The translations under genes were made by a program, and so were the position numbers. Shown here piece by piece: positions 1-64,000 of a stretch of 64,000 nt of DNA. The stretch comes from an uncultured Actinomycetes bacterium (GTDB lineage: Bacteria; Actinomycetota; UBA4738; HRBIN12). Below the pieces are notes generated by a model. The model saw only the letters and a list, made by a program, of their open reading frames with translations, did no database searches and had not been told where the DNA came from. Each line of letters opens with the position of its first letter. Positions within the stretch are counted from its first letter, which is position 1. The stretch lies in NCBI GenBank assembly GCA_963716935.1, contig CAVQUN010000005.1, forward strand, positions 384,864 through 448,863, in the 5' to 3' direction.

Positions 1-63
1 CAAACGAAACACCACGGCGCGAAGAACGACAACCACCCGGGCCGGCGCTAGCGTGGAGATCTC

Positions 64-1389
64 GTGACGGGTCGCCGACTGCTCATCCTGCTCGTCGTGC
101 TCGCCGCGATCGCGATCCCCGCCGGGGTCCTCCAGGCCGTGTGCGCAGGGCGATCGTGCGATCGGAGCTCCGGCGCGACGCCCCGCGTTCCCTTCTGTCC
201 TCTTCCCACGGCGATCAAGGAGGCCATCGCCGACGGCTATCGGGAGGGCCGATCCCCCGACGTGCTCGGCGTGACGGCGGAGGTGGCCGTCGCGCGCAGC
301 GACGGAAACGCGATGGGCGTGGCGTGGCCTTCGACGCACGCATCCGACGCCGGGCGTGTGCCGCTCGCGTTCGCGGGGCCGGGGGTGACCGCGGGCGCCG
401 ACGTCCCCGCGGGCCTCACGCTCGACCGCGTCGCCCCCACCGTCGCCGAGGCCATCGGCCTGGACCGTCCGTTCCCGGACGTGCGATCGGGGACCGCGAT
501 CGAGGGCGTCGCGGACGCCGCCGACCCCCGGCTCGTCCTGTTCATCGGCTGGAAGCGGACCGGCTCCTCCGACCTGGAGGCCGCCCCCGGCGACTGGCCG
601 TTCCTCGCGTCCCTCCTCGCGGACGGGGCCGGGACGCTCGACGCCTCAGCGGGGTCGCTCCCGCTCGACCCGGCGGCCATCCTCACGACGATCGGCACCG
701 GCGGGCTCCCTGCGCAGCACGGCATCACGGGCTCCTTCGTCCGCAACGATCAGGGATACGTGGCGCACGCGTTCGGGCACGACGCGCCCGTGCAGGTGAT
801 CGCGACGCTCGCCGACGACGTGGACGAGCAGAGCGGCGGCCGGGCGCTCGTCGGCCTCGTCGGCACGAATGAGGCCGACCGAGGACTGGTCGGCGGTGGC
901 TGGTATCCCGACGAGGACCCCGTCGACGTGTCGGTCGGCGAGGGCAAAGACCTGCCGACGGCCGCGCTTCGTCGCCTGGCGGCCGGCTACGGGGCCGACG
1001 ACGTCACCGACGTGCTCGGCGTCGCCCTGAGCGGCGCCGTGGGCAAGCTGGACGCGCAGACCAAGCGGATCGTGACCGCGGCCCGACACGCAACCCAGGG
1101 ATCCGTGCTCGTCGTCGTCGCGGGCACCGGCGCGATCGAGCCCGGCTCGTCCGCCGTCCCGGACACCGACCTGATCGCGGCGGTGGAGGATGCCGTGCCC
1201 GGCTCCGGACGTGCCGTCGCCGGCGCGGTGCCGGGGGGACTGTTCCTCGATCAAGGTGTGCTCGCGCGAGCGAAGGTGACCGGAGAGGTCGCGGTCGACG
1301 CGCTGCTCGGCGTGACGAACCCCGACGGCGGGGAGATGATGGCCGACGCGTTCCAGGGCTTCGCCGTCTCGTTCGCGCGGTACTGCTGA
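64..1389 (+). CDS. Secreted alkaline-phosphatase-superfamily protein, type I phosphodiesterase/nucleotide pyrophosphatase-like
   Basis: N-terminal signal peptide (LLILLVVLAAIAIPAG). Motif TIGTGGLPAQHGITG resembles the TG..P..HGI motif of the NPP/phosphodiesterase family. Codon usage is consistent with neighbouring genes. Confidence 0.45.
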   Translation: MTGRRLLILLVVLAAIAIPAGVLQAVCAGRSCDRSSGATPRVPFCPLPTAIKEAIADGYREGRSPDVLGVTAEVAVARSDGNAMGVAWPSTHASDAGRVPLAFAGPGVTAGADVPAGLTLDRVAPTVAEAIGLDRPFPDVRSGTAIEGVADAADPRLVLFIGWKRTGSSDLEAAPGDWPFLASLLADGAGTLDASAGSLPLDPAAILTTIGTGGLPAQHGITGSFVRNDQGYVAHAFGHDAPVQVIATLADDVDEQSGGRALVGLVGTNEADRGLVGGGWYPDEDPVDVSVGEGKDLPTAALRRLAAGYGADDVTDVLGVALSGAVGKLDAQTKRIVTAARHATQGSVLVVVAGTGAIEPGSSAVPDTDLIAAVEDAVPGSGRAVAGAVPGGLFLDQGVLARAKVTGEVAVDALLGVTNPDGGEMMADAFQGFAVSFARYC

Positions 1390-1408
1390 GGACGCGGAGG
1401 GCTCGCTG

Positions 1409-2413
1409 ATGGCCGTCGCCGCAACCAGATCCCGCACCGTCTCGCCGCGAGGCGCGATGCTGGTCGCCGCCCTCCTGGTCGCGGGCGCGCTGGGCCTGCG
1501 GCTCGCGGACCCGCAGCGGTTCGCCTGGGTCCGGACCTACCTCGTCATCTTCGGGTCGATCCTCGTCCAGGCCCTTCCGTTCGTGATGATCGGCGCGCTC
1601 GCCGCGTCCCTCGTCGAGGTCTTCGTGCCGATCGGCACGTTCGAGCGGCTCGGGCGGCTCCCGCGACCGTTGCAGCTCCCCGCCGCCGCCCTGGCCGGCC
1701 TCGCCTTCCCGATCTGCGAGTGCGGCTCCGTCCCGGTCGCGCGCCGGCTCATCCAGCGCGGGCTCATGCCGTCGGCGGCCGTCACGTTCATGCTCGCGGC
1801 CCCGGTGCTCAACCCGGTGGTCATCGCATCGACGTACGTCGCCTACCGGGGTCGCTCCACGCTGTGGATGATGGTCGGCGGGCGGTTCCTGCTCGGCCTG
1901 CTGGTGGCCGTCGCGGTGGGCTGGGTGATCGGCAACCGCTCGCCCGATGAGCTCCTGAAGCCGAACCCCGAGGAGACCCACGAGCACCTGACCGAGCTCG
2001 GCCGCCCCGAGGCGCGCTGGCGCCGGCTCTTCGTGCACCTCGGCAACGACTTCCTGTTCATGGGCCGGTATCTGATCCTCGGCGCCGGGATCGCGGCGGG
2101 GATCCAGACGTTCCTTCCGACCTCGGTGCTCGACGGGGTCGCCGGCGCGCCGGTGCTCGCGATCCTCGTGATGATGGGGTTGGCGCTCGTGCTCTCGCTC
2201 TGCTCGGAGTCCGACGCGTTCGTGGCGGCGTCGTTCGTCCAGTTCGGCCCGTCCGCGCAGCTCGCGTTCCTCGTGTTCGGGCCGATGATCGACCTGAAGC
2301 TCCTCGCGCTCTATGCGGGGACGTTCCGGCGCGGCTTCGTCCGGACGGTGGTTCTCGCGGTCGCGGCGGCGACGCTGGCGGGGACGCTCTGGCTGGGGGT
2401 GCTGCTCGGATGA
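1409..2413 (+). CDS. DUF318/YraQ-family permease (two-component membrane permease subunit)
   Basis: Polytopic membrane protein carrying the PICECGSVPVARRL motif typical of the DUF318 permease family. Followed by its usual TIGR03943 partner with a 4-nt overlap. Confidence 0.75.
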   Translation: MAVAATRSRTVSPRGAMLVAALLVAGALGLRLADPQRFAWVRTYLVIFGSILVQALPFVMIGALAASLVEVFVPIGTFERLGRLPRPLQLPAAALAGLAFPICECGSVPVARRLIQRGLMPSAAVTFMLAAPVLNPVVIASTYVAYRGRSTLWMMVGGRFLLGLLVAVAVGWVIGNRSPDELLKPNPEETHEHLTELGRPEARWRRLFVHLGNDFLFMGRYLILGAGIAAGIQTFLPTSVLDGVAGAPVLAILVMMGLALVLSLCSESDAFVAASFVQFGPSAQLAFLVFGPMIDLKLLALYAGTFRRGFVRTVVLAVAAATLAGTLWLGVLLG

Positions 2414-3171
2414 GCGACGCCGTCGTCACCCGACGAGCCGCGCGCGGCCGCCCCGAGTCGGCGCCGGCGCGCCGGTGGAGCCCGGCGCGCGTCGCGGGCG
2501 CCGTCGTGCTCGGCGCGTGGGCGGGCCTGTTCTGGTTCCTCCTGCTCTCGGGACGGCAGGCCTTCTACCTGTCGACGCGCACGCAGTGGATCGTGCCCGT
2601 CGCCGCCGTGCTGCTTTCCGCCGCGGCGCTCGGCCGGCTGGCGTCCGCGCGCACCACCCTGCCCGAGCCGATCCGGCGCCGCGAGCTCGCGATCATGGCG
2701 ACGATCGTGGTCCCCGTCCTGTTGGTCGTCGCGCTGCCGCCCGCCACGCTCGGCACGTTCTCGGCGAGCAAGCGAGCCGGGTTCGCCGGCGTCGGCGTGG
2801 CGACCTCTGCCGGCGACATCGCGACCGGCGACCTGACGCTCGTCGACGTCGCCGCGGGTCAGACGACGCCCGAGGGCGAGCGCGCGCTCGCGACCCGCGG
2901 CGGCGACACCGTCGACTTCGTCGGGTTCGTGACCCGCTACGCCGACACGCCGGCGGACGAGCTCCTGCTCACTCGGTACGTCGTCACGTGCTGCGTCGCC
3001 GACGCCACGGTCGCTCAGGTCCGCGTCGTCAACGTCACGCCGGGCGCCTTCGAGGACAACGACTGGGTCGAGGTGAAGGGCGTGATCTACCCGATCGGCC
3101 GGGAGGTCATCGTGCGCGCGATCTCGGTGGACCCGGTCGAACGACCGGATCACCCGTACCTGTCCGCCTAG
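2410..3171 (+). CDS. TIGR03943-family protein (partner of the DUF318 permease)
   Basis: N-terminal TM segments followed by a soluble domain with a CC motif (VTCCVADATV). Conserved pairing with the upstream permease. ATGA start/stop overlap. Confidence 0.6.
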   Translation: MSDAVVTRRAARGRPESAPARRWSPARVAGAVVLGAWAGLFWFLLLSGRQAFYLSTRTQWIVPVAAVLLSAAALGRLASARTTLPEPIRRRELAIMATIVVPVLLVVALPPATLGTFSASKRAGFAGVGVATSAGDIATGDLTLVDVAAGQTTPEGERALATRGGDTVDFVGFVTRYADTPADELLLTRYVVTCCVADATVAQVRVVNVTPGAFEDNDWVEVKGVIYPIGREVIVRAISVDPVERPDHPYLSA

Positions 3172-3599
3172 CGGCAGTTGCGACAGGTTCCGATCAGGTC
3201 GAGCCGGTGGCTGACGGCCGAGAAGCCGGTGCGATCCGCGACGTCGGACACGGCGCGCGCCACCTGCCGCTCGAAGCTCGGTGGCACCGTCACGTCCTCG
3301 ACGGCGCCGCAGCTCCGGCATACCAGATGGTGATGATGCTCGGTCAGGTCCTCGGCGAGCTCGTAGCGGCCGAACTCCTCCTCCGTGACGACCCGCCGCA
3401 CGGCGCCGGCCTGCTCGAGCACCGCGAGGTTGCGGTACGCCGAACTCTGCGGCAGCCCGGCCTTCGCGTCCGCGAGCTCGGGGATCGCGACGGGCTTGCC
3501 GGCGCGCGCGAGCGCATCGACGAGCGCGCGGCGCTGCGAGGTGTAGCGCTGCCCGACGCCGCGCAGCCGCGCCTCGACCGCCCCGTGGATGCCGCTCAC
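3168..3599 (-). CDS. zur: Fur-family zinc uptake regulator Zur
   Basis: Fur fold with HHHHLVCRSCG and C-terminal CRNC metal sites. GTG start overlaps the znuB stop as GTGA. The upstream part of the 259-aa track ORF is Arg-rich and probably spurious. Confidence 0.8.
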   Translation of the reverse strand: MSGIHGAVEARLRGVGQRYTSQRRALVDALARAGKPVAIPELADAKAGLPQSSAYRNLAVLEQAGAVRRVVTEEEFGRYELAEDLTEHHHHLVCRSCGAVEDVTVPPSFERQVARAVSDVADRTGFSAVSHRLDLIGTCRNCR

Positions 3600-4447
3600 G
3601 GCGTCGACCCCTCCGGACGAAGCCGCAGCGCGGCGCCGCGCTTGACGAGCGCGAGCACCCCGAAGATCCCCGCGGCCACGAGCACGATCATTCCGCTCGG
3701 CGCGAGACCCCAGATCCGTGCCCCGGCGAGACCGGCCACCACCGACACGACCCCGATCGCGACGCTCCACTTGAGCGTCCCGCCGAACGACCGCGCAAGG
3801 AGCTGGCCGCTCCCGACCGGCAGGACCATCAGGGCGGCGATCAGCAGGATGCCCACGATGCGCATCGCGGCGACGACGGAGACCGCGATCAGCACGGCGA
3901 GCACCCCGTTCACGAACCCCACCGGCAACCCCGCGACGCGGGACCACTCCTCGTCGGTCACCACGGCGAACAGGACGCGCCGAAGGATCAGCATCGCGAC
4001 GACGATCGCCGCGCCGAGTGAGACGATCACGCCGATCTCCGAGTTCGAGACCGTGAGCGGCTGCCCGAAGAGATAGACGAGCAGGTTGGCGTCGTACCCG
4101 CCGCCGAGGCTGATCAGCACCACGCCGGCCGCGATCCCCGAGTAGAAGAAGAGCGCCAGCGCGAGATCACCCGATGCTGCCTTCTTCGCCCGAAGCCACT
4201 CAAGCCCGAGCGCCCCCAAGACGGCGACCACGAGCGCCCCCCAGACGGGCCAGACCTGGAGGAGCACGCCGGCGCCGACGCCGGCGAACGCGAGGTGCCC
4301 GATGCCGTCGCCAATCAGCGACATCCGCTTCTGCACCACGAAGGTCCCGATCATCGGCGCGAAGATCCCGACCGCGAGGCTCGCGACGAGCGCTCGCTGC
4401 ATGAACTCGAGTTCGAACGGATACGGCAGCGCCCCGATCGCTGTTCC
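3596..4447 (-). CDS. znuB: Zinc ABC transporter permease ZnuB
   Basis: ABC-3 family permease sequence from MGTAIGALPYPFELEFMQRAL onward. The N-terminal 143 aa of the track ORF is Arg-rich junk. ATG at 4447 abuts the znuC stop. Confidence 0.85.
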   Translation of the reverse strand, partial: GTAIGALPYPFELEFMQRALVASLAVGIFAPMIGTFVVQKRMSLIGDGIGHLAFAGVGAGVLLQVWPVWGALVVAVLGALGLEWLRAKKAASGDLALALFFYSGIAAGVVLISLGGGYDANLLVYLFGQPLTVSNSEIGVIVSLGAAIVVAMLILRRVLFAVVTDEEWSRVAGLPVGFVNGVLAVLIAVSVVAAMRIVGILLIAALMVLPVGSGQLLARSFGGTLKWSVAIGVVSVVAGLAGARIWGLAPSGMIVLVAAGIFGVLALVKRGAALRLRPEGSTP

Positions 4448-4449
4448 CA

Positions 4450-5244
4450 TCAGCGCAGCCCCTCCAGCCAGAGCGGCAGGTCCTCGGGGTGCACGCCGAG
4501 GCTCACGCCGGAGGCCGCGAGCTCCGAGGGGGGGCCGTCGAACAGGACCCGGTGCTTCAGCACGACGACGCGGTCGAGGTCGGGCGCGACGGCCGCCAGC
4601 TCGTGCGAGACGAGCAGGACCCCCGCGCCGTGCTCGGCGATCAGGTGCGTGAGCGAGTCGCGGAAGCGGCGCTGGGACTCGACGTCGATGCCGGCGATCG
4701 GCTCGTCGAGGAGCAACAGGTCGGGTTCGCTCGCGAAGGCGCGGGCGATGAACACGCGCTGTTGCTGCCCGCCCGAGAGCTCGTTCAGCGGTCGCCCGCT
4801 CAGGTCGTCGAGACCGACGGACTCGAGCGCGTGCCGCACCTCGTCGCGATCCTGCTGGCGGAGCGGCCGCCACCACCCCCGCCGGGCGAGCCGGCCGGCG
4901 GCGACGATCTCCTCGACGGTCGCCGGCACCTCGGAGTCCAGGACCGGCCGCTGCGGCACGTAGCCGATTCGGCCCCGATCCGAAAGGCGGGCAGGCGGCT
5001 CGCCCAAGAGCCGGACGGTGCCGGCCGAGGGCTCGAGCGAGCCGAGCAGGACGCGCAGCAACGTGGACTTACCCGAGCCGTTCGGGCCGACGAGCGCCAC
5101 GAACTCGCCGGCGCGCACCGACAGGTCCACGTGCTCCAGGATGGGCGTTCGCCCGTACGCGAACGACACGCCGTCGGCACGCAGCAGCTCGCCGCCGGGC
5201 GGGGCGCTCGCACGCGGCGTCGCGTGGCGCTCAGGCGCAGCCAA
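4450..5244 (-). CDS. znuC: Zinc ABC transporter ATP-binding protein ZnuC
   Basis: Walker A GPNGSGKST, signature LSGGQQQR, Walker B LLLLDEP. Size and position fit znuC. Confidence 0.9.
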   Translation of the reverse strand: MAAPERHATPRASAPPGGELLRADGVSFAYGRTPILEHVDLSVRAGEFVALVGPNGSGKSTLLRVLLGSLEPSAGTVRLLGEPPARLSDRGRIGYVPQRPVLDSEVPATVEEIVAAGRLARRGWWRPLRQQDRDEVRHALESVGLDDLSGRPLNELSGGQQQRVFIARAFASEPDLLLLDEPIAGIDVESQRRFRDSLTHLIAEHGAGVLLVSHELAAVAPDLDRVVVLKHRVLFDGPPSELAASGVSLGVHPEDLPLWLEGLR

Positions 5245-6142
5245 GGGCTCCTCGCAGGGTCCTCAGGTTGTCGCGCATCACGGAAAGGTAGTCCTGGCCC
5301 GCAGCGAGCTCCTCGGGCGTAAGGCCCTCGAGCGGATTGAGGACCGCCGTCGTTACCCCCGCCTCCTCGGCGAGCGTCTGCGCCACCTCCGGCGGCGCGA
5401 GCTCCTCCGTGAAGATCGTCGTGATCCCCTCGTCCCGCACCAGCGTTCGGAGCTCGGCCAGGCGCGCGGGGTCGACCTCGGCCTCGGGGGCGAGCCCCGA
5501 GATCGCGACCTGCTCGAGCCCGTACCCCTCGGCGAGATAGCCGAATGCCGCGTGGTTGGTCACGATCGTCCGGCTGTCGCAGCTCTGCAGCCCGGTGGCG
5601 TACTCATGGCTCAACTCGTCGAGCTCGGCGCGATACGCCTGTGCGTTGGCGCGAAAGGTCGCCGCATCCTGCGGGTCCGCGTCGGCGAGCGCCTCGGCCA
5701 CGGCTCCGACGATCTTCGAGTAGCGCTTCGGATCGAGCCAGACGTGTGGATCGGAGACGAGCTCGCCCGATGCCTCGTCGGGCGGCGGCAAGAGCGGGCC
5801 GACGGCGTCGAGCGCGTCCACGACCGTGCCGCTCGCCTGGTCGACTCCGTCCTGGACGGCAGGCTGGAACCCGTCGCCGATGTAGACGACGACGTCGGCG
5901 GTCACGAGGCGCTCGAGGTCGTCCGGGGCAAGCTCGAGGTCGTGCGGCTCGACGCCGGGTGGGGTGAGATCGTCGACCGAGACCAGGTCGCCGCCGACGA
6001 CCTGAGCAGCCTCGGCGAGCGGATAGAAGCTCGCGACGACGTGCACGGAGTCGTTCTCCAATCCCGACTCGCCGGCCGGCGCGCAGCCCGCCGTGCCGGG
6101 GACGAGGGCGAACAGCAGGCCGGCCACGGCCGCTCGCCACAT
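5231..6142 (-). CDS. znuA: Zinc ABC transporter substrate-binding lipoprotein ZnuA
   Basis: TroA/ZnuA-like cluster-9 SBP (VVASFYPLAE, HVWLDP motifs). Lipoprotein signal MWRAAVAGLLFALVPGTAGC. Start chosen at ATG 6142 so that the candidate Zur box lies upstream. Confidence 0.8.
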   Translation of the reverse strand: MWRAAVAGLLFALVPGTAGCAPAGESGLENDSVHVVASFYPLAEAAQVVGGDLVSVDDLTPPGVEPHDLELAPDDLERLVTADVVVYIGDGFQPAVQDGVDQASGTVVDALDAVGPLLPPPDEASGELVSDPHVWLDPKRYSKIVGAVAEALADADPQDAATFRANAQAYRAELDELSHEYATGLQSCDSRTIVTNHAAFGYLAEGYGLEQVAISGLAPEAEVDPARLAELRTLVRDEGITTIFTEELAPPEVAQTLAEEAGVTTAVLNPLEGLTPEELAAGQDYLSVMRDNLRTLRGALGCA

Positions 6143-6170
6143 CTCGTCGCGCTCCCCTCGGGGAAGTTGG

Positions 6171-6185
6171 GAATGAGAACGATTC
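6171..6185. promoter_or_regulatory. Candidate Zur/Fur-family box GAATGAGAACGATTC upstream of znuA
   Basis: Imperfect inverted repeat GAATGA-N3-CGATTC, AT-richer than its surroundings, located 29-43 nt upstream of the proposed znuA start. Confidence 0.35.
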
Positions 6186-6300
6186 CTGAAACCACGAGCC
6201 ACCCTAGCCCCGACGCGACTCGGACGTCAAGGGAAGAGCCCTCCACGAACCGCTCCGACGCTGCGACGTCTCCGGCCCGGGCCGCGGTACGGTTTCGCCG

Positions 6301-7335
6301 ATGACCGTTCGGATCGGCCTCGGCCTGTTCACCGGTCAGATCCCGGCAGGATCTCCGCGGTCGTTCGCGCGGGAGTACGCCGACACCCTCGAGCTCGTGC
6401 GCCTCGCGGAGGCGGTCGGGTTCGACTCCGCGTGGGTGAGCGAGCACCACGGCTCCTCCGATGGCTACCTCCCCTCCCTGTTGCCGATGCTCGCGGCGCT
6501 CGCCGCATCGACCGAGCGCATCGCGCTCGGCACCGGCCTCGTGCTCGCGCCGCTGCACGATCCGATCCGGCTCGCGGAGGACGCGGCCGTCGTCGATCAG
6601 CTCTGCGATGGTCGCCTCGTCCTCGGCCTCGGGCTGGGATGGCGCGAGGAGGAGTTCCGGATGTTCGGCGTCCCGATGGCCGAGCGCGGGCTCCGCACGG
6701 AGGAGACCATCGAGGTCCTGCGCCGCGCGTGGACGGGGCGGCGCTTCTCGTTCGAGGGACGGGCGTTCACGTTCGAACGGGTGAAGGTCACGCCGACGCC
6801 GGCGCGGCCGGGCGGCCCGCCGATCTACCTCGGCGGGTACGCGGACGCAGCGGTCCGCCGTGTCGGACGGCTCGCCGACGGCTACCTCGCACACGCGACG
6901 ATGGACGACCTCGCGAGCTACGTCGCCGTCGCCGAGTCTGCGGCGCGCGACGTCGGTCGCGACCCGTCGGCGCTCGGGCTCGCGCTGATGGTAGACGCCT
7001 TCGTCTCGACGGACCCGGACCCGTGGGCCGACATCGCCGAGGCCGTCGCCTACCGGCACGGCGCGTACGACGCCTGGGACGAGGGCGCGGACACGCCGGA
7101 GCGGGACGCGCTCGAGCTCCCGACGCCCGATCTCGACGAGCTCCGCCGCTCGGTGCCGGCGGGAACGCCGGGCAACGTGCTCGATGCGTTGCGGCCGCTC
7201 CTGGCGCCGTTCGCCGGTCGCCGCGAGCTGGATCTGATCGTCCGCCTGCACTACCCCGGTATGGACGCGGACCTCTCGCGAAGGGCGGTGGAGCTCTTCG
7301 CGGCCGAGGTCGCACCGACTCTTCGAAGCGACTGA
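6301..7335 (+). CDS. LLM-class F420-dependent (luciferase-like) oxidoreductase
   Basis: Luciferase-like monooxygenase TIM-barrel signature (GLGLFTGQ, SAWVSEHHG, LVLGLGLGW). Confidence 0.8.
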   Translation: MTVRIGLGLFTGQIPAGSPRSFAREYADTLELVRLAEAVGFDSAWVSEHHGSSDGYLPSLLPMLAALAASTERIALGTGLVLAPLHDPIRLAEDAAVVDQLCDGRLVLGLGLGWREEEFRMFGVPMAERGLRTEETIEVLRRAWTGRRFSFEGRAFTFERVKVTPTPARPGGPPIYLGGYADAAVRRVGRLADGYLAHATMDDLASYVAVAESAARDVGRDPSALGLALMVDAFVSTDPDPWADIAEAVAYRHGAYDAWDEGADTPERDALELPTPDLDELRRSVPAGTPGNVLDALRPLLAPFAGRRELDLIVRLHYPGMDADLSRRAVELFAAEVAPTLRSD

Positions 7336-7350
7336 CCGCGGGGCGAGGGC

Positions 7351-8232
7351 TCAGTCGGGGAGACGGACGCGCCCCCGCGGGCTCGCCGCCAGCGCGGACC
7401 CTCCGGCGACGACGAGCCCATCGCGATGCAGGTCGCGCACCGCCTCGGCGACCCGCGGCGGCTCGACGCCCGTCCGGCCGGCTAGGGTCGCCATCGTCAT
7501 CGGCGAGCGCTCGCGCAGCGCCCGGACGATCGCGCCCCGCGCCTGTCGCGACGAGCCCGCGAACGGACCCTGCCGCCTCCTCGCGCGGTGCGGAACGGCG
7601 CCGCCGGCCAGGAACCGGCACGACCGCGCGAGCGGGCATCGGTCGCACCGCGGGCGCGGACGGCAGATCTCGCGCCCGAGGTCCATGACGGCCTGGTTCC
7701 AGGCGCCGGGGTCACGACGGTCCAGCCACGACTCCGCGATCTCGAGCACCCGGCGTCGTGGAGCCTCCTCCGGCTCGACGCCGAGGCTCACGCGCGCGAC
7801 GACCCGTCGCAGATTGGTGTCGAGCGCGACGACCGGGACGCCGAACGCGAGGGACGCGACGGCCGCGGCCGTGTACGGCCCGACGCCGGGGAGCGTTCGA
7901 AGCGTGGCCGGGTCGGAGGGGACCCGGCCGCCGTGCTCGCGCACGATCGAGCGCGCGGCCTCCGACAGCGCGAGCGCCCGCCGGTTGTAGCCGAGGCCGT
8001 CCCAGGCTCGAAGCACGTCTCCTCGGCCTGCGGCCGCGAGCGCGCCGAGGGTCGGAAAGGACGCGAGGAACCGCTCGAACGCCGGGACGACCCGCGCGAC
8101 CTGCGTCTGCTGCAGCATGAGCTCGGAGACCAGGATTCGATAGGGATCGGGCGTCATGCGCCACGGGTAGGCGCGCCGGCGGGGCCGGTACCAGTCCAGA
8201 AGTGCCGCCGAGCGCTCGCGCTCGCCGCTCAC
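7351..8232 (-). CDS. mutY: HhH-GPD DNA glycosylase, MutY/adenine-glycosylase-like (short form)
   Basis: LMLQQTQV and HhH motifs plus a 4Fe-4S loop CRPRPRCDRCPLARSC. GTG start at 8232 (VSGERERS). No NUDIX-like C-terminal domain is present. Confidence 0.75.
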   Translation of the reverse strand: MSGERERSAALLDWYRPRRRAYPWRMTPDPYRILVSELMLQQTQVARVVPAFERFLASFPTLGALAAAGRGDVLRAWDGLGYNRRALALSEAARSIVREHGGRVPSDPATLRTLPGVGPYTAAAVASLAFGVPVVALDTNLRRVVARVSLGVEPEEAPRRRVLEIAESWLDRRDPGAWNQAVMDLGREICRPRPRCDRCPLARSCRFLAGGAVPHRARRRQGPFAGSSRQARGAIVRALRERSPMTMATLAGRTGVEPPRVAEAVRDLHRDGLVVAGGSALAASPRGRVRLPD

Positions 8233-8245
8233 CGCCGAGGGATGG

Positions 8246-8434
8246 TCAGAACCCGGCCTTGCCGCGCTCGGGCAGCTCGGCCGCGGCCCCTCGAAGCGCC
8301 GCGTAGACCTCCGTGAACACCTCGCCCGCGTACTTCGGCGGCTGGCAGTTCTGGCCTCCCATCGCGCCGCGGACCGCCGAGGCCGTGATCTCCACCGCCT
8401 TCTCGAACAGCACCCAGTCGAACTCCCGGGCCAT
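8246..8434 (-). CDS. Small hypothetical protein (62 aa)
   Basis: Good RBS (AAGGAGG) 7 nt upstream of the ATG. Non-repetitive composition. Sits between mutY and the acyl-CoA dehydrogenase. Confidence 0.5.
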   Translation of the reverse strand: MAREFDWVLFEKAVEITASAVRGAMGGQNCQPPKYAGEVFTEVYAALRGAAAELPERGKAGF

Positions 8435-8488
8435 CTGTGCCTCCTTGAGGATGAGCGAACGCGGGCCACAGGCTACCCGCGACGAGGG

Positions 8489-9658
8489 TTACTCGTAGGC
8501 GCGAAGGCCCGTCAAGGCTTCCCCGAGGATCAACGTGTGGATCTCGTTCGTTCCCTCATAGGTCAGCACCGACTCGAGGTTGTTCATGTGCCGGATCACC
8601 GGGTACTCGAGCGTGATGCCGCTCGCTCCGAGGATGCCGCGCGCCTCGCGGGCGATCTCGAGCGCCTCGCGCACGTTGTTGAGCTTGCCGAGGCTCACGT
8701 GCTGCGGCAGCAGGTGTCCCTCGTCCTTCATCCGGCCGAGATGCAGCGCGAGCAGCGTTCCCTTGTTCAGCTCGACGGCCATGTCGGCGAGCTTGCGCTG
8801 CGTGAGCTGGAAGCCGCCGATCGGGCGGCCCCACTGCACGCGGGTCTTGGCGAACGCAAGCGCGCTCTCGAAGCAGGCGCGAGCGGCGCCCATCGCGCCC
8901 CAGACGATGCCGAAGCGCGCCTCGGACAGACAGGAAAGCGGGCCCTTCATCCCGACGACGCCCGGCAGCGCCGCGTCCGCGGGCAGTCGCACCTCGTCGA
9001 GAACCAGCTCCGAGGTCACCGACGCGCGCAGCGAGAGCTTGCGATGGATATCGCGTGTGGAGAAGCCGGGCGAGTCCGACGGGACGAGGAAGCCGCGAAC
9101 GCCGTCCTCGGCGTTCGCCCAGACGATCGCGAGATCGGCGATCCCGCCGTTGGTGATCCACATCTTGGTGCCCGAGAGCACCCAGTCGTCGCCGTCGCGC
9201 TTGGCCGCCGTTCGCATCCGGGCGGGATCGGATCCGAAGTCCGGCTCCGTGAGCCCGAAGCACCCGATCACCTCGCCGCGGGCCATGGCCGGCAGCCAGC
9301 GCTCCTTCTGCTCCGGCGAGCCGAATCGATGGATCGGGAACATGCAGAGCGAGCCCTGGACCGAGACGAACGAGCGCAGGCCGCTGTCGCCGTACTCGAG
9401 CTCGAGGCAGGCGAGACCGTAGGAGACCGCATTGGTGCCGGCGCAGCCGTAGCCGTCCAGGTGCATGCCCAGCAGGCCGAGGTCGGCGAGCCCCGCGGCG
9501 ACCTCGCGCGGGAACTCCGCGCGCTCGAACCAGTCCCCGATGTCGGGCAGGACCCGATCGGCGACGAAGCCGCGGACCGCGTCCCGGATCGCGCGCTCCT
9601 CGTCCGACAGAAGCCGATCCAGGTCCAGGAAGTCCAGCGGATCGGGAGCGCCGGCCAT
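8489..9658 (-). CDS. Acyl-CoA dehydrogenase (glutaryl-CoA dehydrogenase-like)
   Basis: Full ACAD fold with conserved CFGLTEP, GTKMWITNG and YEGTNEI motifs. Confidence 0.9.
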   Translation of the reverse strand: MAGAPDPLDFLDLDRLLSDEERAIRDAVRGFVADRVLPDIGDWFERAEFPREVAAGLADLGLLGMHLDGYGCAGTNAVSYGLACLELEYGDSGLRSFVSVQGSLCMFPIHRFGSPEQKERWLPAMARGEVIGCFGLTEPDFGSDPARMRTAAKRDGDDWVLSGTKMWITNGGIADLAIVWANAEDGVRGFLVPSDSPGFSTRDIHRKLSLRASVTSELVLDEVRLPADAALPGVVGMKGPLSCLSEARFGIVWGAMGAARACFESALAFAKTRVQWGRPIGGFQLTQRKLADMAVELNKGTLLALHLGRMKDEGHLLPQHVSLGKLNNVREALEIAREARGILGASGITLEYPVIRHMNNLESVLTYEGTNEIHTLILGEALTGLRAYE

Positions 9659-9762
9659 GACGGTCCGCTAGCCTAGCGTGCGGGGAGAACCCCATGGCCG
9701 ATCGACGCGTCTGAGTCGGTGACGTCCCCGCGCCGACCCGGAGGCTGCAGGACCACAACTGC

Positions 9763-11190
9763 ATGCTCTTCCCGACCACCGACTTCGCGATCTTCTTCGC
9801 GGTGGTGTTCGCGCTCAGCTGGGTGCTGAACCCACATCGCCGCGCCTGGAAGTGCTTCATGCTCGCCGCCAGCTACGCGTTCTACGCGTGGTGGGACTGG
9901 CGCCTCGTCTGGCTCCTCGCGCTCGTGAGCGCGGTCGCGCAGCTCGGCGCGATCTGGGTCGAGCGCGAGGACGACGAGCGGCGCCGCCGGCGTCGCACGG
10001 CGGTGAGCGTCGTCGCGCTGCTCGCCCCGCTCGCCTGGTTCAAGTACTACGGGTTCTTCGCGCTCAGCCTCGCGAACGGGTTCGACTCGCTCGGCCTGTC
10101 CGCGCCCCTGCCCCTGTTGCAGGTCGTCCTGCCGGTGGGGATCAGCTTCTACACGTTCATGGCCATCAGCTACGTCGTCGACGTCTCGCGGCTGGAGATC
10201 ACGCCCGCGCCGTGGCTCGACGCGTTCGTCTACCTGTCGTTCTTCCCGCATCTCGTCGCGGGGCCCATCGTTCGCGGCGACGAGCTGCTCCCGCAGGTTC
10301 GTCGGGCTCGCGACTCGTCGTCGATCGACGTGTCGCGCGCCGCGTACCTGATCGCCGGCGGCCTGTTCAAGAAGATCGTCGTGTCGAGCTTCCTCGCCGC
10401 GCAGATCGTCGACCCGGTCTTCGGCGCGCCCGGTGCGCACTCGGCGCTCGAGACCCTGCTCGCGATCTACGGCTACGCGATCGTGATCTACACGGACTTC
10501 AGCGCGTACAGCGACATCGCCATCGGCACCGCGCTGCTGCTCGGGTTCGAGTTCCCGGAGAACTTCGACCGGCCCTACTCCGCGATCTCGCTCCGCGACT
10601 TCTGGCAGCGATGGCACATGACGCTGTCCCGATGGTTGCGCGACTACCTGTACATCCCCCTCGGGGGGAGCCGGCGCGGGGAGCTCCGCACCGCCGTGAA
10701 CGTGATGATCACGATGTTGCTCGGCGGCCTGTGGCACGGCGCCGGTTGGACGTTCGTCGTCTGGGGAGGGTTGCACGGCGGCGGCCAGATCGTCGGCCGG
10801 GCCCGCCGTCGATGGCGCGAGGCGCACGCGCGTCCCGCCGAACCCACGTCGGCGGGGCGCCGGGCGATCGCCACGGTGGTCACCTTCCAGCTCGTCTGCC
10901 TGGGTTGGGTGTTCTTCCGCGCCGACTCGATGAGCTCGGCGCTCGCGGTGCTCGGACGGCTGGTGCACGGCTGGGGCGAGGCATCCCCGCTGGTCACGCC
11001 GGCGGTCGTCGCCGTGATCGCGGCGATGCTGCTGCTCCAGAACGCCCCGCGGACGCCGGCCGACGCCCTCCAGCGGTCGTTCTCCCGGCTCGTCCCCGTC
11101 CTGCAGGGAGCGGCGTTCGCCCTGGTCCTGTTCTCGATCACGTCCCTCGGCCCGCAGGGCGTCTCGCCCTTCATCTACTTCCGCTTCTGA
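9763..11190 (+). CDS. MBOAT-family membrane O-acyltransferase (AlgI/DltB/PatA-like)
   Basis: Multi-TM protein with the conserved MBOAT region (FWQRWHMTLSRWLRDYLYIPLGG...WHG). Confidence 0.9.
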   Translation: MLFPTTDFAIFFAVVFALSWVLNPHRRAWKCFMLAASYAFYAWWDWRLVWLLALVSAVAQLGAIWVEREDDERRRRRRTAVSVVALLAPLAWFKYYGFFALSLANGFDSLGLSAPLPLLQVVLPVGISFYTFMAISYVVDVSRLEITPAPWLDAFVYLSFFPHLVAGPIVRGDELLPQVRRARDSSSIDVSRAAYLIAGGLFKKIVVSSFLAAQIVDPVFGAPGAHSALETLLAIYGYAIVIYTDFSAYSDIAIGTALLLGFEFPENFDRPYSAISLRDFWQRWHMTLSRWLRDYLYIPLGGSRRGELRTAVNVMITMLLGGLWHGAGWTFVVWGGLHGGGQIVGRARRRWREAHARPAEPTSAGRRAIATVVTFQLVCLGWVFFRADSMSSALAVLGRLVHGWGEASPLVTPAVVAVIAAMLLLQNAPRTPADALQRSFSRLVPVLQGAAFALVLFSITSLGPQGVSPFIYFRF

Positions 11191-11192
11191 CC

Positions 11193-12359
11193 ATGGCGCA
11201 GACGATCTCCCCGCCGAGGCCATCGCTCGAGGACCCCGAGCCGAGGCCGATGACGCCCGCACGCGGGCGGCGAACGGTCCGCGCGAAGGACGCGTTCGTG
11301 ACGCTCGTCGTCGCTCTCGTCCTGTGGGCGCTGCTGTTCGCGCCCGTGCTCGAGAAGGGGGCGGAGGGCGGGCCGGTGGGGACCCGCCGAACGGTGGCGC
11401 TCGCCCTGCTCCGGCCGCTCACGACCGTGTCCGACGCGCTCGGCGTCGATCGGGCGTCCGGCGTCGTGCTCCGCGTGCTCGGACGCGACCTCGACGCCCC
11501 GGCCGGCGGCGAGCTCGACCTCCCGCAGATCGACCTGCCGCCGCTTCCGCCGATCGTCGAGCCGGCCGATCCGTCGCCGCCACCACCCGAGCACACCAGC
11601 CCGTCCCCCGCCACACCGCAAGCGGCCGAACAGGAGCCGCCGCCCGACGGCGGGGGCTCGCCGGCTGCCGCCGCCGACCCGAAGATCCGCCTTCCCACCG
11701 GCGACGCAAAGCTGCGGGTCGCCGTCGTCGGCGACTCGCTGTCGCAGGGACTCGGGCCGGCGATCGCGCAGCTGTTCGATCCCGACGTGAGCCGGGTGTT
11801 GCCGCTCGGCCGCCAGTCGACGGGCCTCGCGAGGCAGGACTACTTCAACTGGCAGTCCGCCATGCGCCAGCTCGAGGAGGAGTTCCGGCCCGACCTCGTG
11901 TTCGTCCAGCTCGGCTCGAACGACAACCAGTCGCAGATCACCCCGAGCGGCGGCCAGGTGGAGGTCGGCAGCATCGCGTGGGTGAACGCCTATCGCGAGC
12001 GCGTCGACGCCTTCCTGCGCGAGGCGACCTCGAACGGAACCCACGTCGTCTGGGTCGGGATCCCGGTCGTCGCCGAGCACCAGCGATGGGAGTTCTACCG
12101 GCGGGTCAACGCGATCTATCGAGAGGCGGCCGCCGCCAACCCGCTCGCCACCTATGTGGACGCGTGGAACCTGTTCGAGAACCGCGAGGGCGGCTACACG
12201 GCCTACCTGCGCAACGAGCGGGGCGTCTTGCAGGAGATGCGCGCACCCGACGGGATCCACATGACGCCCACCGGCTACGACTACCTCGCGCGCGATGCCA
12301 TCCGGGCGGCGGCGACGGCGTTCGCCCTGCCGCAGCGGGCCGTCTCGTTCCCGATCTGA
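11193..12359 (+). CDS. SGNH/GDSL hydrolase-family protein with N-terminal membrane anchor and Pro-rich linker (AlgJ/PatB/DltD-like partner)
   Basis: ATG 3 nt after the MBOAT stop. TM anchor, then a PPLPP...PPPP linker, then the GDSL block AVVGDSLSQG and an SGNH core. Confidence 0.8.
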   Translation: MAQTISPPRPSLEDPEPRPMTPARGRRTVRAKDAFVTLVVALVLWALLFAPVLEKGAEGGPVGTRRTVALALLRPLTTVSDALGVDRASGVVLRVLGRDLDAPAGGELDLPQIDLPPLPPIVEPADPSPPPPEHTSPSPATPQAAEQEPPPDGGGSPAAAADPKIRLPTGDAKLRVAVVGDSLSQGLGPAIAQLFDPDVSRVLPLGRQSTGLARQDYFNWQSAMRQLEEEFRPDLVFVQLGSNDNQSQITPSGGQVEVGSIAWVNAYRERVDAFLREATSNGTHVVWVGIPVVAEHQRWEFYRRVNAIYREAAAANPLATYVDAWNLFENREGGYTAYLRNERGVLQEMRAPDGIHMTPTGYDYLARDAIRAAATAFALPQRAVSFPI

Positions 12360-12434
12360 GCCGGCTCCTCGCCCGCACCTGTCGAACCCGTTCGTCGCCG
12401 TTCGTCGGTAGGGTGACGGAGGGTGGACGACGGT

Positions 12435-12452
12435 CGATCGGAGCTCCGATCG
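12435..12452. promoter_or_regulatory. Perfect 18-bp palindrome CGATCGGAGCTCCGATCG upstream of the yciI-like/sigma operon
   Basis: Perfect inverted repeat immediately 5' of the RBS GGGAGGAGG of the YciI-like gene. Preceded by a tandem direct repeat CCGTTCGTCG x2 (12389-12408). Confidence 0.3.
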
Positions 12453-12464
12453 GGAGGAGGCGGC

Positions 12465-12827
12465 ATGCGATACCTGCTGTTGATCTACGGGGACGAGAAG
12501 GAATGGGACGGCATGGGGCTCTCGCCCGAGGACCAGGCGGTCGAGATGAAGCGGTGGAACGACTACACCGACTGGCTCCAACAGAAGGGCTGGCACCTCG
12601 GGGGCGAGGCGCTCGAGCCGACGTCCTCGGCCACGACGGTGCGCGGGAGCGAGGGCACGACGCTCACCACGGACGGGCCCTTCGCCGAGACGAAGGAGCA
12701 GCTCGGCGGCTACTACCTGATCAATTGCGCGAACCTGGACGAGGCCATCGAGGCGGCGTCGCAGATCCCCAGCGTCGGGCGGGGGTCCATCGAGATCCGG
12801 CCGATCATGGAGTTCGGGCAGGAGTAG
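12465..12827 (+). CDS. YciI-like / DGPF-domain protein
   Basis: YCII-related fold with the DGPF motif (TTDGPFAETKEQLGGYYLI). ATG 12465 lies behind a strong RBS. Confidence 0.8.
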   Translation: MRYLLLIYGDEKEWDGMGLSPEDQAVEMKRWNDYTDWLQQKGWHLGGEALEPTSSATTVRGSEGTTLTTDGPFAETKEQLGGYYLINCANLDEAIEAASQIPSVGRGSIEIRPIMEFGQE

Positions 12828-12903
12828 CGGGATCGATCCGCGTGCGGTCGTCGACGACCTGTTTCGCACGGAGCACGGACGGGTCGTCGCCACCCTGATC
12901 CGC

Positions 12904-14064
12904 GTGCTCGGCGACTTCGACCTCGCCGAGGACGCGGTGCAGGAGGCGTTCGCCGAGGCGGTGCGGACCTGGCCCGAGCGCGGGGTCCCGCGCAACCCGG
13001 GAGCGTGGATCACGACGACCGCGCGGAATCGGGCGATCGACCGGCTCCGGCGCGAGCGGGTCCTGCGCGAGAAGACCGAAACGCTGACCCGGCTCGCCGA
13101 GCTCGAGTCCCTGGGCGGAGACGAGACCGACGTGAGTGGGATCCCCGACGACCGGCTGCGGCTGATCTTCACGTGCTGTCACCCGGCGCTGCCGATGGAC
13201 GCTCGCGTCGCGCTCACGCTGCGAACCCTCGGCGGCCTCACCACGGGGGAGATCGCCAGGGCGTTCCTGGTCGCCGAGGCCGCGATGGCACAGCGGCTGG
13301 TGCGGGCGAAGCGGAAGATCGTCGCCGCCGCGATCCCGTACCGGGTCCCCCCGCCCGAGCTGTTGCCCGAGCGACTGCCGGGCGTGCTCGCGGTGCTCTA
13401 CCTCGTCTTCAACGAGGGCTACGCGGCGACCTCGGGCCCGCTCGTGCGCACCGATCTGTGCAACGAAGCGATCCGGCTGACCCGGGTGCTGGTGGCCCTC
13501 ATGCCGAACGAGGCCGAGGCCGAGGGACTGATGGCGCTGATGCTCCTGCAGCACTCGCGCCGCGATGCGCGGGCCGACGAGCGGGGAGCCCTCGTGCTGC
13601 TCGAGGACCAGGACCGGGCGCGGTGGGACCACGACATGATCGACGAGGGGATCACCGCCCTCGACGCCGCCATGGCCGCTCGGCGGCCCGGCCCGTATCA
13701 GATCCAGGCGGCGATCGCCGCACTGCACGCGCAGGCACCGCGACCCGAGGACACGGACTGGCCGCAGATCGCGGCCCTGTACGGGCGGCTGGCCGAGCTC
13801 TCGCCCTCGCCCGTCGTGGAGCTGAACCGCGCGGTGGCGGTCGCGATGGCCGACGGGCCCGCGCGGGGCCTCTCGATGGTGAACGCCCTCGCGGGCGACC
13901 TCGACGGCTACCACCTGTTCCACTCGGCGCGGGCCGATCTCCTTCGCCGGCTCGAACGACGGGACGAGGCCGCCGAGTCCTACCGTCGAGCGCTGGCGCT
14001 CGCAACGAATCCGAGCGAGCGGGCGTACCTCGAGCTGCGGCTCGCGGAGGTCACGGCGACCTGA
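12904..14064 (+). CDS. ECF-type RNA polymerase sigma-70 factor with C-terminal extension (SigJ-like/DUF6596 type)
   Basis: Sigma regions 2 and 4 (DAVQEAF...WITTTARNRAIDRLRR) and a long C-terminal domain. First canonical start is GTG 12904, but conserved region 2.1 is encoded in-frame upstream from about 12829 (see findings). Confidence 0.75.
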   Translation: MLGDFDLAEDAVQEAFAEAVRTWPERGVPRNPGAWITTTARNRAIDRLRRERVLREKTETLTRLAELESLGGDETDVSGIPDDRLRLIFTCCHPALPMDARVALTLRTLGGLTTGEIARAFLVAEAAMAQRLVRAKRKIVAAAIPYRVPPPELLPERLPGVLAVLYLVFNEGYAATSGPLVRTDLCNEAIRLTRVLVALMPNEAEAEGLMALMLLQHSRRDARADERGALVLLEDQDRARWDHDMIDEGITALDAAMAARRPGPYQIQAAIAALHAQAPRPEDTDWPQIAALYGRLAELSPSPVVELNRAVAVAMADGPARGLSMVNALAGDLDGYHLFHSARADLLRRLERRDEAAESYRRALALATNPSERAYLELRLAEVTAT

Positions 14065-14497
14065 CCAGATACATCAACACGGCGCCGACGGGGATCGGCC
14101 CGTCGTCGCCGTCCAGGTTGGTGCTCGTCAGGTACGGCCCTTGCGCAGGGCGATATCCCAGGCGCTCGTACAGGGCTCGCGCCGGCGCGGCCGCCTCGTC
14201 GAGCGAGACGGACAGGCCGACGGCGATCTGGCCGGCCGCGAGCGCGGCTGCCTCGAGCGCGCCCATGATCGCGCGCGCGGCCCCCTGCCGGCGTCGCGAG
14301 GGCTCGACGAAGACGTCGCGCACCTCCGCGCAGCGCTCGCGGGCCGCCGAGATCGAGTACTCCTCGTGGATGGGGAACAGCACCATCCCTCGCCCGACGG
14401 GCTCGCGTCCGTCCCACGCGATCACCTGAACGAGCTCGCCGCGACGCTGGGCGGCGAGCCGGCGTTCGTACTCGGTCGAGCTCCAGACGGGCAGCAC
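14051..14497 (-). CDS. GNAT-family N-acetyltransferase
   Basis: GNAT motif A (RRRQGAARAIMGALE) and fold. Convergent with the sigma factor, with a 14-nt tail overlap. Confidence 0.75.
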   Translation of the reverse strand: MLPVWSSTEYERRLAAQRRGELVQVIAWDGREPVGRGMVLFPIHEEYSISAARERCAEVRDVFVEPSRRRQGAARAIMGALEAAALAAGQIAVGLSVSLDEAAAPARALYERLGYRPAQGPYLTSTNLDGDDGPIPVGAVLMYLVRSP

Positions 14498-14546
14498 TCG
14501 GTGCAGGGCCCCGAGGTCGGCCTCCCCGAGCCGGCGGACCTCGAGC

Positions 14547-15926
14547 TCAGCCGATCGGCACCTCCGGCAGCCGGGCGAGCGCCGCCTCCTCCGCCGCCGG
14601 GTCGAACTCGACCTCGGGCAACCGGCCGTTCAGGTAGTCGTCGTACGCCTGCATGTCGAAGTGACCGTGACCCGAGAGCCCGATCAGGATCACCCGCTCC
14701 TGCCCGGCTACGCGCGCCGCGCGCGCCTCGTTCACGGCGCCGCGGATCGCGTGCGCCGACTCCGGCGCCGGCACGATCCCCTGGGCCTTGGCGAACAGCA
14801 CGGCCGCCTCGAACACCTCGTTCTGCGTGTACGCGGCCGCCTCCATGTGTCCGTGCTTGACGAGCAGCGACAGCGACGGGGAGTCCCCGTGGTAGCGAAG
14901 CCCGCCCGCGTGGACCGGCGCGGGGACGAAGTCGTGCCCGAGCGTGTACATGGGAAGCAGCGGGGTGAGCTGCGCCGTGTCGCCGAAGTCGTAGGCGAAT
15001 CGGCCCTTCGTGAGCGTCGGGCACGCCGCGGGCTCGGTCGCGAGGAACCGCATGTCGGGCGTCTCGCCGCGCAGCCGCCCCGCCATGAACGGATACGCGA
15101 GCCCGCCGTAGTTGGAACCGCCGCCGACGCACCCGATCACGACGTCGGGCACCTCGCCGGCCATCGCCATCTGCTCCTTGGCCTCGAGCCCGACGACGCT
15201 CTGGTGCAGCAGCACGTGGTTCAGGCAGGACCCGATCGAGTAGTTCGTGTCCTCGTTCGTCGCCGCGACCTCGATCGCCTCGCTGATGGCGATGCCGAGC
15301 GAGCCCGTCGAGTCCGGGTTCGCCTCCAGGATCGACTTCCCGGCCTGGGTCGTGGACGTCGGCGAGGACCGCACCTCGGCGCCGAAGGTCTCGATGAAGA
15401 TGCGCCGGTACGGCTTCTGTTCGTACGACGCTCGCACCATGAAGACCAGGCACTCGAGGCCGAAGAAGCTGCACGCCATCGACAGCGATGACCCCCATTG
15501 CCCGGCGCCGGTCTCCGTCGACAGGCGGCGCGCACCCGCCTCGCGGTTGTAGTACGCCTGCGCCACCGCGGTGTTCGGCTTGTGCGACCCCGCGGGCGAG
15601 ACGCCCTCGTACTTGAAGTAGATCCGCGCCGGCGTGTCGAGCGCGCGCTCGAGCCGCGTGGCGCGAAACAGCGGCGACGGCCGCCAGAGCTGATAGACGT
15701 CGAGGACCTCGCCGGGGATGTCGATCCACTCGTCGGTCGAGACCTCTTGCAGGATCAGCGCCTCGGGGAACAGGGGGGCGAAGAGGTCCGGGGTCACCGG
15801 CTCCTTCGTCCCCGGATGCAGTGGCGGCAGGGGAGGGATCCCCGCCTGCGCCATCACGGGCAACAGGTTCTGCCAAGCCGTCGGGATGCGATCGGAGGGA
15901 AGGTCGAAGCGCGTGCGCTCGGTCAC
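14547..15926 (-). CDS. trpB2: TrpB-like PLP-dependent enzyme (tryptophan synthase beta, TrpB2 family)
   Basis: About 459 aa, with the PLP-lysine region ([11 protein letters not shown]) and the TrpB2-type N-terminal extension. Confidence 0.85.
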
Positions 15927-15992
15927 CGGTGCCTCCTCGAAGCCGGGAAAGAGCGCGAAGCGTACCCGGTCGCGCGCGCCGGGCGCCAGCCG

Positions 15993-17483
15993 TCAGCGCG
16001 GCGCGTCGGGCAGGTGCAAAGGGGTTGCGCTCGGGTAGTCGGGCTCGTCGTGCTCCTTGGTGACGTGCCACTTCCGCGGCGCGATGAGCGCGTCGGCCTC
16101 GGGCGGGCCCCAGGTCCCCGGCTCGTACGGGTGGACGGGGGCGGGATGGTCGAGCACCGGCTGGAGGATCTCCCAGGCGCGCTCGACCCCGTCCTGGCGG
16201 ATGAACAGGGAGTGGTCGCCGCGCATCGCCTCCAGGATCAGCAGTTCGTAGGCGTCGGGGATCTCCTGCTGGGGGAAGTCCTCGTCGTAGTCGAACTCCA
16301 TCGTCACACGGCCCAGACGCATCCCGGGACCGGGCCGTTTCGCGTTGAACGCGATGGTGATGCCCTCGTCGGGCTGGATCCGAATCGTGAGGTGGTCGCG
16401 CTTGGCGAGGTCGACCTCCGTGTTCTTGAACACGTTGAAGGGGACCTTGCGAAACTTGAGGGTGATCTCGCTCGCCTTCTCCTGCAGCCGCTTGCCGGTC
16501 CGCAGGTAGAACGGCACGCCGGCCCACCGCCAGTTGTCGACCGTGAGCTCCATCGCCGAGAAGGTCTCGACGTTGGACTCGTCCGAGACGCCCTCCTCCT
16601 GCCGGTACCCCCGGTACTGGCCGCGGACGATCCGGTCGGGATGGCAGGCCTCGGTGGCCCGCAGCACCTTCACGGTCTCGTCGCGCAACCGGTCGGGCTC
16701 GAACGCGACCGGCGGTTCCATCCCGACGAACGTCATCACCTGGAAGAGGTGGGTCGAGATGATGTCGCGGATGCTGCCCGTCTGCTCGTAGAACACACCC
16801 CGCCCCTCGATCCCGATCGACTCGGCGACCGTGATCTGCACGTGGTCGATGTAGCGACGGTTCCAGATCGGCTCGAACATCCCGTTCGCGAATCGGAACG
16901 CGAGGACGTTCTGGACGGTCTCCTTGCCGAGGTAGTGATCGATGCGGAACACCTGAGACTCGTCGAAGACCTCGTGGATCGTGGCGTTCAGCTCCTGCGC
17001 CGACGCGAGGTCCCGGCCGAACGGCTTCTCGAACACGATCTTCGCGTCGCGGTGGAGCCCGACCTCGCCGAGCCGGCGCACGATGTCGGGATAGACGGTC
17101 GGCGGGGTGGCGGCGTAGAAGAACCGACCCCCGGCGGTCCCGAGGCGCTCGTCGGCCCGCTCGAGGTGCTCGAGGAGCCCCCCCATCGCGAGGGGGTCGG
17201 CGAACTCGCCCTGGCAGTAGGAAAGGTGTCGCGCGAAGTCGGCCCAGACCTGTCCCTCCGGTCGGTGCCGGGAGAACTCCCGGATGTGGTCGTGCGCCTG
17301 CTCCAGGAACTCGTCGTCCGTCATCGGGGACCTCGCGTAGCCGACGATCGCGAAGCCCTTCGGCAGCGCCCCCTGCAGGAACAAGTGGTAGAAGGCGGGA
17401 AGCAGCTTGCGCTTGGTCAGATCGCCCGAGGCGCCGAAGATCACCACCGCTTGCGGAGCGAGCTCCTTCACCACCGCGCTCAC
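15993..17483 (-). CDS. zwf: Glucose-6-phosphate 1-dehydrogenase
   Basis: NADP-binding VIFGASGDLTKRKL, catalytic RIDHYLGKE, and the full G6PD C-terminal domain. GTG 17483 forms a GTGA overlap with the upstream Rieske-like gene (alternative ATG at 17516). Confidence 0.88.
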   Translation of the reverse strand: MSAVVKELAPQAVVIFGASGDLTKRKLLPAFYHLFLQGALPKGFAIVGYARSPMTDDEFLEQAHDHIREFSRHRPEGQVWADFARHLSYCQGEFADPLAMGGLLEHLERADERLGTAGGRFFYAATPPTVYPDIVRRLGEVGLHRDAKIVFEKPFGRDLASAQELNATIHEVFDESQVFRIDHYLGKETVQNVLAFRFANGMFEPIWNRRYIDHVQITVAESIGIEGRGVFYEQTGSIRDIISTHLFQVMTFVGMEPPVAFEPDRLRDETVKVLRATEACHPDRIVRGQYRGYRQEEGVSDESNVETFSAMELTVDNWRWAGVPFYLRTGKRLQEKASEITLKFRKVPFNVFKNTEVDLAKRDHLTIRIQPDEGITIAFNAKRPGPGMRLGRVTMEFDYDEDFPQQEIPDAYELLILEAMRGDHSLFIRQDGVERAWEILQPVLDHPAPVHPYEPGTWGPPEADALIAPRKWHVTKEHDEPDYPSATPLHLPDAPR

Positions 17484-17812
17484 GACTCCTCGGCCGGCGG
17501 CGCGACCTCGATCCATCCGTCGCGCTCGCGGACGCCGAACACCCGGATCGGGTCGACTGCGGGCCCGTCGAGGGGCTCGCCGCTCCGAAGGTCGAACTCG
17601 CTCCCGTCCCCCGGGCAGATCACGCTGTCCTCGTCGGCGCCGAGCTCCCCCTCGGCGAGCGATGAGAGATCGTGCGGGCATTCGTCGGCGACGACGAACA
17701 GCTCCTGCTCGACGTGCACGACCGCGACGCGCGCCTCGGCAAGGTCGTAGGCGCGCAGCTCGCCCTCGGGAACCTCGGCCAGCGCCGCGATGCGCCGAAA
17801 GCCCTCATCCAC
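17480..17812 (-). CDS. Rieske/NirD-like small protein, atypical (second cluster His replaced by Asp)
   Basis: CPH...CPGDGSEFDLRSG matches the NirD/Rieske spacing, but has D where the second His ligand is expected. Translationally coupled to zwf. Confidence 0.65.
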   Translation of the reverse strand: MDEGFRRIAALAEVPEGELRAYDLAEARVAVVHVEQELFVVADECPHDLSSLAEGELGADEDSVICPGDGSEFDLRSGEPLDGPAVDPIRVFGVRERDGWIEVAPPAEES

Positions 17813-17867
17813 GTTCCCACCTCACGCTCGGCATCTTCTCGCATCGGCGACGGCGGGCCGAGCGACC

Positions 17868-18560
17868 TCACGACGCCGCCGGCCGGGCCGGCACGCGGGC
17901 GAGCGCCATCCATCCCCGCTGCACGACGGTGACGGCGCCGAGCGTCGTCAGGATCGCGAGCGCGGGCAACAGCGCCCCGGGGACCGTCAGGCCGATCAAC
18001 ATGGCGACGTAGCGTTCGAGCCGTTGGAAGAACCCCTCGGACAGCGAGACGCCGGCCGCCTCGGCCTCGGCGCGGATGTGGCTCACCGACACCGCGATGA
18101 CCATCGTGGCGAGGGCGAGCCCGGCCTCCAACCGTTGGCCGCTCTGCTCCGCGAGGGACCAGTACAGGCACCCGAACAAGATGAGGTCCGACACCCGGTC
18201 CAGGACCGAGTCCAGGAAGGCGCCGAACCGGCTTTCCTCCCCCCGGAGCCGGGCGACGGCGCCGTCGAGGACGTCGAGCAGCCCCGCGGGGATGAGGAGC
18301 AACCCGGGGACGAGCCGTTCGCCGCGCAGAAGGAGGATGCCGACCCACACGTTGGTCGCGAGCGCGAGCAGCGTGAGGTGCCACGGTCGCAACCCGCTCC
18401 GGTAGGCGCCCGCGAGCAACACCCGGTACGGCCAGGTGAACACCCACCGCAGCGGTTTGGCGGCAAGCCCGGTCGCCTGTCGCGGCGCCGGCATGTCCCG
18501 GATCCGCGGGACCTCCTCCGGTCCCGGCTCTCCGGGATCCGTGGCCGGTGGCTCGTTCAT
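17868..18560 (-). CDS. CDP-alcohol phosphatidyltransferase-family membrane protein
   Basis: CDP-OH_P_transf signature region (DVLDGAVAR...DSVLDRVSD) with multiple TM helices. Confidence 0.75.
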   Translation of the reverse strand: MNEPPATDPGEPGPEEVPRIRDMPAPRQATGLAAKPLRWVFTWPYRVLLAGAYRSGLRPWHLTLLALATNVWVGILLLRGERLVPGLLLIPAGLLDVLDGAVARLRGEESRFGAFLDSVLDRVSDLILFGCLYWSLAEQSGQRLEAGLALATMVIAVSVSHIRAEAEAAGVSLSEGFFQRLERYVAMLIGLTVPGALLPALAILTTLGAVTVVQRGWMALARVPARPAAS

Positions 18561-18599
18561 CCCGGCGAGGCTAGCGCCGTTGGCGGACGCGCGTCGCGC

Positions 18600-19133
18600 T
18601 CAGGACCGCGGCTCGAGGCCGACGACCCGGTACCGGAAGGTACCGCCCGGCGCCTCGTACGCCACCTCGTCGTCGGCGCGGGCCCCGATCACCGCTCGCC
18701 CGAGCGGGGACGTGATCGTGATCGTCCGCACGCCGGGGACGCGCTCCTCGGCCGATTCGGCCAGCAGGTAGACCTCGTCCTCGAGATCGGGGTCCTCGAG
18801 GGGCCGCAGGGTCACGAGCATCCCGGCGCCAACGACCTCGGAGGAGGGAGGCGCCTCGACGATCTCGGGATCGCGGAGCATGTGCTCGATCTTGCGGATC
18901 CGCGACTCCATCAGACCCTGCTCGTTCTTGGCGGCGTCGTACTCCGCGTTCTCGCGGATGTCCCCGTACTCGCGGGCGACCTTGAGACGCTCGGCGATGT
19001 GCGAGCGGCCGTCCGTGCGCAGCCCATCGAGCTCGGCCTTCAACCGAAGGTACGCGTCGAGCGTCAGCGTGGCCGTCGGCTCCACGCCCGGCTTGCGGGG
19101 GGGCCTGCTGGCGAGCTCCTCGGGCAGTTCCAC
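18600..19133 (-). CDS. greA: Transcription elongation factor GreA
   Basis: The C-terminal 177 aa of the track ORF are a canonical GreA (LTLDAYLRLKAELDGL...GDIRENAEYDAAK...). GTG at 19133. The upstream 167 aa of the track ORF is Arg-rich artefact. Confidence 0.88.
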   Translation of the reverse strand: MELPEELASRPPRKPGVEPTATLTLDAYLRLKAELDGLRTDGRSHIAERLKVAREYGDIRENAEYDAAKNEQGLMESRIRKIEHMLRDPEIVEAPPSSEVVGAGMLVTLRPLEDPDLEDEVYLLAESAEERVPGVRTITITSPLGRAVIGARADDEVAYEAPGGTFRYRVVGLEPRS

Positions 19134-19144
19134 GGCGAGCGAAT

Positions 19145-20197
19145 CTACCAACTCATCGTCGGGCGGACCCCGCTCGCGATCTTCTCGATCACGCCGCCCG
19201 TTTGAGCACCGCGCAGGCCCGCAGGGTGACCCACCGGCTCGGCGTGCCCGGTCGGTCGACGTCGGACCAGAGCTTGCCTGCGTAGGAATACCGGTTGGCC
19301 CAGCGGCCGTCGGCGTCTTGCTGCGCCGAGCAGCCATTCGATCGCGTTGCCGAGTCGCGGATCGCGACCGCGGCCGAGCTCCCCGAGCACCTCGAGGTTC
19401 TGGAGCACGTCGGCCACGTAGCCGGAGGGGAACCCGAGCTTGAACCAGGACGAGCTCACGTTCGTGCCGGTCGGGTAGTCGGCCTCGGCCGGATCCCGCG
19501 ACAGGAGGAACTCGACGCCGGCGCCGATCGCGCGCCGCACGTGCGGCGCCCGCCGCCGAGGGGGAACGGCCGCGAGCGCGCGCAGGCCCTTGATGGCGCC
19601 CCACGCGCACGGGTGCCCCCAGTTGACGGCGCACCCGAACCCGGGACCCGACGTCCCGGACCGGTAGAAGTCGTCGAAGCCCTCGCCGGTGATCGAGCGG
19701 GCCTGCCAGTTCACCGAACGGCGGACGCGCTCGTCGTCGAGCCAGCCGAAGTCGATCACGGCGCGGAGCAGGTTGCCGTTCAGGCAGTGGTAGACGGCCG
19801 ACGGCGGCGGCGGCCGCTCGCCGATCGACCCCGAGGCGCCGAAACCGCCGCTCGAGGTCTGGGCGTGGCCGATGACGTACTCGCAGGCGCGGGCGATGCG
19901 CCGGTCACGGCCGTCCGCGCCCATCTGGTCGAGGAAGATGAGGCTCCAGACCGTCCCGGTGTACTTCCGCGCATAGCCCGGACCGGGCTTCTCCCAGAAG
20001 CCCTCCGGCGTCTGGTGCGCAAGGATCGAGGCGATCGGCGGGACGCGCATCGCCACGGCCCGCGCTCGGCGCACGCTCGCCGAGTCCTCCGGCTCGTCGA
20101 GCAGGAGCCGCAGGGCGAGGTGGCGGACGGCCGGGACCTCGTCGTCGAGGAGCCAGGGCAACGGATCCCCGTTCAGGAGAACTCGCCAGTCCCCCAC
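19145..20197 (-). CDS. Hypothetical protein, possibly alpha/alpha-toroid (prenyltransferase/squalene-oxidase-repeat-like)
   Basis: Non-repetitive 350-aa ORF with Trp/Gly-rich repeats (GFWEK, GGFG, NWGHPCAWGA). GTG start 3 nt after the ALDH stop. The C-terminal ~45 aa are low-complexity and may be out of frame. Confidence 0.4.
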   Translation of the reverse strand: MGDWRVLLNGDPLPWLLDDEVPAVRHLALRLLLDEPEDSASVRRARAVAMRVPPIASILAHQTPEGFWEKPGPGYARKYTGTVWSLIFLDQMGADGRDRRIARACEYVIGHAQTSSGGFGASGSIGERPPPPSAVYHCLNGNLLRAVIDFGWLDDERVRRSVNWQARSITGEGFDDFYRSGTSGPGFGCAVNWGHPCAWGAIKGLRALAAVPPRRRAPHVRRAIGAGVEFLLSRDPAEADYPTGTNVSSSWFKLGFPSGYVADVLQNLEVLGELGRGRDPRLGNAIEWLLGAARRRRPLGQPVFLRRQALVRRRPTGHAEPVGHPAGLRGAQTGGVIEKIASGVRPTMSW

Positions 20198-20200
20198 GGG

Positions 20201-21640
20201 TCAGTCCTGCGAGAAGTAGATGTTCTTCACCTCGGTGTACAGGTTCACGGCGTGCATCCCCATCTCGCGGCCGATCCCGCTCTGCTTGTAGCCGCCGAAC
20301 GGCGCCTCGGTGTGCACACTGTGCGCGGAGTTCACCGACAGGACGCCCGTCCGAATCCCCTTGGCCACGCGGATGGCGCGGCCGAGGTTCCGCGTCCAGA
20401 CCGAGCCCGAGAGCCCGTACGGCGTGTCGTTGGCGAGGCTGATCGCCTCCTCCTCGGTGTCGAACGGCATGATGCACGCCACCGGACCGAAGATCTCCTC
20501 GCGAGCCACGCGCCACGAGTTCTCGACGTCCGCCAGGATCGCCGGCCGCAGGTAGAAGCCGCCGGGCGGCTCCGGCGGGACCTCGCCGCCGGTCACGAGG
20601 CGCGCGCCTTCCTCGAGCCCGATCGCGATGTAGTCGAGCGAGGTCCGGCGCTGTCCGTCCGAGATCATCGGCCCGAGGTCCGTCGACTCGTCGTCCGGCA
20701 TGCCGACGTGCAGCTCGGCGGTCCGCTTGGCCATGCGCTCGATGAACTCGTCGTAGACGGGTCGCTCGACGAACATCCGCGCGCGGGAGGTGCAGTCCTG
20801 TCCCGTGTTGTCGAAGATCGACCACATCGACTTCTCGACGCACACGTCCATGTCGGCGTCGGCGAACACGACGTTCGCGGACTTGCCCCCGAGCTCGAGG
20901 GAGACGCGCGTGATGTTGTCCGCGCAGAGCTTCATGATCTGCGACCCGACGGCCGTCGACCCCGTGAACCCCACCTTGGAGACCCGCGGATCGGACACGA
21001 GCGCCGTTCCGACCTTCGAGCCCGGACCGGGCAGGACGCTGATCGTCTGCGGGGGCAACCCCGCCTCGACGAGCAGGTCGGCGAGCTTCAGCACCGACAG
21101 CGGCGTGAAGGTGGCGGGCTTGACCACGATCGAGTTGCCGCAGGCGAGCGCGGGCCCGATCTTCCAGGTCGCGATCACGAGCGGGAAGTTCCACGGCGTG
21201 ATGAGGGCGCAGACGCCGACCGGCTCGCGCAGGGAGATGTCGAGCCCGGGATCCGAGACCGGGATCGTCTCGCCGAAGATCTTGTTCGCGGCCCCGCCCC
21301 AGTACTCCAGGACGTTGGCGACGATGCCCATCTCGCCGCGCGCGGCGTTGATCGGCTTGCCGGCGTTGCGCGACTCCACCGCCGCGAACTCCTCGAGCCG
21401 CTCGCGGAACAGGACCGCCACTCGCAGCAGCACCCGGCCGCGCTCCGTCGCGCTCATGCGTCGCCAGGGCCCTTCCTCGAACGATCGGTGGGCGACGTCG
21501 ACCGCTCGACGCGCGTCCTCGACGCCGGCGTCCGCGACCTGGGTCATCGGGAGCCCGGTCCCGGGCTCGATCACGTCGGAGGCCGTCCCGTCGGCGGCGG
21601 CGGTGCGCTCGCCGCCGAGCACCAGCAGCTCGGTCGTCAT
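20201..21640 (-). CDS. NAD(P)-dependent aldehyde dehydrogenase
   Basis: ALDH catalytic motifs LELGGKSA and GQDCTS. ATG 21640 with RBS GGAG. The N-terminal 60 aa of the track ORF are excluded. Confidence 0.88.
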   Translation of the reverse strand: MTTELLVLGGERTAAADGTASDVIEPGTGLPMTQVADAGVEDARRAVDVAHRSFEEGPWRRMSATERGRVLLRVAVLFRERLEEFAAVESRNAGKPINAARGEMGIVANVLEYWGGAANKIFGETIPVSDPGLDISLREPVGVCALITPWNFPLVIATWKIGPALACGNSIVVKPATFTPLSVLKLADLLVEAGLPPQTISVLPGPGSKVGTALVSDPRVSKVGFTGSTAVGSQIMKLCADNITRVSLELGGKSANVVFADADMDVCVEKSMWSIFDNTGQDCTSRARMFVERPVYDEFIERMAKRTAELHVGMPDDESTDLGPMISDGQRRTSLDYIAIGLEEGARLVTGGEVPPEPPGGFYLRPAILADVENSWRVAREEIFGPVACIMPFDTEEEAISLANDTPYGLSGSVWTRNLGRAIRVAKGIRTGVLSVNSAHSVHTEAPFGGYKQSGIGREMGMHAVNLYTEVKNIYFSQD

Positions 21641-21713
21641 GACAAGGCTCCTCGTTCGGCGACGGGCCAGATGATAGGCCCGTATGCTCCGCTCGTCGCA
21701 GGGAGGTGGCGTC

Positions 21714-22493
21714 ATGGGACGGCTGGACGGCAAGGTCGCGTTGATCACCGGAGGCGCGAGCGGCATGGGGATGGTCGCCTCGAAGCTGTTCGCGGCCGAG
21801 GGCGCGAAGGTGGTGCTCACCGACCTCGCCGACGACGCGGGCCTCGCGATCGCGAAGGAGATCGAGGCCGACGGCGGCGAGGCCGCCTACGTCCACGCGG
21901 ACGTCTCGTCCGAGTCCGACGCGAAGGACATGGTGGCGGCGGCCGTCGAGCGCTTCGGCGGCCTGCACGTCTTGTACAACAACGCCGGCGTCATGCTCGC
22001 CGAGGACGGCTCCGTCGACTCGACGGACGCCTCCATCTGGGACACGACCCTCGCGATCAACGTGAAGGGCGTCGCCTTCGGGTGCAAGTACGGCGTCCCG
22101 GCGATGATCGACTCGGGGGGCGGGTCCATCATCAACGTCGCTTCCTTCGTCGCGTGGATGGGCGCCGCGACGTCGCAGACCGCCTACACGGCCTCGAAGG
22201 GGGCCGTGCTCGCGATGACCCGCGAGATCGCCGTCGAGTATGCGCGCAGGGGCGTCCGGTGCAACGCCCTGTGCCCGGGCCCGATCGACACGCCGCTGCT
22301 CGCCGAGCTGCTCTCGGATCCCGCGCGGCGCCAGCGGCGGTTCGTCCACATCCCGATGGGCCGGCTCGGCCGGGCGGACGAGCTCGCGAAGGCGGCGCTG
22401 TTCCTCGCCTCCGACGACTCCTCGTTCATGACCGGGGCCTCCCTGGTCGTGGACGGGGGGATCACCGCGGCATACGTCACGCCCGAGGACTGA
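21714..22493 (+). CDS. SDR-family oxidoreductase
   Basis: TGGASGMG Rossmann motif, NNAG, and the YTASK catalytic motif. RBS GGAGG upstream of ATG 21714. Confidence 0.88.
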   Translation: MGRLDGKVALITGGASGMGMVASKLFAAEGAKVVLTDLADDAGLAIAKEIEADGGEAAYVHADVSSESDAKDMVAAAVERFGGLHVLYNNAGVMLAEDGSVDSTDASIWDTTLAINVKGVAFGCKYGVPAMIDSGGGSIINVASFVAWMGAATSQTAYTASKGAVLAMTREIAVEYARRGVRCNALCPGPIDTPLLAELLSDPARRQRRFVHIPMGRLGRADELAKAALFLASDDSSFMTGASLVVDGGITAAYVTPED

Positions 22494-22542
22494 CCGGCAA
22501 AGAACGGACTGAACCCTCCGGCCTCGGGGGACGATAACCCCG

Positions 22543-22827
22543 GTGATGGAGGCGCTCCTCGCCGTCGGCGGCCCGGGTCCGCAGATCACCCCCAGCTGGG
22601 ACTTCTGGCTCCCCGGCTACATGCTGCTGTCGTTCCTGCTGCTGGTCGTCTTGGTCCGAAGCCGGGTCACGCCCTGGACCGCGGCCGTCTGCCTGGCCAC
22701 CGGGACCCTCTGGTCGTGGACCGACAACGCGATGGGCGTCGTCCCCGCCGCCGCGCTCGCCGTGTTCGTGGCCGTGCTCGCCGGGGCGGTGCGCCGGCGG
22801 ATGCCACCACTGCGCCGCGCGCGCTGA
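22543..22827 (+). CDS. Small hypothetical membrane protein
   Basis: Two predicted TM helices. Weak RBS. No recognisable family. Confidence 0.3.
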   Translation: MMEALLAVGGPGPQITPSWDFWLPGYMLLSFLLLVVLVRSRVTPWTAAVCLATGTLWSWTDNAMGVVPAAALAVFVAVLAGAVRRRMPPLRRAR

Positions 22828-22830
22828 CGC

Positions 22831-24354
22831 TCAGGCAGAGGCGAACGCCGGCTTCAGCGCGAAATACACCTCCCGGTACCGCCGGTACGCCTCGTCGTAG
22901 ACCTCGCGCCGCTCCGGATCGGGCTCGTGCCCGTCGGGCCGAAACGCCACGAAGGCCTCGACCGCGTCCACCACGCTCGCATGCACGCCGGCGCCGACCG
23001 CCGCGAGGATCGCCGCGCCGGTGGCGGTGGTCTCCACGCTCTGCGGAACGCGGACGGGAAGCCCCGTGACGTCGGCCTTGATCTGACGCCACAACGGCCC
23101 CTTCGCGCCGCCGCCGACGATCGTCAGGCGGCGAACGTCCAGACCCGCGGCCTTCATCGCCTCGAGGATGTCGCGGAGGGCGAACGCGCTCCCCTCGAGG
23201 ATCGCTCGCGTCATGTGCGCGCGGCTGTGGGCGAGCGTCAGCCCGAAGAAGACGCCGCGCGCCGCCCCGTTCCACTCCGGCGCCATCGCGCCCTGCATGC
23301 ACGGCAGGAACACGAGCCCCTCGGCCCCGGGCGGGACCCGCTCGGCCTCGCGCGAGAGGAGGTCGTAGGCGTCGCCGAGGCCCTCGGCCTCGGCGCCCCG
23401 CTCGATCGGCGCGAACTGATCGCGCCACCACCGCAGGTTGCCGCCCGAGACGAACCCCGGGTTCTCGAGCAGCCAGGCGTCGGGGTCGGCGTGGGGATGG
23501 CACTCGACGAGCATCGTCGGGTCCTCGCGCGGCTCGGCCGAGGCGGCGCACACGGGCTCGGCGGTCCCGACGACGTCGCACACCTCCCCGGGGGCGAACA
23601 CGCCGGCGCCGAGCGTGGCAGCCATCTCGTCGCCGCAGCCGACGGCAACCACGGTCGCGCGATCGAGCCCCGTTGACTCCGCGAACGCCGCCGTGATCAA
23701 CGCGATCGGGTCGGTCGCGGCCACCACCGCCGGGAGCAGGTGCTCGGGGAGATCGACCGCCGCGAGCGCCTCGGCCGACCACTTCCGCGACCGAGGATCG
23801 AGGAGCGCGAGCGAGGAGGCGTTCGAGTAGTCCACCGCGATCGTCCCGGAGACCTCGCGCAGCACGTACGTGCCGGGCGACATCAGAAACGTCGCACGCG
23901 ACCACACCTCGGGCTCCTCGTCGCGGACCCAGAGCGCCTTGAACACCGCGTGCGAGGAGTCGAGGTTGGCGCCCACGTGGTGATAGAAGTCCTCTGGAGC
24001 GATGCGCTCGGCCACGGCGGCCGCCTGAGCCTCCGCGCGGCGGTCCATCCAGATCATGGCGGGGCGCAGCGGGCGCGCGTCGGCCCCGCAGACCACCATC
24101 CCGTCGAGCTGCGATCCGAAGGACAGCCCCTTCACGGCCGAGGGCCCCTCCGGGACGTGCTCGAGGAGCTCGCGCACGCCCGCCGCGACGGCCGCCGGCC
24201 AGAGGTCGGGGTCCTGCTCGGCGGCGCCGGGGAACGGGAACGAGAGGTCATAGGCCTGGTACGAGGACGCCACCAGCGTCCCGTCGGCCGAGTACAGCGC
24301 GCAGTTCGTGCCCTGCGACCCGACGTCGCAGCCGATGACGTACGGCCCGCTCAC
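22831..24354 (-). CDS. FGGY-family carbohydrate kinase (xylulokinase-like)
   Basis: FGGY N- and C-terminal domains (YVIGCDVGSQG...GGGAKGPLWRQI). GTG 24354 forms a GTGA overlap with the upstream ADH stop. The 5' 317 codons of the track ORF are artefact. Confidence 0.85.
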   Translation of the reverse strand: MSGPYVIGCDVGSQGTNCALYSADGTLVASSYQAYDLSFPFPGAAEQDPDLWPAAVAAGVRELLEHVPEGPSAVKGLSFGSQLDGMVVCGADARPLRPAMIWMDRRAEAQAAAVAERIAPEDFYHHVGANLDSSHAVFKALWVRDEEPEVWSRATFLMSPGTYVLREVSGTIAVDYSNASSLALLDPRSRKWSAEALAAVDLPEHLLPAVVAATDPIALITAAFAESTGLDRATVVAVGCGDEMAATLGAGVFAPGEVCDVVGTAEPVCAASAEPREDPTMLVECHPHADPDAWLLENPGFVSGGNLRWWRDQFAPIERGAEAEGLGDAYDLLSREAERVPPGAEGLVFLPCMQGAMAPEWNGAARGVFFGLTLAHSRAHMTRAILEGSAFALRDILEAMKAAGLDVRRLTIVGGGAKGPLWRQIKADVTGLPVRVPQSVETTATGAAILAAVGAGVHASVVDAVEAFVAFRPDGHEPDPERREVYDEAYRRYREVYFALKPAFASA

Positions 24355-25403
24355 GGCAGGATCACCATCTTCAGCCCGGCGCCCGAGCGGATCGTCTCGA
24401 ACGCGTCCCCGATGCGTTCGAGCGAGAACCGGTGCGTGACGACGCGCGCGAGGTCCTCCTGGCGGCGGTCGAGGTAATCCATCGTGATCCGGTACTGCCG
24501 ATGGGTGGCCCCGTACGCGCCGAGGATCGCGAGCTCCTTGTAGTGGAGCTGGTTCATGTCGAGCGGGCTCACCGGGTCGTGCTTGGGCAGTCCGGCGAAG
24601 TAGACGACCCGGGCGCGCTTGGCGGCCATCTCGAGCGCCGCCTGCTGGGCGGCCTTGGCCGGAGCGGCCACGCTCACGCGGTCGACCCCGTGACCCCCCG
24701 TCCGGGAGAGCACCTCGGAGACGCCGTTGTCGGCGCCCGAGACCCAGGCGTCGTCGACGAAGTCGCCGACGATGCCCAGCGCGACGTCGAGCCGGTCCTT
24801 CTTGACGTCGGACAGGAAGATCCGGCTCGCGCCGCGGTCGCGGCACATGACGGCCTGCCAGCACCCGATGGGCCCCGTTCCGAGGATCATGACCGTGTCG
24901 CCGAGGCGCACGTCGAGCATCTCGACGCCGTTCAGCGCGCACGCGAACGGATCGGCCACCGTCGCGAGGTCCGAGGGCAGGTCGCCCGGCAGCGGGATGA
25001 GGTTCTTCGTCGCGATCGGCGGGACGGCCGCCCACTCGGCGTAGGCGCCCGGAAACGGGTCGTACCCGTAGAGGAGATGGTGCTCGCAGAGGTTCTGGAA
25101 GCCGTCGAGACACCAGCGGCACTCGCCGCACGTCAGGATCGAGCCGAGGAACACCCGGTCGCCCTTGCGAACGCCGGGAGGCAGCGCCGCCTCGTGCCCG
25201 ACCTCCTCGAGCACGCCCACCGGCTCGTGGCCCAGCACCCACGGCGCGGGAGCGCGGGGGTCGCCGTTGAAGAACGTCCGGGCGTCGGTCCCGCAGATCC
25301 CGCACGCCTCCACGCGAAGGATCGCGCCGGCGGGGTCGAGCTTCGGTTCCTCGGTGTCGCGGATCTCCACGGCATCGACGTCGGTCATGAACGCCGCGCG
25401 CAT
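24351..25403 (-). CDS. Zinc-dependent MDR alcohol/polyol dehydrogenase (sorbitol/threonine dehydrogenase-like)
   Basis: GHEPVG catalytic Zn motif, structural Zn cysteines CGECRWC, and Rossmann GTGPIG. Confidence 0.88.
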   Translation of the reverse strand: MRAAFMTDVDAVEIRDTEEPKLDPAGAILRVEACGICGTDARTFFNGDPRAPAPWVLGHEPVGVLEEVGHEAALPPGVRKGDRVFLGSILTCGECRWCLDGFQNLCEHHLLYGYDPFPGAYAEWAAVPPIATKNLIPLPGDLPSDLATVADPFACALNGVEMLDVRLGDTVMILGTGPIGCWQAVMCRDRGASRIFLSDVKKDRLDVALGIVGDFVDDAWVSGADNGVSEVLSRTGGHGVDRVSVAAPAKAAQQAALEMAAKRARVVYFAGLPKHDPVSPLDMNQLHYKELAILGAYGATHRQYRITMDYLDRRQEDLARVVTHRFSLERIGDAFETIRSGAGLKMVILP

Positions 25404-25410
25404 GCCTCGA

Positions 25411-26220
25411 TCACCGCCCCGCCAGCTCGTCCTGGAGCGCCTCGTGGGCCTTGTCGGCCGCCCAGCGCTCGCGGATCACGCGGGCGAGCGCCCGCGTGAT
25501 GGCCTCGGGCGACGCGTGCATGAAGATGTTCCGGCCGACCGAGCACCCGATCGCCCCCGCCTCGACCGCGACCTGCATGCGCCACAGCAGCTCGGCGTCC
25601 TCCAGGCGCGACCCGCCGGCCAGCACCACCGGGATCCCGTTCGCCGCCTCGACGAGCCGCCCGAACGACTCCGGGTCCCCGGGCCAGTTCGTCTTCACGA
25701 TGTCGGCGCCGAGCTCGGCGCACAGGCGGACGTTGCGCCGCAGGTACTCGAAGCCGTACTGCTGCTTCAGCTCCTCGACCGTCGCGTAGGTGGTGGGGAA
25801 CTCGGCCTCGGCGATGAACGGCATGCCGAGCGCCCCGCACTCGCGCCCGACGGCCGCGAGGATGTCGATCATCCCGGGCTCGGTCTCGCCGCCGAGCGCG
25901 GTGAAGAGCACGACGGCGTCGGCGCCGAGCACGAGCGCCTCCTCCACCTCGGCGATCTGCACGATCTGCGGCCGGTCGCCGTCCGGGTTCCCCGACGCCG
26001 AGAGCAGGAGCGCGAGCGAGGTCGTCGGCGAGAAGGCCGGCTCCGCGATCCGGATCATGCCCTTGCTCATCATGATGACGTTCGCGCCGCCGGCCACGGT
26101 CTCCGCGGCGCGCATCGCGATGTCCGCGAGCGGCTCGAGGAACGTCGGCGAGGTCATGCCGTGGTCGAGGGCGCAGATGATCGACACGCCCGCGGGATCG
26201 ATCACGCGCTTCAGTCGCAT
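25411..26220 (-). CDS. DhnA-type class I aldolase (FbaB/LsrF/ADH-synthase family)
   Basis: 269-aa C-terminal segment of the track ORF with the DeoC/DhnA TIM-barrel pattern (IVKTNWPGD, VVLAGGS). ATG at 26220. Confidence 0.8.
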   Translation of the reverse strand: MRLKRVIDPAGVSIICALDHGMTSPTFLEPLADIAMRAAETVAGGANVIMMSKGMIRIAEPAFSPTTSLALLLSASGNPDGDRPQIVQIAEVEEALVLGADAVVLFTALGGETEPGMIDILAAVGRECGALGMPFIAEAEFPTTYATVEELKQQYGFEYLRRNVRLCAELGADIVKTNWPGDPESFGRLVEAANGIPVVLAGGSRLEDAELLWRMQVAVEAGAIGCSVGRNIFMHASPEAITRALARVIRERWAADKAHEALQDELAGR

Positions 26221-26240
26221 CGCCTTGCCCACCTGTGCCG

Positions 26241-26985
26241 TCACGTGTGCCTCCTCCCCGGACCCCGCCGGAACACCGAGAACTCGAACGCGTCCGCCAG
26301 GTGGTGCTCGTGCGAGGAGACGAGCGGAGCGCCCGACTCGTCGAAGTCCACCTGACGCAGATACAGGAGCAACGTCCCGCGGGCGACGCGGAGACGGGAT
26401 GCGACGTGTCCGTCCGCCCGCGTCGGCCGGAACGTCGCGAGCCCGTGATGGATCACCTGGCCGAGATCGCGCTCGAGCACCTCGTACACGGAGCTCGTCT
26501 CGAGCTTGGTGAGCAGCGCCGGGTCGTCGCCCGTGACGCGCATGGCCAGGATGTCGCGCGACAGGACGACGGGTCGCCCGTCGGCCGTGCGAACCCGGTC
26601 GACGACGACCACGTCCTCGCCCGGCTCGAGGTCCAGACGCTCGGCCTCCTCGGCGGAGGCGGCCTCGACGCGTAGGACCCCCTGCTCGGTTCCCGGTTCC
26701 ATGCCCGACGCGCGGATCGCGTCGGTCACGCCGAAGTTCGCGTCGAGGTTGTTCGCCATGCGCGGGCGGTCCGACACGAAGGTCCCCGCCCCGCGCGTCC
26801 GCCGGACGAGCCCCTCCTCCTCCAGGGACCGAAGCGCCTCGCGAAGCGTCGCCCTCGAGACGCCGAGCTCGGCCGCGAGCTCGGGCTCGGGGGGAGCTGG
26901 CTCCCCGCCGGCTCGTCGAGGATCCGCGTGGCGATGTGGCGCCGCACCGAGAGCGTCTTGGAACCCGACCGTCGCACCCGCACCC
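26241..26985 (-). pseudogene. GntR/HutC-family regulator (wHTH + UTRA) interrupted by a frameshift at a C6 homopolymer
   Basis: The HTH half (VRRSGSKTLSVRRHIATRILDEPAGSQLPP | EPELAAELGVSRATLREALRSLEEEGLVRRTRGAGTF) switches frame at the G6/C6 run 26888-26893. The UTRA effector domain continues in the other frame to the stop at 26241. One extra C would restore a single ORF. Confidence 0.6.
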
Positions 26986-27004
26986 CTCCCGAGCCATCAG
27001 TATT

Positions 27005-27017
27005 TGTCTGACAAAGC
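27005..27017. promoter_or_regulatory. Palindrome TTTGTCTGACAAA, candidate GntR/HutC operator
   Basis: Perfect 6-1-6 inverted repeat with the GT-N-AC core typical of HutC-subfamily operators. Lies in the divergent region between the GntR gene and the permease gene. Confidence 0.35.
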
Positions 27018-27081
27018 CCGGTCGTCAACACGGATCCCGAGCGTGGCAGGCACGGCGCGAGCCTCAGTGGGGACTTCTCCT

Positions 27082-27116
27082 GTTTGACATGCCCCGGCCG
27101 GCTATGGCTCGATACG
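27082..27116 (+). promoter_or_regulatory. Conserved promoter-like motif GTTTGACA-N21-GATACG (copy 1) upstream of the permease gene
   Basis: Contains a TTGACA -35-like hexamer. Identical architecture, with the downstream CGAACGA extension, recurs at 28830-28864. Confidence 0.4.
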
Positions 27117-27163
27117 GCCCGAACGACCGACGGACGGTCCGTGCAGCCAGGGGAGGTGGCCAC

Positions 27164-28765
27164 GTGTCGGAACGCAAGGTCGGGTCCGTGACCTACCAGG
27201 AGGTGGGCCAGGACTACTTCGACAAGCGCGGCCTTCGGCGCCACGCAGGTGTCTGGTCGCTGTGGGCCCTCGGCGTCGGGGCGGTCATCTCCGGCGAGTA
27301 CTACGGCTGGAACTTCGGCCTGGGAACCGGAGGATTCGGCGGCCTGCTGATCGCCGGTGCGCTGATGGCGATCATGTACTACGGCCTCGTCTACTCGATC
27401 GCCGAGATGTCCCCCGCGCTCCCGCACACGGGCGGTGCGTACTCGTTCGCGAGATCGGCCATGGGGCCGTGGGGCGGGTTCCTCACCGGCCTCGCGGAGA
27501 ACATGGAGTACGTGATCACGCCGGCGGTCGTCGTCGGCGCGATCGGGCTGCTCATGCAGGAGATCGTCGCGGGCCTGTTCAACGTCACCGGCGACCCGTG
27601 GTGGAACAGCCTCCCGATGTGGTGGGCGGTCTTCTACATCATCTTCGTCGGGATCAACATCCTCGGGATCGAGGCCACGATGCGATTCACGGTGGTCATC
27701 ACGGTCCTGTCCATCGCGGTCCTCGTGTTCTTCTTCCTTGCGGCGATCTTCTCGGGGAAGCTCGACTTCTCGCTGTGGACGAACATCCCCAAGGGCGGCG
27801 GCGAACCGATCCCCGGCGGAGGCGGACCGATGCTCCCGTTCGGGCTGAGCGGGATCTTCAAGTCCCTTCCCTTCGCGATCTGGTTCTTCCTCGCGATCGA
27901 GGAGGTGCCGCTCGCGGCGGAGGAGTCGATGGACCCGCGGCGCGACGTGCCCAAGGGATCCGTGTGGGCGATGCACACGCTGCTGATCGCGGCCATCCTC
28001 ACGCTGGTCTTCAACACGGCCCTGCCGGGAGGAGCGTTCCTCTACGGCCAGTCGGGGTTCCCGCTGCTGGATGGGCTGTTCGCGATCTTCGGCAAGGACA
28101 GCGCCACCGAGTTGCTCGGGCTCCTGTTCCTCATCGGCCTCGTGGCGAGCTTCTTCACGATCATCTACGCGTACGGCCGGAACACGTACTCACTGTCGCG
28201 CGCCGGCTACTTCCCGAAGTTCCTGTCGAAGACACACGGTCAGCGCAAGACACCCCATGTCGCCCTGATCGCCGGGGCGCTCGTCGGGTACGCGGTCTCG
28301 CTGCTCGTGTACATCCTGCAGCGTGAGGAGCTCGGCACGCAGATCGTCGCCGCGCTGCTGAACATGGCGGTATTCGCTGCGGTCATCTCGTACATCTTCC
28401 AGATGACGTCGTTCGTCCTGCTCCGCAGGAAGATGCCGAACATCGCGCGGCCCTACCGCAGCAAGTGGGGCGTTCCGGGTGCGGTCATCGCGGGACTGCT
28501 CGCGGCCGTGTCCCTCGTGGCGATCTTCCTGAACGAGGCCTACCGCCCCGGCGTGTATGGCGTGGCGATCTACTACGTCCTCGGGGTCCTGTACTTCGCG
28601 ATCGCCGGGAGGAACCGGCTCGTCCTCTCACCGGAAGAGGAGTTCGCGCTCACGCAGGGCGAGAAGGGCGTGCCGCAGGAGAGCTACGTGACGAGCGCGG
28701 CGGAGCAGGAGGCGATCCTGCGCGGCGAGAGTTCGAGCACCGGAACCCAGGCCCCGTCTGGGTAG
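27164..28765 (+). CDS. APC-superfamily amino acid/ethanolamine permease (EutP/Eat-like)
   Basis: 12-TM APC fold. HTGGAYSF-like motif (LPHTGGAYSFARSAMGPWGGF) typical of ethanolamine permeases. GTG 27164 behind RBS GGGAGG. Confidence 0.8.
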   Translation: MSERKVGSVTYQEVGQDYFDKRGLRRHAGVWSLWALGVGAVISGEYYGWNFGLGTGGFGGLLIAGALMAIMYYGLVYSIAEMSPALPHTGGAYSFARSAMGPWGGFLTGLAENMEYVITPAVVVGAIGLLMQEIVAGLFNVTGDPWWNSLPMWWAVFYIIFVGINILGIEATMRFTVVITVLSIAVLVFFFLAAIFSGKLDFSLWTNIPKGGGEPIPGGGGPMLPFGLSGIFKSLPFAIWFFLAIEEVPLAAEESMDPRRDVPKGSVWAMHTLLIAAILTLVFNTALPGGAFLYGQSGFPLLDGLFAIFGKDSATELLGLLFLIGLVASFFTIIYAYGRNTYSLSRAGYFPKFLSKTHGQRKTPHVALIAGALVGYAVSLLVYILQREELGTQIVAALLNMAVFAAVISYIFQMTSFVLLRRKMPNIARPYRSKWGVPGAVIAGLLAAVSLVAIFLNEAYRPGVYGVAIYYVLGVLYFAIAGRNRLVLSPEEEFALTQGEKGVPQESYVTSAAEQEAILRGESSSTGTQAPSG

Positions 28766-28791
28766 CGGGTCGCTCGATCCAACGCGCGGAC

Positions 28792-28824
28792 GGCGGGCCC
28801 CTCGGGGCCCGCCGTCTTCGTCTC
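28792..28824 (+). terminator. Putative intrinsic terminator after the permease gene
   Basis: GGCGGGCCC-CTCG-GGGCCCGCC hairpin followed by GTCTTCGTCTCC. The T-tract is weak for a high-GC genome. Confidence 0.4.
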
Positions 28825-28829
28825 CGCAC

Positions 28830-28864
28830 GTTTGACAGCCCGGACCGTCGGTGCACGTGATACG
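28830..28864 (+). promoter_or_regulatory. Conserved promoter-like motif GTTTGACA-N21-GATACG (copy 2) upstream of GS-like gene 1
   Basis: Same hexamers and same 21-nt spacing as copy 1. Followed by CGAACGAAC. Confidence 0.4.
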
Positions 28865-28890
28865 CGAACGAACTCACGAGGGGGAGCGAG

Positions 28891-30279
28891 ATGACGCACC
28901 CGCAGGGCATGCTCGACGCGAAGCACCTCGAGGAGCTCGCCGGCAAGGGCGAGATCGACACGGTTCTGTGCATGTTCACCGACCTGCAGGGCCGCTTCAT
29001 GGGCAAGCGCGTCGTCCCGCACTTCTTCCTCGAGGAGATCCTGGGCGAGGAGGGGCTGCACGCGTGCCTGTACCTGCTCGCCATCGACATGGAGATGGAG
29101 CCGCTGCCCGGATACCGCTACGCGAGCTGGGAGACCGGGTACGGCGACTTCCGCATGGTCCCGGACATGAGCACGCTTCGCTGGTGCCCCTGGCTCGAGA
29201 AGACCGTGATGGTGCTCTGCGACATCTTCGAGGAGGAGGAGAAGGACCAGGAGGTGGAGGTCGCGCCCCGGACGATCCTCAAGCACCAGATCGCGCGCGC
29301 GGCCGCGGCCGGCTACACGATCAAGACCGGCTCGGAGCTCGAGTTCTACCTGTTCCAGGATTCGTACCGCGAGGCCGCCGAGCGCGGCTATCGGGACCTG
29401 CGCCCCAGCTCCCCGTACATCATGGACTACCACATGCTCCAGACCACGCGGGACGAGTGGATCGTCCGGCAGATCCGCAACGCGATGCTGGGTGCGGGCA
29501 TCCCCGTCGAGTTCAGCAAGGGCGAGTTCGGCAAGGGCCAGCAGGAGATCAACATCACCTACTCGGACGCGCTCTCGAACGCCGACCACCACGCCCTGTA
29601 CAAGCACGGGGTCAAGGAGATCGCCGAGCTGAACGGCGTGGCGATCACCTTCATGGCGAAGTGGACGATGGCCGAGGCCGGCTCCAGCTGCCACCTGCAC
29701 TCGAGCGTGTGGAACGCCGAGGGGACCAAGAGCCTGATGTGGTCCGACGAGGGCGAGCACCACATGAGCGACACCTACCGCTGGTACCTCGGCGGCCTCA
29801 TGGCGTGCGCGCGCGAGATGGCCTGGATGTACGCGCCGTTCGTGAACTCCTACAAGCGCTACCAGCTGGGCTCGTGGGCGCCGACGGCGATCGTGTGGAG
29901 CCGGGACAACCGCACCTGCGGATTCCGCACCGTGGGCGAGCACACGGGCGCGCGGGTCGAGTGCCGGATCCCCGGCGCCGACGCGAACCCCTACCTGGCG
30001 TTCGCGGCGACGATCGCGGCCGGCCTGTGGGGGATCGAGAACAAGGTCGAGCCGCCCGAGATGTTCGTCGGCAACGCCTACGAGGCTAAGGACGTGGCCC
30101 GCGTCCCCTACTCGCTCCACGAGGCGATCGAGGCGTTCAAGGACTCGAAGGTGGCCCGGGAGGCGTTCGGGGACTTCGTCTTCGAGCACCTGCTGAACAC
30201 GGCGGTCCAGGAGCAGGTCATCTTCGACAACACGACCGTGACCGACTGGGAGCTCGCCCGGTACTTCGAGCGCGGCTGA
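28891..30279 (+). CDS. Glutamine synthetase-family protein 1 (gamma-glutamyl-amine synthetase, GlnA4/PuuA-like)
   Basis: GS catalytic-domain motifs (GSELEFYLF, KGEFGKGQQEIN, SWAPT...WSRDNRT, ADANPYLAFAA). Lacks the GlnA type I adenylylation loop. Confidence 0.88.
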   Translation: MTHPQGMLDAKHLEELAGKGEIDTVLCMFTDLQGRFMGKRVVPHFFLEEILGEEGLHACLYLLAIDMEMEPLPGYRYASWETGYGDFRMVPDMSTLRWCPWLEKTVMVLCDIFEEEEKDQEVEVAPRTILKHQIARAAAAGYTIKTGSELEFYLFQDSYREAAERGYRDLRPSSPYIMDYHMLQTTRDEWIVRQIRNAMLGAGIPVEFSKGEFGKGQQEINITYSDALSNADHHALYKHGVKEIAELNGVAITFMAKWTMAEAGSSCHLHSSVWNAEGTKSLMWSDEGEHHMSDTYRWYLGGLMACAREMAWMYAPFVNSYKRYQLGSWAPTAIVWSRDNRTCGFRTVGEHTGARVECRIPGADANPYLAFAATIAAGLWGIENKVEPPEMFVGNAYEAKDVARVPYSLHEAIEAFKDSKVAREAFGDFVFEHLLNTAVQEQVIFDNTTVTDWELARYFERG

Positions 30280-30304
30280 CCATAGGCCTCGAGAGACTCG
30301 TGAG

Positions 30305-31036
30305 ATGCGGCCCGTCCTGCTGATCGGGCACGATCAGAACGAGACCTTCGGGTTGGCCCCGGCCGGCCTCGGGGCTCGAGGGCTGGAGGTCTTTGAGCAC
30401 CGTGCCCCGTCGGGCGGCACGCTCCCTTCGATCGACGCGGTCTCCGGAGTGATCGTCTTCGGGGGATCGATGAACGTGGACATGGTCGACCGTTACCCCT
30501 TCCTCCTGGAGGAGCGAGGCTTCGTGCGCCGGGCCGTCGACGCGGGCGTTCCCCTTCTGGGGATCTGCCTCGGATCGCAGATGCTCGCGAGGGCGATGGG
30601 TCATGAGGTGTATGCGGCCGACGTGCGGGAGTTGGCGTTCAACGTCCTCCACGTGACGCCCGAGGCGGCCGCCGACCCGCTCATGTCCGTGTTCCGCGAC
30701 GGCGACATGGTCTTCCACTGGCACGAGGACACCTTCGAGCTCCCGGAGGGCGCGACGATCCTCGGCACCGGGGACGAAGTCCATCTCCAGGCGTTTCGGA
30801 TCGGCGACCACGCCTGGGGCATGCAGTTCCATTTCGAGATCGACCGGGCCGAGCTGGAGCTCTGGCTCCGGGCGGCTGGCGAGGACGTCGTGCAAGCGTG
30901 GGGGAAGACCACTGCCCAGGTCCTGGATGAGGCCGATCGTTTCTTGGCGACCCAGGAGGCGCGCGCCACCCGGCTCTTCGGCAGGTTCGCAGACGTGGTC
31001 CTGGCGGCGGGGAGAAATCGATCGGCCACCGGCTAG
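30305..31036 (+). CDS. Class I glutamine amidotransferase-like protein 1 (gamma-glutamyl-amide hydrolase candidate)
   Basis: GATase1 fold with nucleophile-elbow GICLGSQ and His/Glu in WHEDTFELP. Confidence 0.8.
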   Translation: MRPVLLIGHDQNETFGLAPAGLGARGLEVFEHRAPSGGTLPSIDAVSGVIVFGGSMNVDMVDRYPFLLEERGFVRRAVDAGVPLLGICLGSQMLARAMGHEVYAADVRELAFNVLHVTPEAAADPLMSVFRDGDMVFHWHEDTFELPEGATILGTGDEVHLQAFRIGDHAWGMQFHFEIDRAELELWLRAAGEDVVQAWGKTTAQVLDEADRFLATQEARATRLFGRFADVVLAAGRNRSATG

Positions 31037-31134
31037 ACAGCGACCGCACTCCGGTGCAAGGATTCGCGACGACGTGACCTGGTGGGGGTTCCCGCCTCGG
31101 CTCGCGGGGTCCCCCCGACAAGGGAGGGGGTCGC

Positions 31135-32721
31135 ATGGCTGCGCAGGCCGATGAGAAGGTGATGGTCGCCGAGAAGATCGCGCCGCTCCTGGTCGCGCGG
31201 TCCCTCACGGCCTTCGACCTGATCGTCATCTTCGTCGGGATCGTCCTGTTCATCACGAACTCCGCGGGCTTGCAGTTCGCTGGCCCGTCCGTGTTCGTCT
31301 TCTGGATCATCGCGTTCCTGACGTTCCTCCTCACCGGCGCCTTCATCACGGCGCATCTCGGGAGGATGTTCCCGGAGGAGGGGTCGCTGTACGTCTGGAC
31401 CCACAAGGTCCTCGGCCCGTTCTGGGGGTTCTTCGCCGGGTTCGTGGCCTGGTGGCCGGGACCGCTGGTGATGGTCGCGGCCGGCATCCTCGTCGTTGCC
31501 TTCGCCCAGCAGGTCGCCGCCTTCAGCGACAGCACGATCCTGACGGAGGCCTGGCAGCAGGGCCTGGTCATCCTGGCGGTCCTCTGGTTCGGAGCGATCC
31601 TGTCGCTGCTCCGGATGCGCCTCACCCAGAACTACGTGAACCTCCAGTTCTTCTTCTACGGCGCGGCGATCTTCGTGATGGGGCTCGCCGGCGTGGTCTG
31701 GCTGCTGAAGGGCAACCCGGCGGCGAACTCGTTCGCCACCGATCTGTGGAACCCGTGGCAGGGCGACAAGATCGTGCTCGGGCTGCCCGGGTACCTGACC
31801 TTCTACTCCTTCGCCGTCCTCGCCCTGCTCGGGATCGAGGTCCCGCTGAACATGGGCGTCGAGGTCGTAGGCGGCGAGGCCGCGATCAAGAAGTACCTGT
31901 TCTGGGGTTGCATCATCGTGATGGCCGCCTATCTCTGGACGACGTGGGGCAACATGGTGACCGTCTCCGTCGCCGAGGTGAACGGCACGACCGGAGGCGC
32001 GCAGGGGGTGGGCATCGCGATGGGTGACGCGCTCGGGATCGCCGTGGCGCTCGTCCTGATGTGGTTCTTCATCACGGCCTCGATGGTCTACAACTACTCG
32101 TTCGCCCGGCTGCTCTTCGTTTCCGGACTGGAGAAGCGGCTGCCCCCGATGATTGGTCGCGTCAACAAGAACAAGGTGCCGGCGAACGCCGTCCTGCTGC
32201 AGACGATCCTGGCGTCGATCATCACAGCCATCATCTTCTTCGGCATCGGGCAGGCCGGTGGCGGCGACCCGAACAAGCCATACTTTGCGCTCCTCGCAGG
32301 GCTCACCATCATCTGGTGCATCTCGACGGCTCTGCTGTTCCTCGACATCTTCTTCGCAAAGCGGGCCGATCCGGAGCGATTCGAGAAGGCGCGGAGGACG
32401 AACGAGGGGTTCCTCTACGCCTGCGGCGCGGTCGGCTTCCTGGCGAACCTCGCCGCGGTGTTCTTCATCTTCACCGGCACGTGGTATCCGCCGGGATTCC
32501 CGACCCTGGGAGAATGGAACACGTGGCTGGCAGTCATCGCGGTCGTTTCGATCGTCGCCGGGATCACGATCTGGTTCATCTCCGAGGGGATGCGCGGGGG
32601 CAAGTCGGATGTCCAGCTGATCGACGAGATCGCGGCTGAGGTCGGCGCCACGGTCGTAAACCTGAACGAGCCGACGACCGCTGGCACCTCGCCGGGCGGG
32701 GTTGGCGGTTCGCCCGCTTAG
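31135..32721 (+). CDS. APC-family amino acid/polyamine permease
   Basis: 12-13 predicted TM helices with APC-family composition. RBS GGGAGGGGG upstream of the ATG. Confidence 0.82.
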   Translation: MAAQADEKVMVAEKIAPLLVARSLTAFDLIVIFVGIVLFITNSAGLQFAGPSVFVFWIIAFLTFLLTGAFITAHLGRMFPEEGSLYVWTHKVLGPFWGFFAGFVAWWPGPLVMVAAGILVVAFAQQVAAFSDSTILTEAWQQGLVILAVLWFGAILSLLRMRLTQNYVNLQFFFYGAAIFVMGLAGVVWLLKGNPAANSFATDLWNPWQGDKIVLGLPGYLTFYSFAVLALLGIEVPLNMGVEVVGGEAAIKKYLFWGCIIVMAAYLWTTWGNMVTVSVAEVNGTTGGAQGVGIAMGDALGIAVALVLMWFFITASMVYNYSFARLLFVSGLEKRLPPMIGRVNKNKVPANAVLLQTILASIITAIIFFGIGQAGGGDPNKPYFALLAGLTIIWCISTALLFLDIFFAKRADPERFEKARRTNEGFLYACGAVGFLANLAAVFFIFTGTWYPPGFPTLGEWNTWLAVIAVVSIVAGITIWFISEGMRGGKSDVQLIDEIAAEVGATVVNLNEPTTAGTSPGGVGGSPA

Positions 32722-32783
32722 CAGACGATCCGCAGCAGCTGAGGGCCGCTCACGACTCGTGAGCGGCCCTCAACGCTCACCGG

Positions 32784-33959
32784 TCACTCGCCGCCGATGC
32801 CGTGCAACCGGCGGCAGCTTCCCGCCAGCACCAGCCTGCCCAGCCGCTTCGCGTCCGAGGCGGAGAGGTAGTCGCGCTTCACGAACCGGGTGAGGACGCG
32901 CTCGAGCGCCGATCGGGCGAGCAGGGCCGAGGCCCAGAACGCCTCGGGCTCGCCCGCCTCGTCCGAGCCGTAGAGGAGCTTCGCTGCGGGGACGGTTCCC
33001 ACGAGCATCTCGAGCGCCCACTCGACCTGTCCCCATCCCCACGGGATGAGCTCGGAGAGCTCGAGGTAGACGTTGGGGAGCACGGACGCGATGTACGCGG
33101 CCTCGCGAACCCACGGGTAGCCGGAGTGGACGAGGACGACCGGCTGATCCTGGACGTCGACGAGGAGCGGGAACAGCGACTGCGGCGTGGCGTGCGCGAG
33201 GTCGATGTCCGGGTCGCCACCGCCGCAGTGGAAGTGGAAGGGCCGATCGGTCGCCTTGGCGACCTCGAGCGTGCGCCTGATGAGGAAGTCGCGGACCGGC
33301 TTGGCGTGCTCGCGGCTCTCGCGCCAGTCGTCGGCGCGCCACTTGCCGAACGCCGCCTCCGCATCCGCCGGCGTCGGATCGCCGACGTCCAGACCGGTGC
33401 GGTACGCGACGATCGACTTGAACGCGACGCAGTTCGCGTCGCCGGCGGCCTCGCGGGCGTCGGCCTCGACGCCAGAGACCAGGTCGTCGAACGAGCCGTC
33501 GCGGCGTCGAAGGATCCACGGCTCCAGCCGCGCCACGCGGTGGACCGTCGCGCCGATCGTCCGCGCGAACTCGGCGGCCGGGATCGGGGGCTGCGGGAAG
33601 CCCTCGTCGGAGAGGACCGCGACGACGCCGGCGGCCTCGAGCAGCCCCTTCGTATAGGCGACGGCGTCGGCCTGCAGCGCCGCCTGGCGGGCAGCGGTCA
33701 CCGCCTCCCGGGTCGGTTCGCACCCGAGATGCCCGGCCAGCCACCGTCGCAGCGCGATCGCGAACACCGTCGAGTCCGTCATCGAGTCGGCGAGCGGCCA
33801 GAGATCCTCGTGCACGCGCGACGACGAGTGGAACGCCTCGCCCAGGAACATCGCGCGGGTGTCGAACCCCTCGGAAGGGCGTCCGACGAGGTCCTCGAGC
33901 CGGTACGGATGGGTGTGGGCGTCGACGACCTCCGCGCCCGAGAGCTTCACCTTCTTCAT
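32784..33959 (-). CDS. Amidohydrolase-2 (PF04909-like) metal-dependent TIM-barrel hydrolase
   Basis: HTHPY metal-binding start, HFHCGGG and HSGYPW motifs. Located inside a 988-aa spurious opposite-frame ORF. Confidence 0.78.
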   Translation of the reverse strand: MKKVKLSGAEVVDAHTHPYRLEDLVGRPSEGFDTRAMFLGEAFHSSSRVHEDLWPLADSMTDSTVFAIALRRWLAGHLGCEPTREAVTAARQAALQADAVAYTKGLLEAAGVVAVLSDEGFPQPPIPAAEFARTIGATVHRVARLEPWILRRRDGSFDDLVSGVEADAREAAGDANCVAFKSIVAYRTGLDVGDPTPADAEAAFGKWRADDWRESREHAKPVRDFLIRRTLEVAKATDRPFHFHCGGGDPDIDLAHATPQSLFPLLVDVQDQPVVLVHSGYPWVREAAYIASVLPNVYLELSELIPWGWGQVEWALEMLVGTVPAAKLLYGSDEAGEPEAFWASALLARSALERVLTRFVKRDYLSASDAKRLGRLVLAGSCRRLHGIGGE

Positions 33960-33974
33960 CGGCGTTCCATCCCC

Positions 33975-35430
33975 TCAGTAGCGCCAGCGGACCGCGGAGA
34001 CAACCTCCTCCGGCGACCTCCCCTCGAAGGCATCGCGCTCGCCGCGCCGGGTCGCAAGGAACGCGTCGAACAGCACGTCGCCCATGGCCCGGCGAAGCAG
34101 GTCCGAGCGCTCGAGCTCGCGGATGGCCGCGCCCAGCGACGACGGGAGCTGCCGGACGCCGAGGGCGCGCCGGCGTGCGGCCGGCAGGGATGCGGGATCG
34201 ACGAGGACCGGCTCGGGCAGGGAAAGGCGACGCTCGATGCCGTCGATCCCGGCCGCCACGATGGCCCCGAGCGCAAGGTACGGGTTGGCCGCCGGGTCGA
34301 TGGCCTTCACCTCGAGGTTCGCGGCCTCGGGGCGGCTGCCCACCATGCCGGTGACGAAGCGCAGCGCCGCCTCCCGATTCTCGCGGCCCCAGCACGCCCA
34401 GGGGCCGCTCCACCGGTGCGGCTGGAGCCGCTGGTAGCTCGCCACCGAGGGGGCCGTGATGGCCGTGAGGGCCGGCATCGCGGCCAGCACGCCGGCCGCG
34501 AACGACTCGGCCTCGCGCGTCATGCCCTCGGGACCGCGCCCGCCGTTGAACAGGTTGCGTCCGGCCCGGTTCCACAGGCTGAGGTGCAGGTGGGCGCCGT
34601 TGCCGACCAGGCCGGCGAAGACCACGGGCGCGAACGACTCCGCGAGGCCGTGGTTCCGCGCCACGGCCCGGACCGTGTGCCGGACGACGAGGTTCGTGTC
34701 CGCGGCCGCGATCCCGACGCCGTGCGGGACCGAGAGCTCGAGCTGTCCCGTCGAGTACTCCGGGTGGAACTGCATGACGCCGGTCCCCTGCTCCTCCAGC
34801 GCGCGGATCAGCGACGTCGCGAACGGCTCGACGTCGGCGAGCGCGATCGCGCTGTACGCGGGCCCGCGGTGCGCCGGCGGCGGGTCGGCCTCGGGCCCGA
34901 GCCCCACCGGCGGGCGATGGCCGAGGAAGAACTCCATCTCGTACGCCCCGCGCAGTTCCATCCCGTGCCGCGCGAGCCGCTCGAGCATGCTCCGCGCGAA
35001 CGTCCGGACGCAGGCCGGGTAGGGCTGCCCCTCCTGGTCGAGCTGATCGACCGGGGCGAGGGCCCAGCCCGGGCTCGCGGCGAGCGCGACGGTGCCGGCG
35101 GGATCCGGCAGGAGCCGCGTATCGCCCGTCGGCCCCCCGATGTGCGGCGACGAGGTGATCTGGTCGTCGACGAGGAAGACCGTGAACACCGGCGACAACC
35201 CGACGCCGAACCTCGCCGCCTCCTCGAATCGTCGGAGCGGGACGGTCTTCACGAGCGTGACGCCCGCGTTGTCGACGAGCGCGAGCGCAACGGCCTCGAC
35301 GCCCGAGGCCGCGAGCCGTCGCGAGACCTTGGCGGCCGTGTCCGAGCCGCCGCGAGCCGACCCGCCCCGCGTCCCGGCCGCGGGGCTCAGAACAGCTCCA
35401 GGTACTCGGTTCGCTCCCAATCGGTGACCC
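33975..35430 (-). CDS. Glutamine synthetase-family protein 2
   Basis: Beta-grasp plus catalytic domains (LVDNAGVTLVKTVP...EMEFFL...LHLSLWN...ANPYLALGA). The only in-frame start upstream of the conserved N-terminus is TTG 35430, which overlaps the 3' end of GS-like gene 3 by 44 nt. The rest of the 809-aa track ORF is artefact. Confidence 0.7.
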
Positions 35431-36715
35431 AGTCGTTCGACCTCGAGAGCTCGTAGCGCCGCATGGTGGTGTAGGCCGTGAGGAACTCCTCGCCGAAGAA
35501 GTCCTTGGTCGCCGGCTCCTGCTCGAGCGCGTCGAGCGACTCGTGGAGGTCGGTCGGGAGCTTCTCGAGCGCGTCGTCCTCCTCGGCCGGCACCCCGCGC
35601 TTCGACGGCTCCGGCGCCGAGAGCCCCTCCTCGATGCCGCGCAGGCCCGCCTGCACCAGCGCCGCACCGACGAGGTAGGGGTTCGACATCGCCGAGGGGG
35701 CGCGGTACTCGATGTGCTTGTTCGAAACCGGCCCACCCTTCACCCGGATCAGCGCCGAGCGATCCTCCAGCCCCCACGAGATGTTCGTCGGGCTGAACGT
35801 GTGGCGACGGCGGCGGCGAAGGCAGTTCACGGTCGGCGCGATCACCGCGTCGATCGACCGGGCGTACTTCAGGATGCCGCCGATGAAGGCGCGGCCCGTC
35901 GCGTTCAGTCCCTGCGGGTCCTCCTCGTCGCCGAACGCGTTCTCGCCCGACTCGGTGCGCACGAGCGACACGTGCGTGTGGCAACCACTGCCCGCCGACG
36001 TCGGCCACGGCTTGCTCATGAAGGTCGCGAGGAGCCCGTCCTGCTTCGCGATCTCCTTCACGCCGTTCTTGAAGGTGAACGCGTTGTCCGGGCCCGCCAG
36101 GCCTCGACCCGGCGCGAAGTTGATCTCCCACTGCGACCCGGCGTATTCGCAGTTCGACGTGATGATGTCGACGCCGACCTCCGGCATGGCCTCGAGGATC
36201 CGCCGGATCGTCGGCACGTAGTCGTTGCGGACCGTGTTGAAGATCTGGTAGCCGGAGAACAACGGCTCGTGCGTCTCGGGATCCACGAGGTAGAACTCGA
36301 ACTCGGAGCCGATCACCGGCTCGAAGCCCATCGAGCGCGCCTTGTCGAGCGCCTCGCGGAAGACATGCCGCGGCGTGGCGCGGAGCGGGCTGCCGTCGTA
36401 CCACTGCGTGTCGCAGATCAGCCTCGCCGTCCGATCAGCCCACGGGAGCACCGCGGCCGTGTCGGGGTCGGGGAACAGCAGCTGGTCGCCGTATCCGCGC
36501 TCCTCGTGATACAGCGTGCCCGGGACAACGTCGGAGCGCGTGTCGAGCACGCTCGTGCCGCCGTACATGTTGAGGCCGCGCTCCGAATACCCCGACGCGT
36601 GACCGATCGGGATCGTCTTGGAGCGCGAGATGCCGTGGAGGTCCGGGAGCTCGAACCGGACGAACGCGATCCCCTGGTTCCGCCAGTCCTCGAGCACCTT
36701 CGTGACGTCGCTCAT
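35387..36715 (-). CDS. Glutamine synthetase-family protein 3
   Basis: ATG 36715 behind RBS GAGGAGGGGA. GS motifs (GSEFEFYLV, GCHTHVSLV, MSNPYLVGAA). The N-terminal 52 aa of the track ORF are excluded. Confidence 0.85.
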   Translation of the reverse strand: MSDVTKVLEDWRNQGIAFVRFELPDLHGISRSKTIPIGHASGYSERGLNMYGGTSVLDTRSDVVPGTLYHEERGYGDQLLFPDPDTAAVLPWADRTARLICDTQWYDGSPLRATPRHVFREALDKARSMGFEPVIGSEFEFYLVDPETHEPLFSGYQIFNTVRNDYVPTIRRILEAMPEVGVDIITSNCEYAGSQWEINFAPGRGLAGPDNAFTFKNGVKEIAKQDGLLATFMSKPWPTSAGSGCHTHVSLVRTESGENAFGDEEDPQGLNATGRAFIGGILKYARSIDAVIAPTVNCLRRRRRHTFSPTNISWGLEDRSALIRVKGGPVSNKHIEYRAPSAMSNPYLVGAALVQAGLRGIEEGLSAPEPSKRGVPAEEDDALEKLPTDLHESLDALEQEPATKDFFGEEFLTAYTTMRRYELSRSNDWVTDWERTEYLELF

Positions 36716-36926
36716 CTGCGCTCCCCTCCTCGGGCTCGCCCCGATCGACCTGCGGTGCTGGGTATAGCGTGAGGGGCCGAGACCCGCAACGCGAGGCGAC
36801 GCGGCCGGCGACGGCCGCTCCCGAGCGACCGGGCGGGACTCCGGGCCACGGGGCGGGTGGGGTACGCTCACGCCGCCGGCGCGACGTTCGGCGGACGACC
36901 GACCGGAGCACGCGAAGGAGGTCCGG

Positions 36927-38318
36927 GTGGCCCAGGCGTTCGTTGATGGCAGCCGAAGCCACGTGCTGCCGCTCGAGCTCGCTCACGCCTACCCGGTGAT
37001 CGTCCGCGGCGAGGGCGTCTGGGTCGAGGACGCGGCCGGCACCCGGTACATCGACGCGATGAGCGGCGGGTCGATGGCCGCCACGCTCGGCCACGGCCGC
37101 CGCGACATCGTGGCGGCAGCCCGGGCGCAGGCCGAGACGCTGCCGTTCCTCCACAACGAGCGGCTCACGAACCCCGCGCAGGAGCGCCTGGCCCGAGAGC
37201 TCGTCGAGGTCGCCCCGCAGGGGTTCACCCGGGTGCGGTTCACGACCGCGGGCGCCGATGCCAACGAGCTGGCGGTGCAGCTTGCCCGCAGCTACCACGT
37301 CGAGCGCGGCGAGCCGGGGCGCTGGCAGGTGATCTCGCCCGCGCAGGCCTACCACGGTCCGACCATGGAGACGCTCGCGCTGACGGGACGCCCAGGGCTC
37401 CAGCGCCCTTTCGAGCCGTACCTCGCCCGGCACGAGCACATCCCGCCGAGCACCTGGCGGTTCGATCCGACCGGCGAGGCGGCGCTGCAGGCGCTCGACG
37501 AAGCGTTGGAACGGGTGGGGCCCGAGACGGTCTCGGCGTACTTCTGCGAGCCGATCAGCGCGGCCGCGCTTCCCGCATACACCCCGCCTCGCGGCTTCTG
37601 GGAGGGGCTGGCCGAGCGACGCGAGCGCCACGGGTTCCTCGTGTGCTTCGACGAGATCGTCACCGGCGTTGGCCGCACCGGTCGCTGGTTCGCGGGCGAG
37701 GCCACGGCCTGCGCGCCGGACCTGATCGCGACGGCGAAGGGTCTCGGGGCCGGCTACGCGGCGATCGGCGCCGTCCTGTGCCGGGACCGCGTGTTCGACG
37801 CGATCGCGGAGGGCTCGGGCCGGTTCACGCTCGGGCACACGTGGGACGGCGCCCCGCTCTCGTGCGCCGTCGGGCTCGCGGTCATGGAGGCGATGCGGTC
37901 CGAGCGCCTGGTCGAGCGGGTCCGCGATCGGGGGCCGATCCTTCGCGAGGAGCTGGAGCGCTCGCTCAAGGCCGTTCCCATGGTTCACGAGGTCCGCGGC
38001 GAGGGCTACCTGCTCGGCGTCGAGTACGTGGATCCGCGCGACGGCCGGTCGTTCCTGCCGCCGGAGCTTCGCGTGGCCGGACGGATCGACCGCGCGGCGT
38101 TCGAGGGCGGCCTCATCACGCTGTCGACCCAGCCGACGCGAGACGGCTACGCGGGCGACCAGACCCTGTTCGCGCCCGCGTTCACCGCGGGCGACGAGGA
38201 TCTCGAGGAGATGGTCGCCCGGTTCGCCGACGCAGTGACCCGCGTCGCGGAGCAGGTCGAGTCCGAGCTCGCCGCCTCGTCCGCGAGCTCCCCCTCACCG
38301 ATCGGAGGTGCGCCGTGA
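36927..38318 (+). CDS. Class III (omega) aminotransferase 1
   Basis: PLP fold type I, AT-III family (FDEIVTGVGRTGRWFA, ATAKGLGAGY with the PLP-lysine). GTG start behind RBS GAAGGAGG. Confidence 0.88.
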   Translation: MAQAFVDGSRSHVLPLELAHAYPVIVRGEGVWVEDAAGTRYIDAMSGGSMAATLGHGRRDIVAAARAQAETLPFLHNERLTNPAQERLARELVEVAPQGFTRVRFTTAGADANELAVQLARSYHVERGEPGRWQVISPAQAYHGPTMETLALTGRPGLQRPFEPYLARHEHIPPSTWRFDPTGEAALQALDEALERVGPETVSAYFCEPISAAALPAYTPPRGFWEGLAERRERHGFLVCFDEIVTGVGRTGRWFAGEATACAPDLIATAKGLGAGYAAIGAVLCRDRVFDAIAEGSGRFTLGHTWDGAPLSCAVGLAVMEAMRSERLVERVRDRGPILREELERSLKAVPMVHEVRGEGYLLGVEYVDPRDGRSFLPPELRVAGRIDRAAFEGGLITLSTQPTRDGYAGDQTLFAPAFTAGDEDLEEMVARFADAVTRVAEQVESELAASSASSPSPIGGAP

Positions 38319-39037
38319 GCCCAACTCCCGCCGGCGCCGCCCCGTTGCGCGCGCTCGTCCTGCAGCACGAGGACCCCACGCCCCCCGGGCTCGTCACCGA
38401 ATGGCTCGCGTCCCACGAGGCCCTCGTCGAGACCTTCCGCATCGACCTGGAGGATCGCGAGCTCGATCCGACCGACTACGACCTCATCGTGTCGCTCGGT
38501 TCCGAGTTCGCCGCGTTCGACGACACGAAGCCGTTCGTGGGGCGCGAGGCCCGGCTCCTGCGTCGAGCCGTCGACGCCGACGTCCCCGTCCTCGGCCTCT
38601 GCTTCGGCGGCCAGATGCTCGCGCGGGTGCTCGGCGCCGACGTGTTCCGCTCCGAGGAGTCCGAGATCGGGTGGCTCCCCGTCCGCAGCACCGATCCCGA
38701 GCTCGTCCCCGAGGGCCCGTGGTTCCAGTGGCACTTCGACTCGTTCACCGCGCCGCCCGGGGCGAGCGTGATCGCCGAGTCCGACGTGGGCCCGCAGGCC
38801 TTCGTCGCGGGTCGCAGCCTCGGGCTGCAGTTCCACCCCGAGGTGACCCCGCAGATCATGGACGACTGGGTGCGCACGTACCGGCATGAGCTCGACGCCG
38901 ACGGGGTCGATCCCGACGCGCTGCTGGAGGAGACGCATCGGCGCGCCGACGAGAGCCGCCGGACGTCGTGGCAGCTCCTCGAGCGGTTCCACGACCGGAT
39001 CGCCGGCCTCGGCGCGCGGGAAGCGACGACGGCGTAG
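38314..39037 (+). CDS. Class I glutamine amidotransferase-like protein 2
   Basis: GTG 38314 in a GTGA overlap with the aminotransferase stop. GATase1 motifs GLCFGGQ and HFDSF...FHPE. The upstream 223 aa of the track ORF are artefact. Confidence 0.8.
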
Positions 39038-39051
39038 GCGGCGGAGGAACC

Positions 39052-40414
39052 GTGCAGGCGACGATCCGATCCGAGCAGACGAGCGTGTTCCCCCGCTTCG
39101 CCGACCTCGCCTACCCGAACGTCGAGCGCGGCGACGGCGTCTGGCTCACGACGACCGACGGACGCCGGATCCTCGACGCCTGCTCCGGCGGCGCGATGGT
39201 GACGTGCCTCGGGTACGGGGTCCCCGAGGTGGTGGCGGCCGCGGCCGAGCAGGCCGAACGCATCGCGTACTTCTACAACCACCACTTCACGAGCGAGCCG
39301 CAGGAGCGATTCGCCGAGCGCCTGCTTGCGATCGCCGCCCCGGAGATGGCGCGAGCGCGATTCGTCTCGGGCGGCTCGGAGGCCAACGAGACCGCGCTGC
39401 AGCTGGCGCGCCTGTACCACGTCGAGCGGGGCGAGCCCGAGCGCTGGCGCGTGATCTCGCCGGCGCAGTCCTACCACGGCTCCACGATGGGGACGCTCGC
39501 GCTGAACGGGAGGCCCGCCCTGCAGGAGCCGTTCACTCCCTACCTCGCCGACCACCTGCACCTGCCGCCGTCGACGTCGCGCTTCGACCCGACCGGCGAG
39601 GCCGCGTTGCAGGAGCTGGATCGCCTCCTCGAACGGGCGGGCCCGGGGACGATCGCCGCCTTCCTCGCCGAGCCCGTGAGCGCGGCGGCGCTGCCCGGGT
39701 ACGCGCCGCCGGAGCGGTTCTGGCGAGGCCTCGCCGAGCGTCGCGAGCGGCACGGGTTCCTCGTCTGCCTCGACGAGGTGGTGACCGGCATGGGCCGCGT
39801 CGGGAGCTGGCTCGCGGCGCACCAGCTGCCGATCGAGCCCGACATCGTCGCGGTCGGCAAGGCGCTCGGCGCCGGGTACGCGCCGCTCGGCGCGGTGCTG
39901 TGCCGCCGGCACGTGTACGACGCCCTCGACCGGGGCTCGCGCGAGTTCGACCTCGGCCATACGTGGGACGGCGCCCCGCTGTCCACCGCGGTCGGGCTCG
40001 CGGTGCTCGACCAGCTCGAAAGCCGGGGCCTGGTCGACCGCGTGCGCGATCGCGGGCCGGCCCTGCGGCAGGAGCTCGCGTCGGCGCTCGCGGGCTTCGG
40101 CGTCGTCGGCGAGGTTCGCGGCCGCGGCTTCCTCCTCGGCGTCGAGCTCGTCGACCCGCGCGACGCGCACGTCGTTCCTGCCGGTCGAGCTCGACGCCGC
40201 GACGATCGTCGACGACCTCGCGCTCGAACACGGCCTCCTCGTCACGTCGACGCATCCCCAGGCGGACGGCTACGCGGGCGACCAGACGCTCCTCGCCCCC
40301 GCCTACACGAGCACCGACGCCGAGCTCGCCGAGATGGTCGAGCGGTTCGCCGCGACGATCGGCGAGGTCGAGCGCGTTCTCGGGCGGACGCTCTCCGGCA
40401 CGAACGCGCCATGA
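39052..40414 (+). pseudogene. Class III aminotransferase 2, apparently +1 frameshifted near 40165
   Basis: Paralogue of aminotransferase 1. Homology runs in frame 1 to ...GVELVDPRDA, then continues in frame 2 (SFLPVELDAATIVDDLALEHGLLVTSTHPQADGYAGDQTLLAPAYT...) to TGA 40412-40414. Frame 1 instead reads an Arg-rich tract into the next gene. Confidence 0.6.
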
Positions 40415-41700
40415 GCGAGCCCCTCGGCGAGTTCATCCTCCTCGGCATGCCCGACGTGAACGGCTCGCTCCGCGGCAAGGCGCTGCGACCCGAGGCGTTC
40501 GAGTCGGCGCTCCGGCACGGGACGGTGATGACGGACCTCCTGCTCGGCCTCGACCCGGTCGACACGCCGATCGCCGACTACGAGCGGTTCGGGATCCGAA
40601 CCGGCGCCGCGGACCTCGTCGTGCACCCGGATCCGGAGACGCTGCACCCGTTGCGATGGCGGCCCGGGTGGCGGGTCTGCCTCGCCACGCCGACCTGGCC
40701 CGACGGCTCGCCCTGCGAGCTCGCCTCGCGAGAGGTGCTACGCCACGTCCTCGACGGCGTCGCCGAGCTGGGGTTCGAGGTGCTCGCCGCGTTCGAGTAC
40801 GAGATCCGGATCTGGGACGCGAACGGCGATCCCCTGTCGAGCGGCATCAGCTACAGCCTCACGGAGATCGACCGCTACGCCGCGTTCGCGTCCGAGCTCG
40901 CCCCGGCGCTTCGAGAGCTCGGGATCGAGCTCTCGGCGGTCCACACCGAGGCCGGGCCGGGACTCCTCGAGCTGAACCTCACGCCCGGGCGCGGCCTTCG
41001 CGCCGCCGACGACGCCGCGTTGGTCAAGTTCGCCGCCAAGCAGCTCGCCGCGTCGATGGGGCTGCGCGCGAGCTTCCTCGCCAAGACGGTTCCGGGAGAG
41101 GAGGGATCGAGCGGCCATCTCCACGTCTCGCTGTGGAACGGCGACGCGAACGCCTTCGCCGCGTCGGACCTCACCCATCCTCTGCCGCCTGCCTTCGACG
41201 CCGCGGTGGCCGGCGTCCTCGACCACCTCCCGGCCGCGTCTTTGCTGCTGAACCCGACGATCAACTCGTACAAGCGGCTCGTCCCGGGATGGTTCGCGCC
41301 GATCAACGCAACCTGGGGGTTCGAGAACCGCTCGTGCGCCGTCCGCGTCATCCGGTCGACCCGGCCCGAGCTGTGGCGGTTCGAGTGCCGGCGCCCCGGC
41401 GCCGACGCCAACCCGTATCTCGCGCTCGCGGCGCTCGTCGCCTCGGTCGCCGACGGCCTCCGGCGCGGGGCGACGCCGCCGGCGCCCGTCGAGGGCGACG
41501 CCTACGCGCGCGACGACCTCCCGGAGCTGCCCGGCTCCCTCGAGGCGGCGCTCGGGGCCTTCGAGGCCGACGCGGTCCTGCGACGCGAGCTCGGCGAGCG
41601 GTTCGCCGAGTACTACGCCACGTCCCGGGCCTGGGAGCTCAAGGCGTGGCGCGAGACGGTCACCGACTGGGAGCGCGAGCGCTACGACCGCGCGGTGTAG
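40411..41700 (+). CDS. Glutamine synthetase-family protein 4
   Basis: ATG 40411 overlaps the frame-2 stop of the upstream aminotransferase (ATGA). GS catalytic motifs (AAFEYEIRIW, GHLHVSLWN, ADANPYLALAA). Confidence 0.85.
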   Translation: MSEPLGEFILLGMPDVNGSLRGKALRPEAFESALRHGTVMTDLLLGLDPVDTPIADYERFGIRTGAADLVVHPDPETLHPLRWRPGWRVCLATPTWPDGSPCELASREVLRHVLDGVAELGFEVLAAFEYEIRIWDANGDPLSSGISYSLTEIDRYAAFASELAPALRELGIELSAVHTEAGPGLLELNLTPGRGLRAADDAALVKFAAKQLAASMGLRASFLAKTVPGEEGSSGHLHVSLWNGDANAFAASDLTHPLPPAFDAAVAGVLDHLPAASLLLNPTINSYKRLVPGWFAPINATWGFENRSCAVRVIRSTRPELWRFECRRPGADANPYLALAALVASVADGLRRGATPPAPVEGDAYARDDLPELPGSLEAALGAFEADAVLRRELGERFAEYYATSRAWELKAWRETVTDWERERYDRAV

Positions 41701-41706
41701 GACCCG

Positions 41707-43005
41707 ATGACCCCGTACCGGCCGCTCGTCGCCGTCGTCGCCTACCACCTCGCCGACGATCGGGTGCCCCGATGGCCGCATGGCGGCTACGGCGTCCCCG
41801 GTCCCTACCTCGACTGCCTCCGGCGGGCCGGCGCCCGCACCGCCATCCTGTCCCCCGGGGAAACGGGATCGCCGCAGGAGCTCCTCGATCCCTTCGACGC
41901 GCTCCTGCTCGTCGGGGGCGGCGACGTCGATCCCGAGCGGTACGCGCAGGCGCCGGGCGAGCACGTGTACGGCGTCGAGGAAGACCGCGACGCGTTCGAG
42001 ATCGACCTCCTGCGAGCCGCCGACGCGATAGGCGTGCCCACCCTGTGTATCTGCCGCGGCATGCAGGTCATGAACGTCGCGTTCGGTGGCACGCTCCTGC
42101 AGCATCTCCCGGTGGTACCGGGCCTCCTCGAGCACGGCGTGCCGGTCCAGGACATCCAGTCGCTGCACGACGTGCGGACGGACCCCGGGAGCCGCCTGCG
42201 GGCGACGGCCGGCGTCGAGACGCTGACGTGCTCGTCGCACCACCATCAGGGCGTCGATCGCGTCGGGGAGGGGTTGCGGGCCACGGGGTGGAGCGAGGAC
42301 GGGCTCGTCGAGGCGATCGAGCGCGAGCCGGGGGGCGGGGCGGACGATCGCCCGTTCGAGGCCGGATGGATGGTGGGCGTGCAGTGGCATCCGGAGGACA
42401 CGGCCGACGGCGACGCCGCACAGCAATCGCTGTTCGACGCGCTCGCGGTCCTCGGCCACGTTCGCGGCACGCGCGCCCGGCCCGGCCTTCGCGCCGGACG
42501 GAGCCGCGCCTACGAGCTGGTCGAGCCCGATCCGGCGTGGGCGGCGATGTTCGAAGAGGAGGCGGATCGGATCCGGGCCGCGCTCGGGCCGGTGGCCGTT
42601 CGCGTGGACCACGTCGGCTCGACGGCGGTTCCCGGGCTCGCGGCCAAGCCGACCATCGACATCCAGGTGTCGGTCGACGCGATGGTGCCGCGCGCCCGCT
42701 TCGTCGAGCCGCTCATCGCCCTTGGGTACGAGTTCGTCGTCGACCCCACCGACACCGAGCACCAGTACCTCCGGCGGGAGATCGACGGCGTGCGCAAGCA
42801 CCAGATTCACGTCTGCGCGGCGGGCGGCGAGTGGGAGGCTCGGCACCTGCGGTTTCGAGACCACCTTCGAGCCCATCCCGAGGACGCCGCCGCATACGAG
42901 GAGCTGAAACGGCGGCTCGTGCGCGAGCACCCGAACGACGTCATGACGTACGTCGACGGCAAGACGCCGTTCATCCGCCGGATCGAGGCGCTCGCCGACC
43001 CGTAG
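41707..43005 (+). CDS. Fusion protein: peptidase C26/class I GATase (PuuD-like gamma-glutamyl hydrolase) + GrpB-family domain
   Basis: N-terminal half has the C26 triad context (LCICRGMQ nucleophile, HHQG, WHPE). C-terminal half has GrpB motifs (VDHVGSTAVPGLAAKPTIDIQV, HQIHVC, FRDHLRAHPE). Confidence 0.8.
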   Translation: MTPYRPLVAVVAYHLADDRVPRWPHGGYGVPGPYLDCLRRAGARTAILSPGETGSPQELLDPFDALLLVGGGDVDPERYAQAPGEHVYGVEEDRDAFEIDLLRAADAIGVPTLCICRGMQVMNVAFGGTLLQHLPVVPGLLEHGVPVQDIQSLHDVRTDPGSRLRATAGVETLTCSSHHHQGVDRVGEGLRATGWSEDGLVEAIEREPGGGADDRPFEAGWMVGVQWHPEDTADGDAAQQSLFDALAVLGHVRGTRARPGLRAGRSRAYELVEPDPAWAAMFEEEADRIRAALGPVAVRVDHVGSTAVPGLAAKPTIDIQVSVDAMVPRARFVEPLIALGYEFVVDPTDTEHQYLRREIDGVRKHQIHVCAAGGEWEARHLRFRDHLRAHPEDAAAYEELKRRLVREHPNDVMTYVDGKTPFIRRIEALADP

Positions 43006-43097
43006 CGAGCCCGGCGCGCAAGCCCCGGCGCTCCCCCATCCGCCGAGTCGCCGAGGCTACGCTGTCCGTTCCGGGTGACGGCGAGGGCGGAGCTGCG

Positions 43098-44201
43098 ATG
43101 GGCGAGTTGAGAATCGTTCGGGCCGAAGGGGATCCCAACGCGCGCGGGCAGCAGATCGGGCGCGAGCTCCGCGACCTCCTCAACGAGTCCGTCGACTTCT
43201 ACCACCGCTACCTGTCTCGTCGCGGGGTCAGCTCGCAAGGGCTCCAGGACGTCCTCACGCCGTATCTCGTCGCCGCCGAGGGCCAGTTCCCCGCGTTCAT
43301 GGCGACGCTGAAGGGGATGTCCGTCGGCGCGATGGTCCCGGTCCTGGAGCTGTTCGCGATCAACGCGTTCGAGGAGCTGGAGCCGATGCTCGAGACGCCC
43401 GAGGGGGCGCTGCGATTCCTTCAGCGGAAGGAGGGCTACCTCGAGCCGCCGTCGCCGCCGATCGAACGCTGCTCCAGCTTCACGGTGACCGGACCCGACG
43501 CGACGATCCTCGCGCACAACGAGCACTGGCTGGCCGGCGACCTCGGCAACATCGCGCTGGTCGTGGACATCCCCGACGACCGCCCCGTTCGCGTGGCCTC
43601 GCCGACCGTCGTCTGCTGCCTGCCGGCCGTGGGGATGAACAGTCACGGCGCCGCGCAGGGCATCGGGTCGCTGACGGCCTCCGACGACGGCGTCGGCGTG
43701 CCGCGCGTGCTGGTGTCCCGGCACTCATTGGAGGCGATGGACCGGGGGGACGCGGTCGCGCGAGCGGGGCTGCCGTCTCGTGCGGGCGGGTACGGGCACA
43801 CCTTCGCGTTCCCCGGCGGCGACGCCTTCGTCGTGGAGACCACCGCGACCGCGCTCGCGGTCGTCGACGAGCCGGCGATCCACACGAACCACTACCTGGA
43901 CCCGGGCCTCGCGCAGCTCGGGCCCGAGCCCTCGGCGGGCAGCCGGGCTCGGTACGCCCGGATCGAGCAGCTGCTCGCCGAGCGATCCCCGCGAACGGTG
44001 CCCGAGGTGATGGATATCCTGCGCGACCACGGCTCTTCTCCTCAGGCGATCTGCCTGCACCCTGACCCCGCCGAGGGCGACGAGGCCTCGGCCGTGCTGT
44101 TCTCGATGGTCGCGGAGCTGGAGGAGGGCAGGATGTGGGTCGCCGCCGGCAACCCGTGCGAGAACGAGTACGAGGAGATCGACCTCGCCGGCGTGCTCTG
44201 A
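43098..44201 (+). CDS. Peptidase C45-family Ntn hydrolase / acyl-CoA:6-APA acyltransferase-like protein
   Basis: ATG 43098. Putative autoproteolytic nucleophile (ERCSSF) and a NEHW block resembling the C45 NEDW region. It is the C-terminal portion of a 1771-aa artefactual ORF. Confidence 0.65.
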   Translation: MGELRIVRAEGDPNARGQQIGRELRDLLNESVDFYHRYLSRRGVSSQGLQDVLTPYLVAAEGQFPAFMATLKGMSVGAMVPVLELFAINAFEELEPMLETPEGALRFLQRKEGYLEPPSPPIERCSSFTVTGPDATILAHNEHWLAGDLGNIALVVDIPDDRPVRVASPTVVCCLPAVGMNSHGAAQGIGSLTASDDGVGVPRVLVSRHSLEAMDRGDAVARAGLPSRAGGYGHTFAFPGGDAFVVETTATALAVVDEPAIHTNHYLDPGLAQLGPEPSAGSRARYARIEQLLAERSPRTVPEVMDILRDHGSSPQAICLHPDPAEGDEASAVLFSMVAELEEGRMWVAAGNPCENEYEEIDLAGVL

Positions 44202-44427
44202 GCTTCGCTGACCTGCGGTCAGTTTCGGAGCAATCGAACCGCTGCTGCCTGCCGAATCGGTGGCTACCGAAGCGCTCGGGGTCCGTGCTATACAGACCGC
44301 CGATGCCGGATCCCGCGCGGCTCGTCGTCCCGGACGGCAATCGCGCGCAACTCCGGCGGTCGCGCGCGTCCGTAGGCCTCGAGGGGGGTCCGCGGCGAAC
44401 CGGGGACGGCCGGAAGGAGGAGGCGCG

Positions 44428-46311
44428 ATGAGGGGCTCCAGGGGCAGGTTCGGGATCGCGGTGGCGCTCGTCACGATCCTCGCGACGGGGGCGTTCGCGA
44501 GCGTGGCCCTCGCGCAGGACACCGGGTCGACCGGGTCGACCGGGAGCGACGGCGGTGCGCCCGTCCGGTTCACCTGGGGATCGTCCAGCGAGCCGAGCTC
44601 GCTGAACCCGATGGCGGGCTATCTCGGGACGGACTTCTACTTCTGGACGGCGAGCTACCACCTGCTGGTCAACTTCGACCAGAACCTCGGCGCACGCCCC
44701 GGGCTCGCGACCGACATCGAGACGAGCCCCGACAACATGCAGTTCACGTACACGATCCGCGACGACGTCACCTGGTCCGACGGCGAACCCCTCACCGCCG
44801 AGGACGTCGCGTTCACCCTGAACCTGTACAAGTTCAACCACGCGTACCTGCCGCAGGGCTACCTGACGCTGATCGACGGCGAGGTGACGGCGCCCGACGC
44901 CACCCACGTCACGTTCCGCACCAAGGAGCCGACCGGCCTATACAGCGGACAGTTCCCCTACATGTACGACTACATCCTGCCCAAGCACGTGTTCGAGGGC
45001 ATCGACAAGCCGAAGCAGTACGAGAACGTGCCGCAGGTGGCGAGCGGCCCATTCATGATCACCGACTACCAGATCGGCGAGTTCGTGCAGCTCGAGAAGA
45101 ACCCGTACTGGACCGGCCCCGAGCCCGCGGTCGACGAGCTCATCTATCGCATCTACAAGAACGAGGACGCGCTCGCACAGGCGCTCAAGCAGGGTGAGAT
45201 CGACTTCGCCTACTTCTCGTCGGCAAACATCTACAACTCGCTCATCGACCAGCCGAACATCGGCACGATGGCCGGCAGCGTGCCGGCCTTCGACGAGATC
45301 GGGATGAACACGGGATCCGCATATCAGGATCCCTCCGGCGACTTCGTCCCGCACGGCGATGGCCATCCCGCACTCACCGACGTCACCGTCCGGCGCGCCA
45401 TCCGGATGGCGATCAACAGCGAGGACCTCACGCAGAAGGTGCTCCTTGGGTACGGCATCCCGGGGGACACCATCATTCCGCCCGTCTCCGTCCCCGGGGC
45501 GAGATGGACGCCGACGGGCGACGACGTCATCCCCTGGGACATCCCCGGGGCGAACCAGCTCCTCGACGACGCCGGCTACGTCGATACCGACGGAGACGGC
45601 GTCCGGGAGATGCCGCCCGGCTCGCTCGAGCCCGGCCGCCCGCTCGAGTTCCGGTACTACGTGCGGACGAGCGAACAGACCTCCATCGACGCCTCCCCGT
45701 TCGTCTCCGAGTGGCTGAGCCAGATCGGGATCAAGGCCAACGTCGAGGCGGTGACCTCGAACTCCCTCGGCGACATCATCAACGCGGGGACGTACGACCT
45801 GTTCTCGTGGGGCTGGCTGCCCGACCCCGATCCCTCGGGCCAGCTCAACGTGTTCACGTGCGTCGAGCGCCCGCCCGACGGCAGCACCTACGGCAACAAC
45901 GACCCCTATTACTGCAACCCGCAGTACGACGATCTGTACCAACAGCAACTATCTGAGCTCGACCCCGACAAGCGGTTAGAGATCGCCCACGAGATGCAGA
46001 AGATCTTCTACGAGGACTCCGCGTATGCGGTCATGTGGTACGAGCCGCTCTTCCAGGCCTACCGAACCGATCGCTTCACGGGGTACGCCCCACAGCCCGA
46101 GCCGAAGGGCGACCTGCTCCAGGGCTACGGCGGACCGAGCGACATCTGGACGACGCTCAAGCCCGTGAGCGCCTCCGAGGGAGGGACCACGAGCTCCGAG
46201 GAATCGCGCGGGATCCCGGCGGCTGTGTGGCTCGGCGCGGTGGCCCTGGTCGCCATCATCGTCGTGGTCATGGTCGTGCGGGGTCGCCGCCCCGACGAGG
46301 ACGAGGCATAG
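44428..46311 (+). CDS. ABC transporter substrate-binding protein, family 5 (peptide/opine/nickel type), with Sec signal and C-terminal TM anchor
   Basis: SBP_bac_5 architecture. ATG 44428 behind RBS GGAAGGAGGAGG. N-terminal signal peptide, Ser/Thr/Gly linker, and a C-terminal hydrophobic helix followed by RGRRPDEDEA. Confidence 0.85.
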   Translation: MRGSRGRFGIAVALVTILATGAFASVALAQDTGSTGSTGSDGGAPVRFTWGSSSEPSSLNPMAGYLGTDFYFWTASYHLLVNFDQNLGARPGLATDIETSPDNMQFTYTIRDDVTWSDGEPLTAEDVAFTLNLYKFNHAYLPQGYLTLIDGEVTAPDATHVTFRTKEPTGLYSGQFPYMYDYILPKHVFEGIDKPKQYENVPQVASGPFMITDYQIGEFVQLEKNPYWTGPEPAVDELIYRIYKNEDALAQALKQGEIDFAYFSSANIYNSLIDQPNIGTMAGSVPAFDEIGMNTGSAYQDPSGDFVPHGDGHPALTDVTVRRAIRMAINSEDLTQKVLLGYGIPGDTIIPPVSVPGARWTPTGDDVIPWDIPGANQLLDDAGYVDTDGDGVREMPPGSLEPGRPLEFRYYVRTSEQTSIDASPFVSEWLSQIGIKANVEAVTSNSLGDIINAGTYDLFSWGWLPDPDPSGQLNVFTCVERPPDGSTYGNNDPYYCNPQYDDLYQQQLSELDPDKRLEIAHEMQKIFYEDSAYAVMWYEPLFQAYRTDRFTGYAPQPEPKGDLLQGYGGPSDIWTTLKPVSASEGGTTSSEESRGIPAAVWLGAVALVAIIVVVMVVRGRRPDEDEA

Positions 46312-46342
46312 GAGCGTTCGAAGGAGGCCCGCCCGAACCGTC

Positions 46343-47326
46343 ATGCGCGGCTACCTGGTCGGCAAGGTCCTGCAGGCCTTCCTCACGCTGCTGTTCGTCG
46401 TGGCCTTCAACTTCTTCCTGTTCCGGATCGTTCCCGGCGACCCCGCGGCGCTGCTCCTGCGCGGCACGTCCGCCTACAACCCCGAGAGCGTCGAGGCCCT
46501 CCGGCACGACCTCGGCCTGGACAAGCCGCTCCCGCAGCAGTTCGTCATCTACATCAAGGACACGTTCACGCTGAACTTCGGGCAGTCGTTCTTCCTGCGG
46601 GGGGCGCCGGTCTACGACGTCATCCGCGACAAGGTCTGGCCCACGGTGCTGCTGGTCGGCACCTCGACGATCGCGTCCGCCGTGATCGGCCTCATCATCG
46701 GCATCTACGGCGGCTGGAAACGCGGGAGCTCGTTTGACGTCGGGTCCCTCGGGTTCACGCTGTTCGTCTACGCCATGCCCGAGTTCTGGTTCGGGATCCT
46801 CGTCCTCATGGCGTTCGCCGGGGGGGTGGGGCCCTTCCCTGCCTTGTTCCCCACCGGGGGGTACGAGACCCCCGCATCCGGGCTCACGGGGATGGCACAC
46901 GTCGTCGACGTCCTGAACCACATGGTCCTGCCGTTCTTCGTCCTCACCGTGGCTTATCTGGGCGAGTACTCGCTCATCATGCGGAACTCGCTCATCGACG
47001 TGATGAACGACGACTTCGTCCAAACGGCGCGAGCCAAGGGCGTGCGCGAGAAGAAGGTGCTGTGGGACCACGTCGTTCCCAACGCGGCGCTCCCCACCCT
47101 CACCCTCACGCTGCTGTCCCTCGGGTTCGTCTTCTCCGGAGCCATCACCATCGAGTACGTCTTCTCGTGGCCCGGTCTCGGGTGGCTCACCGTGCAGGCC
47201 ATCGACGCCAACGACTACGCGTTGCTCCAGGGGCTCTTCTTCCTGTTCTCGGCGGCGGTGATCGTCGCGAACCTGCTCGCGGACGTCCTGTACTCGTACC
47301 TCGATCCCCGCGTGAGGGCGGCCTAG
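46343..47326 (+). CDS. ABC transporter permease (DppB/OppB-like)
   Basis: BPD_transp_1 family, with an N-terminal conserved region typical of DppB. Confidence 0.88.
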   Translation: MRGYLVGKVLQAFLTLLFVVAFNFFLFRIVPGDPAALLLRGTSAYNPESVEALRHDLGLDKPLPQQFVIYIKDTFTLNFGQSFFLRGAPVYDVIRDKVWPTVLLVGTSTIASAVIGLIIGIYGGWKRGSSFDVGSLGFTLFVYAMPEFWFGILVLMAFAGGVGPFPALFPTGGYETPASGLTGMAHVVDVLNHMVLPFFVLTVAYLGEYSLIMRNSLIDVMNDDFVQTARAKGVREKKVLWDHVVPNAALPTLTLTLLSLGFVFSGAITIEYVFSWPGLGWLTVQAIDANDYALLQGLFFLFSAAVIVANLLADVLYSYLDPRVRAA

Positions 47327-47327
47327 C

Positions 47328-48305
47328 ATGCGCCCGTCCGAGCCGATGGGGCACGTCCTCGACGCGCCGCCGGCCGGCAGCGAGCTCGAGCCCGGCCCGC
47401 CCGCAGAACCGCCCCGATCCGGGCGCTCGATCGTCTGGTCGCGGCGCCGGCGCTCGGCCAAGCGGATCTGGGCGGTCTACCGCAAGAGCAAGATGGGGAT
47501 GTGGGGGCTGTACATCCTCGCCTTCTTCATCCTCGTGGCGATCTTCGCGCCGCTCATCGCGCCCCGCGAGGCGCTGAACGCGACCTGCCCGTGCAACGGC
47601 GTCCCGTTCAGCCCGCCGAGCCCGGGGTTCCCGTTCGGCACCGACAACTTCGGGCGCTCGGTCTTCGCGCTGACCGTCTGGGGAACGCGGATCTCGCTCA
47701 CGGTCGGGCTGCTCGCCACGGCGATCTCCATGGTGATCGGCTCGCTGATCGGCATCGTGGCCGGCTACTACGGCCGGTGGCCCGAGTCGGTGTTGATGCG
47801 CCTCACGGACTGGTTCCTCGTGATCCCGTTCCTGCCGCTCGCGATCGTGCTCGCGTCCATCCTCGGGCAATCGCTGGGGGTGATCATCCTCGTCATCGGG
47901 ATCACCTCGTGGCCGAGCACCGCCCGCATCATCCGGGCACAGGTGCTGTCCGTGAAGACGCGAGCGTACGTCGAGCGCGGTCAGGCGCTCGGCGCCAGCG
48001 GCTGGCATACAGTCTCCCGCCACATCCTGCCGAACGTCGGTCCGCTGATCCTTGCGAACACGATCCTGACGATCGCGATCGCGATCCTGTCGGAAACCAC
48101 CCTGGCGTTCCTCGGCCTCGGTGACCCGCTCACGATCTCCTGGGGCCGCATCCTCGAGTTCGCCTTCGGCGCCGGCGCGGCCGGAGCCGGGCAGTGGTGG
48201 TGGCTCGTCCCGCCCGGGCTCGCGATCGTCTTCGTCGTGCTGGCGTTCACGATGTGCGGGTTCGCCCTCGACGAGATCGTCAACCCGAAGCTGCGCCGGC
48301 GATGA
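47328..48305 (+). CDS. ABC transporter permease (DppC/OppC-like)
   Basis: BPD_transp_1 family with the EAA-like loop. The next gene starts in an ATGA overlap. Confidence 0.85.
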   Translation: MRPSEPMGHVLDAPPAGSELEPGPPAEPPRSGRSIVWSRRRRSAKRIWAVYRKSKMGMWGLYILAFFILVAIFAPLIAPREALNATCPCNGVPFSPPSPGFPFGTDNFGRSVFALTVWGTRISLTVGLLATAISMVIGSLIGIVAGYYGRWPESVLMRLTDWFLVIPFLPLAIVLASILGQSLGVIILVIGITSWPSTARIIRAQVLSVKTRAYVERGQALGASGWHTVSRHILPNVGPLILANTILTIAIAILSETTLAFLGLGDPLTISWGRILEFAFGAGAAGAGQWWWLVPPGLAIVFVVLAFTMCGFALDEIVNPKLRRR

Positions 48306-49287
48306 GCATCCTGTCGGTCCGTGACCTCGCGATCACCTATTCCACGCAGGGCGGGCCCGTGCCCGCCGTTCGCGGCGTGACCTTCGACATCGAGAAGGGC
48401 GAGGTGCTGGGCCTCGCCGGCGAGTCCGGGTGCGGCAAGTCGACGATCGTGAACGCCATCCTGCGCCTGCTGCCACCCGAGACGAAGGTCGAGGGTGAGG
48501 TGGTGCTGGGCGGCGAGGACGTGCTGTCGATGAAGCCGGGACGCCTGCGCGCCGTGCGATGGACCGAGGCGTCGGTCGTGTTCCAGGGCGCGATGCATGC
48601 GCTGAATCCCGTGCAGCGGGTCGGCGATCAGATCGCCGAGGCGATCGTGATCCACGGGCAGGCCGGCGAGCGCGAGGCGTTGGTGCGGGTCGGCGGTCTG
48701 CTCGAGCAGGTCGGCCTGCCGCCGCGACGGCTTCGCGACTACCCGCACGAGCTCTCGGGCGGCCAGAAGCAGCGCGTGATGATCGCGATGGCCCTCGCGT
48801 GCAGCCCGAGTCTCGTGATCGCCGACGAGCCCACGACCGCCCTCGACGTGATGGTCCAGGCGCAGGTGCTGAAGCTCCTCAAGAGCCTCCAGCGCGAGCT
48901 CGGCCTCGCGATGCTGTTCATCACGCACGACCTGTCCGTGCTCGTCGAGGTCTCGGACCGGCTCGCGATCATGTACGCCGGGAAGATCATCGAGGAGGGG
49001 ACCGCGCGCGAGGTCTTCGACAGCCCGAAGCACCCGTACTCGGAGGCGCTCGCGGCGGCATTCCCGGCGATCGGCGACGAGCGGTTCCGCCGCAACCCAT
49101 CGGGGCTGGGCGGCGATCCTCCCGACCCGGCGGCGATCCCCTCCGGCTGCTCGTTCCATCCGCGGTGCCCGGTCGCGTTCGAGCCCTGCTCGACGACGGT
49201 GCCGGAGCTCTACGCCGCGGGGGAGGGGCGTCGCGCCGCGTGCCTGCTCGTCGAAGGCGCGCTCGTCGACGCTCCGAGGACGGCCGA

Positions 49288-49291
<4 letters not shown>
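48302..49291 (+). CDS. ABC transporter ATP-binding protein (DppD/OppD-like)
   Basis: Walker A GESGCGKST, LSGGQKQR, Walker B, and an oligopeptide-transporter C-terminal domain with Cys cluster. Confidence 0.9.
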
Positions 49292-50361
<1,070 letters not shown>

Positions 50362-50385
50362 TGATCCGGCCGAGTTGAGACCGAG

Positions 50386-51048
50386 CTAGCCGGCCTCGCT
50401 CGCGTCGCCGGGATCGAGGTCCTCCGGCCCGCCCTTCAGGACGCCGAGGATCGCCTCCATCTCGGTGTCGCCGACCGGCGCGTCGCGGCCAGCCCCCTTG
50501 GCCGCCGCGAGCAGGGTCCGAAGGTTGCTCTCGGCCATCTCGGCCCGCGCCTCGAGCTCCTTGGTTCGGGCCGAGAGCGCCGCGGCCCGCCGCTCGGCGT
50601 CGTCGCGGGCCGCCTGCGCCTCGCGAGCCTCCTCCCGCGCGGTGCGAAGGGCTCCGCGCAGCGTCCCAACCTCGCGTCCGAGATCGACGAGCCGGTCCAC
50701 CACCTCACGCCCGAAGTCGGAGTACGAGGTGCGCTTGCCGCCGGTCGCTCGCCCGTCGGCGGTCGGAGCGGCCGACGCTGCAGCCTTCGCACGGCGCGGC
50801 CGCGGCACCTGCTCGCGCTCCCCGGCGTCGATCGGCCGAGCGTCGAGCAGCCGGTAGCGGCCGTCGACCGCCTCCAGGCGCCGCCGGGCAAGGAGCGCCC
50901 GGATCGCGCGCGCGGCCGCGAGCGGCTCCTCCACTCCGATCTCGCGGCCGAGCTCGGCGGGCGACAGATCCACGAGCTCGCCGGTGCTCGCGCGGGCGGC
51001 GACGGCCGCGAGGAAGGCGTTCGCCCGGTCGAGGCTCTCCTGGTTCAC
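50386..51048 (-). CDS. Hypothetical protein with winged-helix-like N-terminus and coiled-coil C-terminus
   Basis: GTG 51048. N-terminal region resembles a wHTH, followed by a basic linker and an Ala/Glu/Arg-rich coiled coil. The 5' half of the 409-aa track ORF is artefact. Confidence 0.4.
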   Translation of the reverse strand: MNQESLDRANAFLAAVAARASTGELVDLSPAELGREIGVEEPLAAARAIRALLARRRLEAVDGRYRLLDARPIDAGEREQVPRPRRAKAAASAAPTADGRATGGKRTSYSDFGREVVDRLVDLGREVGTLRGALRTAREEAREAQAARDDAERRAAALSARTKELEARAEMAESNLRTLLAAAKGAGRDAPVGDTEMEAILGVLKGGPEDLDPGDASEAG

Positions 51049-51264
51049 GCCGGTAATCGTGCTGCATTCGGGCGGGTCGCGCCAGTCCGGGGTGCGCGGG
51101 AGCGGAACAGCGTCGCGAGCCTGCCGTGAGGCCGAGAAAGAGTGACAAAACCGGTCGCCCGATTTGACCGCGGGGTCGCCGCGATGGTGGAATGCGCGTG
51201 GCGCCGCTGGAACCCTCGGGTTCCGGCGGCGCCGCTCATTTCGACCCCTCGAGGAGCCCCGTTC

Positions 51265-52431
51265 GTGCCCGACCCCGTGACCGACCCCGAACGGCTCCCG
51301 CTCGCCGGGGTCCGCGTCGCCGACTTCTCCCGCGTCCTGGCGGGGCCCCTGGCCACGATGCTCCTCGCCGACCTCGGCGCCGACGTCGTCAAGGTGGAGC
51401 GGCCGGGAACGGGCGACGACACGAGGGGGTGGGGACCGCCGTTCGTCGGCGACGACGCCGCCTACTTCCTCTCGCTGAACCGGAACAAGCGATCCGTCGT
51501 GCTGGACCTCGCGACCGACGAGGGGCGCTCGCTCGCCCGGCGCCTCGCGCTCGGAAGCGACGTGGTCGTCGAGAACTTCCGCCCTGGCCTCATGGAGCGA
51601 TTCGGGCTCGACCACCCCTCGCTCTCGGCCGAGCGCCCGGGGCTCGTCTACTGCTCGCTCACGGCGTTCGGCGACGACGGCGAGTCGGCGTCGAAGCCCG
51701 GGTACGACATCATCGTGCAGGCCCTATCCGGGCTCATGAGCGTCACGGGGCACCCCGGCGGCGAGCCCACGAAGGTTGGTGTGGCGCTGCTCGACGTGAT
51801 CTGCGGGCTCTACGCGGCGAACGCGATCCAGGCGGCGCTCGTCGGGCGAGCCGAGACGGGACGCGGGGCGAGGGTGTCGGTCTCGTTGTTCGACGCGAGC
51901 GTCGCGGCGATGGTGAACCAGGCCGCGAACTACCTGCTCGGCGGTCTCGTCCCGGGGCCGATGGGCAACGCCCACCCCAACATCGTTCCCTACCAGCTGT
52001 TCCGCGCGTCCGACCGCCCCTTCATCCTCGCCGCCGGCAACGACCGGCTGTTCGAGCGCACGTGCGAGGTGCTCGGGCTCGCTTCGCTCGCGACCGACGA
52101 GCGGTTCGCGACGAACGAGGCCCGCGTCCGACGGCGGGACGAGCTGATCCCCGTGCTCGCGGAGGCCTTCGCCGCGCGGCCCGCCGCCGAGTGGCTGGCG
52201 CGGCTCGAGGCCGCGTCCGTTCCGTGCGCCGCGGTCCGCACGCTCGACGAGGTGTTCGCGTCGCCGGAGGGCGCCGCATCGGTGCAGCGGGTGCCCGACC
52301 CCGTGCGCGGTCCGCTCGACCTCGTCGCCGATCCGATCCGGGTCGACGGTCGACGCCCCCCTGTACGACTCGCGCCTCCTCTGCTCGGGGAGCACACGGA
52401 CGAGATCGTCCGGGAGCTGACCGAGTCGTGA
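51265..52431 (+). CDS. Family III CoA-transferase (CaiB/BaiF/formyl-CoA transferase-like)
   Basis: CoA_transf_3 motifs (GVRVADFSRVLAGP, the catalytic Asp region). GTG 51265 behind RBS GAGGAG. The upstream 41 codons of the track ORF are doubtful. Confidence 0.8.
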   Translation: MPDPVTDPERLPLAGVRVADFSRVLAGPLATMLLADLGADVVKVERPGTGDDTRGWGPPFVGDDAAYFLSLNRNKRSVVLDLATDEGRSLARRLALGSDVVVENFRPGLMERFGLDHPSLSAERPGLVYCSLTAFGDDGESASKPGYDIIVQALSGLMSVTGHPGGEPTKVGVALLDVICGLYAANAIQAALVGRAETGRGARVSVSLFDASVAAMVNQAANYLLGGLVPGPMGNAHPNIVPYQLFRASDRPFILAAGNDRLFERTCEVLGLASLATDERFATNEARVRRRDELIPVLAEAFAARPAAEWLARLEAASVPCAAVRTLDEVFASPEGAASVQRVPDPVRGPLDLVADPIRVDGRRPPVRLAPPLLGEHTDEIVRELTES

Positions 52432-53240
52432 GCGCGGTCGACCGGTGGGGCGAGGAGCTCCGGGCCTGGACGATCCCGGACGCGATCCTGTCCGCCGCGC
52501 CCGAGTCCCCCTACGGCTTCCCGACGGAGCCGTTTCGCCGGCGCGCGGAGCGCGCGACGGAGCGGGCGCCGACGCCGACGACCCTGCGCTCGCTCGAGGC
52601 GCTGCCGGCGGGCGGCTCCGTCCTCGATGTCGGCGTCGGGAGCGGGGCGACCTCGCTTCCCCTCGCGGAGCGGGCGTCGCGGATCGTCGGCGTCGACGGC
52701 TCCGAGGAGATGCTCGACGCGTTTCGGCAGGCCGCGCAGAAGGCCGGCGTGGATGCGGTCGGCGTGCTCGGCACGTGGCCGGCCGTCGTGGACGAGGTGG
52801 AGGTCGCCGACGTCGTGGTCTGCGGCCACGTCCTGTACAACGTGCAGGAGCTCCGGCCGTTCGTGGAGGAGCTGCGAGCCCACGCCCGGCGCCGATGCGT
52901 CGTGGAGATCACCGATCGACACCCGTGGGCGTGGATGCACGACCTGTGGCGGCGGTTTCACGACCTCGAGCGGCCAGACGGGCCGACCGTGGGCGACGCC
53001 GAGGCCGCGCTCCGCGAGCTCGGGCTCCAGGTCGCCCGCGAGGATCGCATCGAGCCGGGCACGGGCGGCTTCGAACGGCGCGGCGACGCCGTCGCGCTCG
53101 TACGTCGCCGCCTCTGCCTCTCCGCGGATCGTGACGAGGAGGTCGCGCGGGCGCTCGGCGATCTCCTCGCCGAGCACGACGGGCTCTGGTCGGCCGGCCC
53201 GCCGTCGCAACGCATCGTCACGATGTGGTGGGACGCCTGA
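52428..53240 (+). CDS. Class I SAM-dependent methyltransferase
   Basis: GTG 52428 in a GTGA overlap with the CoA-transferase stop. SAM motif I VLDVGVGSG and a Rossmann-like fold. Confidence 0.65.
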   Translation: MSAVDRWGEELRAWTIPDAILSAAPESPYGFPTEPFRRRAERATERAPTPTTLRSLEALPAGGSVLDVGVGSGATSLPLAERASRIVGVDGSEEMLDAFRQAAQKAGVDAVGVLGTWPAVVDEVEVADVVVCGHVLYNVQELRPFVEELRAHARRRCVVEITDRHPWAWMHDLWRRFHDLERPDGPTVGDAEAALRELGLQVAREDRIEPGTGGFERRGDAVALVRRRLCLSADRDEEVARALGDLLAEHDGLWSAGPPSQRIVTMWWDA

Positions 53241-53261
53241 CGGCTCGCGACGCGACCAGCG

Positions 53262-55190
53262 TCAGCGCTCGCGACGGGCCACGTAGTCCCGGACGATGAA
53301 CTCGCCGATCCGCGTGTCGTCCATCAGGAAGATCCGGCCGGCGGTGAGCTCCGCGAGGCGTTCCATGAACCGGATCAGTCCCGGCGAGTCCTCGAGCATG
53401 AACACGTTGAGGGTCACCCCGGCCTTCGCCAGGCGCATCGCCTCGGCGAGCGTGAGTCGGATGGTCTTGGGGACCGGCGGCCACGAGAAGAAGGCCTCGT
53501 CACCCTCGAGGTGCGCCGTCGGCTCCCCGTCGGTCACCATGATGACCTGTCGCGTCGCCCGTGGGTGCTGCGCGAGCAACCGCCCCGCCAAGTTGAACGC
53601 GTGCTGCATGTTCGTGCCGTAGACGCGCTCCCACCCGGCTGCGGTCAGGTCCTGCGGCTGCATCGGCCGGGCGTAGTCGCTGAAGCCGATCATGTAGAGC
53701 GTGTCGTGCGGGTAGCGACCCTCTATCAGGGCGTGGAGCGCGAGCGCCATCCGCTTCGCGTGCACGAAGTGCCCGCGAAGCGGCATCGAGAACGAGAGGT
53801 CGAGGAGCAACGCGGTCGCGGCCTCCGTTCGCTGCTCGGCCTCGACGAGCTCGAAGTCGTCGGGGCGGAGCTCGACGACCGAGCTCGGCCCCCCCCGGAG
53901 GACCGCGTTGAACACCGATCGCTGCACGGCGATCTCGCCCTCGTCGCCGAACCGCCAGGGCCGGGTCGCGCCCGTCGGCTCCGCGAGGCCGCCCGCGTGA
54001 CGCGCCTCGTGGGTGCCCTCGCGGTCGCGCCGCAACTGCTCGAAGACGCGAACGAGCGCCCGCTCCCCCAGCTTTCGCGCGCCCTTCGGGGTGACCTCGA
54101 GTCGTCCCTCGCGACGCGTGACGAGACCCGCCTGCTCGAGCGCGCGCTCGATCTGCTTCAGGCGGCGCACGTCGCGCACGGCCTCCTCGCCGAGGGTGCG
54201 CCGCAGCGCCTCCTCGTCGACGTCGTCCACCGACGCCCCCGCGTACTCGCCCCGCAGCGACCGGTCAAGGTCCTCGTAGTCGTGAAGCCGTTCCATCGCG
54301 TCCACGGTGGCGGAAAGCGGCATCGGCTCCTCGCCGCCGGCGAGCGCCGGCTCGCCCCACGGCAGGTCCGGAAACGCCGAGGAGAGGTTCGCGCCCAGCC
54401 GGTCGACCTCGAAGGCGAGGTCGAGGTCCTGCATCACCTGCTCGGCCAGCGCCTGCAGCTCGGCGCGCTGCTCGGGCGACATCGAGGCGAGGAGCCTGGA
54501 CATCGCCGCCATGCGGCGGGCCATGTTCTCGAGGAGCTCGTCGAGCGTCGTGGGGTTCTCGGGGAACATGTCGCCGTGTCGCTGCATGAACCCGTCGAAG
54601 TCGTAGGGCTCGCCGCGCTCGCGACGCTCGATCATCTCGTTCAGCTCGGCGAGCATGTCGCGGAACCGTTGCAGCTCCTCGGGAGACAGGTTCTGCATTC
54701 CCTGCGCCATCGAGCGGAAGTACGCGCCCATCACCTGCTCCCGAAGCTCCTCGAGCAGCGCGTCGAACCGCCGCTGAGCCTCGGGATCCCGGAAGCGGTA
54801 CTCGCTCAGCTCGCGGATGCGGCCCGCGACGTCCGGCGGGAGGGCCTCGAGGAACGTCTCGCGCATGCGCGCGTCGTCGTCGGCCTCGAAGGACAAGGTC
54901 GTCCGCTCGCGCTCGAGCACGTCCTCGAGCTGCGCGCGGATCGCCTCGAGCGGACCCTGGAGGTCGAGCGCCGCCTGCTCGCGGGCGCGACGCTCGCGCA
55001 GGCGCGCGCGCAGGGCGTCGAGCCCGGTGAACCGGCCGCGCATCCCCTGCCGCAGGAGCCGGGACAGGGCTCCCTCGGCCCCGGCCCCAGACAGGATGTC
55101 CTCGGAGAGCTCCTCGAGCATCTCGGCCGCGGGCACGTCCGGGCCGAACGGGTCCTGGGAGTCGTCCCAGCGGGAGTATCGGAACCGCAC
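53262..55190 (-). CDS. VWA-domain protein (partner of the Mg-chelatase-like AAA ATPase; CoxE/ChlD-like)
   Basis: Long acidic coiled region, then a C-terminal von Willebrand A domain with a MIDAS-like DxSxS context (LLLDLSFSMP). Confidence 0.78.
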   Translation of the reverse strand: MRFRYSRWDDSQDPFGPDVPAAEMLEELSEDILSGAGAEGALSRLLRQGMRGRFTGLDALRARLRERRAREQAALDLQGPLEAIRAQLEDVLERERTTLSFEADDDARMRETFLEALPPDVAGRIRELSEYRFRDPEAQRRFDALLEELREQVMGAYFRSMAQGMQNLSPEELQRFRDMLAELNEMIERRERGEPYDFDGFMQRHGDMFPENPTTLDELLENMARRMAAMSRLLASMSPEQRAELQALAEQVMQDLDLAFEVDRLGANLSSAFPDLPWGEPALAGGEEPMPLSATVDAMERLHDYEDLDRSLRGEYAGASVDDVDEEALRRTLGEEAVRDVRRLKQIERALEQAGLVTRREGRLEVTPKGARKLGERALVRVFEQLRRDREGTHEARHAGGLAEPTGATRPWRFGDEGEIAVQRSVFNAVLRGGPSSVVELRPDDFELVEAEQRTEAATALLLDLSFSMPLRGHFVHAKRMALALHALIEGRYPHDTLYMIGFSDYARPMQPQDLTAAGWERVYGTNMQHAFNLAGRLLAQHPRATRQVIMVTDGEPTAHLEGDEAFFSWPPVPKTIRLTLAEAMRLAKAGVTLNVFMLEDSPGLIRFMERLAELTAGRIFLMDDTRIGEFIVRDYVARRER

Positions 55191-55231
55191 GGATTCAGCC
55201 TACGCCGAGTGCGCCGAAGGGCCGCCGGTGC

Positions 55232-55603
55232 TCAGCCGATGCCGAGGCCGGTCATCAGCGCCCGGAGGGTGAGCCCGAAGCAGATGAACGAGGCGAGCGC
55301 GAACGGCATCCACGGGCGCGAGCGGAAGTTCTCGTCGCGGGCGAGCGCGTGCGCGATCCCGAGGATCACGAGCGGGCCGAACCCGTAGACGTAGTGGAGC
55401 CATGTGCTCGGGCGCTTGCCGAGCAGCAGGAGCACCACCCCGGCGAGCGCCTGACCGATCGCGAGCACCTGGGCCGCAACGAGCCATCGCCAGAACCACT
55501 CGCCGGCCTGGCGCTTGCCGATCCACATGACCAGGCCGAACACCCATCCGATCGCGAAGATCGCGACCACGACGTAGCCCAGGTAGTGGTGGAGCTCGGA
55601 CAC
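55232..55603 (-). CDS. Small integral membrane protein (4 TM), hypothetical
   Basis: Four hydrophobic helices, non-repetitive. Lies between the VWA and AAA genes on the same strand. Confidence 0.5.
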   Translation of the reverse strand: MSELHHYLGYVVVAIFAIGWVFGLVMWIGKRQAGEWFWRWLVAAQVLAIGQALAGVVLLLLGKRPSTWLHYVYGFGPLVILGIAHALARDENFRSRPWMPFALASFICFGLTLRALMTGLGIG

Positions 55604-55616
55604 GGCGGCGGGAATC

Positions 55617-57026
55617 CTACGCGGTGCCGCCCGAGTACCGGGACGCCCCGACGCGCCCCGCCCCGTCCTTGTTCAACCGCCGGGAAAGGTGCAGGCCCTC
55701 GAGCGCGAACTCGATCGCCGAGGCCGCGACGCCGGGGCTCTCCTCCTCGACGCCGAGGCGCTCGAGGAGCTTCGACAGCCCGGGGAGCTCGCCGAACTGC
55801 GCGAGGAGCTCGGACGCGGGCAACAGGTCCGACGTCTCGGCGGCGAACCCCTGCTCGAAGCGACCGAGGATCGGCTGGAAGTCGAACCCGGAGAGTCGGC
55901 GACGGAAGACCTCGAGCTCGGCCGTCTTGAGGGCGCGCGCGAGGATCTCCTCCTCTCGCCCCTCCTCGATGGTGTCGAACTCGATGCGCCCGAGGCTGGA
56001 CTCGAGGACGGCGGGAAGGTCGCAGACCCGAGGCACGGCCTCGGGCTCCCCCGTGCGCGCCGCCCGGCGGACGGCCGCCGCGGCGAGCGTCTCGAGGTTG
56101 CCGATCGAGTACCGCACGCTCACGCCGCTGCGATGGTTCACGTGCGGCGAGCGCCGGAGCTCGGCGGTGAGGGCCGCGAGGACCTCTTTCATGTAGAGCG
56201 GGACCCGGAGCGGGACCTCGCCGGCCGGCGGCCGGGCCTCCTGCTCCATGATCCGGATCTCGTCGGCGAGCGAGTCCGGGTAGTGGGTCCGGACCTGAGT
56301 GCCGAAGCGGTCCTTCAGCGGGCTCACGATGCGGCCTCGGTGCGTGTAGTCGTCGGGGTTCGCCGTGCACATGAGCAGGAGGTCGAGCGGCAGCCGGATC
56401 CGGTAGCCGCGGATCTGCACGTCGCGCTCCTCGAGGATGTTGAACAGCGCCACCTGGATGCGCTCGGGAAGGTCGGGGAGCTCGTTGATCGCCACGATGC
56501 CGCGGTTCGTGCGCGGGATCAGGCCGTAGTGGATCGTCAGCTCGTCTGCGAGGTACCGGCCCTCGGCAACGCGGATCGGGTCGATGTCGCCGATGAGGTC
56601 GGCAACGCTCGTGTCGGGCGTCGCGAGCTTCTCCGCGTAGCGGTCCTCGCGATCGATCCAGTTGATCGGCACGGCGTCACCGTCCTCCGCGAGGAGGGCG
56701 CGGCACCGGGCGCAGATGGGCCGGTAGGGGTGGTCGTTCACCTCGCAGCCGGCGATCGTCGGCGCGCGCTCGTCGAGCAGGTCCACGACCCGGCGGATCA
56801 GGCGCGTCTTCGCCTGGCCGCGCTCGCCGAGCAGGATGAGGTCGTGGCCGGCCAGGATCCCCCGCTCGAGCGCCGGCAGCACCGAGTCGTCGAAGCCGAC
56901 GATCGCGGGAAACAACGGCTCGCCCCGCGCGAGCGTCCCGAGCAGGTTCGCCCGCAGCTCCTCCTTGACCGTGCGATCCGGGTAGCCGGAGGCGCGAAGC
57001 TCGGCGATGGTCGCGGGCGACGGCAT
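55617..57026 (-). CDS. Mg-chelatase ChlI-like / MoxR-like AAA+ ATPase
   Basis: Walker A GERGQAKT, Walker B/sensor regions, and ChlI-like C-terminal helical domains. Confidence 0.8.
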   Translation of the reverse strand: MPSPATIAELRASGYPDRTVKEELRANLLGTLARGEPLFPAIVGFDDSVLPALERGILAGHDLILLGERGQAKTRLIRRVVDLLDERAPTIAGCEVNDHPYRPICARCRALLAEDGDAVPINWIDREDRYAEKLATPDTSVADLIGDIDPIRVAEGRYLADELTIHYGLIPRTNRGIVAINELPDLPERIQVALFNILEERDVQIRGYRIRLPLDLLLMCTANPDDYTHRGRIVSPLKDRFGTQVRTHYPDSLADEIRIMEQEARPPAGEVPLRVPLYMKEVLAALTAELRRSPHVNHRSGVSVRYSIGNLETLAAAAVRRAARTGEPEAVPRVCDLPAVLESSLGRIEFDTIEEGREEEILARALKTAELEVFRRRLSGFDFQPILGRFEQGFAAETSDLLPASELLAQFGELPGLSKLLERLGVEEESPGVAASAIEFALEGLHLSRRLNKDGAGRVGASRYSGGTA

Positions 57027-57063
57027 CCCACCACCCTAGCGCGTCTCGCGCGAACGACGAGTC

Positions 57064-57924
57064 CTAGACCAGGCCGCGCGCGGCGTACTCGGGACCGTAC
57101 TTGCGCTCGGCCAACCGCCGGCCGATCTCGGCGGTCAGCACGATGAGCAGTGAAAGGAACAGGACCACCGTGGAGACCGCGACGGCCTGCGGGAGCTGGC
57201 TCGGGACGCGGAGCATCGCGAAGAGGAAGACCGGCCACGTCTGCTGCGTGCCCGCCAGGAACGACGCGATCGCGTACTCGTCGAAGGAGAGCGTGAACGC
57301 GATCAGGAACGCCGAGAGCAGCGCGGGCAGCAGCAGGGGAAAGGTCACGCGCCGGAATGTCTCCCAGGTTCCGGCCCCGAGGTCGTGGGCGGCCTCCTCG
57401 AGAGAGAGGCTGAGCCGTTCGAGGAGCGGCATGATCGTCAGCATGGTGTAGGGCAGGGACACGACCACGTGCCCGATGATCACGGAATGGATCCCGAGCC
57501 CGATGTAGAACCCGGTCGTGTTCGTGAGGAACTTGTCGAACGCGGTGAACAGCACGAGCAGCGAGATCCCGAAGACGAGATACGGGACCACGAGCGGTGA
57601 GAAGAACAGCGCCGAGGTGGCGGACTTCCCGACGAACCGACGGCGGAGCAAGGCAAACGACGCGAGGACGCCGAGCGAGACGGCGATGAGGCTCGACACC
57701 GTGGCCACGATCAGGCTGCGGCGCAGTGCCCCCAGGAGGAGGGGATTCGACAGGAAGCGCTGGTACCACTCGGTGGTGAAGTGCTCTAGCGGGAACGACA
57801 CGTCCCCCGAGTTGAACGAGAACATCGCGAGGATGACGATCGGGAGATACAGGAAGAGCACCAGGAGCACGTAGAAGACCTGGAGGGATCGCCGGGCCCC
57901 GTTCGAACTCGCGACGTCCGTCAT
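57064..57924 (-). CDS. ABC transporter permease (PotC-like, polyamine/opine type)
   Basis: BPD_transp_1 family. ATG 57924 in an ATGA overlap with the upstream permease stop. The N-terminal 270 aa of the track ORF are artefact. Confidence 0.85.
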   Translation of the reverse strand: MTDVASSNGARRSLQVFYVLLVLFLYLPIVILAMFSFNSGDVSFPLEHFTTEWYQRFLSNPLLLGALRRSLIVATVSSLIAVSLGVLASFALLRRRFVGKSATSALFFSPLVVPYLVFGISLLVLFTAFDKFLTNTTGFYIGLGIHSVIIGHVVVSLPYTMLTIMPLLERLSLSLEEAAHDLGAGTWETFRRVTFPLLLPALLSAFLIAFTLSFDEYAIASFLAGTQQTWPVFLFAMLRVPSQLPQAVAVSTVVLFLSLLIVLTAEIGRRLAERKYGPEYAARGLV

Positions 57925-58874
57925 CCGGCCACGCTCTGGACTCGGATGTACCGGCCGAACAGCACCATCAGGCCCGCGACGACGACCAGCAGGAACATCG
58001 CCAGCACGGAGCCGCTCTGCCAGTCCAGGGCGCGGGTGAAGGCGTCCTGGATCGCGTTGCCGAACATGTACCCGCTGGTGCCACCGACCAGCGTGGGAGT
58101 GACGAACTCGCCGATCGTGGGCACGAAGACGAACACGAACGCCGCGATCACGCCCGGCAGGCTGAGCGGGAGCGTGATGCGCAGGAACGTGCGCCACCGA
58201 CTCGCTCCGAGGTCGGACGAGGCCTCGAGGAGGCTCCGGTCGAGGTTGTCCAGGCTCACGAAGATCGGGAGCGCCACGAAGGGGATCCAGACGTACGCGA
58301 GCACCAGCATGACCGCGAACTGGCTGTAGAGGAGCCAGCCGATCGGGTCGTCCGGACTTCGAAGGTGGAGCGAGAACAGCATGGTGTTGACCACGCCCTG
58401 GTCGCCGAGGATCACCTTCCAAGCGAGCACGCGCAGAAGGAAGCTCGTGAGAAAGGGCGCGATGATCAACAGCAGGAGCACGTACTTGCGTTTGCGAACG
58501 CACAGGGCGAGGAAGTAGCCGATCGGGTAGGCGAGCAGCACCACGATGACCGAGACCGTGAGCGACATCCGGATCGACTTCCAGAACAGTGAGAGGTAGA
58601 AGGCGTCGCCGACCAGGAACCGCTTCCAGTCCTCGAGCGAGATCACCGCAGCCTCGTTCGGAAGGATGTGAATCGCGCCGACGCTGTACGCCGCGATGAA
58701 CGCGACGGGGACGACGAAGAACAGCAGCAGCCACAGCAGCGGCCCCGAGAGCAGCCCGAGCGTCGCCGCCCGGCCCTCGCTGCGAGCCCGCCGGAACGGG
58801 ACGGCCCGGCGATCCACGTCCGCCACGGGCTCCTCGGGCTCGGGGACCGTCAGGCCGCGCTCACCTCGGCCCAC
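57921..58874 (-). CDS. ABC transporter permease (PotB-like)
   Basis: BPD_transp_1 family. The real start may be GTG 58826, because the ATG at 58874 overlaps the SBP gene by 25 nt. Confidence 0.82.
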   Translation of the reverse strand: MGRGERGLTVPEPEEPVADVDRRAVPFRRARSEGRAATLGLLSGPLLWLLLFFVVPVAFIAAYSVGAIHILPNEAAVISLEDWKRFLVGDAFYLSLFWKSIRMSLTVSVIVVLLAYPIGYFLALCVRKRKYVLLLLIIAPFLTSFLLRVLAWKVILGDQGVVNTMLFSLHLRSPDDPIGWLLYSQFAVMLVLAYVWIPFVALPIFVSLDNLDRSLLEASSDLGASRWRTFLRITLPLSLPGVIAAFVFVFVPTIGEFVTPTLVGGTSGYMFGNAIQDAFTRALDWQSGSVLAMFLLVVVAGLMVLFGRYIRVQSVAG

Positions 58875-60061
58875 GTCTGGGCGTAGACGTCACGGCGTGG
58901 GATGTACGACTCGGGGTTCGATCTCGGCGGCTCCAGAACCGACAGGTCGTCGAGGCTGAACGCGTCGATGATGTCCTGCGGGATCGCCGAGAGGTCGACG
59001 GTCGTGTTCGCGTGTCCGTAGTAGTACCAACCGAGCAGGAACGCCGCCGACCGCGCGCTCGACCACGAGTTCACGTACTCGTGCGCGTGGTAGTAGTTGG
59101 CGGAGTCGGCGAACAGGCCGAAGCCGCACGACCAGGAGATCCGACCCTCCTTCGGCTCCATGTACACGACGTCCAGGCCCGCGGTCTTCGCCACCCCCAC
59201 CGTGTCGGGCCACGCGTAGGCGATCCACACCTCGTTGCGCGTGAATGCGTTCTGCAGATCGATGGACTGGTCCCACATGAAGTTCACGAGGTGCTTCTTC
59301 GAGATGAGGAAGTCACGCTCGCTCGCGAGCTCCGCGTCGGTCATGTTCCAGGGGTCGGCGACCTCGTGCAGGTAGGCGGAGATGACCAGCATCTCGAGGG
59401 TGTTGATCCACGAGATCTTGCCCTCGTAGCGATCGTCGAAGAAGATGCTCCATGAGTCCTCCGCCGGTTCGACCAGGTCCGCCCGGTACAACGGCGCGAT
59501 GAAGCCCCAGTCCTCCACGATGTAGTACTGCTTCCCGTCGAGCTGCCCGAACTTCTGCAGCGTCGGGTTGAGCTGGGGGAAGTTCGAGATGAGCGACGTG
59601 TCCCACGGCTGGACCGCGCCGAGGTCGAGATAGTCCTGGAACCGGTAGGCGCAGGGGTGGAGCACGTCGTAGCGGGCGCCGGCGGCCACCTTCGTGAAGC
59701 CGATATCGTCGTTCTCGAACAGGATGAACTGCGGCGTATCGCCGGTCGCGTCGACGTACTGCTGCCAGAACGCGTTGCGCTCCTTGTCCGGGTAGTAGGT
59801 GCCGTCGCCGTAGCCTCCCCAGTCGTAGACCTGCAGGCCGGCCGGCTCCTGCTCCATCGGCGGGTGCACGACGGCGCCGCTCGAGGTGCCGGTCGCGCCG
59901 GTGGTGCCACCACCCCCGCCTCCGCCGTTGCCCGTGTCGGCCTTCTTGCACGCGGCGAGGGCCGCAGCCCCGAGCGTCGAGAGCCCGGCCATCCGCATGA
60001 ATCCGCGTCGGTCCGTGCGTCGCGCCAACAGTCGTTCAAGGTCGAACCGGTCGAGATCCAT
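58850..60061 (-). CDS. ABC transporter substrate-binding lipoprotein, PotD/PotF-like (extracellular solute-binding family 1), Tat signal
   Basis: ATG 60061. Twin-arginine motif RRGFMRMAG, lipobox AALAAC, Gly-rich linker, then a PotD-like fold. Confidence 0.8.
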   Translation of the reverse strand: MDLDRFDLERLLARRTDRRGFMRMAGLSTLGAAALAACKKADTGNGGGGGGGTTGATGTSSGAVVHPPMEQEPAGLQVYDWGGYGDGTYYPDKERNAFWQQYVDATGDTPQFILFENDDIGFTKVAAGARYDVLHPCAYRFQDYLDLGAVQPWDTSLISNFPQLNPTLQKFGQLDGKQYYIVEDWGFIAPLYRADLVEPAEDSWSIFFDDRYEGKISWINTLEMLVISAYLHEVADPWNMTDAELASERDFLISKKHLVNFMWDQSIDLQNAFTRNEVWIAYAWPDTVGVAKTAGLDVVYMEPKEGRISWSCGFGLFADSANYYHAHEYVNSWSSARSAAFLLGWYYYGHANTTVDLSAIPQDIIDAFSLDDLSVLEPPRSNPESYIPRRDVYAQTWAEVSAA

Positions 60062-60155
60062 CGCGCCCCCCCTCGTGCGAAACCGCTCTCGCAAGCTCGC
60101 GCGTATCATGCGCCCGACCGCCCGAACGGTCCACTCCCCTCGAAAGGCAATCGCG

Positions 60156-60725
60156 ATGAGGGCTCGGGTCGCGCTCGTGATCGCCGTGTTCGTGCTGGCC
60201 GCCTGCGGGCGGAACGCCGTCGCCCCGAGCGCGCCCTCGCTTCCGCTCCCAGCCGAGGACGCCGTCGCCGGGCTCCGGCCGCTCTCCGCGACGGAGCTCG
60301 GGCCGCATGACGTCGCCGGCGACGCATTGGACGCGGGGCAGCTCGGAACGCTGCTCGCCGACGCCGGCTTCGAGTCGGCCGTCGGGCGCTCGTACTCGCG
60401 ACCGCGGGGGCCCGTTCGCCGCGTCGATGTCCGCGTCGTCCGATTCGCGACCGACGCCGGCGCCGAGCGCTACCTCGCGTGGTTGAAGGACCATCCGGAC
60501 GACCTGATCGGCGCGGTCGACGTGCTCCCGGTCGCCCTTCCGTCGATCACGACGCTCTTCCTTCACCTCCCCGGCGGCTGCTGCCCGCACGACCAGTCGG
60601 CCGTGCTGGCGACGTGGCGAGACGGCCGCGACGTGATCCGGGTGATCGTGTCGGGCCCCGGAGCCGACGAGGGTACGGCGATCGACTACATCGCGTCGGT
60701 GGAGCGCTGGTGGGCGGCATCGTGA
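60156..60725 (+). CDS. Hypothetical lipoprotein
   Basis: ATG 60156. Signal peptide with lipobox VLAACG. No recognisable domain. Confidence 0.5.
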   Translation: MRARVALVIAVFVLAACGRNAVAPSAPSLPLPAEDAVAGLRPLSATELGPHDVAGDALDAGQLGTLLADAGFESAVGRSYSRPRGPVRRVDVRVVRFATDAGAERYLAWLKDHPDDLIGAVDVLPVALPSITTLFLHLPGGCCPHDQSAVLATWRDGRDVIRVIVSGPGADEGTAIDYIASVERWWAAS

Positions 60726-61549
60726 GGCTCGACGCGTTCGAGATCGTGGCCACGGGACTCGATCACCCCGAGGGCGTCGCCGTCGCGCCCGACGGAACCC
60801 TCGTGGCCGGCGGCGAGGCCGGACAGATCTATCGGATCGGATGGGACGGGAGCATCGAGGAGATCGCCTCCACCGGCGGCTTCATCTACGGCGTCGCGGT
60901 CGACGGCGCGGGCACCGTGTTCGCGTGCGACTACGGCAACGCCTGCGTCCAGCGGGTGACGTCGACCGGGAGCGTCGAGACGTTCTCGACGGGGACGTCG
61001 GAGCGGCCGATGCGCGTTCCGAACTTCGCGGCCTTCGACGCGGCCGGCTCCCTGTACGTCACCGACTCCGGCGAGTGGGGAGACGACGACGGGCTGGTGT
61101 ATCGCGTGTCGCGCGATGGCCGGACCGTCGTGTGGACGGCGGACGCGCCGAGGTTCCCGAATGGCTGCTGCATGGACGCCGACGGCGGGGCGCTGCTGGT
61201 GGTCGAGTCGCGCGGCCGCGTCGTCGTGCGGATCCCGGTCGAGGACGACGGTCGGGCGGGGACCCCTGCCGTGGTGGTGGACCTCACAGGATCGCAGCCG
61301 GACGGCGTCGCGCTCGCCGAGGACGGGAGCCTGTTCGTCGGGTGCTACCGGCCCGATCGCATCTGGCGGATCCACCCGGACGGTGAGGCGGACGTGTTCG
61401 CGGACGATCCGGACGGCGTCGTCCTCAACCAGCCGGCCAACGTCGCCTTCACCGACTCGCGTCTCGTCGTGTCGAGCCTCGGCGGATGGAGCCTGGTGGC
61501 GGCCGACGCCGGCGTTCGCGGCCTGCCGCTGCGCTATCCCGAGCCCTGA
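60722..61549 (+). CDS. SMP-30/gluconolactonase/LRE-family beta-propeller protein
   Basis: GTG 60722 in a GTGA overlap with the lipoprotein stop. Repeated blade motifs (PEGVAVAPDG, GVAVDGAG, PNGCCMDADG, PDGVALAEDG). Confidence 0.75.
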   Translation: MRLDAFEIVATGLDHPEGVAVAPDGTLVAGGEAGQIYRIGWDGSIEEIASTGGFIYGVAVDGAGTVFACDYGNACVQRVTSTGSVETFSTGTSERPMRVPNFAAFDAAGSLYVTDSGEWGDDDGLVYRVSRDGRTVVWTADAPRFPNGCCMDADGGALLVVESRGRVVVRIPVEDDGRAGTPAVVVDLTGSQPDGVALAEDGSLFVGCYRPDRIWRIHPDGEADVFADDPDGVVLNQPANVAFTDSRLVVSSLGGWSLVAADAGVRGLPLRYPEP

Positions 61550-61929
61550 TCGCGGTGGCGCTCGGCCGTGAGCGCGAGGTTGTTCCCATCCGGGTCCGCG
61601 AAGAACGCCATCCAGAGCTCGGAGTGGTCGTCACCGTGGACCAGGTGGGGAGGGGCCGCGAACTCGACGCCCCTCCCACGAAGCGTCTCGTACGCCTCGT
61701 CCAGATCGTCGACCGAGAAGTACAGCATCCCCCGCGAGCGATACTCCTCGGACTCGGGGACGCCCAGATACAGGCGGACGCCGCCGCAGTCGAAGAAGGC
61801 CATCGGCTGTCCCGGCACCTGGAACAGGAACGGGAGGCCGAGGACGTCGCGGTAGAACGCCACCGCGCGGTCGACGTCGGCGACGCTCACGTGGATCTGT
61901 CCGATCTTCCCGAGCCCCTCGAACGGCAC
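61534..61929 (-). CDS. VOC-family (glyoxalase/bleomycin-resistance/dioxygenase) protein
   Basis: Glyoxalase-fold beta-alpha-beta-beta-beta modules with metal-binding His/Glu positions (HVSVADVD...E...). Confidence 0.8.
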   Translation of the reverse strand: MPFEGLGKIGQIHVSVADVDRAVAFYRDVLGLPFLFQVPGQPMAFFDCGGVRLYLGVPESEEYRSRGMLYFSVDDLDEAYETLRGRGVEFAAPPHLVHGDDHSELWMAFFADPDGNNLALTAERHRDQGSG

Positions 61930-61972
61930 GCGAACCTCCCTTCGACGTGCCGAGATCGTACGCGGGAGGAGC

Positions 61973-62707
61973 TCAGCCCATTCGGCTGAACAGGAGCGCG
62001 ACGGCGAGCAGGGGAACGGCGAGCGACAGCCATCGGAGCGCTCCCTCGGGGGCGGCTCGGAGCGAAGCGGCGTCGACGGGCTCGCGGACGCCGCTTCGGA
62101 GCACGAGCTCGCCCCTGACCTCGCCGACGCCTCGTCGAAGCCGGCGCACCGGGGTCGAGAGCACGCGCTGGGCTGCGGACAGCCCCGCGCAGGCGACGGC
62201 GGCGAGCGCCGCCTCGACGCGGAGCGTTCCGGTCTGCGCGAGGTACGCGGTCAGGACGGGGAAGGCGCCCCACGCGACGGCGAACCAGCCGTCCGAGTGG
62301 AACGCGCCGCCGAACAGCTCGAGGTTGTACGCGACGACCAGGAAGGTGCCGACGACGATGGCGACCCAGATCCAGGGCGTGACCTCGCGCGCGCCGTCGA
62401 CGCCGAGGGCGATCGCGCCCGCGAGCCCCACCAGGGCGAGCGCCCGAAGCACGCCGTCCGGGATCCGGGTCTCGAGGGGCCGCCCGTGCAGCTCGTCGAG
62501 CGCGTGGGCCGCGACCCCCATCGCCAGCAGGAAGGCGAGCAGCGTCTCGATCAGCCATCGGCCGTTCACCGCCGGGGCGAGCGACGCGCCGATCACGACG
62601 TACGAGAGGTGCCAGAGGGTGTACGGCGGGTGGAGTAGCGTCCAGTAGTCGCGCCATCCACCGGAACGCAGGGCGTAGAAGGCGGGACGGTCGCCGGCGT
62701 CACTCAT
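61973..62707 (-). CDS. Hypothetical polytopic membrane protein
   Basis: Six to seven predicted TM helices. 8-nt overlap with the upstream methyltransferase gene. Confidence 0.5.
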   Translation of the reverse strand: MSDAGDRPAFYALRSGGWRDYWTLLHPPYTLWHLSYVVIGASLAPAVNGRWLIETLLAFLLAMGVAAHALDELHGRPLETRIPDGVLRALALVGLAGAIALGVDGAREVTPWIWVAIVVGTFLVVAYNLELFGGAFHSDGWFAVAWGAFPVLTAYLAQTGTLRVEAALAAVACAGLSAAQRVLSTPVRRLRRGVGEVRGELVLRSGVREPVDAASLRAAPEGALRWLSLAVPLLAVALLFSRMG

Positions 62708-63428
62708 CGGTGAGACGGTTCGCCTTGATCCCCCACGTCACCACGGCGGCCCCCATCGTCATCCGCTTCGTGCGGACCCGGTGGATCCCGGCCTCCTGCC
62801 ACATCCGCACCTGCACCGCGAGCGGATACCGCCGGTAGAACTCGGAGATGTTCGGACCGAGGAATCGCCCCGTTCGATACCAGGCGCTCGAAACCGCGCC
62901 GCCGATCAGCGGCATCACCCCGCGCGTGTAGGCGGACCACCCGGCGTGGAGCCAGGGGTCCTGGGGGACGTGGAACTCGAGCGCCGCCATAACGCCGCCC
63001 GGCCGAACCACGCGCGCGAGCTCCCGGAGGGTAGCGGCGGGATCCTCGACGTAGCGCAGGAGGTACGTGAACGTGAGGGCGTCGAAGGTCTCGTCGCCGA
63101 AGGGCAGGCACTCCGCCTGGCCGAGCACGAGCCGGACGCGATCCTGCATCCCCCTCGCCTCGAGCGCCTGCCGCCCGCGGCGGAGCATCGAGGGGCTCTG
63201 GTCGAGACCCACGACCCGCAGGTTCTTCCGCACGAGCTCGCGCGCGACGAGCCCCGTCCCGGTCGCGACGTCGAGCACCCAGGACCCGGGAATGGCGTTC
63301 ACGCGCGACACCAGGAAGCGTCGCCAGCGGGGGTCCTGGCCGAACGAGAGCACCGAGCCCATCCGGTCGTACTCGGGCGCGATCCCGGCGAACAGCGAGC
63401 GCGCGTGGCGCTTTCGTTCCGTCTCCAT
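62700..63428 (-). CDS. Class I SAM-dependent methyltransferase (UbiE/MenG-like)
   Basis: UbiE/COQ5-type motifs (VLDVATGTG, LPFGDETFDALTFTYLLRYV). Confidence 0.8.
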   Translation of the reverse strand: METERKRHARSLFAGIAPEYDRMGSVLSFGQDPRWRRFLVSRVNAIPGSWVLDVATGTGLVARELVRKNLRVVGLDQSPSMLRRGRQALEARGMQDRVRLVLGQAECLPFGDETFDALTFTYLLRYVEDPAATLRELARVVRPGGVMAALEFHVPQDPWLHAGWSAYTRGVMPLIGGAVSSAWYRTGRFLGPNISEFYRRYPLAVQVRMWQEAGIHRVRTKRMTMGAAVVTWGIKANRLTDE

Positions 63429-63440
63429 GGAGCCCCGAGC

Positions 63441-64000
63441 CTACGCCGAGGCAAGCAGGTTCGGGAGGTCGGCGATCGAATCGAGCACGACGTCGGGCCG
63501 GCGCTCCTCGCGCTCCAGGTCCGCGGCGCGAAACTTCCCCGTCCGCACGAGCACGCCCGCCAGGCCCGCGGCCTGGGCGCCCAGGACGTCGTTCACCACG
63601 TCGTCGCCGACCATCGCGGCCCGGGCGGCCGGGACGTCGATCTGCTCGAGCGCCGACGAGAAATACGCCTCGGCCGGCTTGCCGCACACGGTCGCGGTCT
63701 TCCCCGTGGCCTCCTCGAGCCCGGCGACGTAGGCCCCGCCGTCGAGCTGCCAGCCCTCCGCCGTGCGCCAGTAGAGGTTCCGATGCATCGCGACGAGCGC
63801 GGCACCGTCCATCAGCATCCGGAACGCCCGGTTCACCGTCGCGTAGTCGAATCCCTCGTACGCCCCGCCCAGCACGACGACGTCCGCGTCCTCGTCCACC
63901 AGCTCGACGCCCTCGAGATCGGCGCGCGCGTCGCCGTCCGAGAGCACGAACGTGCGGGCGTGCGGGTAGGTCGAACGCAGCACCGCGGCGGTGGCGACGA
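63441..64000 (-). CDS. HAD-superfamily hydrolase (HAD-IIA-like), 5' end beyond the window edge
   Basis: C-terminal HAD motifs III/IV (GKP...VGDD..ND). The reading frame is still open at position 64000, so the true start is outside the window. Confidence 0.6.
   Translation of the reverse strand, partial: VATAAVLRSTYPHARTFVLSDGDARADLEGVELVDEDADVVVLGGAYEGFDYATVNRAFRMLMDGAALVAMHRNLYWRTAEGWQLDGGAYVAGLEEATGKTATVCGKPAEAYFSSALEQIDVPAARAAMVGDDVVNDVLGAQAAGLAGVLVRTGKFRAADLEREERRPDVVLDSIADLPNLLASA

Follow-up and report, generated by a model that had tools for sequence, protein, structure and literature searches.

An ECF42-type sigma factor gene without a canonical start codon and a candidate AUC start behind yciI

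Sigma factors of the ECF42 type are marked by a C-terminal extension of ~200 amino acids that carries TPR repeats (PMC8999054). Described representatives are Sven_0747 of Streptomyces venezuelae and ECF-10 of Pseudomonas putida. To our knowledge, ECF42 sigma factors have no anti-sigma factor. Genes with near-cognate starts form a second point of reference: the infC and pcnB genes of Escherichia coli start with AUU, and other genes are annotated with ATC, ATT or CTG. A third is the +1 frameshift of prfB, the gene of RF2, in which the Shine-Dalgarno-like element has a spacing of 3 nt; a stop codon followed by C is a weak termination context. In E. coli, AUC and CUG initiate at ~1-2% of the AUG level, an N-terminal Met at AUC has been found by mass spectrometry, and most of 57 other codons still reach 0.1-1% of AUG (bioRxiv 10.1101/063800).

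The locus described here lies in a 64,000-nt stretch of DNA from an uncultured actinomycete; this whole stretch is termed the window. It appears to be a two-gene operon consisting of yciI and an ECF42-type sigma factor gene that has lost every canonical start. From sequence comparison it seems moderately probable that the sigma factor is produced as a separate protein, by weak initiation at AUC 12832 behind an AGGAG core, probably coupled to termination of yciI and with a low output. Apart from a general remark in PMC7826278, a literature search showed no paper that connects the absence of a start codon with ECF42 or other ECF sigma factors.

The sigma factor gene, its neighborhood and coding upstream of GTG 12904

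The sigma factor of the window carries sigma-2 and sigma-4 domains only, which is the ECF architecture, and scores 51.5 bits against the NCBIfam model TIGR02937 (sigma70-ECF; cutoff 42.9). The C-terminal extension of ~200 amino acids with TPR repeats is present, and homologues number in the thousands in a database search. The gene directly upstream encodes a protein that matches Pfam YCII (PF03795, E = 6e-20), and a 120-aa YCII gene occupies the equivalent position in relatives; a YCII gene adjoins the sigma gene in 109 of 164 classifiable related loci. An anti-sigma factor gene was not seen among the open reading frames immediately flanking the sigma gene. By domain content and gene neighborhood, the window protein is probably of the ECF42 type, and the family identity and YciI/DGPF linkage that the initial annotation had proposed are borne out.

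A promoter-like motif upstream of yciI, TGTCGAA-N16-TCGTCG, is also present in relatives L161, L162, L174 and L081. The TGTCGA part precedes yciI in 50 of 88 related loci, compared with ~0.1 occurrences expected per 230 nt. The full motif is presumably the ECF42 target promoter. The yciI-sigma operon is probably driven by the promoter of the sigma factor itself. Coordinates are in Table 1.

Table 1. Features of the yciI-sigma locus, in window positions
Feature	Position	Strand	Remarks
Putative ECF42-type autoregulated promoter, TGTCGAA-N16-TTCGTCGGTAGGGTG	12380-12415	+	Upstream of yciI; motif recurs in relatives
Shine-Dalgarno sequence of yciI, GGGAGGAG	12452-12459	+	5 nt before ATG 12465; read directly from the sequence
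yciI/DGPF-like gene	12465-12827	+	120 aa; ATG 12465, TAG 12825-27; frame 0 mod 3
AGGAG, Shine-Dalgarno-like core	12820-12824	+	Inside the final Gln-Glu codons of yciI; ATC 12832 follows after 7 nt
ATC, proposed near-cognate initiation codon of sigma	12832-12834	+	No other in-frame ATH/CTG/ACG at the conserved D-P-R codons or upstream of them
Proposed ECF42-type sigma factor CDS	12832-14064	+	410 aa; stop TGA 14062-64; Pfam and NCBIfam matches
CTG (Leu of LFR motif), alternative near-cognate start	12859-12861	+	Equivalent codon is the NCBI-annotated start in relative L173
Sigma70_r2	12859-13059		Pfam, 8e-15
GTG, first in-frame canonical start	12904-12906	+	Start of database gene call P0001, 386 aa
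Sigma70_r4_2	13165-13320		Pfam, 2e-9
DUF6596	13372-13674		Pfam, 2e-38; residues 182-282
TPR (TPR_2/TPR_7)	13918-14007		Pfam, scores below gathering threshold; residues 364-398

The sigma frame (1 mod 3) is +1 relative to yciI. It is closed by TGA at 12718-20 and has no ATG, GTG or TTG from 12721 to 12903, the first being GTG 12904. A renewed reading of the frames reproduced these points of the initial annotation, along with the yciI end at TAG 12825-27. The further claim that a conserved sigma region is encoded upstream of any such start holds as well, with one small correction to the coordinates. Codons 12829-12903 encode GIDPRAVVDDLFRTEHGRVVATLIR, and the 28-residue peptide IDPR...VLGD corresponds to 12832-12915.

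Several observations place the beginning of the protein upstream of GTG 12904. The first position of the Sigma70_r2 profile matches Leu 12859, which precedes the GTG by 15 codons, and the alignment with the solved SigK structure (4nqw) starts at the same residue. The coding signal of the sigma frame, measured as GC3, sets in at ~12826, at the yciI stop. Over 12832-12903 the sigma frame displays pS of 0.34-0.65 versus pN of 0.04-0.16, a pN/pS of ~0.1-0.3. As judged by this substitution pattern, purifying selection acts on the segment in the sigma frame, and the segment is translated in that frame.

The database gene call nevertheless starts at the GTG, which would make the upstream similarity a remnant or a sign of a decaying gene. 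This codon is the first canonical start and is what gene callers chose in the window and in P0002-P0004. A product starting there would lose the first sigma-2 helix, as delimited by SigK and by the first position of the Pfam profile, and the codon has no ribosome-binding-site-like core before it. Relative L175 keeps the whole upstream peptide and has GTC CTG instead of the GTG, its next canonical start being 11 codons further on. This is the opposite of what had been named as a refutation, namely that orthologues start at the GTG position. L002 is open for 106 codons ahead of the anchor without a single canonical start; the first one lies 16 codons downstream of the anchor. Together with the purifying selection upstream and a 410-aa frame that is unbroken throughout the clade at 50-100% identity, these findings make a start at GTG 12904 highly improbable.

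A genome-wide trait was considered and rejected with a scan for upstream coding by GC3 onset; applied to the 49 open reading frames of the window, it flagged eight. Two of these are real start-less genes, the sigma factor gene and a neighboring acetyltransferase gene; one is a frameshifted GntR gene, and three (PALP, MBOAT and an aminotransferase) are false positives. The remaining two are 48739-49209 (-), which has no Pfam match, and 26241-26996 (-), which is the GntR frame. The GntR gene has a likely homopolymer frameshift at a G6 run, 26889-94.

Because of this likely frameshift in the window, indel errors are plausible in the assembly, and a 1-nt error at the yciI-sigma junction of this contig had been offered as one explanation of the missing start. 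The junction itself has no long homopolymer. L162 and L175, both from other samples, have the same junction sequence, GAGGAGTA(G/A)CGGGATCGATCC, in the same frame, and the 76-nt gap between gene calls recurs on four further contigs from two samples (gene calls only). The closest relatives of the window sigma factor are P0002-P0004 and P0116. An assembly or sequencing error is rejected on these grounds, its probability being close to nil. As these independent contigs indicate, the lack of a canonical start is a real and heritable state that recurs in relatives.

AUC 12832 as candidate initiation codon

The ATC codon at 12832 is present in the window and in L162, L175 and L161, and the AGGAG of the window is kept as GAGGAG in the same three relatives. 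The D-P-R codons just past the ATC are conserved and vary synonymously. The ATC is therefore an in-frame near-cognate codon at the 5' edge of conserved coding with no canonical alternative, and the AGGAG lies within the 5-10 nt usual for a Shine-Dalgarno element. The gap from the yciI stop is 4 nt, which puts stop and proposed start a few nucleotides apart on one transcript; no promoter-like or terminator-like site was found between yciI and sigma. In relatives that have a canonical start, 3-10 residues precede VVDRLF, so that the N-terminus predicted from ATC 12832 is of normal length. Conservation of the ATC is by itself a weak argument, given that Ile is preferentially encoded by ATC at 71% G+C, and the AGGAG must in addition code for Gln/Glu-Glu in yciI.

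A non-canonical start was among the possibilities raised by the initial annotation, and it is the one that gained support: by the ATC 7 nt after AGGAG, by its presence in relatives and by the family-wide enrichment described below. The CTG at 12859 was considered as the only start and rejected, as the VVD(D/R) and DPR codons upstream of it are conserved with synonymous variation; it also has no ribosome-binding-site-like core before it.

It is proposed that either the ribosome that ends yciI translation at UAG 12825-27 or a newly recruited 30S subunit would pair with AGGAG in the last yciI codons. Such pairing would bring AUC 12832, 7 nt on and 4 nt past the stop, into the P site. Initiation there with fMet, at low efficiency, would yield a separate sigma protein. 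The cell would then contain little of this sigma factor, which lacks an anti-sigma factor, and its level would depend on yciI. The arrangement suggests that AUC 12832 is the codon actually used and that initiation of sigma depends on termination of yciI; a low sigma dosage may be the purpose.

The sigma frame is open across the yciI stop, and this also permits a different product. A programmed +1 frameshift at GAG-UAG-C would create a YciI-sigma fusion of ~530 aa, reading ...MEFGQE-SGIDPRAVVDD..., with the junction peptide ...MEFGQESGIDPR. A C follows the stop in the window, L162 and L175, and AGGAG is just upstream of the stop. However, a slip from GAG to AGU permits no tRNA re-pairing, and other relatives with the +1 offset have GAC, AAC, GGC or GCC before the stop, none a slippery P-site codon. 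The AGGAG abuts the stop with a spacing of 0 nt, unusual folding was not found at 12805-12905 (z = 0.03), and there was no Rfam match at the junction; a stimulatory element, either a correctly spaced Shine-Dalgarno sequence or an RNA structure, is thus missing.

Neither a shift site nor a frame relation is conserved among orthologues. Start-less relatives have offsets of 0 (three loci), +1 (eight) and -1 (14), with no common shift site; L125 carries a second stop between the two genes; and in the syntenic L161, whose junction is 2 nt shorter, a GTG of its own starts a separate protein. A search with a 221-aa query, composed of YciI and the sigma N-terminus, returned ~50 proteins with both YCII and Sigma70_r2. 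All are 170-390 aa long, come from ENA assemblies, contain Arg-rich, off-frame stretches and are cut short at the C-terminal end; given this size and off-frame sequence, they were read as assembly indel artefacts and rejected as real fusions. No clean YciI-sigma fusion protein was found in this search. The frameshift that had been suggested for this locus is accordingly not supported and is very improbable.

Start-less relatives

The comparison set comprises ~170 related loci, of which 164 could be classified for yciI adjacency. A canonical start is missing in 25/109 ECF42 genes adjacent to yciI versus 2/55 non-adjacent ones (p = 1.4e-3), or in 26/110 versus 1/54 (p = 2e-4) when L096 is corrected by eye. 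A core that ends 0-12 nt before the yciI stop is found in 17/25 start-less loci versus 17/84 canonical loci (p = 1.6e-5). In 15/20 start-less loci that have a ribosome-binding-site-like core, a near-cognate codon (ATC, ATA, CTG or ACG) is in frame 5-10 nt after the core, versus 3.5 expected (p ~2e-8); with close relatives de-duplicated this becomes 12/17 versus 2.8 expected, shared ancestry being only partly corrected for in the enrichment tests. Among start-less relatives, a core followed by a near-cognate codon in this geometry is strongly enriched. All start-less loci are from metagenomic assemblies; the approximately nine cultured relatives all have canonical starts.

Among canonical yciI-adjacent loci, 29/72 junctions are 4-nt NTGA stop/start overlaps (ATGA, GTGA or TTGA), and coupling is for this reason taken as the family norm. 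Ten start-less loci have CTGA where canonical loci have the NTGA overlap. As evidence alone CTGA would be circular, because offset-2 TGA loci without ATG, GTG or TTG must have C at that position; it was used only with positional homology (L012 versus L049) and core spacing. The CTG of L049 and L124 aligns with the GTG start position of L012, and the NCBI annotation has CTG starts in L173 and L176. Overlaps of -4 with CTG, or with GTA or ATA across TAG or TAA, are not described in two reviews of coupling (PMC12548453, PMC10666635).

One start-less group has a GTAG or GTAA overlap (L174, L002, L015, L081 and L173). It displays no classical near-cognate, and the core points to GTC or GTA at a distance of 5-10 nt. 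This group is of importance for a variant of the proposed mechanism, in which a post-termination ribosome resumes at whatever codon the core positions; sigma would still be a separate protein, and the AUC would be incidental. Start-less sigma genes lie nearly all directly behind the yciI stop, as this variant would have it. Offset-2 loci with TAG or TAA have G or A immediately before the stop in 16/16 and never C, a base expected at roughly half of third codon positions. The neighboring acetyltransferase gene starts right after the PALP stop with no near-cognate, in the window, L162 and L163, and the initiation shown in E. coli by most of the 57 other codons (bioRxiv 10.1101/063800) also fits.

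On the other side, a classical near-cognate at the core-set position in 15/20 loci is far above chance and would be needless if codon identity were irrelevant. There is also no precedent in the coupling reviews for such re-initiation as a conserved wild-type mode of expression (PMC12548453, PMC10666635). Codon-independent resumption is thus considered unlikely at this locus, and weak initiation at AUC 12832 remains the preferred reading. As the GTAG/GTAA group and the start-less acetyltransferase gene have no near-cognate, another mechanism may operate in the lineage.

A broader and rather improbable speculation concerns several soil lineages, among them uncultured Actinomycetota and Chloroflexota: genes directly behind the stop of a partner would be expressed there by termination-coupled re-initiation at nearly any codon that has a ribosome-binding site nearby, with AUC, CUG, ACG, AUA and even GUC or GUA tolerated. 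Canonical starts could therefore be lost repeatedly and stably.

Implications and comparison with known systems

Many of the best 120 database homologues are called 25-52 residues short. In NCBI entries P0005 and P0016 an 'M' is printed where the DNA has CTG, and P0016 (L173) reads 'MFRQ...'. The truncated gene models are missing the first sigma-2 helix; structure prediction, ECF classification or expression work based on them would be misled. If the weak, yciI-dependent start is correct, it would represent a simple dosage control for sigma factors of the ECF42 type, which lack an anti-sigma factor, and would give the conserved YCII neighbor a concrete role in cis. If the broad re-initiation reading is correct, a low ratio of sigma to YciI would be fixed for ECF42, and many such genes would be systematically mis-annotated as N-terminally truncated. 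The ECF42 family offers dozens of natural, independent replacements, from ATGA or GTGA to CTGA, GTAG, ATAG or a ribosome-binding site with AUC or ACG. These form a comparative set for start-codon stringency in coupled re-initiation.

The window protein shares with Sven_0747 and ECF-10 the sigma-2 and sigma-4 domains and the TPR extension of ~200 residues, and its gene likewise adjoins a YCII/DGPF gene with no anti-sigma gene in the nearest open reading frames. Unlike the known ECF42 genes, it has no canonical start, a condition absent from the ECF42 literature found. The junction resembles the prfB frameshift site in that a stop is followed by C, a ribosome-binding-site-like element is upstream and the downstream frame is +1. 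It differs in that it has no slippery codon of the CUU-U type, its element is wrongly spaced, relatives do not conserve the site and the offset varies.

Termination-reinitiation at NTGA overlaps or short gaps is closer, as NTGA overlaps are found in relatives and a 4-nt gap in the window; in the described cases, unlike here, the downstream start is ATG, GTG or TTG (PMC12548453, PMC10666635). With infC, pcnB and genes annotated with ATC, ATT or CTG starts, the locus shares a normally spaced ribosome-binding site before an AUH codon and an expected low efficiency of initiation. In contrast to infC and pcnB, the start-less state recurs over many lineages of one family and goes together with an upstream gene in tight coupling, and the ECF42 codon varies by lineage, being ATC, CTG, ACG, ATA and possibly GTC or GTA.

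The sigma factor gene and its upstream junction

In a stretch of ~71% G+C (12300-14300), the window carries a YCII-domain gene, yciI, and directly downstream of it a sigma factor gene in the +1 frame. Sigma70_r2, Sigma70_r4_2, DUF6596 and TPR repeats are encoded in the sigma frame from 12829 onward (Pfam), and the product scores above the threshold of the NCBIfam sigma70-ECF model. Group ECF42 has this domain architecture and lacks an anti-sigma factor, and its YCII neighbour is conserved (PMC8999054); the sigma factor of the window appears to be an ordinary ECF42 member.

Features of the sigma factor locus and of other genes in the window
Feature	Position	Strand	Remarks
Candidate autoregulatory ECF42 promoter, TGTCGAA-N16-TTCGTCGGTAGGGTG	12380-12415		upstream of yciI
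GGGAGGAG	upstream of yciI ATG 12465	+	sequence reading
yciI, YCII-domain gene, 120 aa	ATG 12465 to TAG 12825-27	+	Pfam PF03795, 6e-20
Sigma open frame, +1 to yciI	12721 (after TGA 12718-20) to TGA 14062-64	+	
GNAT acetyltransferase, start-less	14051-14549	-	stop at 14051
PALP gene	14547-15926	-	precedes acetyltransferase
GntR/UTRA regulator	26241-26996	-	helix-turn-helix domain upstream of first canonical start

The first ATG, GTG or TTG of the sigma frame is GTG 12904. Position 1 of the Pfam region-2 profile aligns upstream of it at Leu 12859, the residue at which alignment to the solved structure of Mycobacterium tuberculosis SigK (4nqw) also begins, and a codon-position G+C scan places the onset of the coding signal in this frame at ~12826. 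As domain alignments and coding onset precede the first canonical start, the initial annotation correctly described a sigma region upstream of any such codon. Its reading of the frames holds; the peptide it quoted spans 12832-12915 rather than 12829-12903.

The public annotated product is a 386-aa call from GTG 12904 (P0001). Proteins 92-94% identical to it (P0002-P0004) come from four contigs of two JGI samples, which by gene calls and gap length repeat the 120-aa YCII gene, the 76-nt gap and the 386-aa call. DNA of the related loci L162 (JGI) and L175 (ENA, a k141 contig) displays the junction GAGGAGTA(A/G)CGGGATCGATCC as in the window, likewise in +1 relation. With an identical junction in these two loci and the same gap on four further contigs, the 1-nt assembly error that had been considered is scarcely credible.

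Across the 24 codons that start at ATC 12832 and end at 12903, pS is 0.34-0.65 vs pN of 0.04-0.16 among the window, L162, L175 and the syntenic L161, a pattern resembling that of the following 100 codons. Low pN relative to pS shows that the segment is translated in the sigma frame. Translation from GTG 12904, where the public call begins, is very improbable, given this constraint upstream and the loss of the codon in L175, which has GTC CTG for GTG CTC and its first canonical start 11 codons further downstream. With this replacement, GTG 12904 does not qualify as a conserved start, and the orthologue comparison went against it.

Loss of canonical starts in the family

Metagenome and GTDB scans supplied 160 loci of the set, and exact look-up another 16. 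Canonical starts were sought 19-60 codons upstream of an anchor residue, the GDF-motif Asp; loci were termed yciI-adjacent if yciI ended within 200 nt. Start-less genes, those with no ATG, GTG or TTG in that interval, made up 25/109 yciI-adjacent loci vs 2/55 others (Fisher p = 1.4e-3). One of the latter, L096, is by eye yciI-adjacent with a CTGA overlap; moving it gives 26/110 vs 1/54 (p = 2e-4). The whole upstream open frame is devoid of canonical starts in 21 of the 25. Start-less loci occur in Actinomycetota, Chloroflexota, Solirubrobacterales, Acidimicrobiia and one alphaproteobacterial MAG, and because they span these lineages the losses are evidently multiple and independent. Canonical starts, for the most part in ATGA/GTGA overlaps, are found in the cultured members of the set, among them Streptomyces, Nocardia, Actinomadura and Dactylosporangium.

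Gene calls are N-terminally truncated in many of the 120 closest clusters (77-100% identity) and begin at VLGDF, (M/L)IRVLGDF, VATLIRV or VQEAF. The apparent initial Met of two NCBI proteins, P0005 and P0016, is a CTG codon in the DNA, located in L176 and at L173 1501-1503, respectively; the NCBI start in L173 is the Leu of the LFR motif and would leave out the conserved VVDR residues. Recurrent, stable loss of the canonical start in yciI-coupled ECF42 genes is a new observation, and systematic mis-annotation results from it.

Other variations were seen. Two tandem YCII genes, not one, lie ahead of the sigma gene in L163 (674-1432) and L176 (726-1490). In some ECF42 genes a long, repetitive, low-complexity N-terminal extension separates region 2.1 from the yciI stop, as with (ASERP)n after an ATGA overlap in L134 (~2412-2573). 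In L158 (Streptomyces cavernae, ~2309-2570) a Gly/Ala/Ser-rich repeat lies in a different frame, with 87 open codons devoid of a canonical start.

Modes of initiation

Initiation at ATC 12832, a non-canonical start among the options of the initial annotation, is the best-supported reading and probably the correct one. In the sigma frame of the window this is the only ATH, CTG or ACG codon that lies no further downstream than the conserved Asp-Pro-Arg codons, which vary synonymously among relatives (GAT/GAC, CCG/CCA, CGT/CGC/CGA). It lies 4 nt past the yciI stop and 7 nt after AGGAG (12820-24), and is common to the window, L162, L175 and L161. Canonical-start relatives begin 3-10 residues before VVDRLF; an ATC start therefore gives an N-terminus of normal length.

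Family-wide counts point the same way. A GGAG/GAGG core ends 0-12 nt before the yciI stop in 17/25 start-less vs 17/84 canonical loci (p = 1.6e-5). Of the 72 canonical yciI-adjacent loci, 29 have a 4-nt NTGA overlap and six a ribosome-binding-site-like core 4-11 nt before the start. Among 20 core-bearing start-less loci, 15 have a near-cognate codon (ATC, ATA, CTG or ACG) in the sigma frame 5-10 nt past the core, where 3.5 would be expected from a background of 6.3% per codon (p ~2e-8). Removal of close duplicates leaves 12/17 vs 2.8 expected (p ~1e-6), and p is still 5e-4 with the background doubled. The CTG (CTGA) of L049/L124 matches in position the GTG (GTGA) of L012, ATC GAG following in each, and the CTGs of L163 and L176 align despite differently placed stops; such positional homology agrees with near-cognate initiation. 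In Escherichia coli, AUC, AUA, AUU and CUG initiate at ~1-2% of AUG, and an AUC construct yielded N-terminal Met by mass spectrometry (bioRxiv 10.1101/063800).

A programmed +1 frameshift producing a YciI-sigma fusion, also proposed initially, is most unlikely. A hypothetical fusion-junction query did retrieve ~50 proteins with YCII and Sigma70_r2 (among P0121-P0240). All are of 170-390 aa from ENA assemblies, with off-frame stretches and truncated ends, and the search gave no clean fusion of ~530 aa; they appear to be indel artefacts that could pass for natural fusions. The sigma frame relative to yciI varies among start-less loci (-1 in 14, +1 in 8, 0 in 3), pre-stop codons are not slippery (GAG, GAC, AAC, GGC, GCC, UCG and others), and no motif is common across groups. 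A shift from GAG to AGU allows no re-pairing in the window, where the AGGAG directly adjoins the stop. The 101-nt segment around the junction folds no better than shuffled sequences (z = 0.03) and matched no Rfam family. In L125 the two genes are separated by a further in-frame stop, and L161, syntenic over seven genes, makes a separate protein (MGRGVGIDPR...) from its own GTG 13 nt before the stop, being 2 nt shorter after TAG.

Loci that near-cognates do not explain lend some weight to a more relaxed, termination-coupled re-initiation. It is unlikely as the lineage-wide mode, and slightly more so for the window gene. In a related group with GTAG/GTAA overlaps (L174, L002, L015, L081 and L173), the conserved residues are not preceded by any classical near-cognate, and the core points to GTC or GTA. 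In all 16 offset-2 loci with TAG/TAA stops the pre-stop base is G (12) or A (4), never C, which suggests that the RTA overlap is not random. The start-less acetyltransferase is a second case. Its first canonical start is GTG 14497 (148 aa), and the conserved N-terminus reaches back to the PALP TGA stop in the +1 frame. No canonical or classical near-cognate codon precedes the conserved Val-Arg in the window, L162 or L163, and the sole near-cognate of L174 is a CTG just before it. The start position is ATG in L161 vs AGG in these four; gene calls in relatives range over 111-170 aa.

The GntR gene has its N-terminal part (GTG...KTLSVRRHIATRILDEPAGSQLPP) in another frame, joined at a coding-strand C6 run (G6, 26889-26894). 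This is likely an assembly homopolymer indel, or else a real frameshift or pseudogene.

A candidate promoter and sigma factor dosage

The motif TGTCGAA-N16-TTCGTCGGTAGGGTG is kept in the close relatives L161, L162, L174 and L081, and TGTCGA occurs upstream of yciI in 50/88 related loci vs ~0.1 expected. For a sigma factor with no anti-sigma factor, a weak, yciI-coupled start may limit positive feedback. The yciI-sigma operon would be autoregulated if the motif is the ECF42 target promoter, which we take it to resemble.

Follow-up and report, generated by a model that had tools for sequence, protein, structure and literature searches.

What reads the boxes that stand, in the same arrangement, ahead of both a permease gene and the GS-like gene that follows it is the question raised by this locus of an uncultured Actinomycetes bacterium. 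The window, i.e., the whole stretch of 64,000 nucleotides that was analysed, carries a divergently encoded GntR/HutC-type regulator beside these genes, and an earlier note on this DNA had proposed that the two sites may be recognized in common, by a shared regulator or by an alternative sigma factor. Comparison with related loci leads us to a different reading, which we consider probable: the pair would be two copies of one lineage-conserved, non-canonical core promoter that was ancestrally under GntR/HutC repression. The features concerned are collected in Table 1.

Table 1. Annotated features of the regulator-permease-GS-like locus, in window coordinates.
Feature	Position	Strand	Remark
GntR/HutC-type regulator gene (winged-helix and UTRA effector domain)	26241-26975	-	UTRA E=2.8e-28
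GntR gene promoter, TTGACG-N18-AATACT	26999-27028	-	overlaps the palindrome; sole sigma-70-type site reported in 26000-33000
Perfect 13-bp palindrome TTTGTCTGACAAA, putative GntR operator	27003-27015		within the spacer and -10 of the regulator gene's own promoter
Copy 1, predicted permease promoter module	27082-27126	+	present in 34/34 non-identical orthologous permease upstream regions
Copy 1, GTTTGACA	27082-27089	+	
Copy 1, -35 TTGACA	27084-27089	+	
Copy 1, TATGGCT	27103-27109	+	
Copy 1, geometric -10 window CTCGAT	27108-27113	+	
Copy 1, GATACG	27111-27116	+	
Copy 1, CGAACGA	27120-27126	+	
APC-family permease gene, best match ethanolamine permease family	27164-28765	+	Pfam AA_permease_2
GC-rich terminator-like hairpin (about 28789-28816) with T-containing tail	28789-28823	+	directly 3' of permease stop codon
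Copy 2, predicted internal promoter module for GS-like gene	28830-28871	+	kept in the window's subclade
Copy 2, GTTTGACA	28830-28837	+	
Copy 2, -35 TTGACA	28832-28837	+	
Copy 2, geometric -10 window CGTGAT	28856-28861	+	
Copy 2, GATACG	28859-28864	+	
Copy 2, CGAACGA	28865-28871	+	
GS-like gene 1	28891-30279	+	Gln-synt_C E=3e-93
Class-I amidotransferase gene	30305-31036		after GS-like gene 1

The likeness of the two sites was described accurately in the earlier note. GTTTGACA is followed after exactly 21 nt by GATACG at 27082-27116 and at 28830-28864 of the + strand, each time with CGAACGA downstream, and these remain the only two matches in the 64 kb when the spacing is relaxed to N15-27, against none in 100 dinucleotide-preserving shuffles. 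Exact GTTTGACA is confined to the same two sites, as is the combination GATACG-N0-6-CGAACGA (27111-27126 and 28859-28871, with 0.01 matches expected). The 21-nt spacers of the two copies, on the other hand, are unrelated in sequence. MAFFT misaligned the two upstream regions, and its alignment was replaced by anchoring on the boxes. The distance to the start codon is 82 nt for copy 1 and 61 nt for copy 2. A known RNA element was excluded, as an Rfam search of 26500-31500 (E ≤ 1) gave no match and the permease leader is unstructured, its fold being weaker than that of its shuffles on average (z = +1.3). The OmpR-type nitrogen regulator GlnR has the box consensus gTnAc-n6-GaAAc; no such site with up to two mismatches over the nine specified bases was found on either strand of 26990-27170 and 28766-28895.

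The genes behind the two copies suggest a function in amine utilisation. The permease scores 366 bits against the NCBIfam ethanolamine permease model TIGR00908, just below the cut-off of 381.75, and GS-like 1, which stays under the cut-offs of every true-GS NCBIfam model, is a probable gamma-glutamyl-amine synthetase. Between them lies the hairpin, an equivalent of which is found in nearly all orthologous loci; in the window, the segment 28766-28840 folds at -43.9 kcal/mol (z = -3.6), and none of 200 shuffles was equally stable. Copy 2 starts 14 nt past this hairpin.

Related loci reduce the motif to its conserved core, TTGAC(A/G)-N20/21-(G/C/A)ATAC. Among 34 non-identical permease upstream regions from metagenomes, all contain TTGAC[AG] together with xAT(A/T), at N20 in 14 and at N21 in 20, and no other spacing between 14 and 26 occurs in them. 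Across 858 kb of clade DNA, matches to TTGACR-Nx-VATAC number 78 at N20/21 and at most four at each other spacing from 12 to 29, and the module is found there solely before permease/GS-like units, although these counts exceed the number of independent observations since the compared sequences are related by descent. The module also stands before a non-homologous APC permease (BLASTP E=0.13) at the head of the same GS-like operon. The spacer sequence is unconserved across the family, its length varies by one base among close relatives, and the base preceding ATA may be G, C or A. The copy on the GS side is narrower in distribution: in the window and in 13 loci of its subclade, 14 non-identical sequences altogether, the stretch from the hairpin to the GS start contains TTGACA-N20/21-GATAGC or -GATACG, and other clades have only the hairpin and a ribosome-binding site at that position. 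Boxes and spacing are kept across loci whose proteins are 60-90% identical, with the flanking intergenic sequence unconserved; the pattern indicates strong purifying selection on the two boxes and on the distance between them, across dozens of related loci. CGAACGA, which the earlier note had counted as part of an extended promoter-like motif, does not belong to this core. It is kept in the nearest relatives only and looks like a leader close to the start site. A scan of public contigs with the permease-type pattern TTGACA-N12/13-TRTGKCT-N-VATAC returned at least 119 stretches; among the matches listed, about 30 from GC-rich Actinomycetota with usable flanks all precede a permease ortholog, and 87 belong to other phyla, 55 of them inside ORFs, so that this mixed result says little about a regulon.

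The unusual property of the module is its -10 region. The -35 box is the exact consensus TTGACA in both copies, and the suspicion that its spacing to any TANNNT would be non-canonical was borne out in a stricter form: neither copy contains a TANNNT at any position from TTGACA down to the start codon, and one is present at N14-25 in just 2 of 47 unique module copies. A promoter scan of 26000-33000 reported no sigma-70-type site at copy 1 or copy 2. The sole A/T-rich patch ahead of the start codon is an ATA-centred island 20-21 nt past the -35 box, and three registers of a -10 element on it were weighed, each of which breaks canonical rules. Reading yTnsAT at N17/18 places the island's AT at -8/-7 (CTCGAT in copy 1, CGTGAT in copy 2) and violates A-11, position -11 being T, C or G, never A. 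Reading xATACs at N20/21 violates both spacer length and T-7, and TAsssn at N22/23 breaks the same two rules. A spacer of 20-21 nt is longer than sigma-70-family holoenzymes normally use. We prefer yTnsAT as the candidate -10, purely for its geometry; the one-base variation of the spacer in close relatives is as expected of a 17/18-nt promoter spacer. The block T(G/A)TG(G/T)CT just ahead of the island was also considered as an extended -10 (TRTG), a reading that fits the GntR-carrying clades and was rejected because GS-type and group-D promoters do not have the block. It may be an auxiliary half-site instead, as it covaries with the GntR operator described below (18 promoters with both, 32 with neither, 5 discordant).

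The promoters of the neighbouring GntR genes provide an internal reference. They are canonical TTGACR-N17/18-TANNNT in 23 of 25 cases. The deviation therefore belongs to the module alone and might point to another recognition factor. The composite motif might then serve an alternative sigma factor or a dedicated activator cooperating with the polymerase, which would read the 20/21-nt distance together with the xATAC box and control a small regulon made up of GS-like units for amine utilisation. We regard this as possible but rather unlikely. It would account for the invariance of boxes and distance while the spacer drifts, and for the presence of the module before two unrelated permeases and a GS-like gene, by which it tracks operon function rather than the ancestry of a single gene. 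However, the genes identified in the conserved GntR-permease-GS unit include neither a sigma factor nor an activator, and the one sigma gene in the window, of the ECF type, lies 13 kb away beside a YCII gene (12721-14064). The earlier proposal of a shared recognition site is supported as far as a shared cis-element at promoter positions is concerned, with boxes and spacing conserved in dozens of loci, but not as regards a sigma factor, for which no gene travels with the cluster. With one mismatch allowed in the -35 box, no further copy appears in the window except an intragenic match at 29084, and its other amine genes, permease 2, GS-like 2 and an aminotransferase, are without the module.

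The boxes themselves are ambiguous on this point. ECF promoters typically combine an AAC-containing -35 with a CGT, GTT or GAT -10, about 16-18 nt apart, and the distance in the module is about 3 nt longer; it is also unlike the sigma-28 or SigB/F-type consensus. An actinobacterial ECF sigma factor with a GAT -10 and an xTxAC(A/G) -35 does exist, namely SigD of C. glutamicum, with the promoter boxes GTAAC(A/G) and GAT (PMC6338062). TTGAC(A/G) and (G/C/A)AT are partly like these boxes, but the distance is 20-21 nt, against the general ECF spacing given above, and GAT is not invariant here, as G, C or A may precede ATA. None of the classes compared, mostly by their commonly known consensuses, fits both boxes and spacing (MerR-type, sigma-28, SigB/F-type, sigma-32-like, Firmicute sigma-E/K with CATACA, and ECF SigD with GTAAC/GAT). 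A bolder form of the idea, speculative and unlikely in our judgement, is that TTGACR-N20/21-(G/C/A)ATAC constitutes a distinct promoter class of uncultured soil Actinomycetota, read by an uncharacterised sigma factor or polymerase-associated activator, dedicated to amine uptake and catabolism of the gamma-glutamylation type, and installed independently before unrelated permeases and the GS-like gene.

The adjacent regulator was the other candidate. Its gene is broken in the window by a 1-nt deletion in a G6 run (26889-26894), which leaves the N-terminal HTH in another frame; alignment with four intact orthologs places the single missing base in the homopolymer, and the orthologs give single full-length tblastn matches. 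The 13-bp palindrome next to it, with the half-site TTTGTC/GACAAA, occurs once in the window; a search allowing up to three mismatches to the 13-mer gave no second site there. Every perfect copy of the palindrome among 80 metagenome loci adjoins a GntR ortholog; 38 distinct sequence contexts were counted in the GC-rich set. In 25 distinct loci the two hexamers of the GntR promoter, TTGACR and TANNNT, flank the palindrome TTTGTCNGACAAA. Most lineages have a second predicted operator, TTTGACAGACAAA, which in about 20 loci overlies the permease -35 TTGACA, beginning 1 nt ahead of it. The window has retained the left half of TTTGACAGACAAA only, which gives copy 1 its GTTT prefix. The link that the earlier note had drawn between GTTTGACA and the GntR palindrome is thus confirmed through the orthologs, most of which carry TTTGACAGACAAA over the -35 box, while its literal form fails: TTTGACA is no half-site of the palindrome, TTTGAC being one base off TTTGTC.

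Could the two GTTTGACA boxes nevertheless be operators of this regulator, so that the repressor co-regulates the two promoters by binding each of them directly? The near-perfect TTTGACAGACAAA over the permease -35 in most related lineages speaks for it, as does the T(G/A)TG(G/T)CT block (TATGGCT in copy 1), which resembles the half-site TTTGTC, adjoins the ATA island and co-occurs with the operator. HutC-type regulators, however, bind palindromic sites as dimers, and at both window copies only TTTGAC is left, the right half being absent; a half-site with one mismatch does not make a credible dimer operator. Copy 2 and all GS-type copies have neither the right half nor the TGTG block, group-D promoters keep TTGACR and ATAC with the operator entirely absent, and the regulator gene itself is frameshifted in the window. 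We consider direct repressor binding at both sites quite improbable. That the likeness of the two sites is due to chance, or is a functionless remnant of a local duplication, can practically be dismissed, since the mere two copies in the window and their unrelated spacers, which would suit it, are outweighed by the empty shuffles and by the conservation of boxes and spacing, but not flanks, across related loci.

On the preferred reading of a conserved, non-canonical core promoter, RNA polymerase would contact the consensus -35 TTGACA and the ATA-centred A/T island, and the promoter is predicted to be weak or factor-assisted and reliant on its perfect -35 box, because the usual TANNNT signature is missing. 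Copy 1 would start the transcript of the ethanolamine-type permease, and copy 2 would restart transcription for the GS-like and amidotransferase genes past the permease terminator hairpin. In most related lineages, the repressor, whose gene is divergent, would be able to shut off the permease promoter through TTTGACAGACAAA over the -35 box. The GTTT prefix of copy 1 can be understood as a remnant of this GntR/HutC operator, and the sole intact putative operator of the window, at 27003-27015, lies inside the frameshifted repressor's own promoter. CGAACGA would then be sequence particular to the clade, near the predicted start site or in the leader, with no role as a separate recognition box.

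Most likely, the pair is a useful annotation of a conserved promoter for an ethanolamine-type transporter and a GS-like gene and not a new kind of system. It nevertheless provides a testable regulatory map for a widespread group of uncultured soil Actinomycetota, with a predicted operator for the repressor (TTTGTCNGACAAA), one promoter for the transporter and a secondary one for the GS-like enzyme. It may also illustrate regulatory turnover, in which the -35 operator was lost in one lineage, the repressor frameshifted and an internal promoter gained behind a terminator. Furthermore, a strongly conserved element with a perfect -35 and no recognisable -10 is a test case for promoter-prediction tools, and would be useful for studying actinobacterial RNA polymerase on non-consensus -10 regions.

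Among known systems, the closest to the module itself are the sigma-A/sigma-70 promoters of actinobacteria (TTGACN-N16-19-TANNNT), with which it shares the perfect -35 box, a position 60-80 nt before the start codon, an AT at -8/-7 for a 17/18-nt spacer and the tolerance of one base in spacer length. It differs from them in lacking TANNNT and A-11 and in conserving a contiguous (G/C/A)ATAC instead; as the GntR promoters of the same lineage are fully canonical, the module forms a distinct sub-class. MerR-type promoters with long spacers (19-20 bp) come to mind once xATACs is taken for the -10, which gives 20-21 nt next to a consensus -35. Such promoters need a DNA-twisting activator, and a 21-nt spacer is beyond the known MerR range. 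Unlike them, the module has no dyad conserved in its spacer across the promoter family, and no MerR domain was found in about 47 window ORFs scanned against Pfam.

In gene content, the locus resembles the glnA4 ethanolamine-utilisation cluster of S. coelicolor, which has a GS-like gamma-glutamylating enzyme, a putative ethanolamine permease, a glutamine amidotransferase, an aldehyde dehydrogenase, a short-chain dehydrogenase and a divergent repressor, EpuRI, for which the paper states neither family nor binding site (PMC6529630). The likeness described here concerns gene content. Control of the Streptomyces cluster is substrate-specific and not exerted by GlnR (PMC6529630). The regulatory layout, finally, is that of GntR/HutC systems such as DasR/NagR, with their palindromic GT-N-AC operators. 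The window departs from these in the odd length of its 13-bp putative operator, TTTGTC-N-GACAAA, in a transporter-side operator decayed to one half and in the frameshifted regulator. What it shares with them is a divergent regulator with a UTRA domain and a palindrome with a GTC..GAC core in that regulator's own promoter, to which most related lineages add a second operator over the -35 box of the transporter.

The earlier note had described a pair of promoter-like motifs, possibly read by a shared regulator or an alternative sigma factor, and the pair itself is real. In the window (71% G+C), GTTTGACA-N21-GATACG occurs on the plus strand solely at the two motif sites, with 0 matches in 100 dinucleotide-preserving shuffles. 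Exact GTTTGACA is itself confined to these sites, as is GATACG with CGAACGA starting 0-6 nt after it (0.01 expected), and the two 21-nt spacers have no common sequence. Copy 1 lies 82 nt ahead of the GTG start codon of a gene for an APC permease, which matches the ethanolamine permease family TIGR00908 best (366 bits vs a cut-off of 381.75). A GC-rich hairpin follows the permease stop codon (fold of 28766-28840, -43.9 kcal/mol, z = -3.6), and copy 2 starts 14 nt past it, 61 nt ahead of the ATG of a glutamine-synthetase-like (GS-like) gene, which scores under the cut-off of every true-GS model; a class-I amidotransferase gene comes next. When the window was scanned under relaxed criteria for the module TTGAC(A/G)-N20/21-(G/C/A)ATAC, no additional copy emerged except one within the GS-like coding region, most likely a chance match, and the module is absent upstream of the window's other amine genes.

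Features of the window discussed in the text
Feature	Position	Strand	Remark
TGTCGAAC	12380-12387		just upstream of YCII-domain gene
YCII-domain gene	12417-12827
ECF-type sigma gene	12721-14064		directly after YCII-domain gene; Sigma70_r2, r4_2 and DUF6596 C-terminal extension; pair unrelated to the studied motif
GntR-family regulator gene with UTRA domain	26241-26975	minus	upstream of copy 1
G6 (C6) homopolymer run	26889-26894		one base short; in GntR gene
Perfect palindrome TTTGTCTGACAAA	27003-27015		inside GntR-facing promoter
Promoter TTGACG-N18-AATACT		minus	faces GntR gene; only canonical sigma-70-like promoter from scan
Motif copy 1	27082-27116	plus	ahead of APC permease
GC-rich hairpin	~28789-28816		after permease stop codon
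Motif copy 2	28830-28864	plus	ahead of GS-like gene
ATCGACA-N21-GGATACC	29084-29115		sole relaxed module match elsewhere
910-aa ORF	38968-41700		class-III aminotransferase then glutamine-synthetase catalytic domain; apparent fusion (or two genes joined by frame error)
432-aa ORF	41707-43005		next to 910-aa ORF; peptidase C26 (gamma-glutamyl hydrolase-like) then GrpB; apparent fusion

The best-supported reading is that the pair represents a shared non-canonical core promoter, copy 1 of which would drive the ethanolamine-type permease, while copy 2, past the terminator, would drive the GS-like and amidotransferase genes. In the ancestral promoter, a GntR/HutC repressor would have acted as a gate through an operator overlapping the -35 box. 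This gate seems to have decayed in the present genome, given the loss of half the operator and the frameshift in the regulator gene, provided that the frameshift is not a sequencing error. Promoter activity, repression and the choice of -10 bases are each inferred from sequence comparison.

Thousands of proteins, most of them from MAGs labelled Actinomycetota, are related to the GS-like protein at 78-92% identity, and 80 metagenome loci around such relatives formed the comparison set. Permease promoters were counted in the non-identical loci holding the N-terminus of a permease ortholog and 160 nt of upstream DNA (n = 34). TTGAC(A/G) followed by (G/C/A)AT(A/T) is present in 34/34, at a distance of 20 nt in 14 and 21 nt in 20, and no other spacing was found across 14-26. 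Across 858 kb of GC-rich clade DNA, TTGACR-Nx-VATAC gave 78 matches at N20/21 and at most 4 at each other spacing from 12 to 29. Most of the 78 (61) lie ahead of a permease ortholog and 3 ahead of the GS-like gene, whose GATAGC variants the search pattern leaves out; 8 precede a different APC permease, of TIGR00907 type, also at the head of a GS-like operon, and the last 6 comprise 2 truncated by contig ends (L155, L174) and 4 in unrelated loci from the genome scan. The spacer is unconserved, save for a T(G/A)TG(G/T)CT block just 5' of the A/T patch of the module (the ATA island) in some clades. By these counts, the module is a strongly constrained island of fixed geometry with one base of slack, behaving as a promoter does, and the motif pair is non-random and, judged by its conservation, functional.

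Some 30 nt ahead of the GS-like start codon, (G)TTTGACAG-N20/21-GATAGC or GATACG follows the hairpin in 14 non-identical sequences (the window and 13 loci of its subclade). A few more relatives have a weakened -35 box there (e.g., TCGACG). In the remaining clades nothing but the hairpin and a ribosome-binding site is present at this position, which points to read-through transcription from the permease promoter. An internal promoter of this type was thus probably acquired in the window's subclade, the GS-like copy being the derived one.

The divergent regulator can be assigned by its UTRA domain to the HutC subfamily. Its helix-turn-helix part is out of frame with the remainder, and alignment with four intact orthologs places the missing base in the homopolymer run, separating the HTH and UTRA domains. 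The orthologs in related loci are intact; the frameshift may either genuinely inactivate the gene or reflect a sequencing error in the homopolymer. The GC-rich set contains perfect TTTGTCNGACAAA palindromes in 38 distinct sequence contexts, and every perfect copy in the 80 metagenome loci adjoins a GntR ortholog. In 25 distinct loci the palindrome occupies the spacer of a GntR-facing TTGACR-N17/18-TANNNT promoter (17 or 18 nt in 23/25). A second, one-mismatch palindrome, TTTGACAGACAAA, begins 1 nt before the permease -35 box and covers it in ~20 loci, and in another clade a perfect copy directly adjoins this box. The window and its nearest relatives (L004, L018, L062, L064) keep the left half alone (GTTTGACAtg), with the perfect palindrome 81 nt upstream. 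The previously proposed link between TTTGACA and the palindrome thus holds in evolutionary terms, as related loci have an operator over the -35 box, but is functionally weak in the window, because a full operator is present in neither motif and the 13-mer has no second match there, even with 3 mismatches. The T(G/A)TG(G/T)CT block resembles the half-site TTTGTC; 18 promoters have both block and operator, 32 neither and 5 are discordant, an association inflated by shared ancestry. The block may serve as an auxiliary contact for the repressor or as an extended -10 of the Gram-positive kind.

Other arrangements of this intergenic region were also observed. In one clade (L060, L071, L078, L143) a pair of operators lies 33 nt apart: TTTGTCAGACAT(A/G) is within the GntR promoter, and a perfect TTTGTCTGACAAA stops 5 nt short of the permease -35 box. 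The GntR promoter of these loci reads TTGACA-N22-AATACG and lacks TANNNT at N17/18, which means that long-spaced TTGACA/xATAC pairs also exist outside the permease promoter. L020, L025, L031, L033, L044, L063 and similar loci have, between the GntR gene and the permease and ~250-340 nt upstream of the permease -35 box, a small gene that is absent from the window's lineage and whose hydrophobic translation suggests a putative membrane protein. It appears leaderless, with TANNNT (TACCCT, TAGGGT, TAGGCT, TATCGT) 6-8 nt before its start codon and no ribosome-binding site.

As a class, the module stands apart from the canonical promoters that this lineage has in the same intergenic regions. TANNNT lies at N14-25 in 2 of 47 unique modules, and before the start codon in neither window copy; A and T are invariant, with A and C usually next. 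Three registers can be drawn: a hexamer ending in AT (CTCGAT in copy 1, CGTGAT in copy 2), with a 17/18-nt spacer, T at -7 and never A at -11; xATACs, with A at -11, a 20/21-nt spacer and G or C at -7; and TAsssn, with a 22/23-nt spacer. Three single-T insertions (GATTAG, GATTAC, CATTAC) do not tell them apart, and we favour the first because of its geometry and the 1-nt change in spacer length tolerated in close relatives. CGAACGA sits 4-16 nt past the ATA island, where transcription is expected to start. Permease leaders carry it as CGAACGA (L062), CGAACGG (L064) or CCAACGA (L004, L018), GS leaders of the L009 type carry CGAACCGA, and it was not found in more distant promoters; it is read as start-site or leader sequence specific to the clade, and not as a third element for recognition.

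Recognition by an alternative sigma factor or an activator is a live minority hypothesis, for which the best argument is that the module is kept ahead of a non-homologous permease (TIGR00907 type vs the window's permease, BLASTP E = 0.13). The boxes are also partly like those of Corynebacterium glutamicum SigD promoters, GTAAC(A/G) and GAT (PMC6338062), although the base before AT varies in the module. Against a dedicated factor, the sole sigma gene in the window is of ECF type and lies 13 kb off. The distance within the module is ~3 nt longer than ECF promoters are known to tolerate. In its C-terminal extension and YCII pairing, the window's ECF gene resembles the ECF42-type sigmas. A public genome scan used the permease-type pattern; among the matches listed, all ~30 GC-rich Actinomycetota matches with usable flanks precede a permease ortholog, and 55/87 in other phyla fall within ORFs. 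Together with the window scan and the amine-gene upstream regions, these matches neither show nor exclude a broader regulon. A MerR-type mechanism finds no conserved dyad in the spacer to support it.

Two further sequences were noted. Six loci with the TIGR00907-type permease in place of the ethanolamine-type one (L023, L028, L030, L036, L049, L066) have no GntR operator. At ~30-45 nt upstream of TTGACR they have in common a palindromic patch resembling GGACTAGTC / GCTAGTCC, which may be the site of another regulator and, in two loci, overlaps the stop codon of the dehydrogenase gene lying upstream. The pattern scan also gave a recurrent intergenic TTGACA-N12/13-TATGGCT(A/T)AATAC(G/C)..GTTTCA.A.A.ATTAAAAA (L103, L111, L123, L131, L146, L176, L177, L189, L194, L196, L199), mostly in Methylophilaceae / Methylotenera MAGs, which looks like a conserved strong promoter of an unrelated phylum with an extended -10 (TGG-CTTAAT/CTAAAT at N17/18).

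The preferred reading, a shared core promoter once gated by a repressor, can be set beside a known system. No GlnR box was found in the permease and GS-like promoter regions, and genes for an aldehyde dehydrogenase, a short-chain dehydrogenase, a second permease, a second GS-like protein and aminotransferases lie nearby. This gene content matches the Streptomyces glnA4 ethanolamine-utilisation cluster, a system under the control of EpuRI, a repressor encoded divergently, rather than of GlnR (PMC6529630).

What the first reader, a model, noticed from the sequence alone, without database searches (positions are those of the whole stretch)
27164..44201. Roughly 17 kb gamma-glutamylation island: four GS-like paralogues, three GATase/C26 hydrolases, two omega-aminotransferases, an Amidohydro_2 protein, a C45 Ntn-hydrolase and two APC permeases
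The sequence shows four glutamine-synthetase-family genes (28891-30279, 33975-35430, 35387-36715, 40411-41700) interleaved with three class-I amidotransferase-like hydrolases, two class-III aminotransferases, two APC permeases and an opine/peptide-type ABC importer immediately downstream. Established knowledge: GS-like proteins without the adenylylation loop act as gamma-glutamyl-amine synthetases. Examples are PuuA in E. coli, PauA1-7 in Pseudomonas and GlnA2-4 in Streptomyces. PuuD/PauD-type GATase hydrolases release glutamate. SpuC-type aminotransferases oxidise the distal amine. Inference: this is a multi-substrate gamma-glutamylation pathway for polyamines and/or monoamines. It carries components that do not belong to the classical puu/pau scheme: Amidohydro_2, a C45 acyltransferase, a GrpB fusion, and tandem convergent GS genes. 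It may therefore encode a new variant, for example processing of a gamma-glutamylated secondary amine or amide, or a biosynthetic rather than catabolic use.
Basis: partly seen in the sequence, partly recalled or inferred. Interest (0 to 1): 0.8.

Follow-up and report, generated by a model that had tools for sequence, protein, structure and literature searches.

The report
Composite gamma-glutamyl amine-catabolism gene cluster
An uncultured soil actinobacterium has gathered, in one variable stretch of chromosome, several separable gene modules that most likely import amines (ethanolamine-type and polyamine-type) and break them down by first tagging them with glutamate; each module resembles a system already known in Streptomyces, Pseudomonas or E. 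coli, so this is an unusually dense mosaic, not a new kind of pathway.

Summary
The region holds four glutamine-synthetase-family genes, three class-I amidotransferase-type hydrolases (one fused to GrpB), two class-III aminotransferases, an Amidohydro_2 gene, a C45 Ntn-hydrolase, two APC permeases and a Dpp/Opp-type ABC importer.

Corrections:
- The second aminotransferase carries a 1-nt insertion.
- The two adjacent GS genes are tandem, not convergent.

None of the four GS proteins looks like a true GlnA. All keep the metal, ATP and glutamate residues. All replace the ammonium-flap Glu327 with Trp or Phe, lack the adenylylation loop, and score below the curated GlnA cut-off.

The "island" is a mosaic of four modules that occur apart in related genomes:
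- A: ethanolamine permease, GlnA4-like ligase and GATase.
- B: Amidohydro_2 with a GlnA3/PA5508-like ligase (the split FluG pair), plus a further ligase.
- C: aminotransferase, GATase, aminotransferase and ligase. B and C stand alone with an aldehyde dehydrogenase and a permease in four genomes.
- D: GATase, PuuD-like C26(-GrpB), C45 or S66 peptidase, and the ABC importer. It is conserved in about 80 species-level genomes of uncultured Actinomycetota.

Amidohydro_2 is therefore a known partner. C45 and GrpB belong to a separate, uncharacterised module.

Verdict: a catabolic gamma-glutamylation locus, a new variant of a known kind, of moderate interest.

The parts
20201..21820 (-). Aldehyde dehydrogenase (betaine-/aminobutyraldehyde-DH-like). 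Probable distal part of module A.
   Evidence: Pfam Aldedh, E = 1e-166. 38% identical to E. coli PuuC. NCBIfam BADH 491 bits and aminobutyraldehyde DH 442 bits, both below cut-off. Lies beside SDR-APC1-GS1 in relatives L025, L045, L057 and L060.
21684..22493 (+). Short-chain dehydrogenase. Probable distal part of module A.
   Evidence: Pfam adh_short_C2. 57% identical to the SDR that sits between the GS1-like ligase and the eat ethanolamine permease in Thermomicrobium roseum. Directly upstream of APC1-GS1 in 18 related loci.
26241..26977 (-). GntR/UTRA regulator, frameshifted as assembled. Heads the DeoC-ZnADH-FGGY sugar operon and is probably not part of the amine pathway.
   Evidence: Pfam UTRA. 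Split over two frames relative to the 245-aa orthologue in L084. Co-directional with DeoC, ADH and FGGY.
27164..28765 (+). APC1: ethanolamine-permease-like APC transporter (module A).
   Evidence: TIGR00908 ethanolamine permease 366 bits, cut-off 381.75. 51% identical to the annotated eat gene of T. roseum.
28891..30279 (+). GS1: GlnA4/ethanolamine-type gamma-glutamyl-amine ligase (module A).
   Evidence: Gln-synt_C, E = 3e-93. PDB 11zs 1e-142 and 5dm3 4e-122. 57% identical to the T. roseum ligase linked to SDR and eat, and 38% to IpuC. Flap Glu327 is replaced by Trp.
30305..31036 (+). GAT1: type-1 glutamine-amidotransferase-like hydrolase (module A).
   Evidence: Pfam GATase. NCBIfam PRK07053 162 bits, below cut-off. 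Cys nucleophile GICLGSQ and an HFE motif are present. Only 39-55% identical to the GATase that precedes C26 in relatives.
31135..32721 (+). APC2: APC-family permease that travels with modules B and C.
   Evidence: AA_permease_2, E = 3e-31. Adjacent to Amidohydro_2 in L001, L003, L084, L085, L088 and L089.
32784..33959 (-). Amh2: Amidohydro_2 metal hydrolase, partner of GS2 (module B; split FluG N-domain type).
   Evidence: PF04909. Best PDB match is 2qpx, E = 2e-22, which I equate with the L. paracasei LSEI_0440 used in PMC6478659 (identity of entry and protein is from memory, not tool-checked). HxH, H and D motifs are present. At least 78% identical across 120 clusters.
33975..35420 (-). GS2: GlnA3/PA5508 (PauA7)-type gamma-glutamyl-amine ligase (module B). 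TTG start; overlaps the end of GS3.
   Evidence: Gln-synt_N_2 plus Gln-synt_C. PDB 4hpp, E = 7e-70. GGputSyn model 335 bits, cut-off 650. 46-49% identical to Streptomyces ligases, one of which is followed by an Amidohydro_2 gene.
35387..36715 (-). GS3: GS-like ligase of an uncharacterised subfamily (module B).
   Evidence: Gln-synt_C, E = 1e-87. Best annotated relative is 45%, on a Rhizobium plasmid next to a GATase and an ABC importer. Flap Glu is replaced by Phe.
36927..38318 (+). AT1: class-III omega-aminotransferase (module C).
   Evidence: Aminotran_3, E = 3e-76. Solved relatives include putrescine aminotransferase 6gwi and GABA transaminase 5kr3. 30% identical to PuuE.
38315..39037 (+). 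GAT2: type-1 GATase-like hydrolase. Its start overlaps the AT1 stop (GTGA) (module C).
   Evidence: Pfam GATase. GLCFGGQ and HPE motifs are present.
39052..40413 (+). AT2: second class-III aminotransferase, about 56-60% identical to AT1. Interrupted by a 1-nt insertion at about 40168-40172 (module C).
   Evidence: Aminotran_3, E = 1e-73, truncated at model position 360/403. The C-terminus continues in the +1 frame. One extra base relative to nine relatives. Intact (446-457 aa) in L001, L084 and L085.
40411..41700 (+). GS4: GS-like ligase of a small, uncharacterised subfamily (module C).
   Evidence: Gln-synt_C, E = 1e-87. At most 38% identical to IpuC or any annotated ligase examined. Only about 7 full-length 50%-identity clusters at 44-71% identity in 1.84 billion representatives. 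Flap Glu is replaced by Phe.
41707..43005 (+). C26-GrpB: PuuD/SpuA-type gamma-glutamyl hydrolase fused to a GrpB (UPF0157, nucleotidyltransferase-fold) domain (module D). Starts 6 nt after GS4.
   Evidence: Peptidase_C26, E = 1e-48, and GrpB, E = 2e-50. Invariant Cys116, His228 and Glu230. AF2 model pTM 0.83; best folds are SpuA and PuuD (TM 0.77-0.83) and GrpB 2nrk (TM 0.86). The fusion is complete in 71 of 81 related loci.
43098..44201 (+). C45 autoproteolytic Cys-Ntn acyltransferase/hydrolase (module D).
   Evidence: PF03417. NF040521 164.7 bits against a cut-off of 85. AF2 pTM 0.85; isopenicillin-N acyltransferase TM 0.77-0.80, then NAAA and acid ceramidase. Invariant Cys125.
44428..50361 (+). 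Dpp/Opp-type ABC importer (module D): SBP_bac_5 44428-46311, permeases 46343-47326 and 47328-48305, ATPases 48302-49291 and about 49288-50361.
   Evidence: Pfam. The SBP is below cut-off for every curated substrate model, including Opp4A, NikA and GsiB. Present within 9 kb downstream of C26 in 56-58 of 59 loci.

Best explanation
The region is a catabolic locus for using amines as nitrogen and carbon sources through gamma-glutamylation. It was assembled by accretion of separable modules in a variable stretch of an uncultured soil actinobacterial chromosome.

Module A comprises APC1, GS1 and GAT1, together with the SDR and aldehyde dehydrogenase 5-7 kb upstream. It is the GlnA4-type ethanolamine route:
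1. Import of the amine.
2. ATP-dependent gamma-glutamylation.
3. Oxidation of the alcohol to the acid.
4. Release of glutamate plus glycine by the amidotransferase-like hydrolase.

Modules B and C comprise APC2, Amh2-GS2-GS3, and AT1-GAT2-AT2-GS4. In other genomes they also carry an amino-aldehyde-type dehydrogenase. They form a polyamine/diamine route with three ligases of different specificity. In this route an omega-transaminase, not a PuuB-type oxidase, converts the free amine of the gamma-glutamyl-amine to an aldehyde. A GATase or C26 hydrolase then removes glutamate, and the second transaminase handles the resulting omega-amino acid.

Module D comprises C26-GrpB, C45 and a Dpp-type ABC importer. 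It is an older resident of this chromosomal site. It most likely imports and deconjugates gamma-glutamyl-type or other unusual amides or peptides. In this genome it is transcriptionally fused behind module C and can serve as its PuuD-type hydrolase.

Shown by the analysis: gene content, family membership, catalytic residues, loss of the GlnA ammonium-flap residue, and modular synteny. Inferred: substrates, order of reactions, and the transaminase-for-oxidase substitution.
For: - Families and catalytic motifs.
- All four ligases keep Glu129/131/212/220/357, His269/271 and Arg321/339/344. All replace flap Glu327 by Trp, Trp, Phe and Phe (PuuA has Tyr) and lack the NLYDLPPEE adenylylation loop. 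None reaches the curated GlnA cut-off.
- Module A: the permease scores 366 against 381.75 bits for ethanolamine permease. The trio of GS1-like ligase, SDR and eat permease is adjacent in Thermomicrobium roseum. The Streptomyces GlnA4 cluster has the same parts list: SDR, aldehyde DH, GlnA4, permease and amidotransferase (PMC6529630).
- Module B: GS2 best matches PA5508 (4hpp) and Amh2 best matches 2qpx. This pair is SCO6962/SCO6961 and the two halves of FluG (PMC9397018; PMC6478659). S. rimosus has the same adjacency.
- Modules B and C stand alone with an aldehyde DH and APC2 between BacA and TldD/PmbA in L085, L088, L089 and L090. That aldehyde DH is amino-aldehyde-DH-like.
- No PuuB homologue is present in 64 kb. 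The transaminases have putrescine and GABA transaminases among their solved relatives.
- Module D: GATase directly upstream of C26 in 64 of 76 loci, and the ABC importer downstream in 56-58 of 59. The C26 fold matches SpuA and PuuD.
- Operon fusion: 6-nt gap between GS4 and C26.
- Accretion: L099 and L069 have the same flanks without modules A-C or B-C respectively.
Against: - There are no biochemical data for any protein of this lineage.
- GS3 and GS4 are at most 45% and 38% identical to anything annotated, so their substrates are open.
- In the window, modules B and C lack their own aldehyde dehydrogenase.
- AT2 is frameshifted as assembled. If the frameshift is real, the route is crippled here.
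- GS-like ligases also act on aromatic amines (PA5508, aniline and naphthylamine systems) and in biosynthesis, so polyamines are not the only candidates.
- The function of Amidohydro_2 in the GlnA3/FluG pair is unknown even in model organisms.
- The module D substrate is unknown. Its SBP is only 30-47% conserved among relatives.
Confidence: 0.6

Rival explanations
1. One integrated pathway. All 17 kb plus the ABC importer act on a single complex substrate, for example a long polyamine such as spermine or spermidine, or an imported gamma-glutamyl or opine-like conjugate. That substrate would need several successive glutamylation, transamination and hydrolysis rounds.
For: - Modules C and D form one transcription unit here, with a 6-nt gap between GS4 and C26.
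- The B-C-D order recurs in L001, L003, L004, L017, L084 and L098. Module C lies near module D in about 10 of 81 loci, in varying orientations.
Against: - Modules B and C occur without A or D in four genomes.
- Module D occurs without B and C in most of the 81 loci, and without A, B and C in L099.
- Module A occurs alone in another phylum.
- Module identities to the close relative L084 are mosaic, from 63% to 97%.
Confidence: 0.15
2. Module D, and perhaps the whole neighbourhood, serves salvage of gamma-linked or D-amino-acid peptides such as peptidoglycan stem peptides, glutathione-like thiols or poly-gamma-glutamate fragments. The Dpp-type system imports the peptide. C26 cuts the gamma-glutamyl bond. 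C45, S66 or creatininase-family enzymes trim the remainder.
For: - The gene after C26 alternates between C45 (32 of 76 loci) and an S66 LD-carboxypeptidase-like gene (15 of 76). The latter matches Pfam S66 N and C domains and weakly resembles muramoyltetrapeptide carboxypeptidase.
- A creatininase-family amidase is often present as well.
- The importer is of the peptide/nickel/glutathione SBP_bac_5 class.
- The nearest fold to C45 cleaves a delta-aminoadipoyl amide, a homologue of a gamma-glutamyl amide (plus established knowledge of isopenicillin-N acyltransferase).
Against: - No curated SBP or peptidase model reaches its cut-off.
- The ligase most often found within 9 kb upstream is the ethanolamine-type GS1, in 29 of 47 loci, which suggests amine rather than peptide metabolism.
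- C26 enzymes with known substrates act on gamma-glutamyl-GABA or folate-type conjugates.
Confidence: 0.15
3. Biosynthetic use. Glutamylation serves as a transient protecting or activating group in the synthesis of a small nitrogenous natural product.
For: GS-like ligases and GATase-like hydrolases are used this way in some natural-product pathways (general knowledge; Walker and van der Donk are cited in PMC6478659). GS3 and GS4 belong to uncharacterised subfamilies.
Against: - There are no NRPS, PKS, oxygenase, methyltransferase or exporter genes in or next to the region.
- There are three importers.
- The flanks are housekeeping genes.
- The modules match catabolic clusters in model organisms.
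Confidence: 0.04
4. Redundant nitrogen assimilation. The four proteins are true glutamine synthetases.
For: All carry complete Gln-synt_C domains with metal, ATP and glutamate residues. GS3 and GS4 have archaeal and Gram-positive GS as their best solved matches.
Against: - Flap Glu327 is replaced by an aromatic residue in all four, and the adenylylation loop is absent.
- TIGR00653 GlnA scores are 198-254 bits against a cut-off of 429.
- The genes are embedded with permeases, hydrolases and transaminases.
Confidence: 0.02

Closest known systems
Streptomyces ethanolamine utilisation cluster around glnA4 (SCO1610-SCO1615 and orthologues; Krysenko et al. 2019, PMC6529630), and the predicted Chromohalobacter salexigens gamma-glutamyl ethanolamine route
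   Same: The parts list matches: GS-like ligase, ethanolamine/amino-acid permease, glutamine-amidotransferase-like hydrolase, short-chain dehydrogenase and aldehyde dehydrogenase. GS1's strongest solved relatives are 11zs and 5dm3. That 5dm3 is the C. salexigens enzyme is from my memory and was not tool-checked.
   Different: The regulator is different or absent. In the window the SDR and aldehyde DH are separated from the ligase by a sugar operon. Orthology to SCO1613 itself could not be tested because no reference sequence was available.
GlnA3 (SCO6962) with amidohydrolase SCO6961; P. aeruginosa PA5508/PauA7; fungal FluG (Amidohydro_2 fused to a GS-like domain)
   Same: An Amidohydro_2 gene lies directly next to a PA5508-type ligase. 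The best solved matches are 2qpx and 4hpp, the two bacterial proteins shown to replace the two halves of FluG (PMC6478659). S. rimosus shows the same adjacency.
   Different: GS2 is only 46-49% identical to the Streptomyces proteins. Here the pair is extended by a further overlapping ligase (GS3) and is divergently coupled to an aminotransferase operon.
E. coli Puu and P. aeruginosa Pau/Spu gamma-glutamylation pathways for putrescine and polyamines
   Same: The logic is shared: an APC importer, a GS-like ligase, an aldehyde dehydrogenase (38% to PuuC), a C26 gamma-glutamyl hydrolase (31.5% to PuuD; SpuA and PuuD are the best folds) and a class-III transaminase (30% to PuuE). As with PauA1-7, there are multiple ligase paralogues.
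   Different: There is no PuuB/PauB FAD oxidase. Two omega-transaminases sit inside the operon instead. The ligases are only 25-29% identical to PuuA and below the GGputSyn cut-off. The hydrolase is fused to GrpB.
Isopropylamine (ipu) clusters of Paenarthrobacter and Microbacterium plasmids
   Same: These clusters combine a GS-like ligase (IpuC, 37-38% to GS1 and GS4), both a type-1 GATase and a C26 hydrolase, an APC permease, an SDR and aldehyde dehydrogenases.
   Different: The ipu clusters contain a P450 monooxygenase system and no aminotransferases. The window has no oxygenase.
Isopenicillin-N acyltransferase and bacterial C45 proenzymes
   Same: The family model is matched over its full length and the fold match has TM 0.77-0.80. 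The nucleophile Cys is conserved.
   Different: Sequence identity is 18-20%. The context is bacterial and catabolic, and the substrate is unknown.
GrpB/UPF0157 domain (E. faecalis GrpB 2nrk; C-terminal domain of mycobacterial CoaE 6n39)
   Same: The fold matches at TM 0.86 with 36% identity. As in CoaE, the domain is fused C-terminally to an enzyme.
   Different: The fusion partner here is a gamma-glutamyl hydrolase. The domain is dispensable in close relatives, since C26 occurs alone in L069, L084, L098 and L099. No function is established for GrpB.

Membership tests
Gamma-glutamyl-amine ligases (GS-like: PuuA, PauA, GlnA2-4, IpuC) | Gln-synt_C catalytic domain with conserved metal (E129, E131, E212, E220, H269, E357), ATP (H271, R344) and glutamate (R321) residues | tested here: met
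   All are invariant across GS1-4, E. coli GlnA and PuuA. Pfam E-values are 1e-84 to 3e-93.
Gamma-glutamyl-amine ligases (GS-like: PuuA, PauA, GlnA2-4, IpuC) | Loss of the ammonium-site residues of true GS (flap Glu327; Asp50, Tyr179) | tested here: met
   Glu327 is replaced by Trp, Trp, Phe and Phe in GS1-4. Ten reference GS-like ligases have Trp, Phe or Tyr, and GlnA has Glu. Asp50 and Tyr179 are inconclusive because the alignment is unreliable in those loops.
Gamma-glutamyl-amine ligases (GS-like: PuuA, PauA, GlnA2-4, IpuC) | No adenylylation loop (Tyr397 motif) | tested here: met
   The NLYDLPPEE motif is absent. The loop is shortened by 3 residues in GS1, GS3 and GS4 and is different in GS2.
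Gamma-glutamyl-amine ligases (GS-like: PuuA, PauA, GlnA2-4, IpuC) | ATP-dependent glutamylation of an amine other than ammonia | not testable with these tools
   Requires enzyme assays.
True glutamine synthetase GlnA (type I) | Score at or above the curated equivalog cut-off (TIGR00653, 429 bits) | tested here: not met
   Scores are 239, 198, 254 and 216 bits for GS1-4.
Gamma-glutamylputrescine synthetase PuuA (NF045547) | Score at or above the curated equivalog cut-off (650 bits) | tested here: not met
   Scores are 196, 335, 238 and 215 bits. Identity to E. coli PuuA is 25-29%.
E. coli Puu pathway | FAD-dependent gamma-glutamylputrescine oxidase PuuB | tested here: not met
   No BLASTP hit of PuuB to any protein of the region or its neighbours. 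No DAO-family gene was found in the window scans.
E. coli Puu pathway | PuuD-type C26 gamma-glutamyl-GABA hydrolase with a Cys-His-Glu triad | tested here: met
   Peptidase_C26, E = 1e-48. Cys116, His228 and Glu230 are invariant. SpuA and PuuD are the best folds. The protein is below the PRK11366 equivalog cut-off (68 against 266 bits).
GlnA4-type ethanolamine utilisation cluster | GS-like ligase adjacent to an ethanolamine permease and an amidotransferase-like hydrolase, with an SDR and an aldehyde dehydrogenase | tested here: met
   APC1-GS1-GAT1 are contiguous. The SDR and aldehyde DH lie 5-7 kb upstream, and adjacent in relatives. The comparison is with PMC6529630 and T. roseum.
GlnA4-type ethanolamine utilisation cluster | Orthology of the ligase to SCO1613 | not tested
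   No SCO1613 sequence was available in the tools. Only indirect evidence exists (PDB 11zs and 5dm3, and context).
GlnA3/FluG-type pair | Amidohydro_2 protein (LSEI_0440/SCO6961 type) encoded next to, or fused with, a PA5508/SCO6962-type ligase | tested here: met
   Amh2 and GS2 are 15 nt apart on the same strand. Best PDB matches are 2qpx and 4hpp. The adjacency is also present in S. rimosus and is described in the literature.
C45 autoproteolytic acyltransferase/hydrolase | Full-length match above the curated cut-off, an Ntn fold and a conserved nucleophile Cys | tested here: met
   NF040521 164.7 bits against a cut-off of 85, over model positions 1-313. Isopenicillin-N acyltransferase TM 0.77-0.80. 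Cys125 is invariant in 23 sequences. Autoproteolysis itself is not testable.
GrpB (PF04229) | Domain match above the gathering score and a GrpB fold | tested here: met
   171 bits against a gathering score of 25.5. 2nrk TM 0.86. The family has no established function.

The most novel reading that the evidence does not exclude
Two things here could be new.

1. Modules B and C may encode an oxidase-independent, transaminase-driven gamma-glutamylation route. It would use three ligases, two of which (GS3 and GS4) belong to small uncharacterised subfamilies and may have substrates outside the known ethanolamine and polyamine set.

2. The module of GATase, C26(-GrpB), C45 or S66 peptidase, creatininase and Dpp-type importer is conserved in at least 80 species-level genomes of an uncultured soil Actinomycetota lineage. 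It may be an undescribed system for import and deconjugation of gamma-glutamyl- or aminoadipoyl-type amides or peptides. The GrpB nucleotidyltransferase-fold domain may add a regulatory or catalytic step.
Probability: 0.3. Interest if true: 0.55.

Novelty: new variant of a known kind. Interest (0 to 1): 0.38.

Why it matters
Gamma-glutamylation is a main route by which soil actinomycetes detoxify and consume polyamines and ethanolamine. It has been studied in only a few cultured models.

This locus shows that an abundant uncultured soil lineage stacks the known modules side by side. It appears to replace the oxidase step with transaminases, and it carries two ligase subfamilies and a widely conserved hydrolase/importer module with no known substrate.

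The locus gives concrete, cheaply testable enzyme candidates:
- four ligases;
- four hydrolases;
- two transaminases;
- one binding protein.

These could extend the substrate map of GS-like enzymes and may give the GrpB and bacterial C45 families a first physiological context.

It does not overturn current understanding.

Tried and rejected
- Exact-sequence look-ups of the window's own C26-GrpB protein and its 100% match P0001 found no contig. The source genome therefore could not be read beyond the window.
- The Amidohydro_2 and C45 homologue searches returned only close relatives of at least 70% identity. They gave no reach to cultured organisms.
- I tested whether the overlapping GS3-GS2 tandem is a conserved pair outside the lineage. 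The Rhizobium GS3-like gene is followed by an overlapping 494-aa ORF, but that ORF is not GS2-like. The idea was rejected.
- The Streptomyces NBC_00184 GS2-like gene has no adjacent amidohydrolase. The S. rimosus one does.
- The promoter and terminator scan was at or below shuffle expectation.
- Rfam and tRNA scans of the whole window found nothing.
- My assignment by eye of the upstream acyl-CoA dehydrogenase in relatives as glutaryl-CoA dehydrogenase was not confirmed by NCBIfam and is not used.
- I considered whether the GntR/UTRA regulator controls the island and rejected it. It is co-directional with the DeoC-ADH-FGGY sugar operon and moves with that operon in relatives.
- A literature search found no functional study of GrpB.

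Full report
**1. What is in the sequence.**

The window is 66-74% G+C, so raw ORF lists are unreliable. Genes were therefore called from third-position GC and checked with Pfam and NCBIfam.

From left to right the region contains the following.
- A GntR/UTRA regulator at 26241-26977(-), which heads a DeoC/Zn-ADH/FGGY sugar operon.
- APC1 27164-28765, GS1 28891-30279, GAT1 30305-31036 and APC2 31135-32721, all on the plus strand.
- Amh2 32784-33959, GS2 33975-35420 and GS3 35387-36715, on the minus strand.
- Divergently from a 212-bp intergenic region: AT1 36927-38318, GAT2 38315-39037, AT2 39052-40413, GS4 40411-41700, C26-GrpB 41707-43005 and C45 43098-44201.
- A five-gene Dpp/Opp-type ABC importer at 44428-50361.

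There are three corrections.
- AT2 is broken by a single extra base at about 40168-40172 relative to nine related loci. As assembled, this creates a 910-codon read-through ORF into GS4.
- GS2 and GS3 are tandem on one strand, not convergent.
- Only the C26 domain is PuuD-like. GAT1 and GAT2 are GuaA-like type-1 GATases.

A second frameshift lies in the GntR gene. Closely related long-read MAG contigs contain many broken genes. Assembly error is therefore the more likely explanation for both frameshifts.

**2. Are the GS-like proteins glutamine synthetases?**

No.
- In an alignment with E. coli GlnA and PuuA, all four keep the metal, ATP and glutamate ligands.
- The flap residue Glu327, which closes the ammonium site, is Trp, Trp, Phe and Phe in GS1-4. 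It is Tyr in PuuA, and Trp, Phe or Tyr in ten other GS-like ligases examined.
- The adenylylation loop is absent.
- None reaches the curated cut-offs for GlnA, type III GS or gamma-glutamylputrescine synthetase.
- The paralogues are only 26-31% identical to each other, so they are ancient, not recent, duplicates.

**3. Which known ligases do they resemble?**

- *GS1.* Its strongest solved matches are 11zs (1e-142, about 57% identity) and 5dm3 (4e-122). It is 57% identical to a Thermomicrobium roseum ligase that sits next to an SDR and the annotated eat ethanolamine permease. Those neighbours are 57% and 51% identical to the window's SDR (21684-22493) and APC1. APC1 itself scores just under the ethanolamine permease cut-off, 366 against 381.75 bits.
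- *The GlnA4 comparison.* The Streptomyces GlnA4 cluster has the same parts: SDR, aldehyde dehydrogenase, GlnA4, permease and amidotransferase (PMC6529630).
- *GS2.* Its best match is PA5508/PauA7 (4hpp, 7e-70). Its neighbour Amh2 best matches 2qpx. These are the two bacterial proteins that functionally replace the two halves of fungal FluG. The same pairing is SCO6961-SCO6962 (GlnA3) in S. coelicolor (PMC6478659; PMC9397018). S. rimosus carries a GS2-like gene (46%) followed by an Amh2-like gene.
- *GS3.* Its best annotated relative (45%) lies on a Rhizobium plasmid beside a GATase and an ABC importer.
- *GS4.* It is at most 38% identical to any annotated ligase examined, with IpuC-type ligases nearest. 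In a search of 1.84 billion 50%-identity cluster representatives, only about seven full-length clusters lie at 44-71% identity before the list falls to 41% or less.

**4. Gene-neighbourhood comparison.**

A profile of the C26-GrpB fusion retrieved 80 species-representative loci, nearly all titled as uncultured Actinomycetota/Actinomycetes MAGs. Further contigs came from exact-protein look-ups. The window's proteins were mapped onto them by tblastn. Four separable units emerge.

- *Module D.* This is the constant core. A GATase lies immediately upstream of C26 in 64 of 76 loci. The ABC importer lies within 9 kb downstream in 56-58 of 59. The next gene is C45 in 32 of 76 loci or an S66 LD-carboxypeptidase-like gene in 15 of 76. 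A creatininase-family gene is often present. The GrpB fusion is complete in 71 of 81 loci.
- *Module A.* GS1 lies within 9 kb upstream in 29 of 47 loci. It is usually preceded by the SDR and a divergent aldehyde dehydrogenase.
- *Modules B and C.* These lie next to D in only about 10 loci. In four genomes they stand alone as aldehyde DH | GS4-AT2-GAT2-AT1 <> GS3-GS2-Amh2 | APC2, between BacA and TldD/PmbA.
- *Accretion at this site.* L069 has the window's order without B and C. L099 has the window's outer flanks (G6PD through the CDP-alcohol transferase on the left; the unknown protein and the CoA-transferase on the right) with only module D between them.

The window therefore carries about 23 kb of accreted material at a variable site. 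The full A-B-C-D order recurs only in a small subclade (L084; L098, L001 and L003 for B-C-D). So co-localisation of the whole island is not broadly conserved, while each module is strongly conserved.

**5. Mechanism.**

*Module A (inferred by analogy to GlnA4).*
1. Import of the amine.
2. Glutamylation.
3. Two oxidations, by the SDR and the aldehyde DH.
4. Hydrolysis by GAT1.

*Modules B and C.* The self-contained standalone form has a permease, three ligases, two omega-transaminases, a GATase, an amino-aldehyde-type dehydrogenase and the FluG-type amidohydrolase. This matches the Puu/Pau logic except that no PuuB/PauB oxidase exists anywhere in the window. The transaminases have putrescine and GABA transaminases among their solved relatives.

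I therefore infer that one transaminase oxidises the distal amine of the gamma-glutamyl-diamine and the other handles the released omega-amino acid. This substitution is an inference and has not been shown.

*Module D.* The C26 domain has an invariant Cys-His-Glu triad, and SpuA and PuuD are its nearest folds. In this genome its gene starts 6 nt after GS4, so it is probably co-expressed with module C and can act as its PuuD.
- The GrpB domain matches E. faecalis GrpB and the C-terminal domain of mycobacterial CoaE.
- GrpB has no established function.
- GrpB is missing from close relatives (L069, L084, L098, L099), so it is not essential to the module.

*C45.* It is a bona fide C45 proenzyme. 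Its nearest fold is isopenicillin-N acyltransferase, followed by NAAA and acid ceramidase. That suggests cleavage of an acyl-amide, possibly a gamma-glutamyl- or aminoadipoyl-type one. This too is inference.

**6. Comparison with what is known, and novelty.**

- Module A is a member of the GlnA4-type ethanolamine system by parts list and context.
- The Amh2-GS2 pair is a member of the GlnA3/FluG-type pairing.
- The C26 domain is a PuuD/SpuA-type hydrolase.
- Co-occurrence of type-1 GATase and C26 hydrolase with a GS-like ligase is already seen in ipu clusters.

The features that differ from described systems are as follows.
- Two transaminases sit inside the operon, and no oxidase is present.
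- Three further ligases are stacked here, two of them from uncharacterised subfamilies.
- The C26-GrpB fusion.
- The conserved but unstudied GATase/C26/C45-or-S66/ABC module.

No evidence favours a biosynthetic role. I rate the finding a new variant of a known kind, with moderate interest.

**7. Limits.**

- No reference sequences for SCO1613, SCO2241, SCO6962 or PauA1-7 were available. Clade assignment rests on solved-structure matches, context and a small neighbour-joining tree without bootstrap support.
- The identity of 5dm3 as the C. salexigens enzyme, and of 2qpx as LSEI_0440, rests on my memory together with the FluG paper's description.
- All substrate assignments are inferences.

Noticed in passing
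window 40160-40180: There is a single-base insertion in the second aminotransferase relative to nine related loci. As assembled, it produces a 910-codon ORF (38968-41700) that joins most of AT2 to GS4.
   Followed up: yes
window 26890-26980: There is a second frameshift, in the GntR/UTRA regulator. Residues 1-28 and 25-245 of the L084 orthologue map to different frames. Two indels within 14 kb, together with many broken genes in related long-read MAG contigs (L084, L090, L098), suggest assembly error rather than pseudogenes.
   Followed up: partly
window 18.5-41.7 kb, compared with L099 and L069: L099 has the window's outer flanks (sigma-70/DUF6596, GNAT, PALP, G6PD and CDP-alcohol transferase on the left; the unknown protein and CoA-transferase on the right) with only GATase-C26-C45-creatininase-ABC between them. 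The window therefore carries about 23 kb of extra genes at a variable chromosomal site. L069 has the window's order minus modules B and C.
   Followed up: yes
related loci, position directly after the C26(-GrpB) gene: The gene after C26 alternates between a C45 Ntn hydrolase (32 of 76 loci) and an S66 LD-carboxypeptidase-like gene (15 of 76). Both are present within 9 kb in 10 of 59 loci, and a creatininase-family amidase often follows. In L001 an unknown 456-aa gene and a 1046-aa guanylate-cyclase/AAA/TPR regulator are inserted there.
   Followed up: partly
window about 50380-51030 (-) and 51142-52431 (+): An unknown protein of about 220 aa with no Pfam match, followed by a family-III CoA-transferase (succinate-glutarate CoA-transferase-like, 401 bits, below cut-off), lies downstream of the ABC genes in 44 and 40 related loci respectively. 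In many relatives an acyl-CoA dehydrogenase, EtfAB and an Fe-S oxidoreductase lie just upstream of the GATase-C26 pair. In the window the acyl-CoA dehydrogenase orthologue (77%) is at 8492-9601.
   Followed up: partly
window 28000-32000 and 44000-48000: G+C falls to 0.666-0.678, against about 0.72 elsewhere. These stretches cover the permease, GS1 and GAT1 genes and the ABC binding-protein and permease genes. GAT1 is only 39-55% identical to the GATase at the equivalent position in relatives, although its neighbours are 74-87% identical.
   Followed up: no
L098 4081-7209: AT1, GAT2 and part of AT2 are called there as one 1042-aa product (Aminotran_3-GATase-Aminotran_3). This is probably an assembly artefact at the overlapping stop and start codons, but a real fusion was not excluded.
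   Followed up: no
P0361: A 4424-aa predicted protein with six GS-like stretches is the top-scoring representative for GS4. P0375 (2757 aa) and P0378 (1356 aa) also carry three stretches each. Their origin and reality were not examined.
   Followed up: no
window 53262-57026 (-): A MoxR-type AAA ATPase (55617-57026), a small unknown ORF and a VWA-domain protein (53262-55190) form a typical MoxR-VWA pair. It is unrelated to the finding.
   Followed up: no
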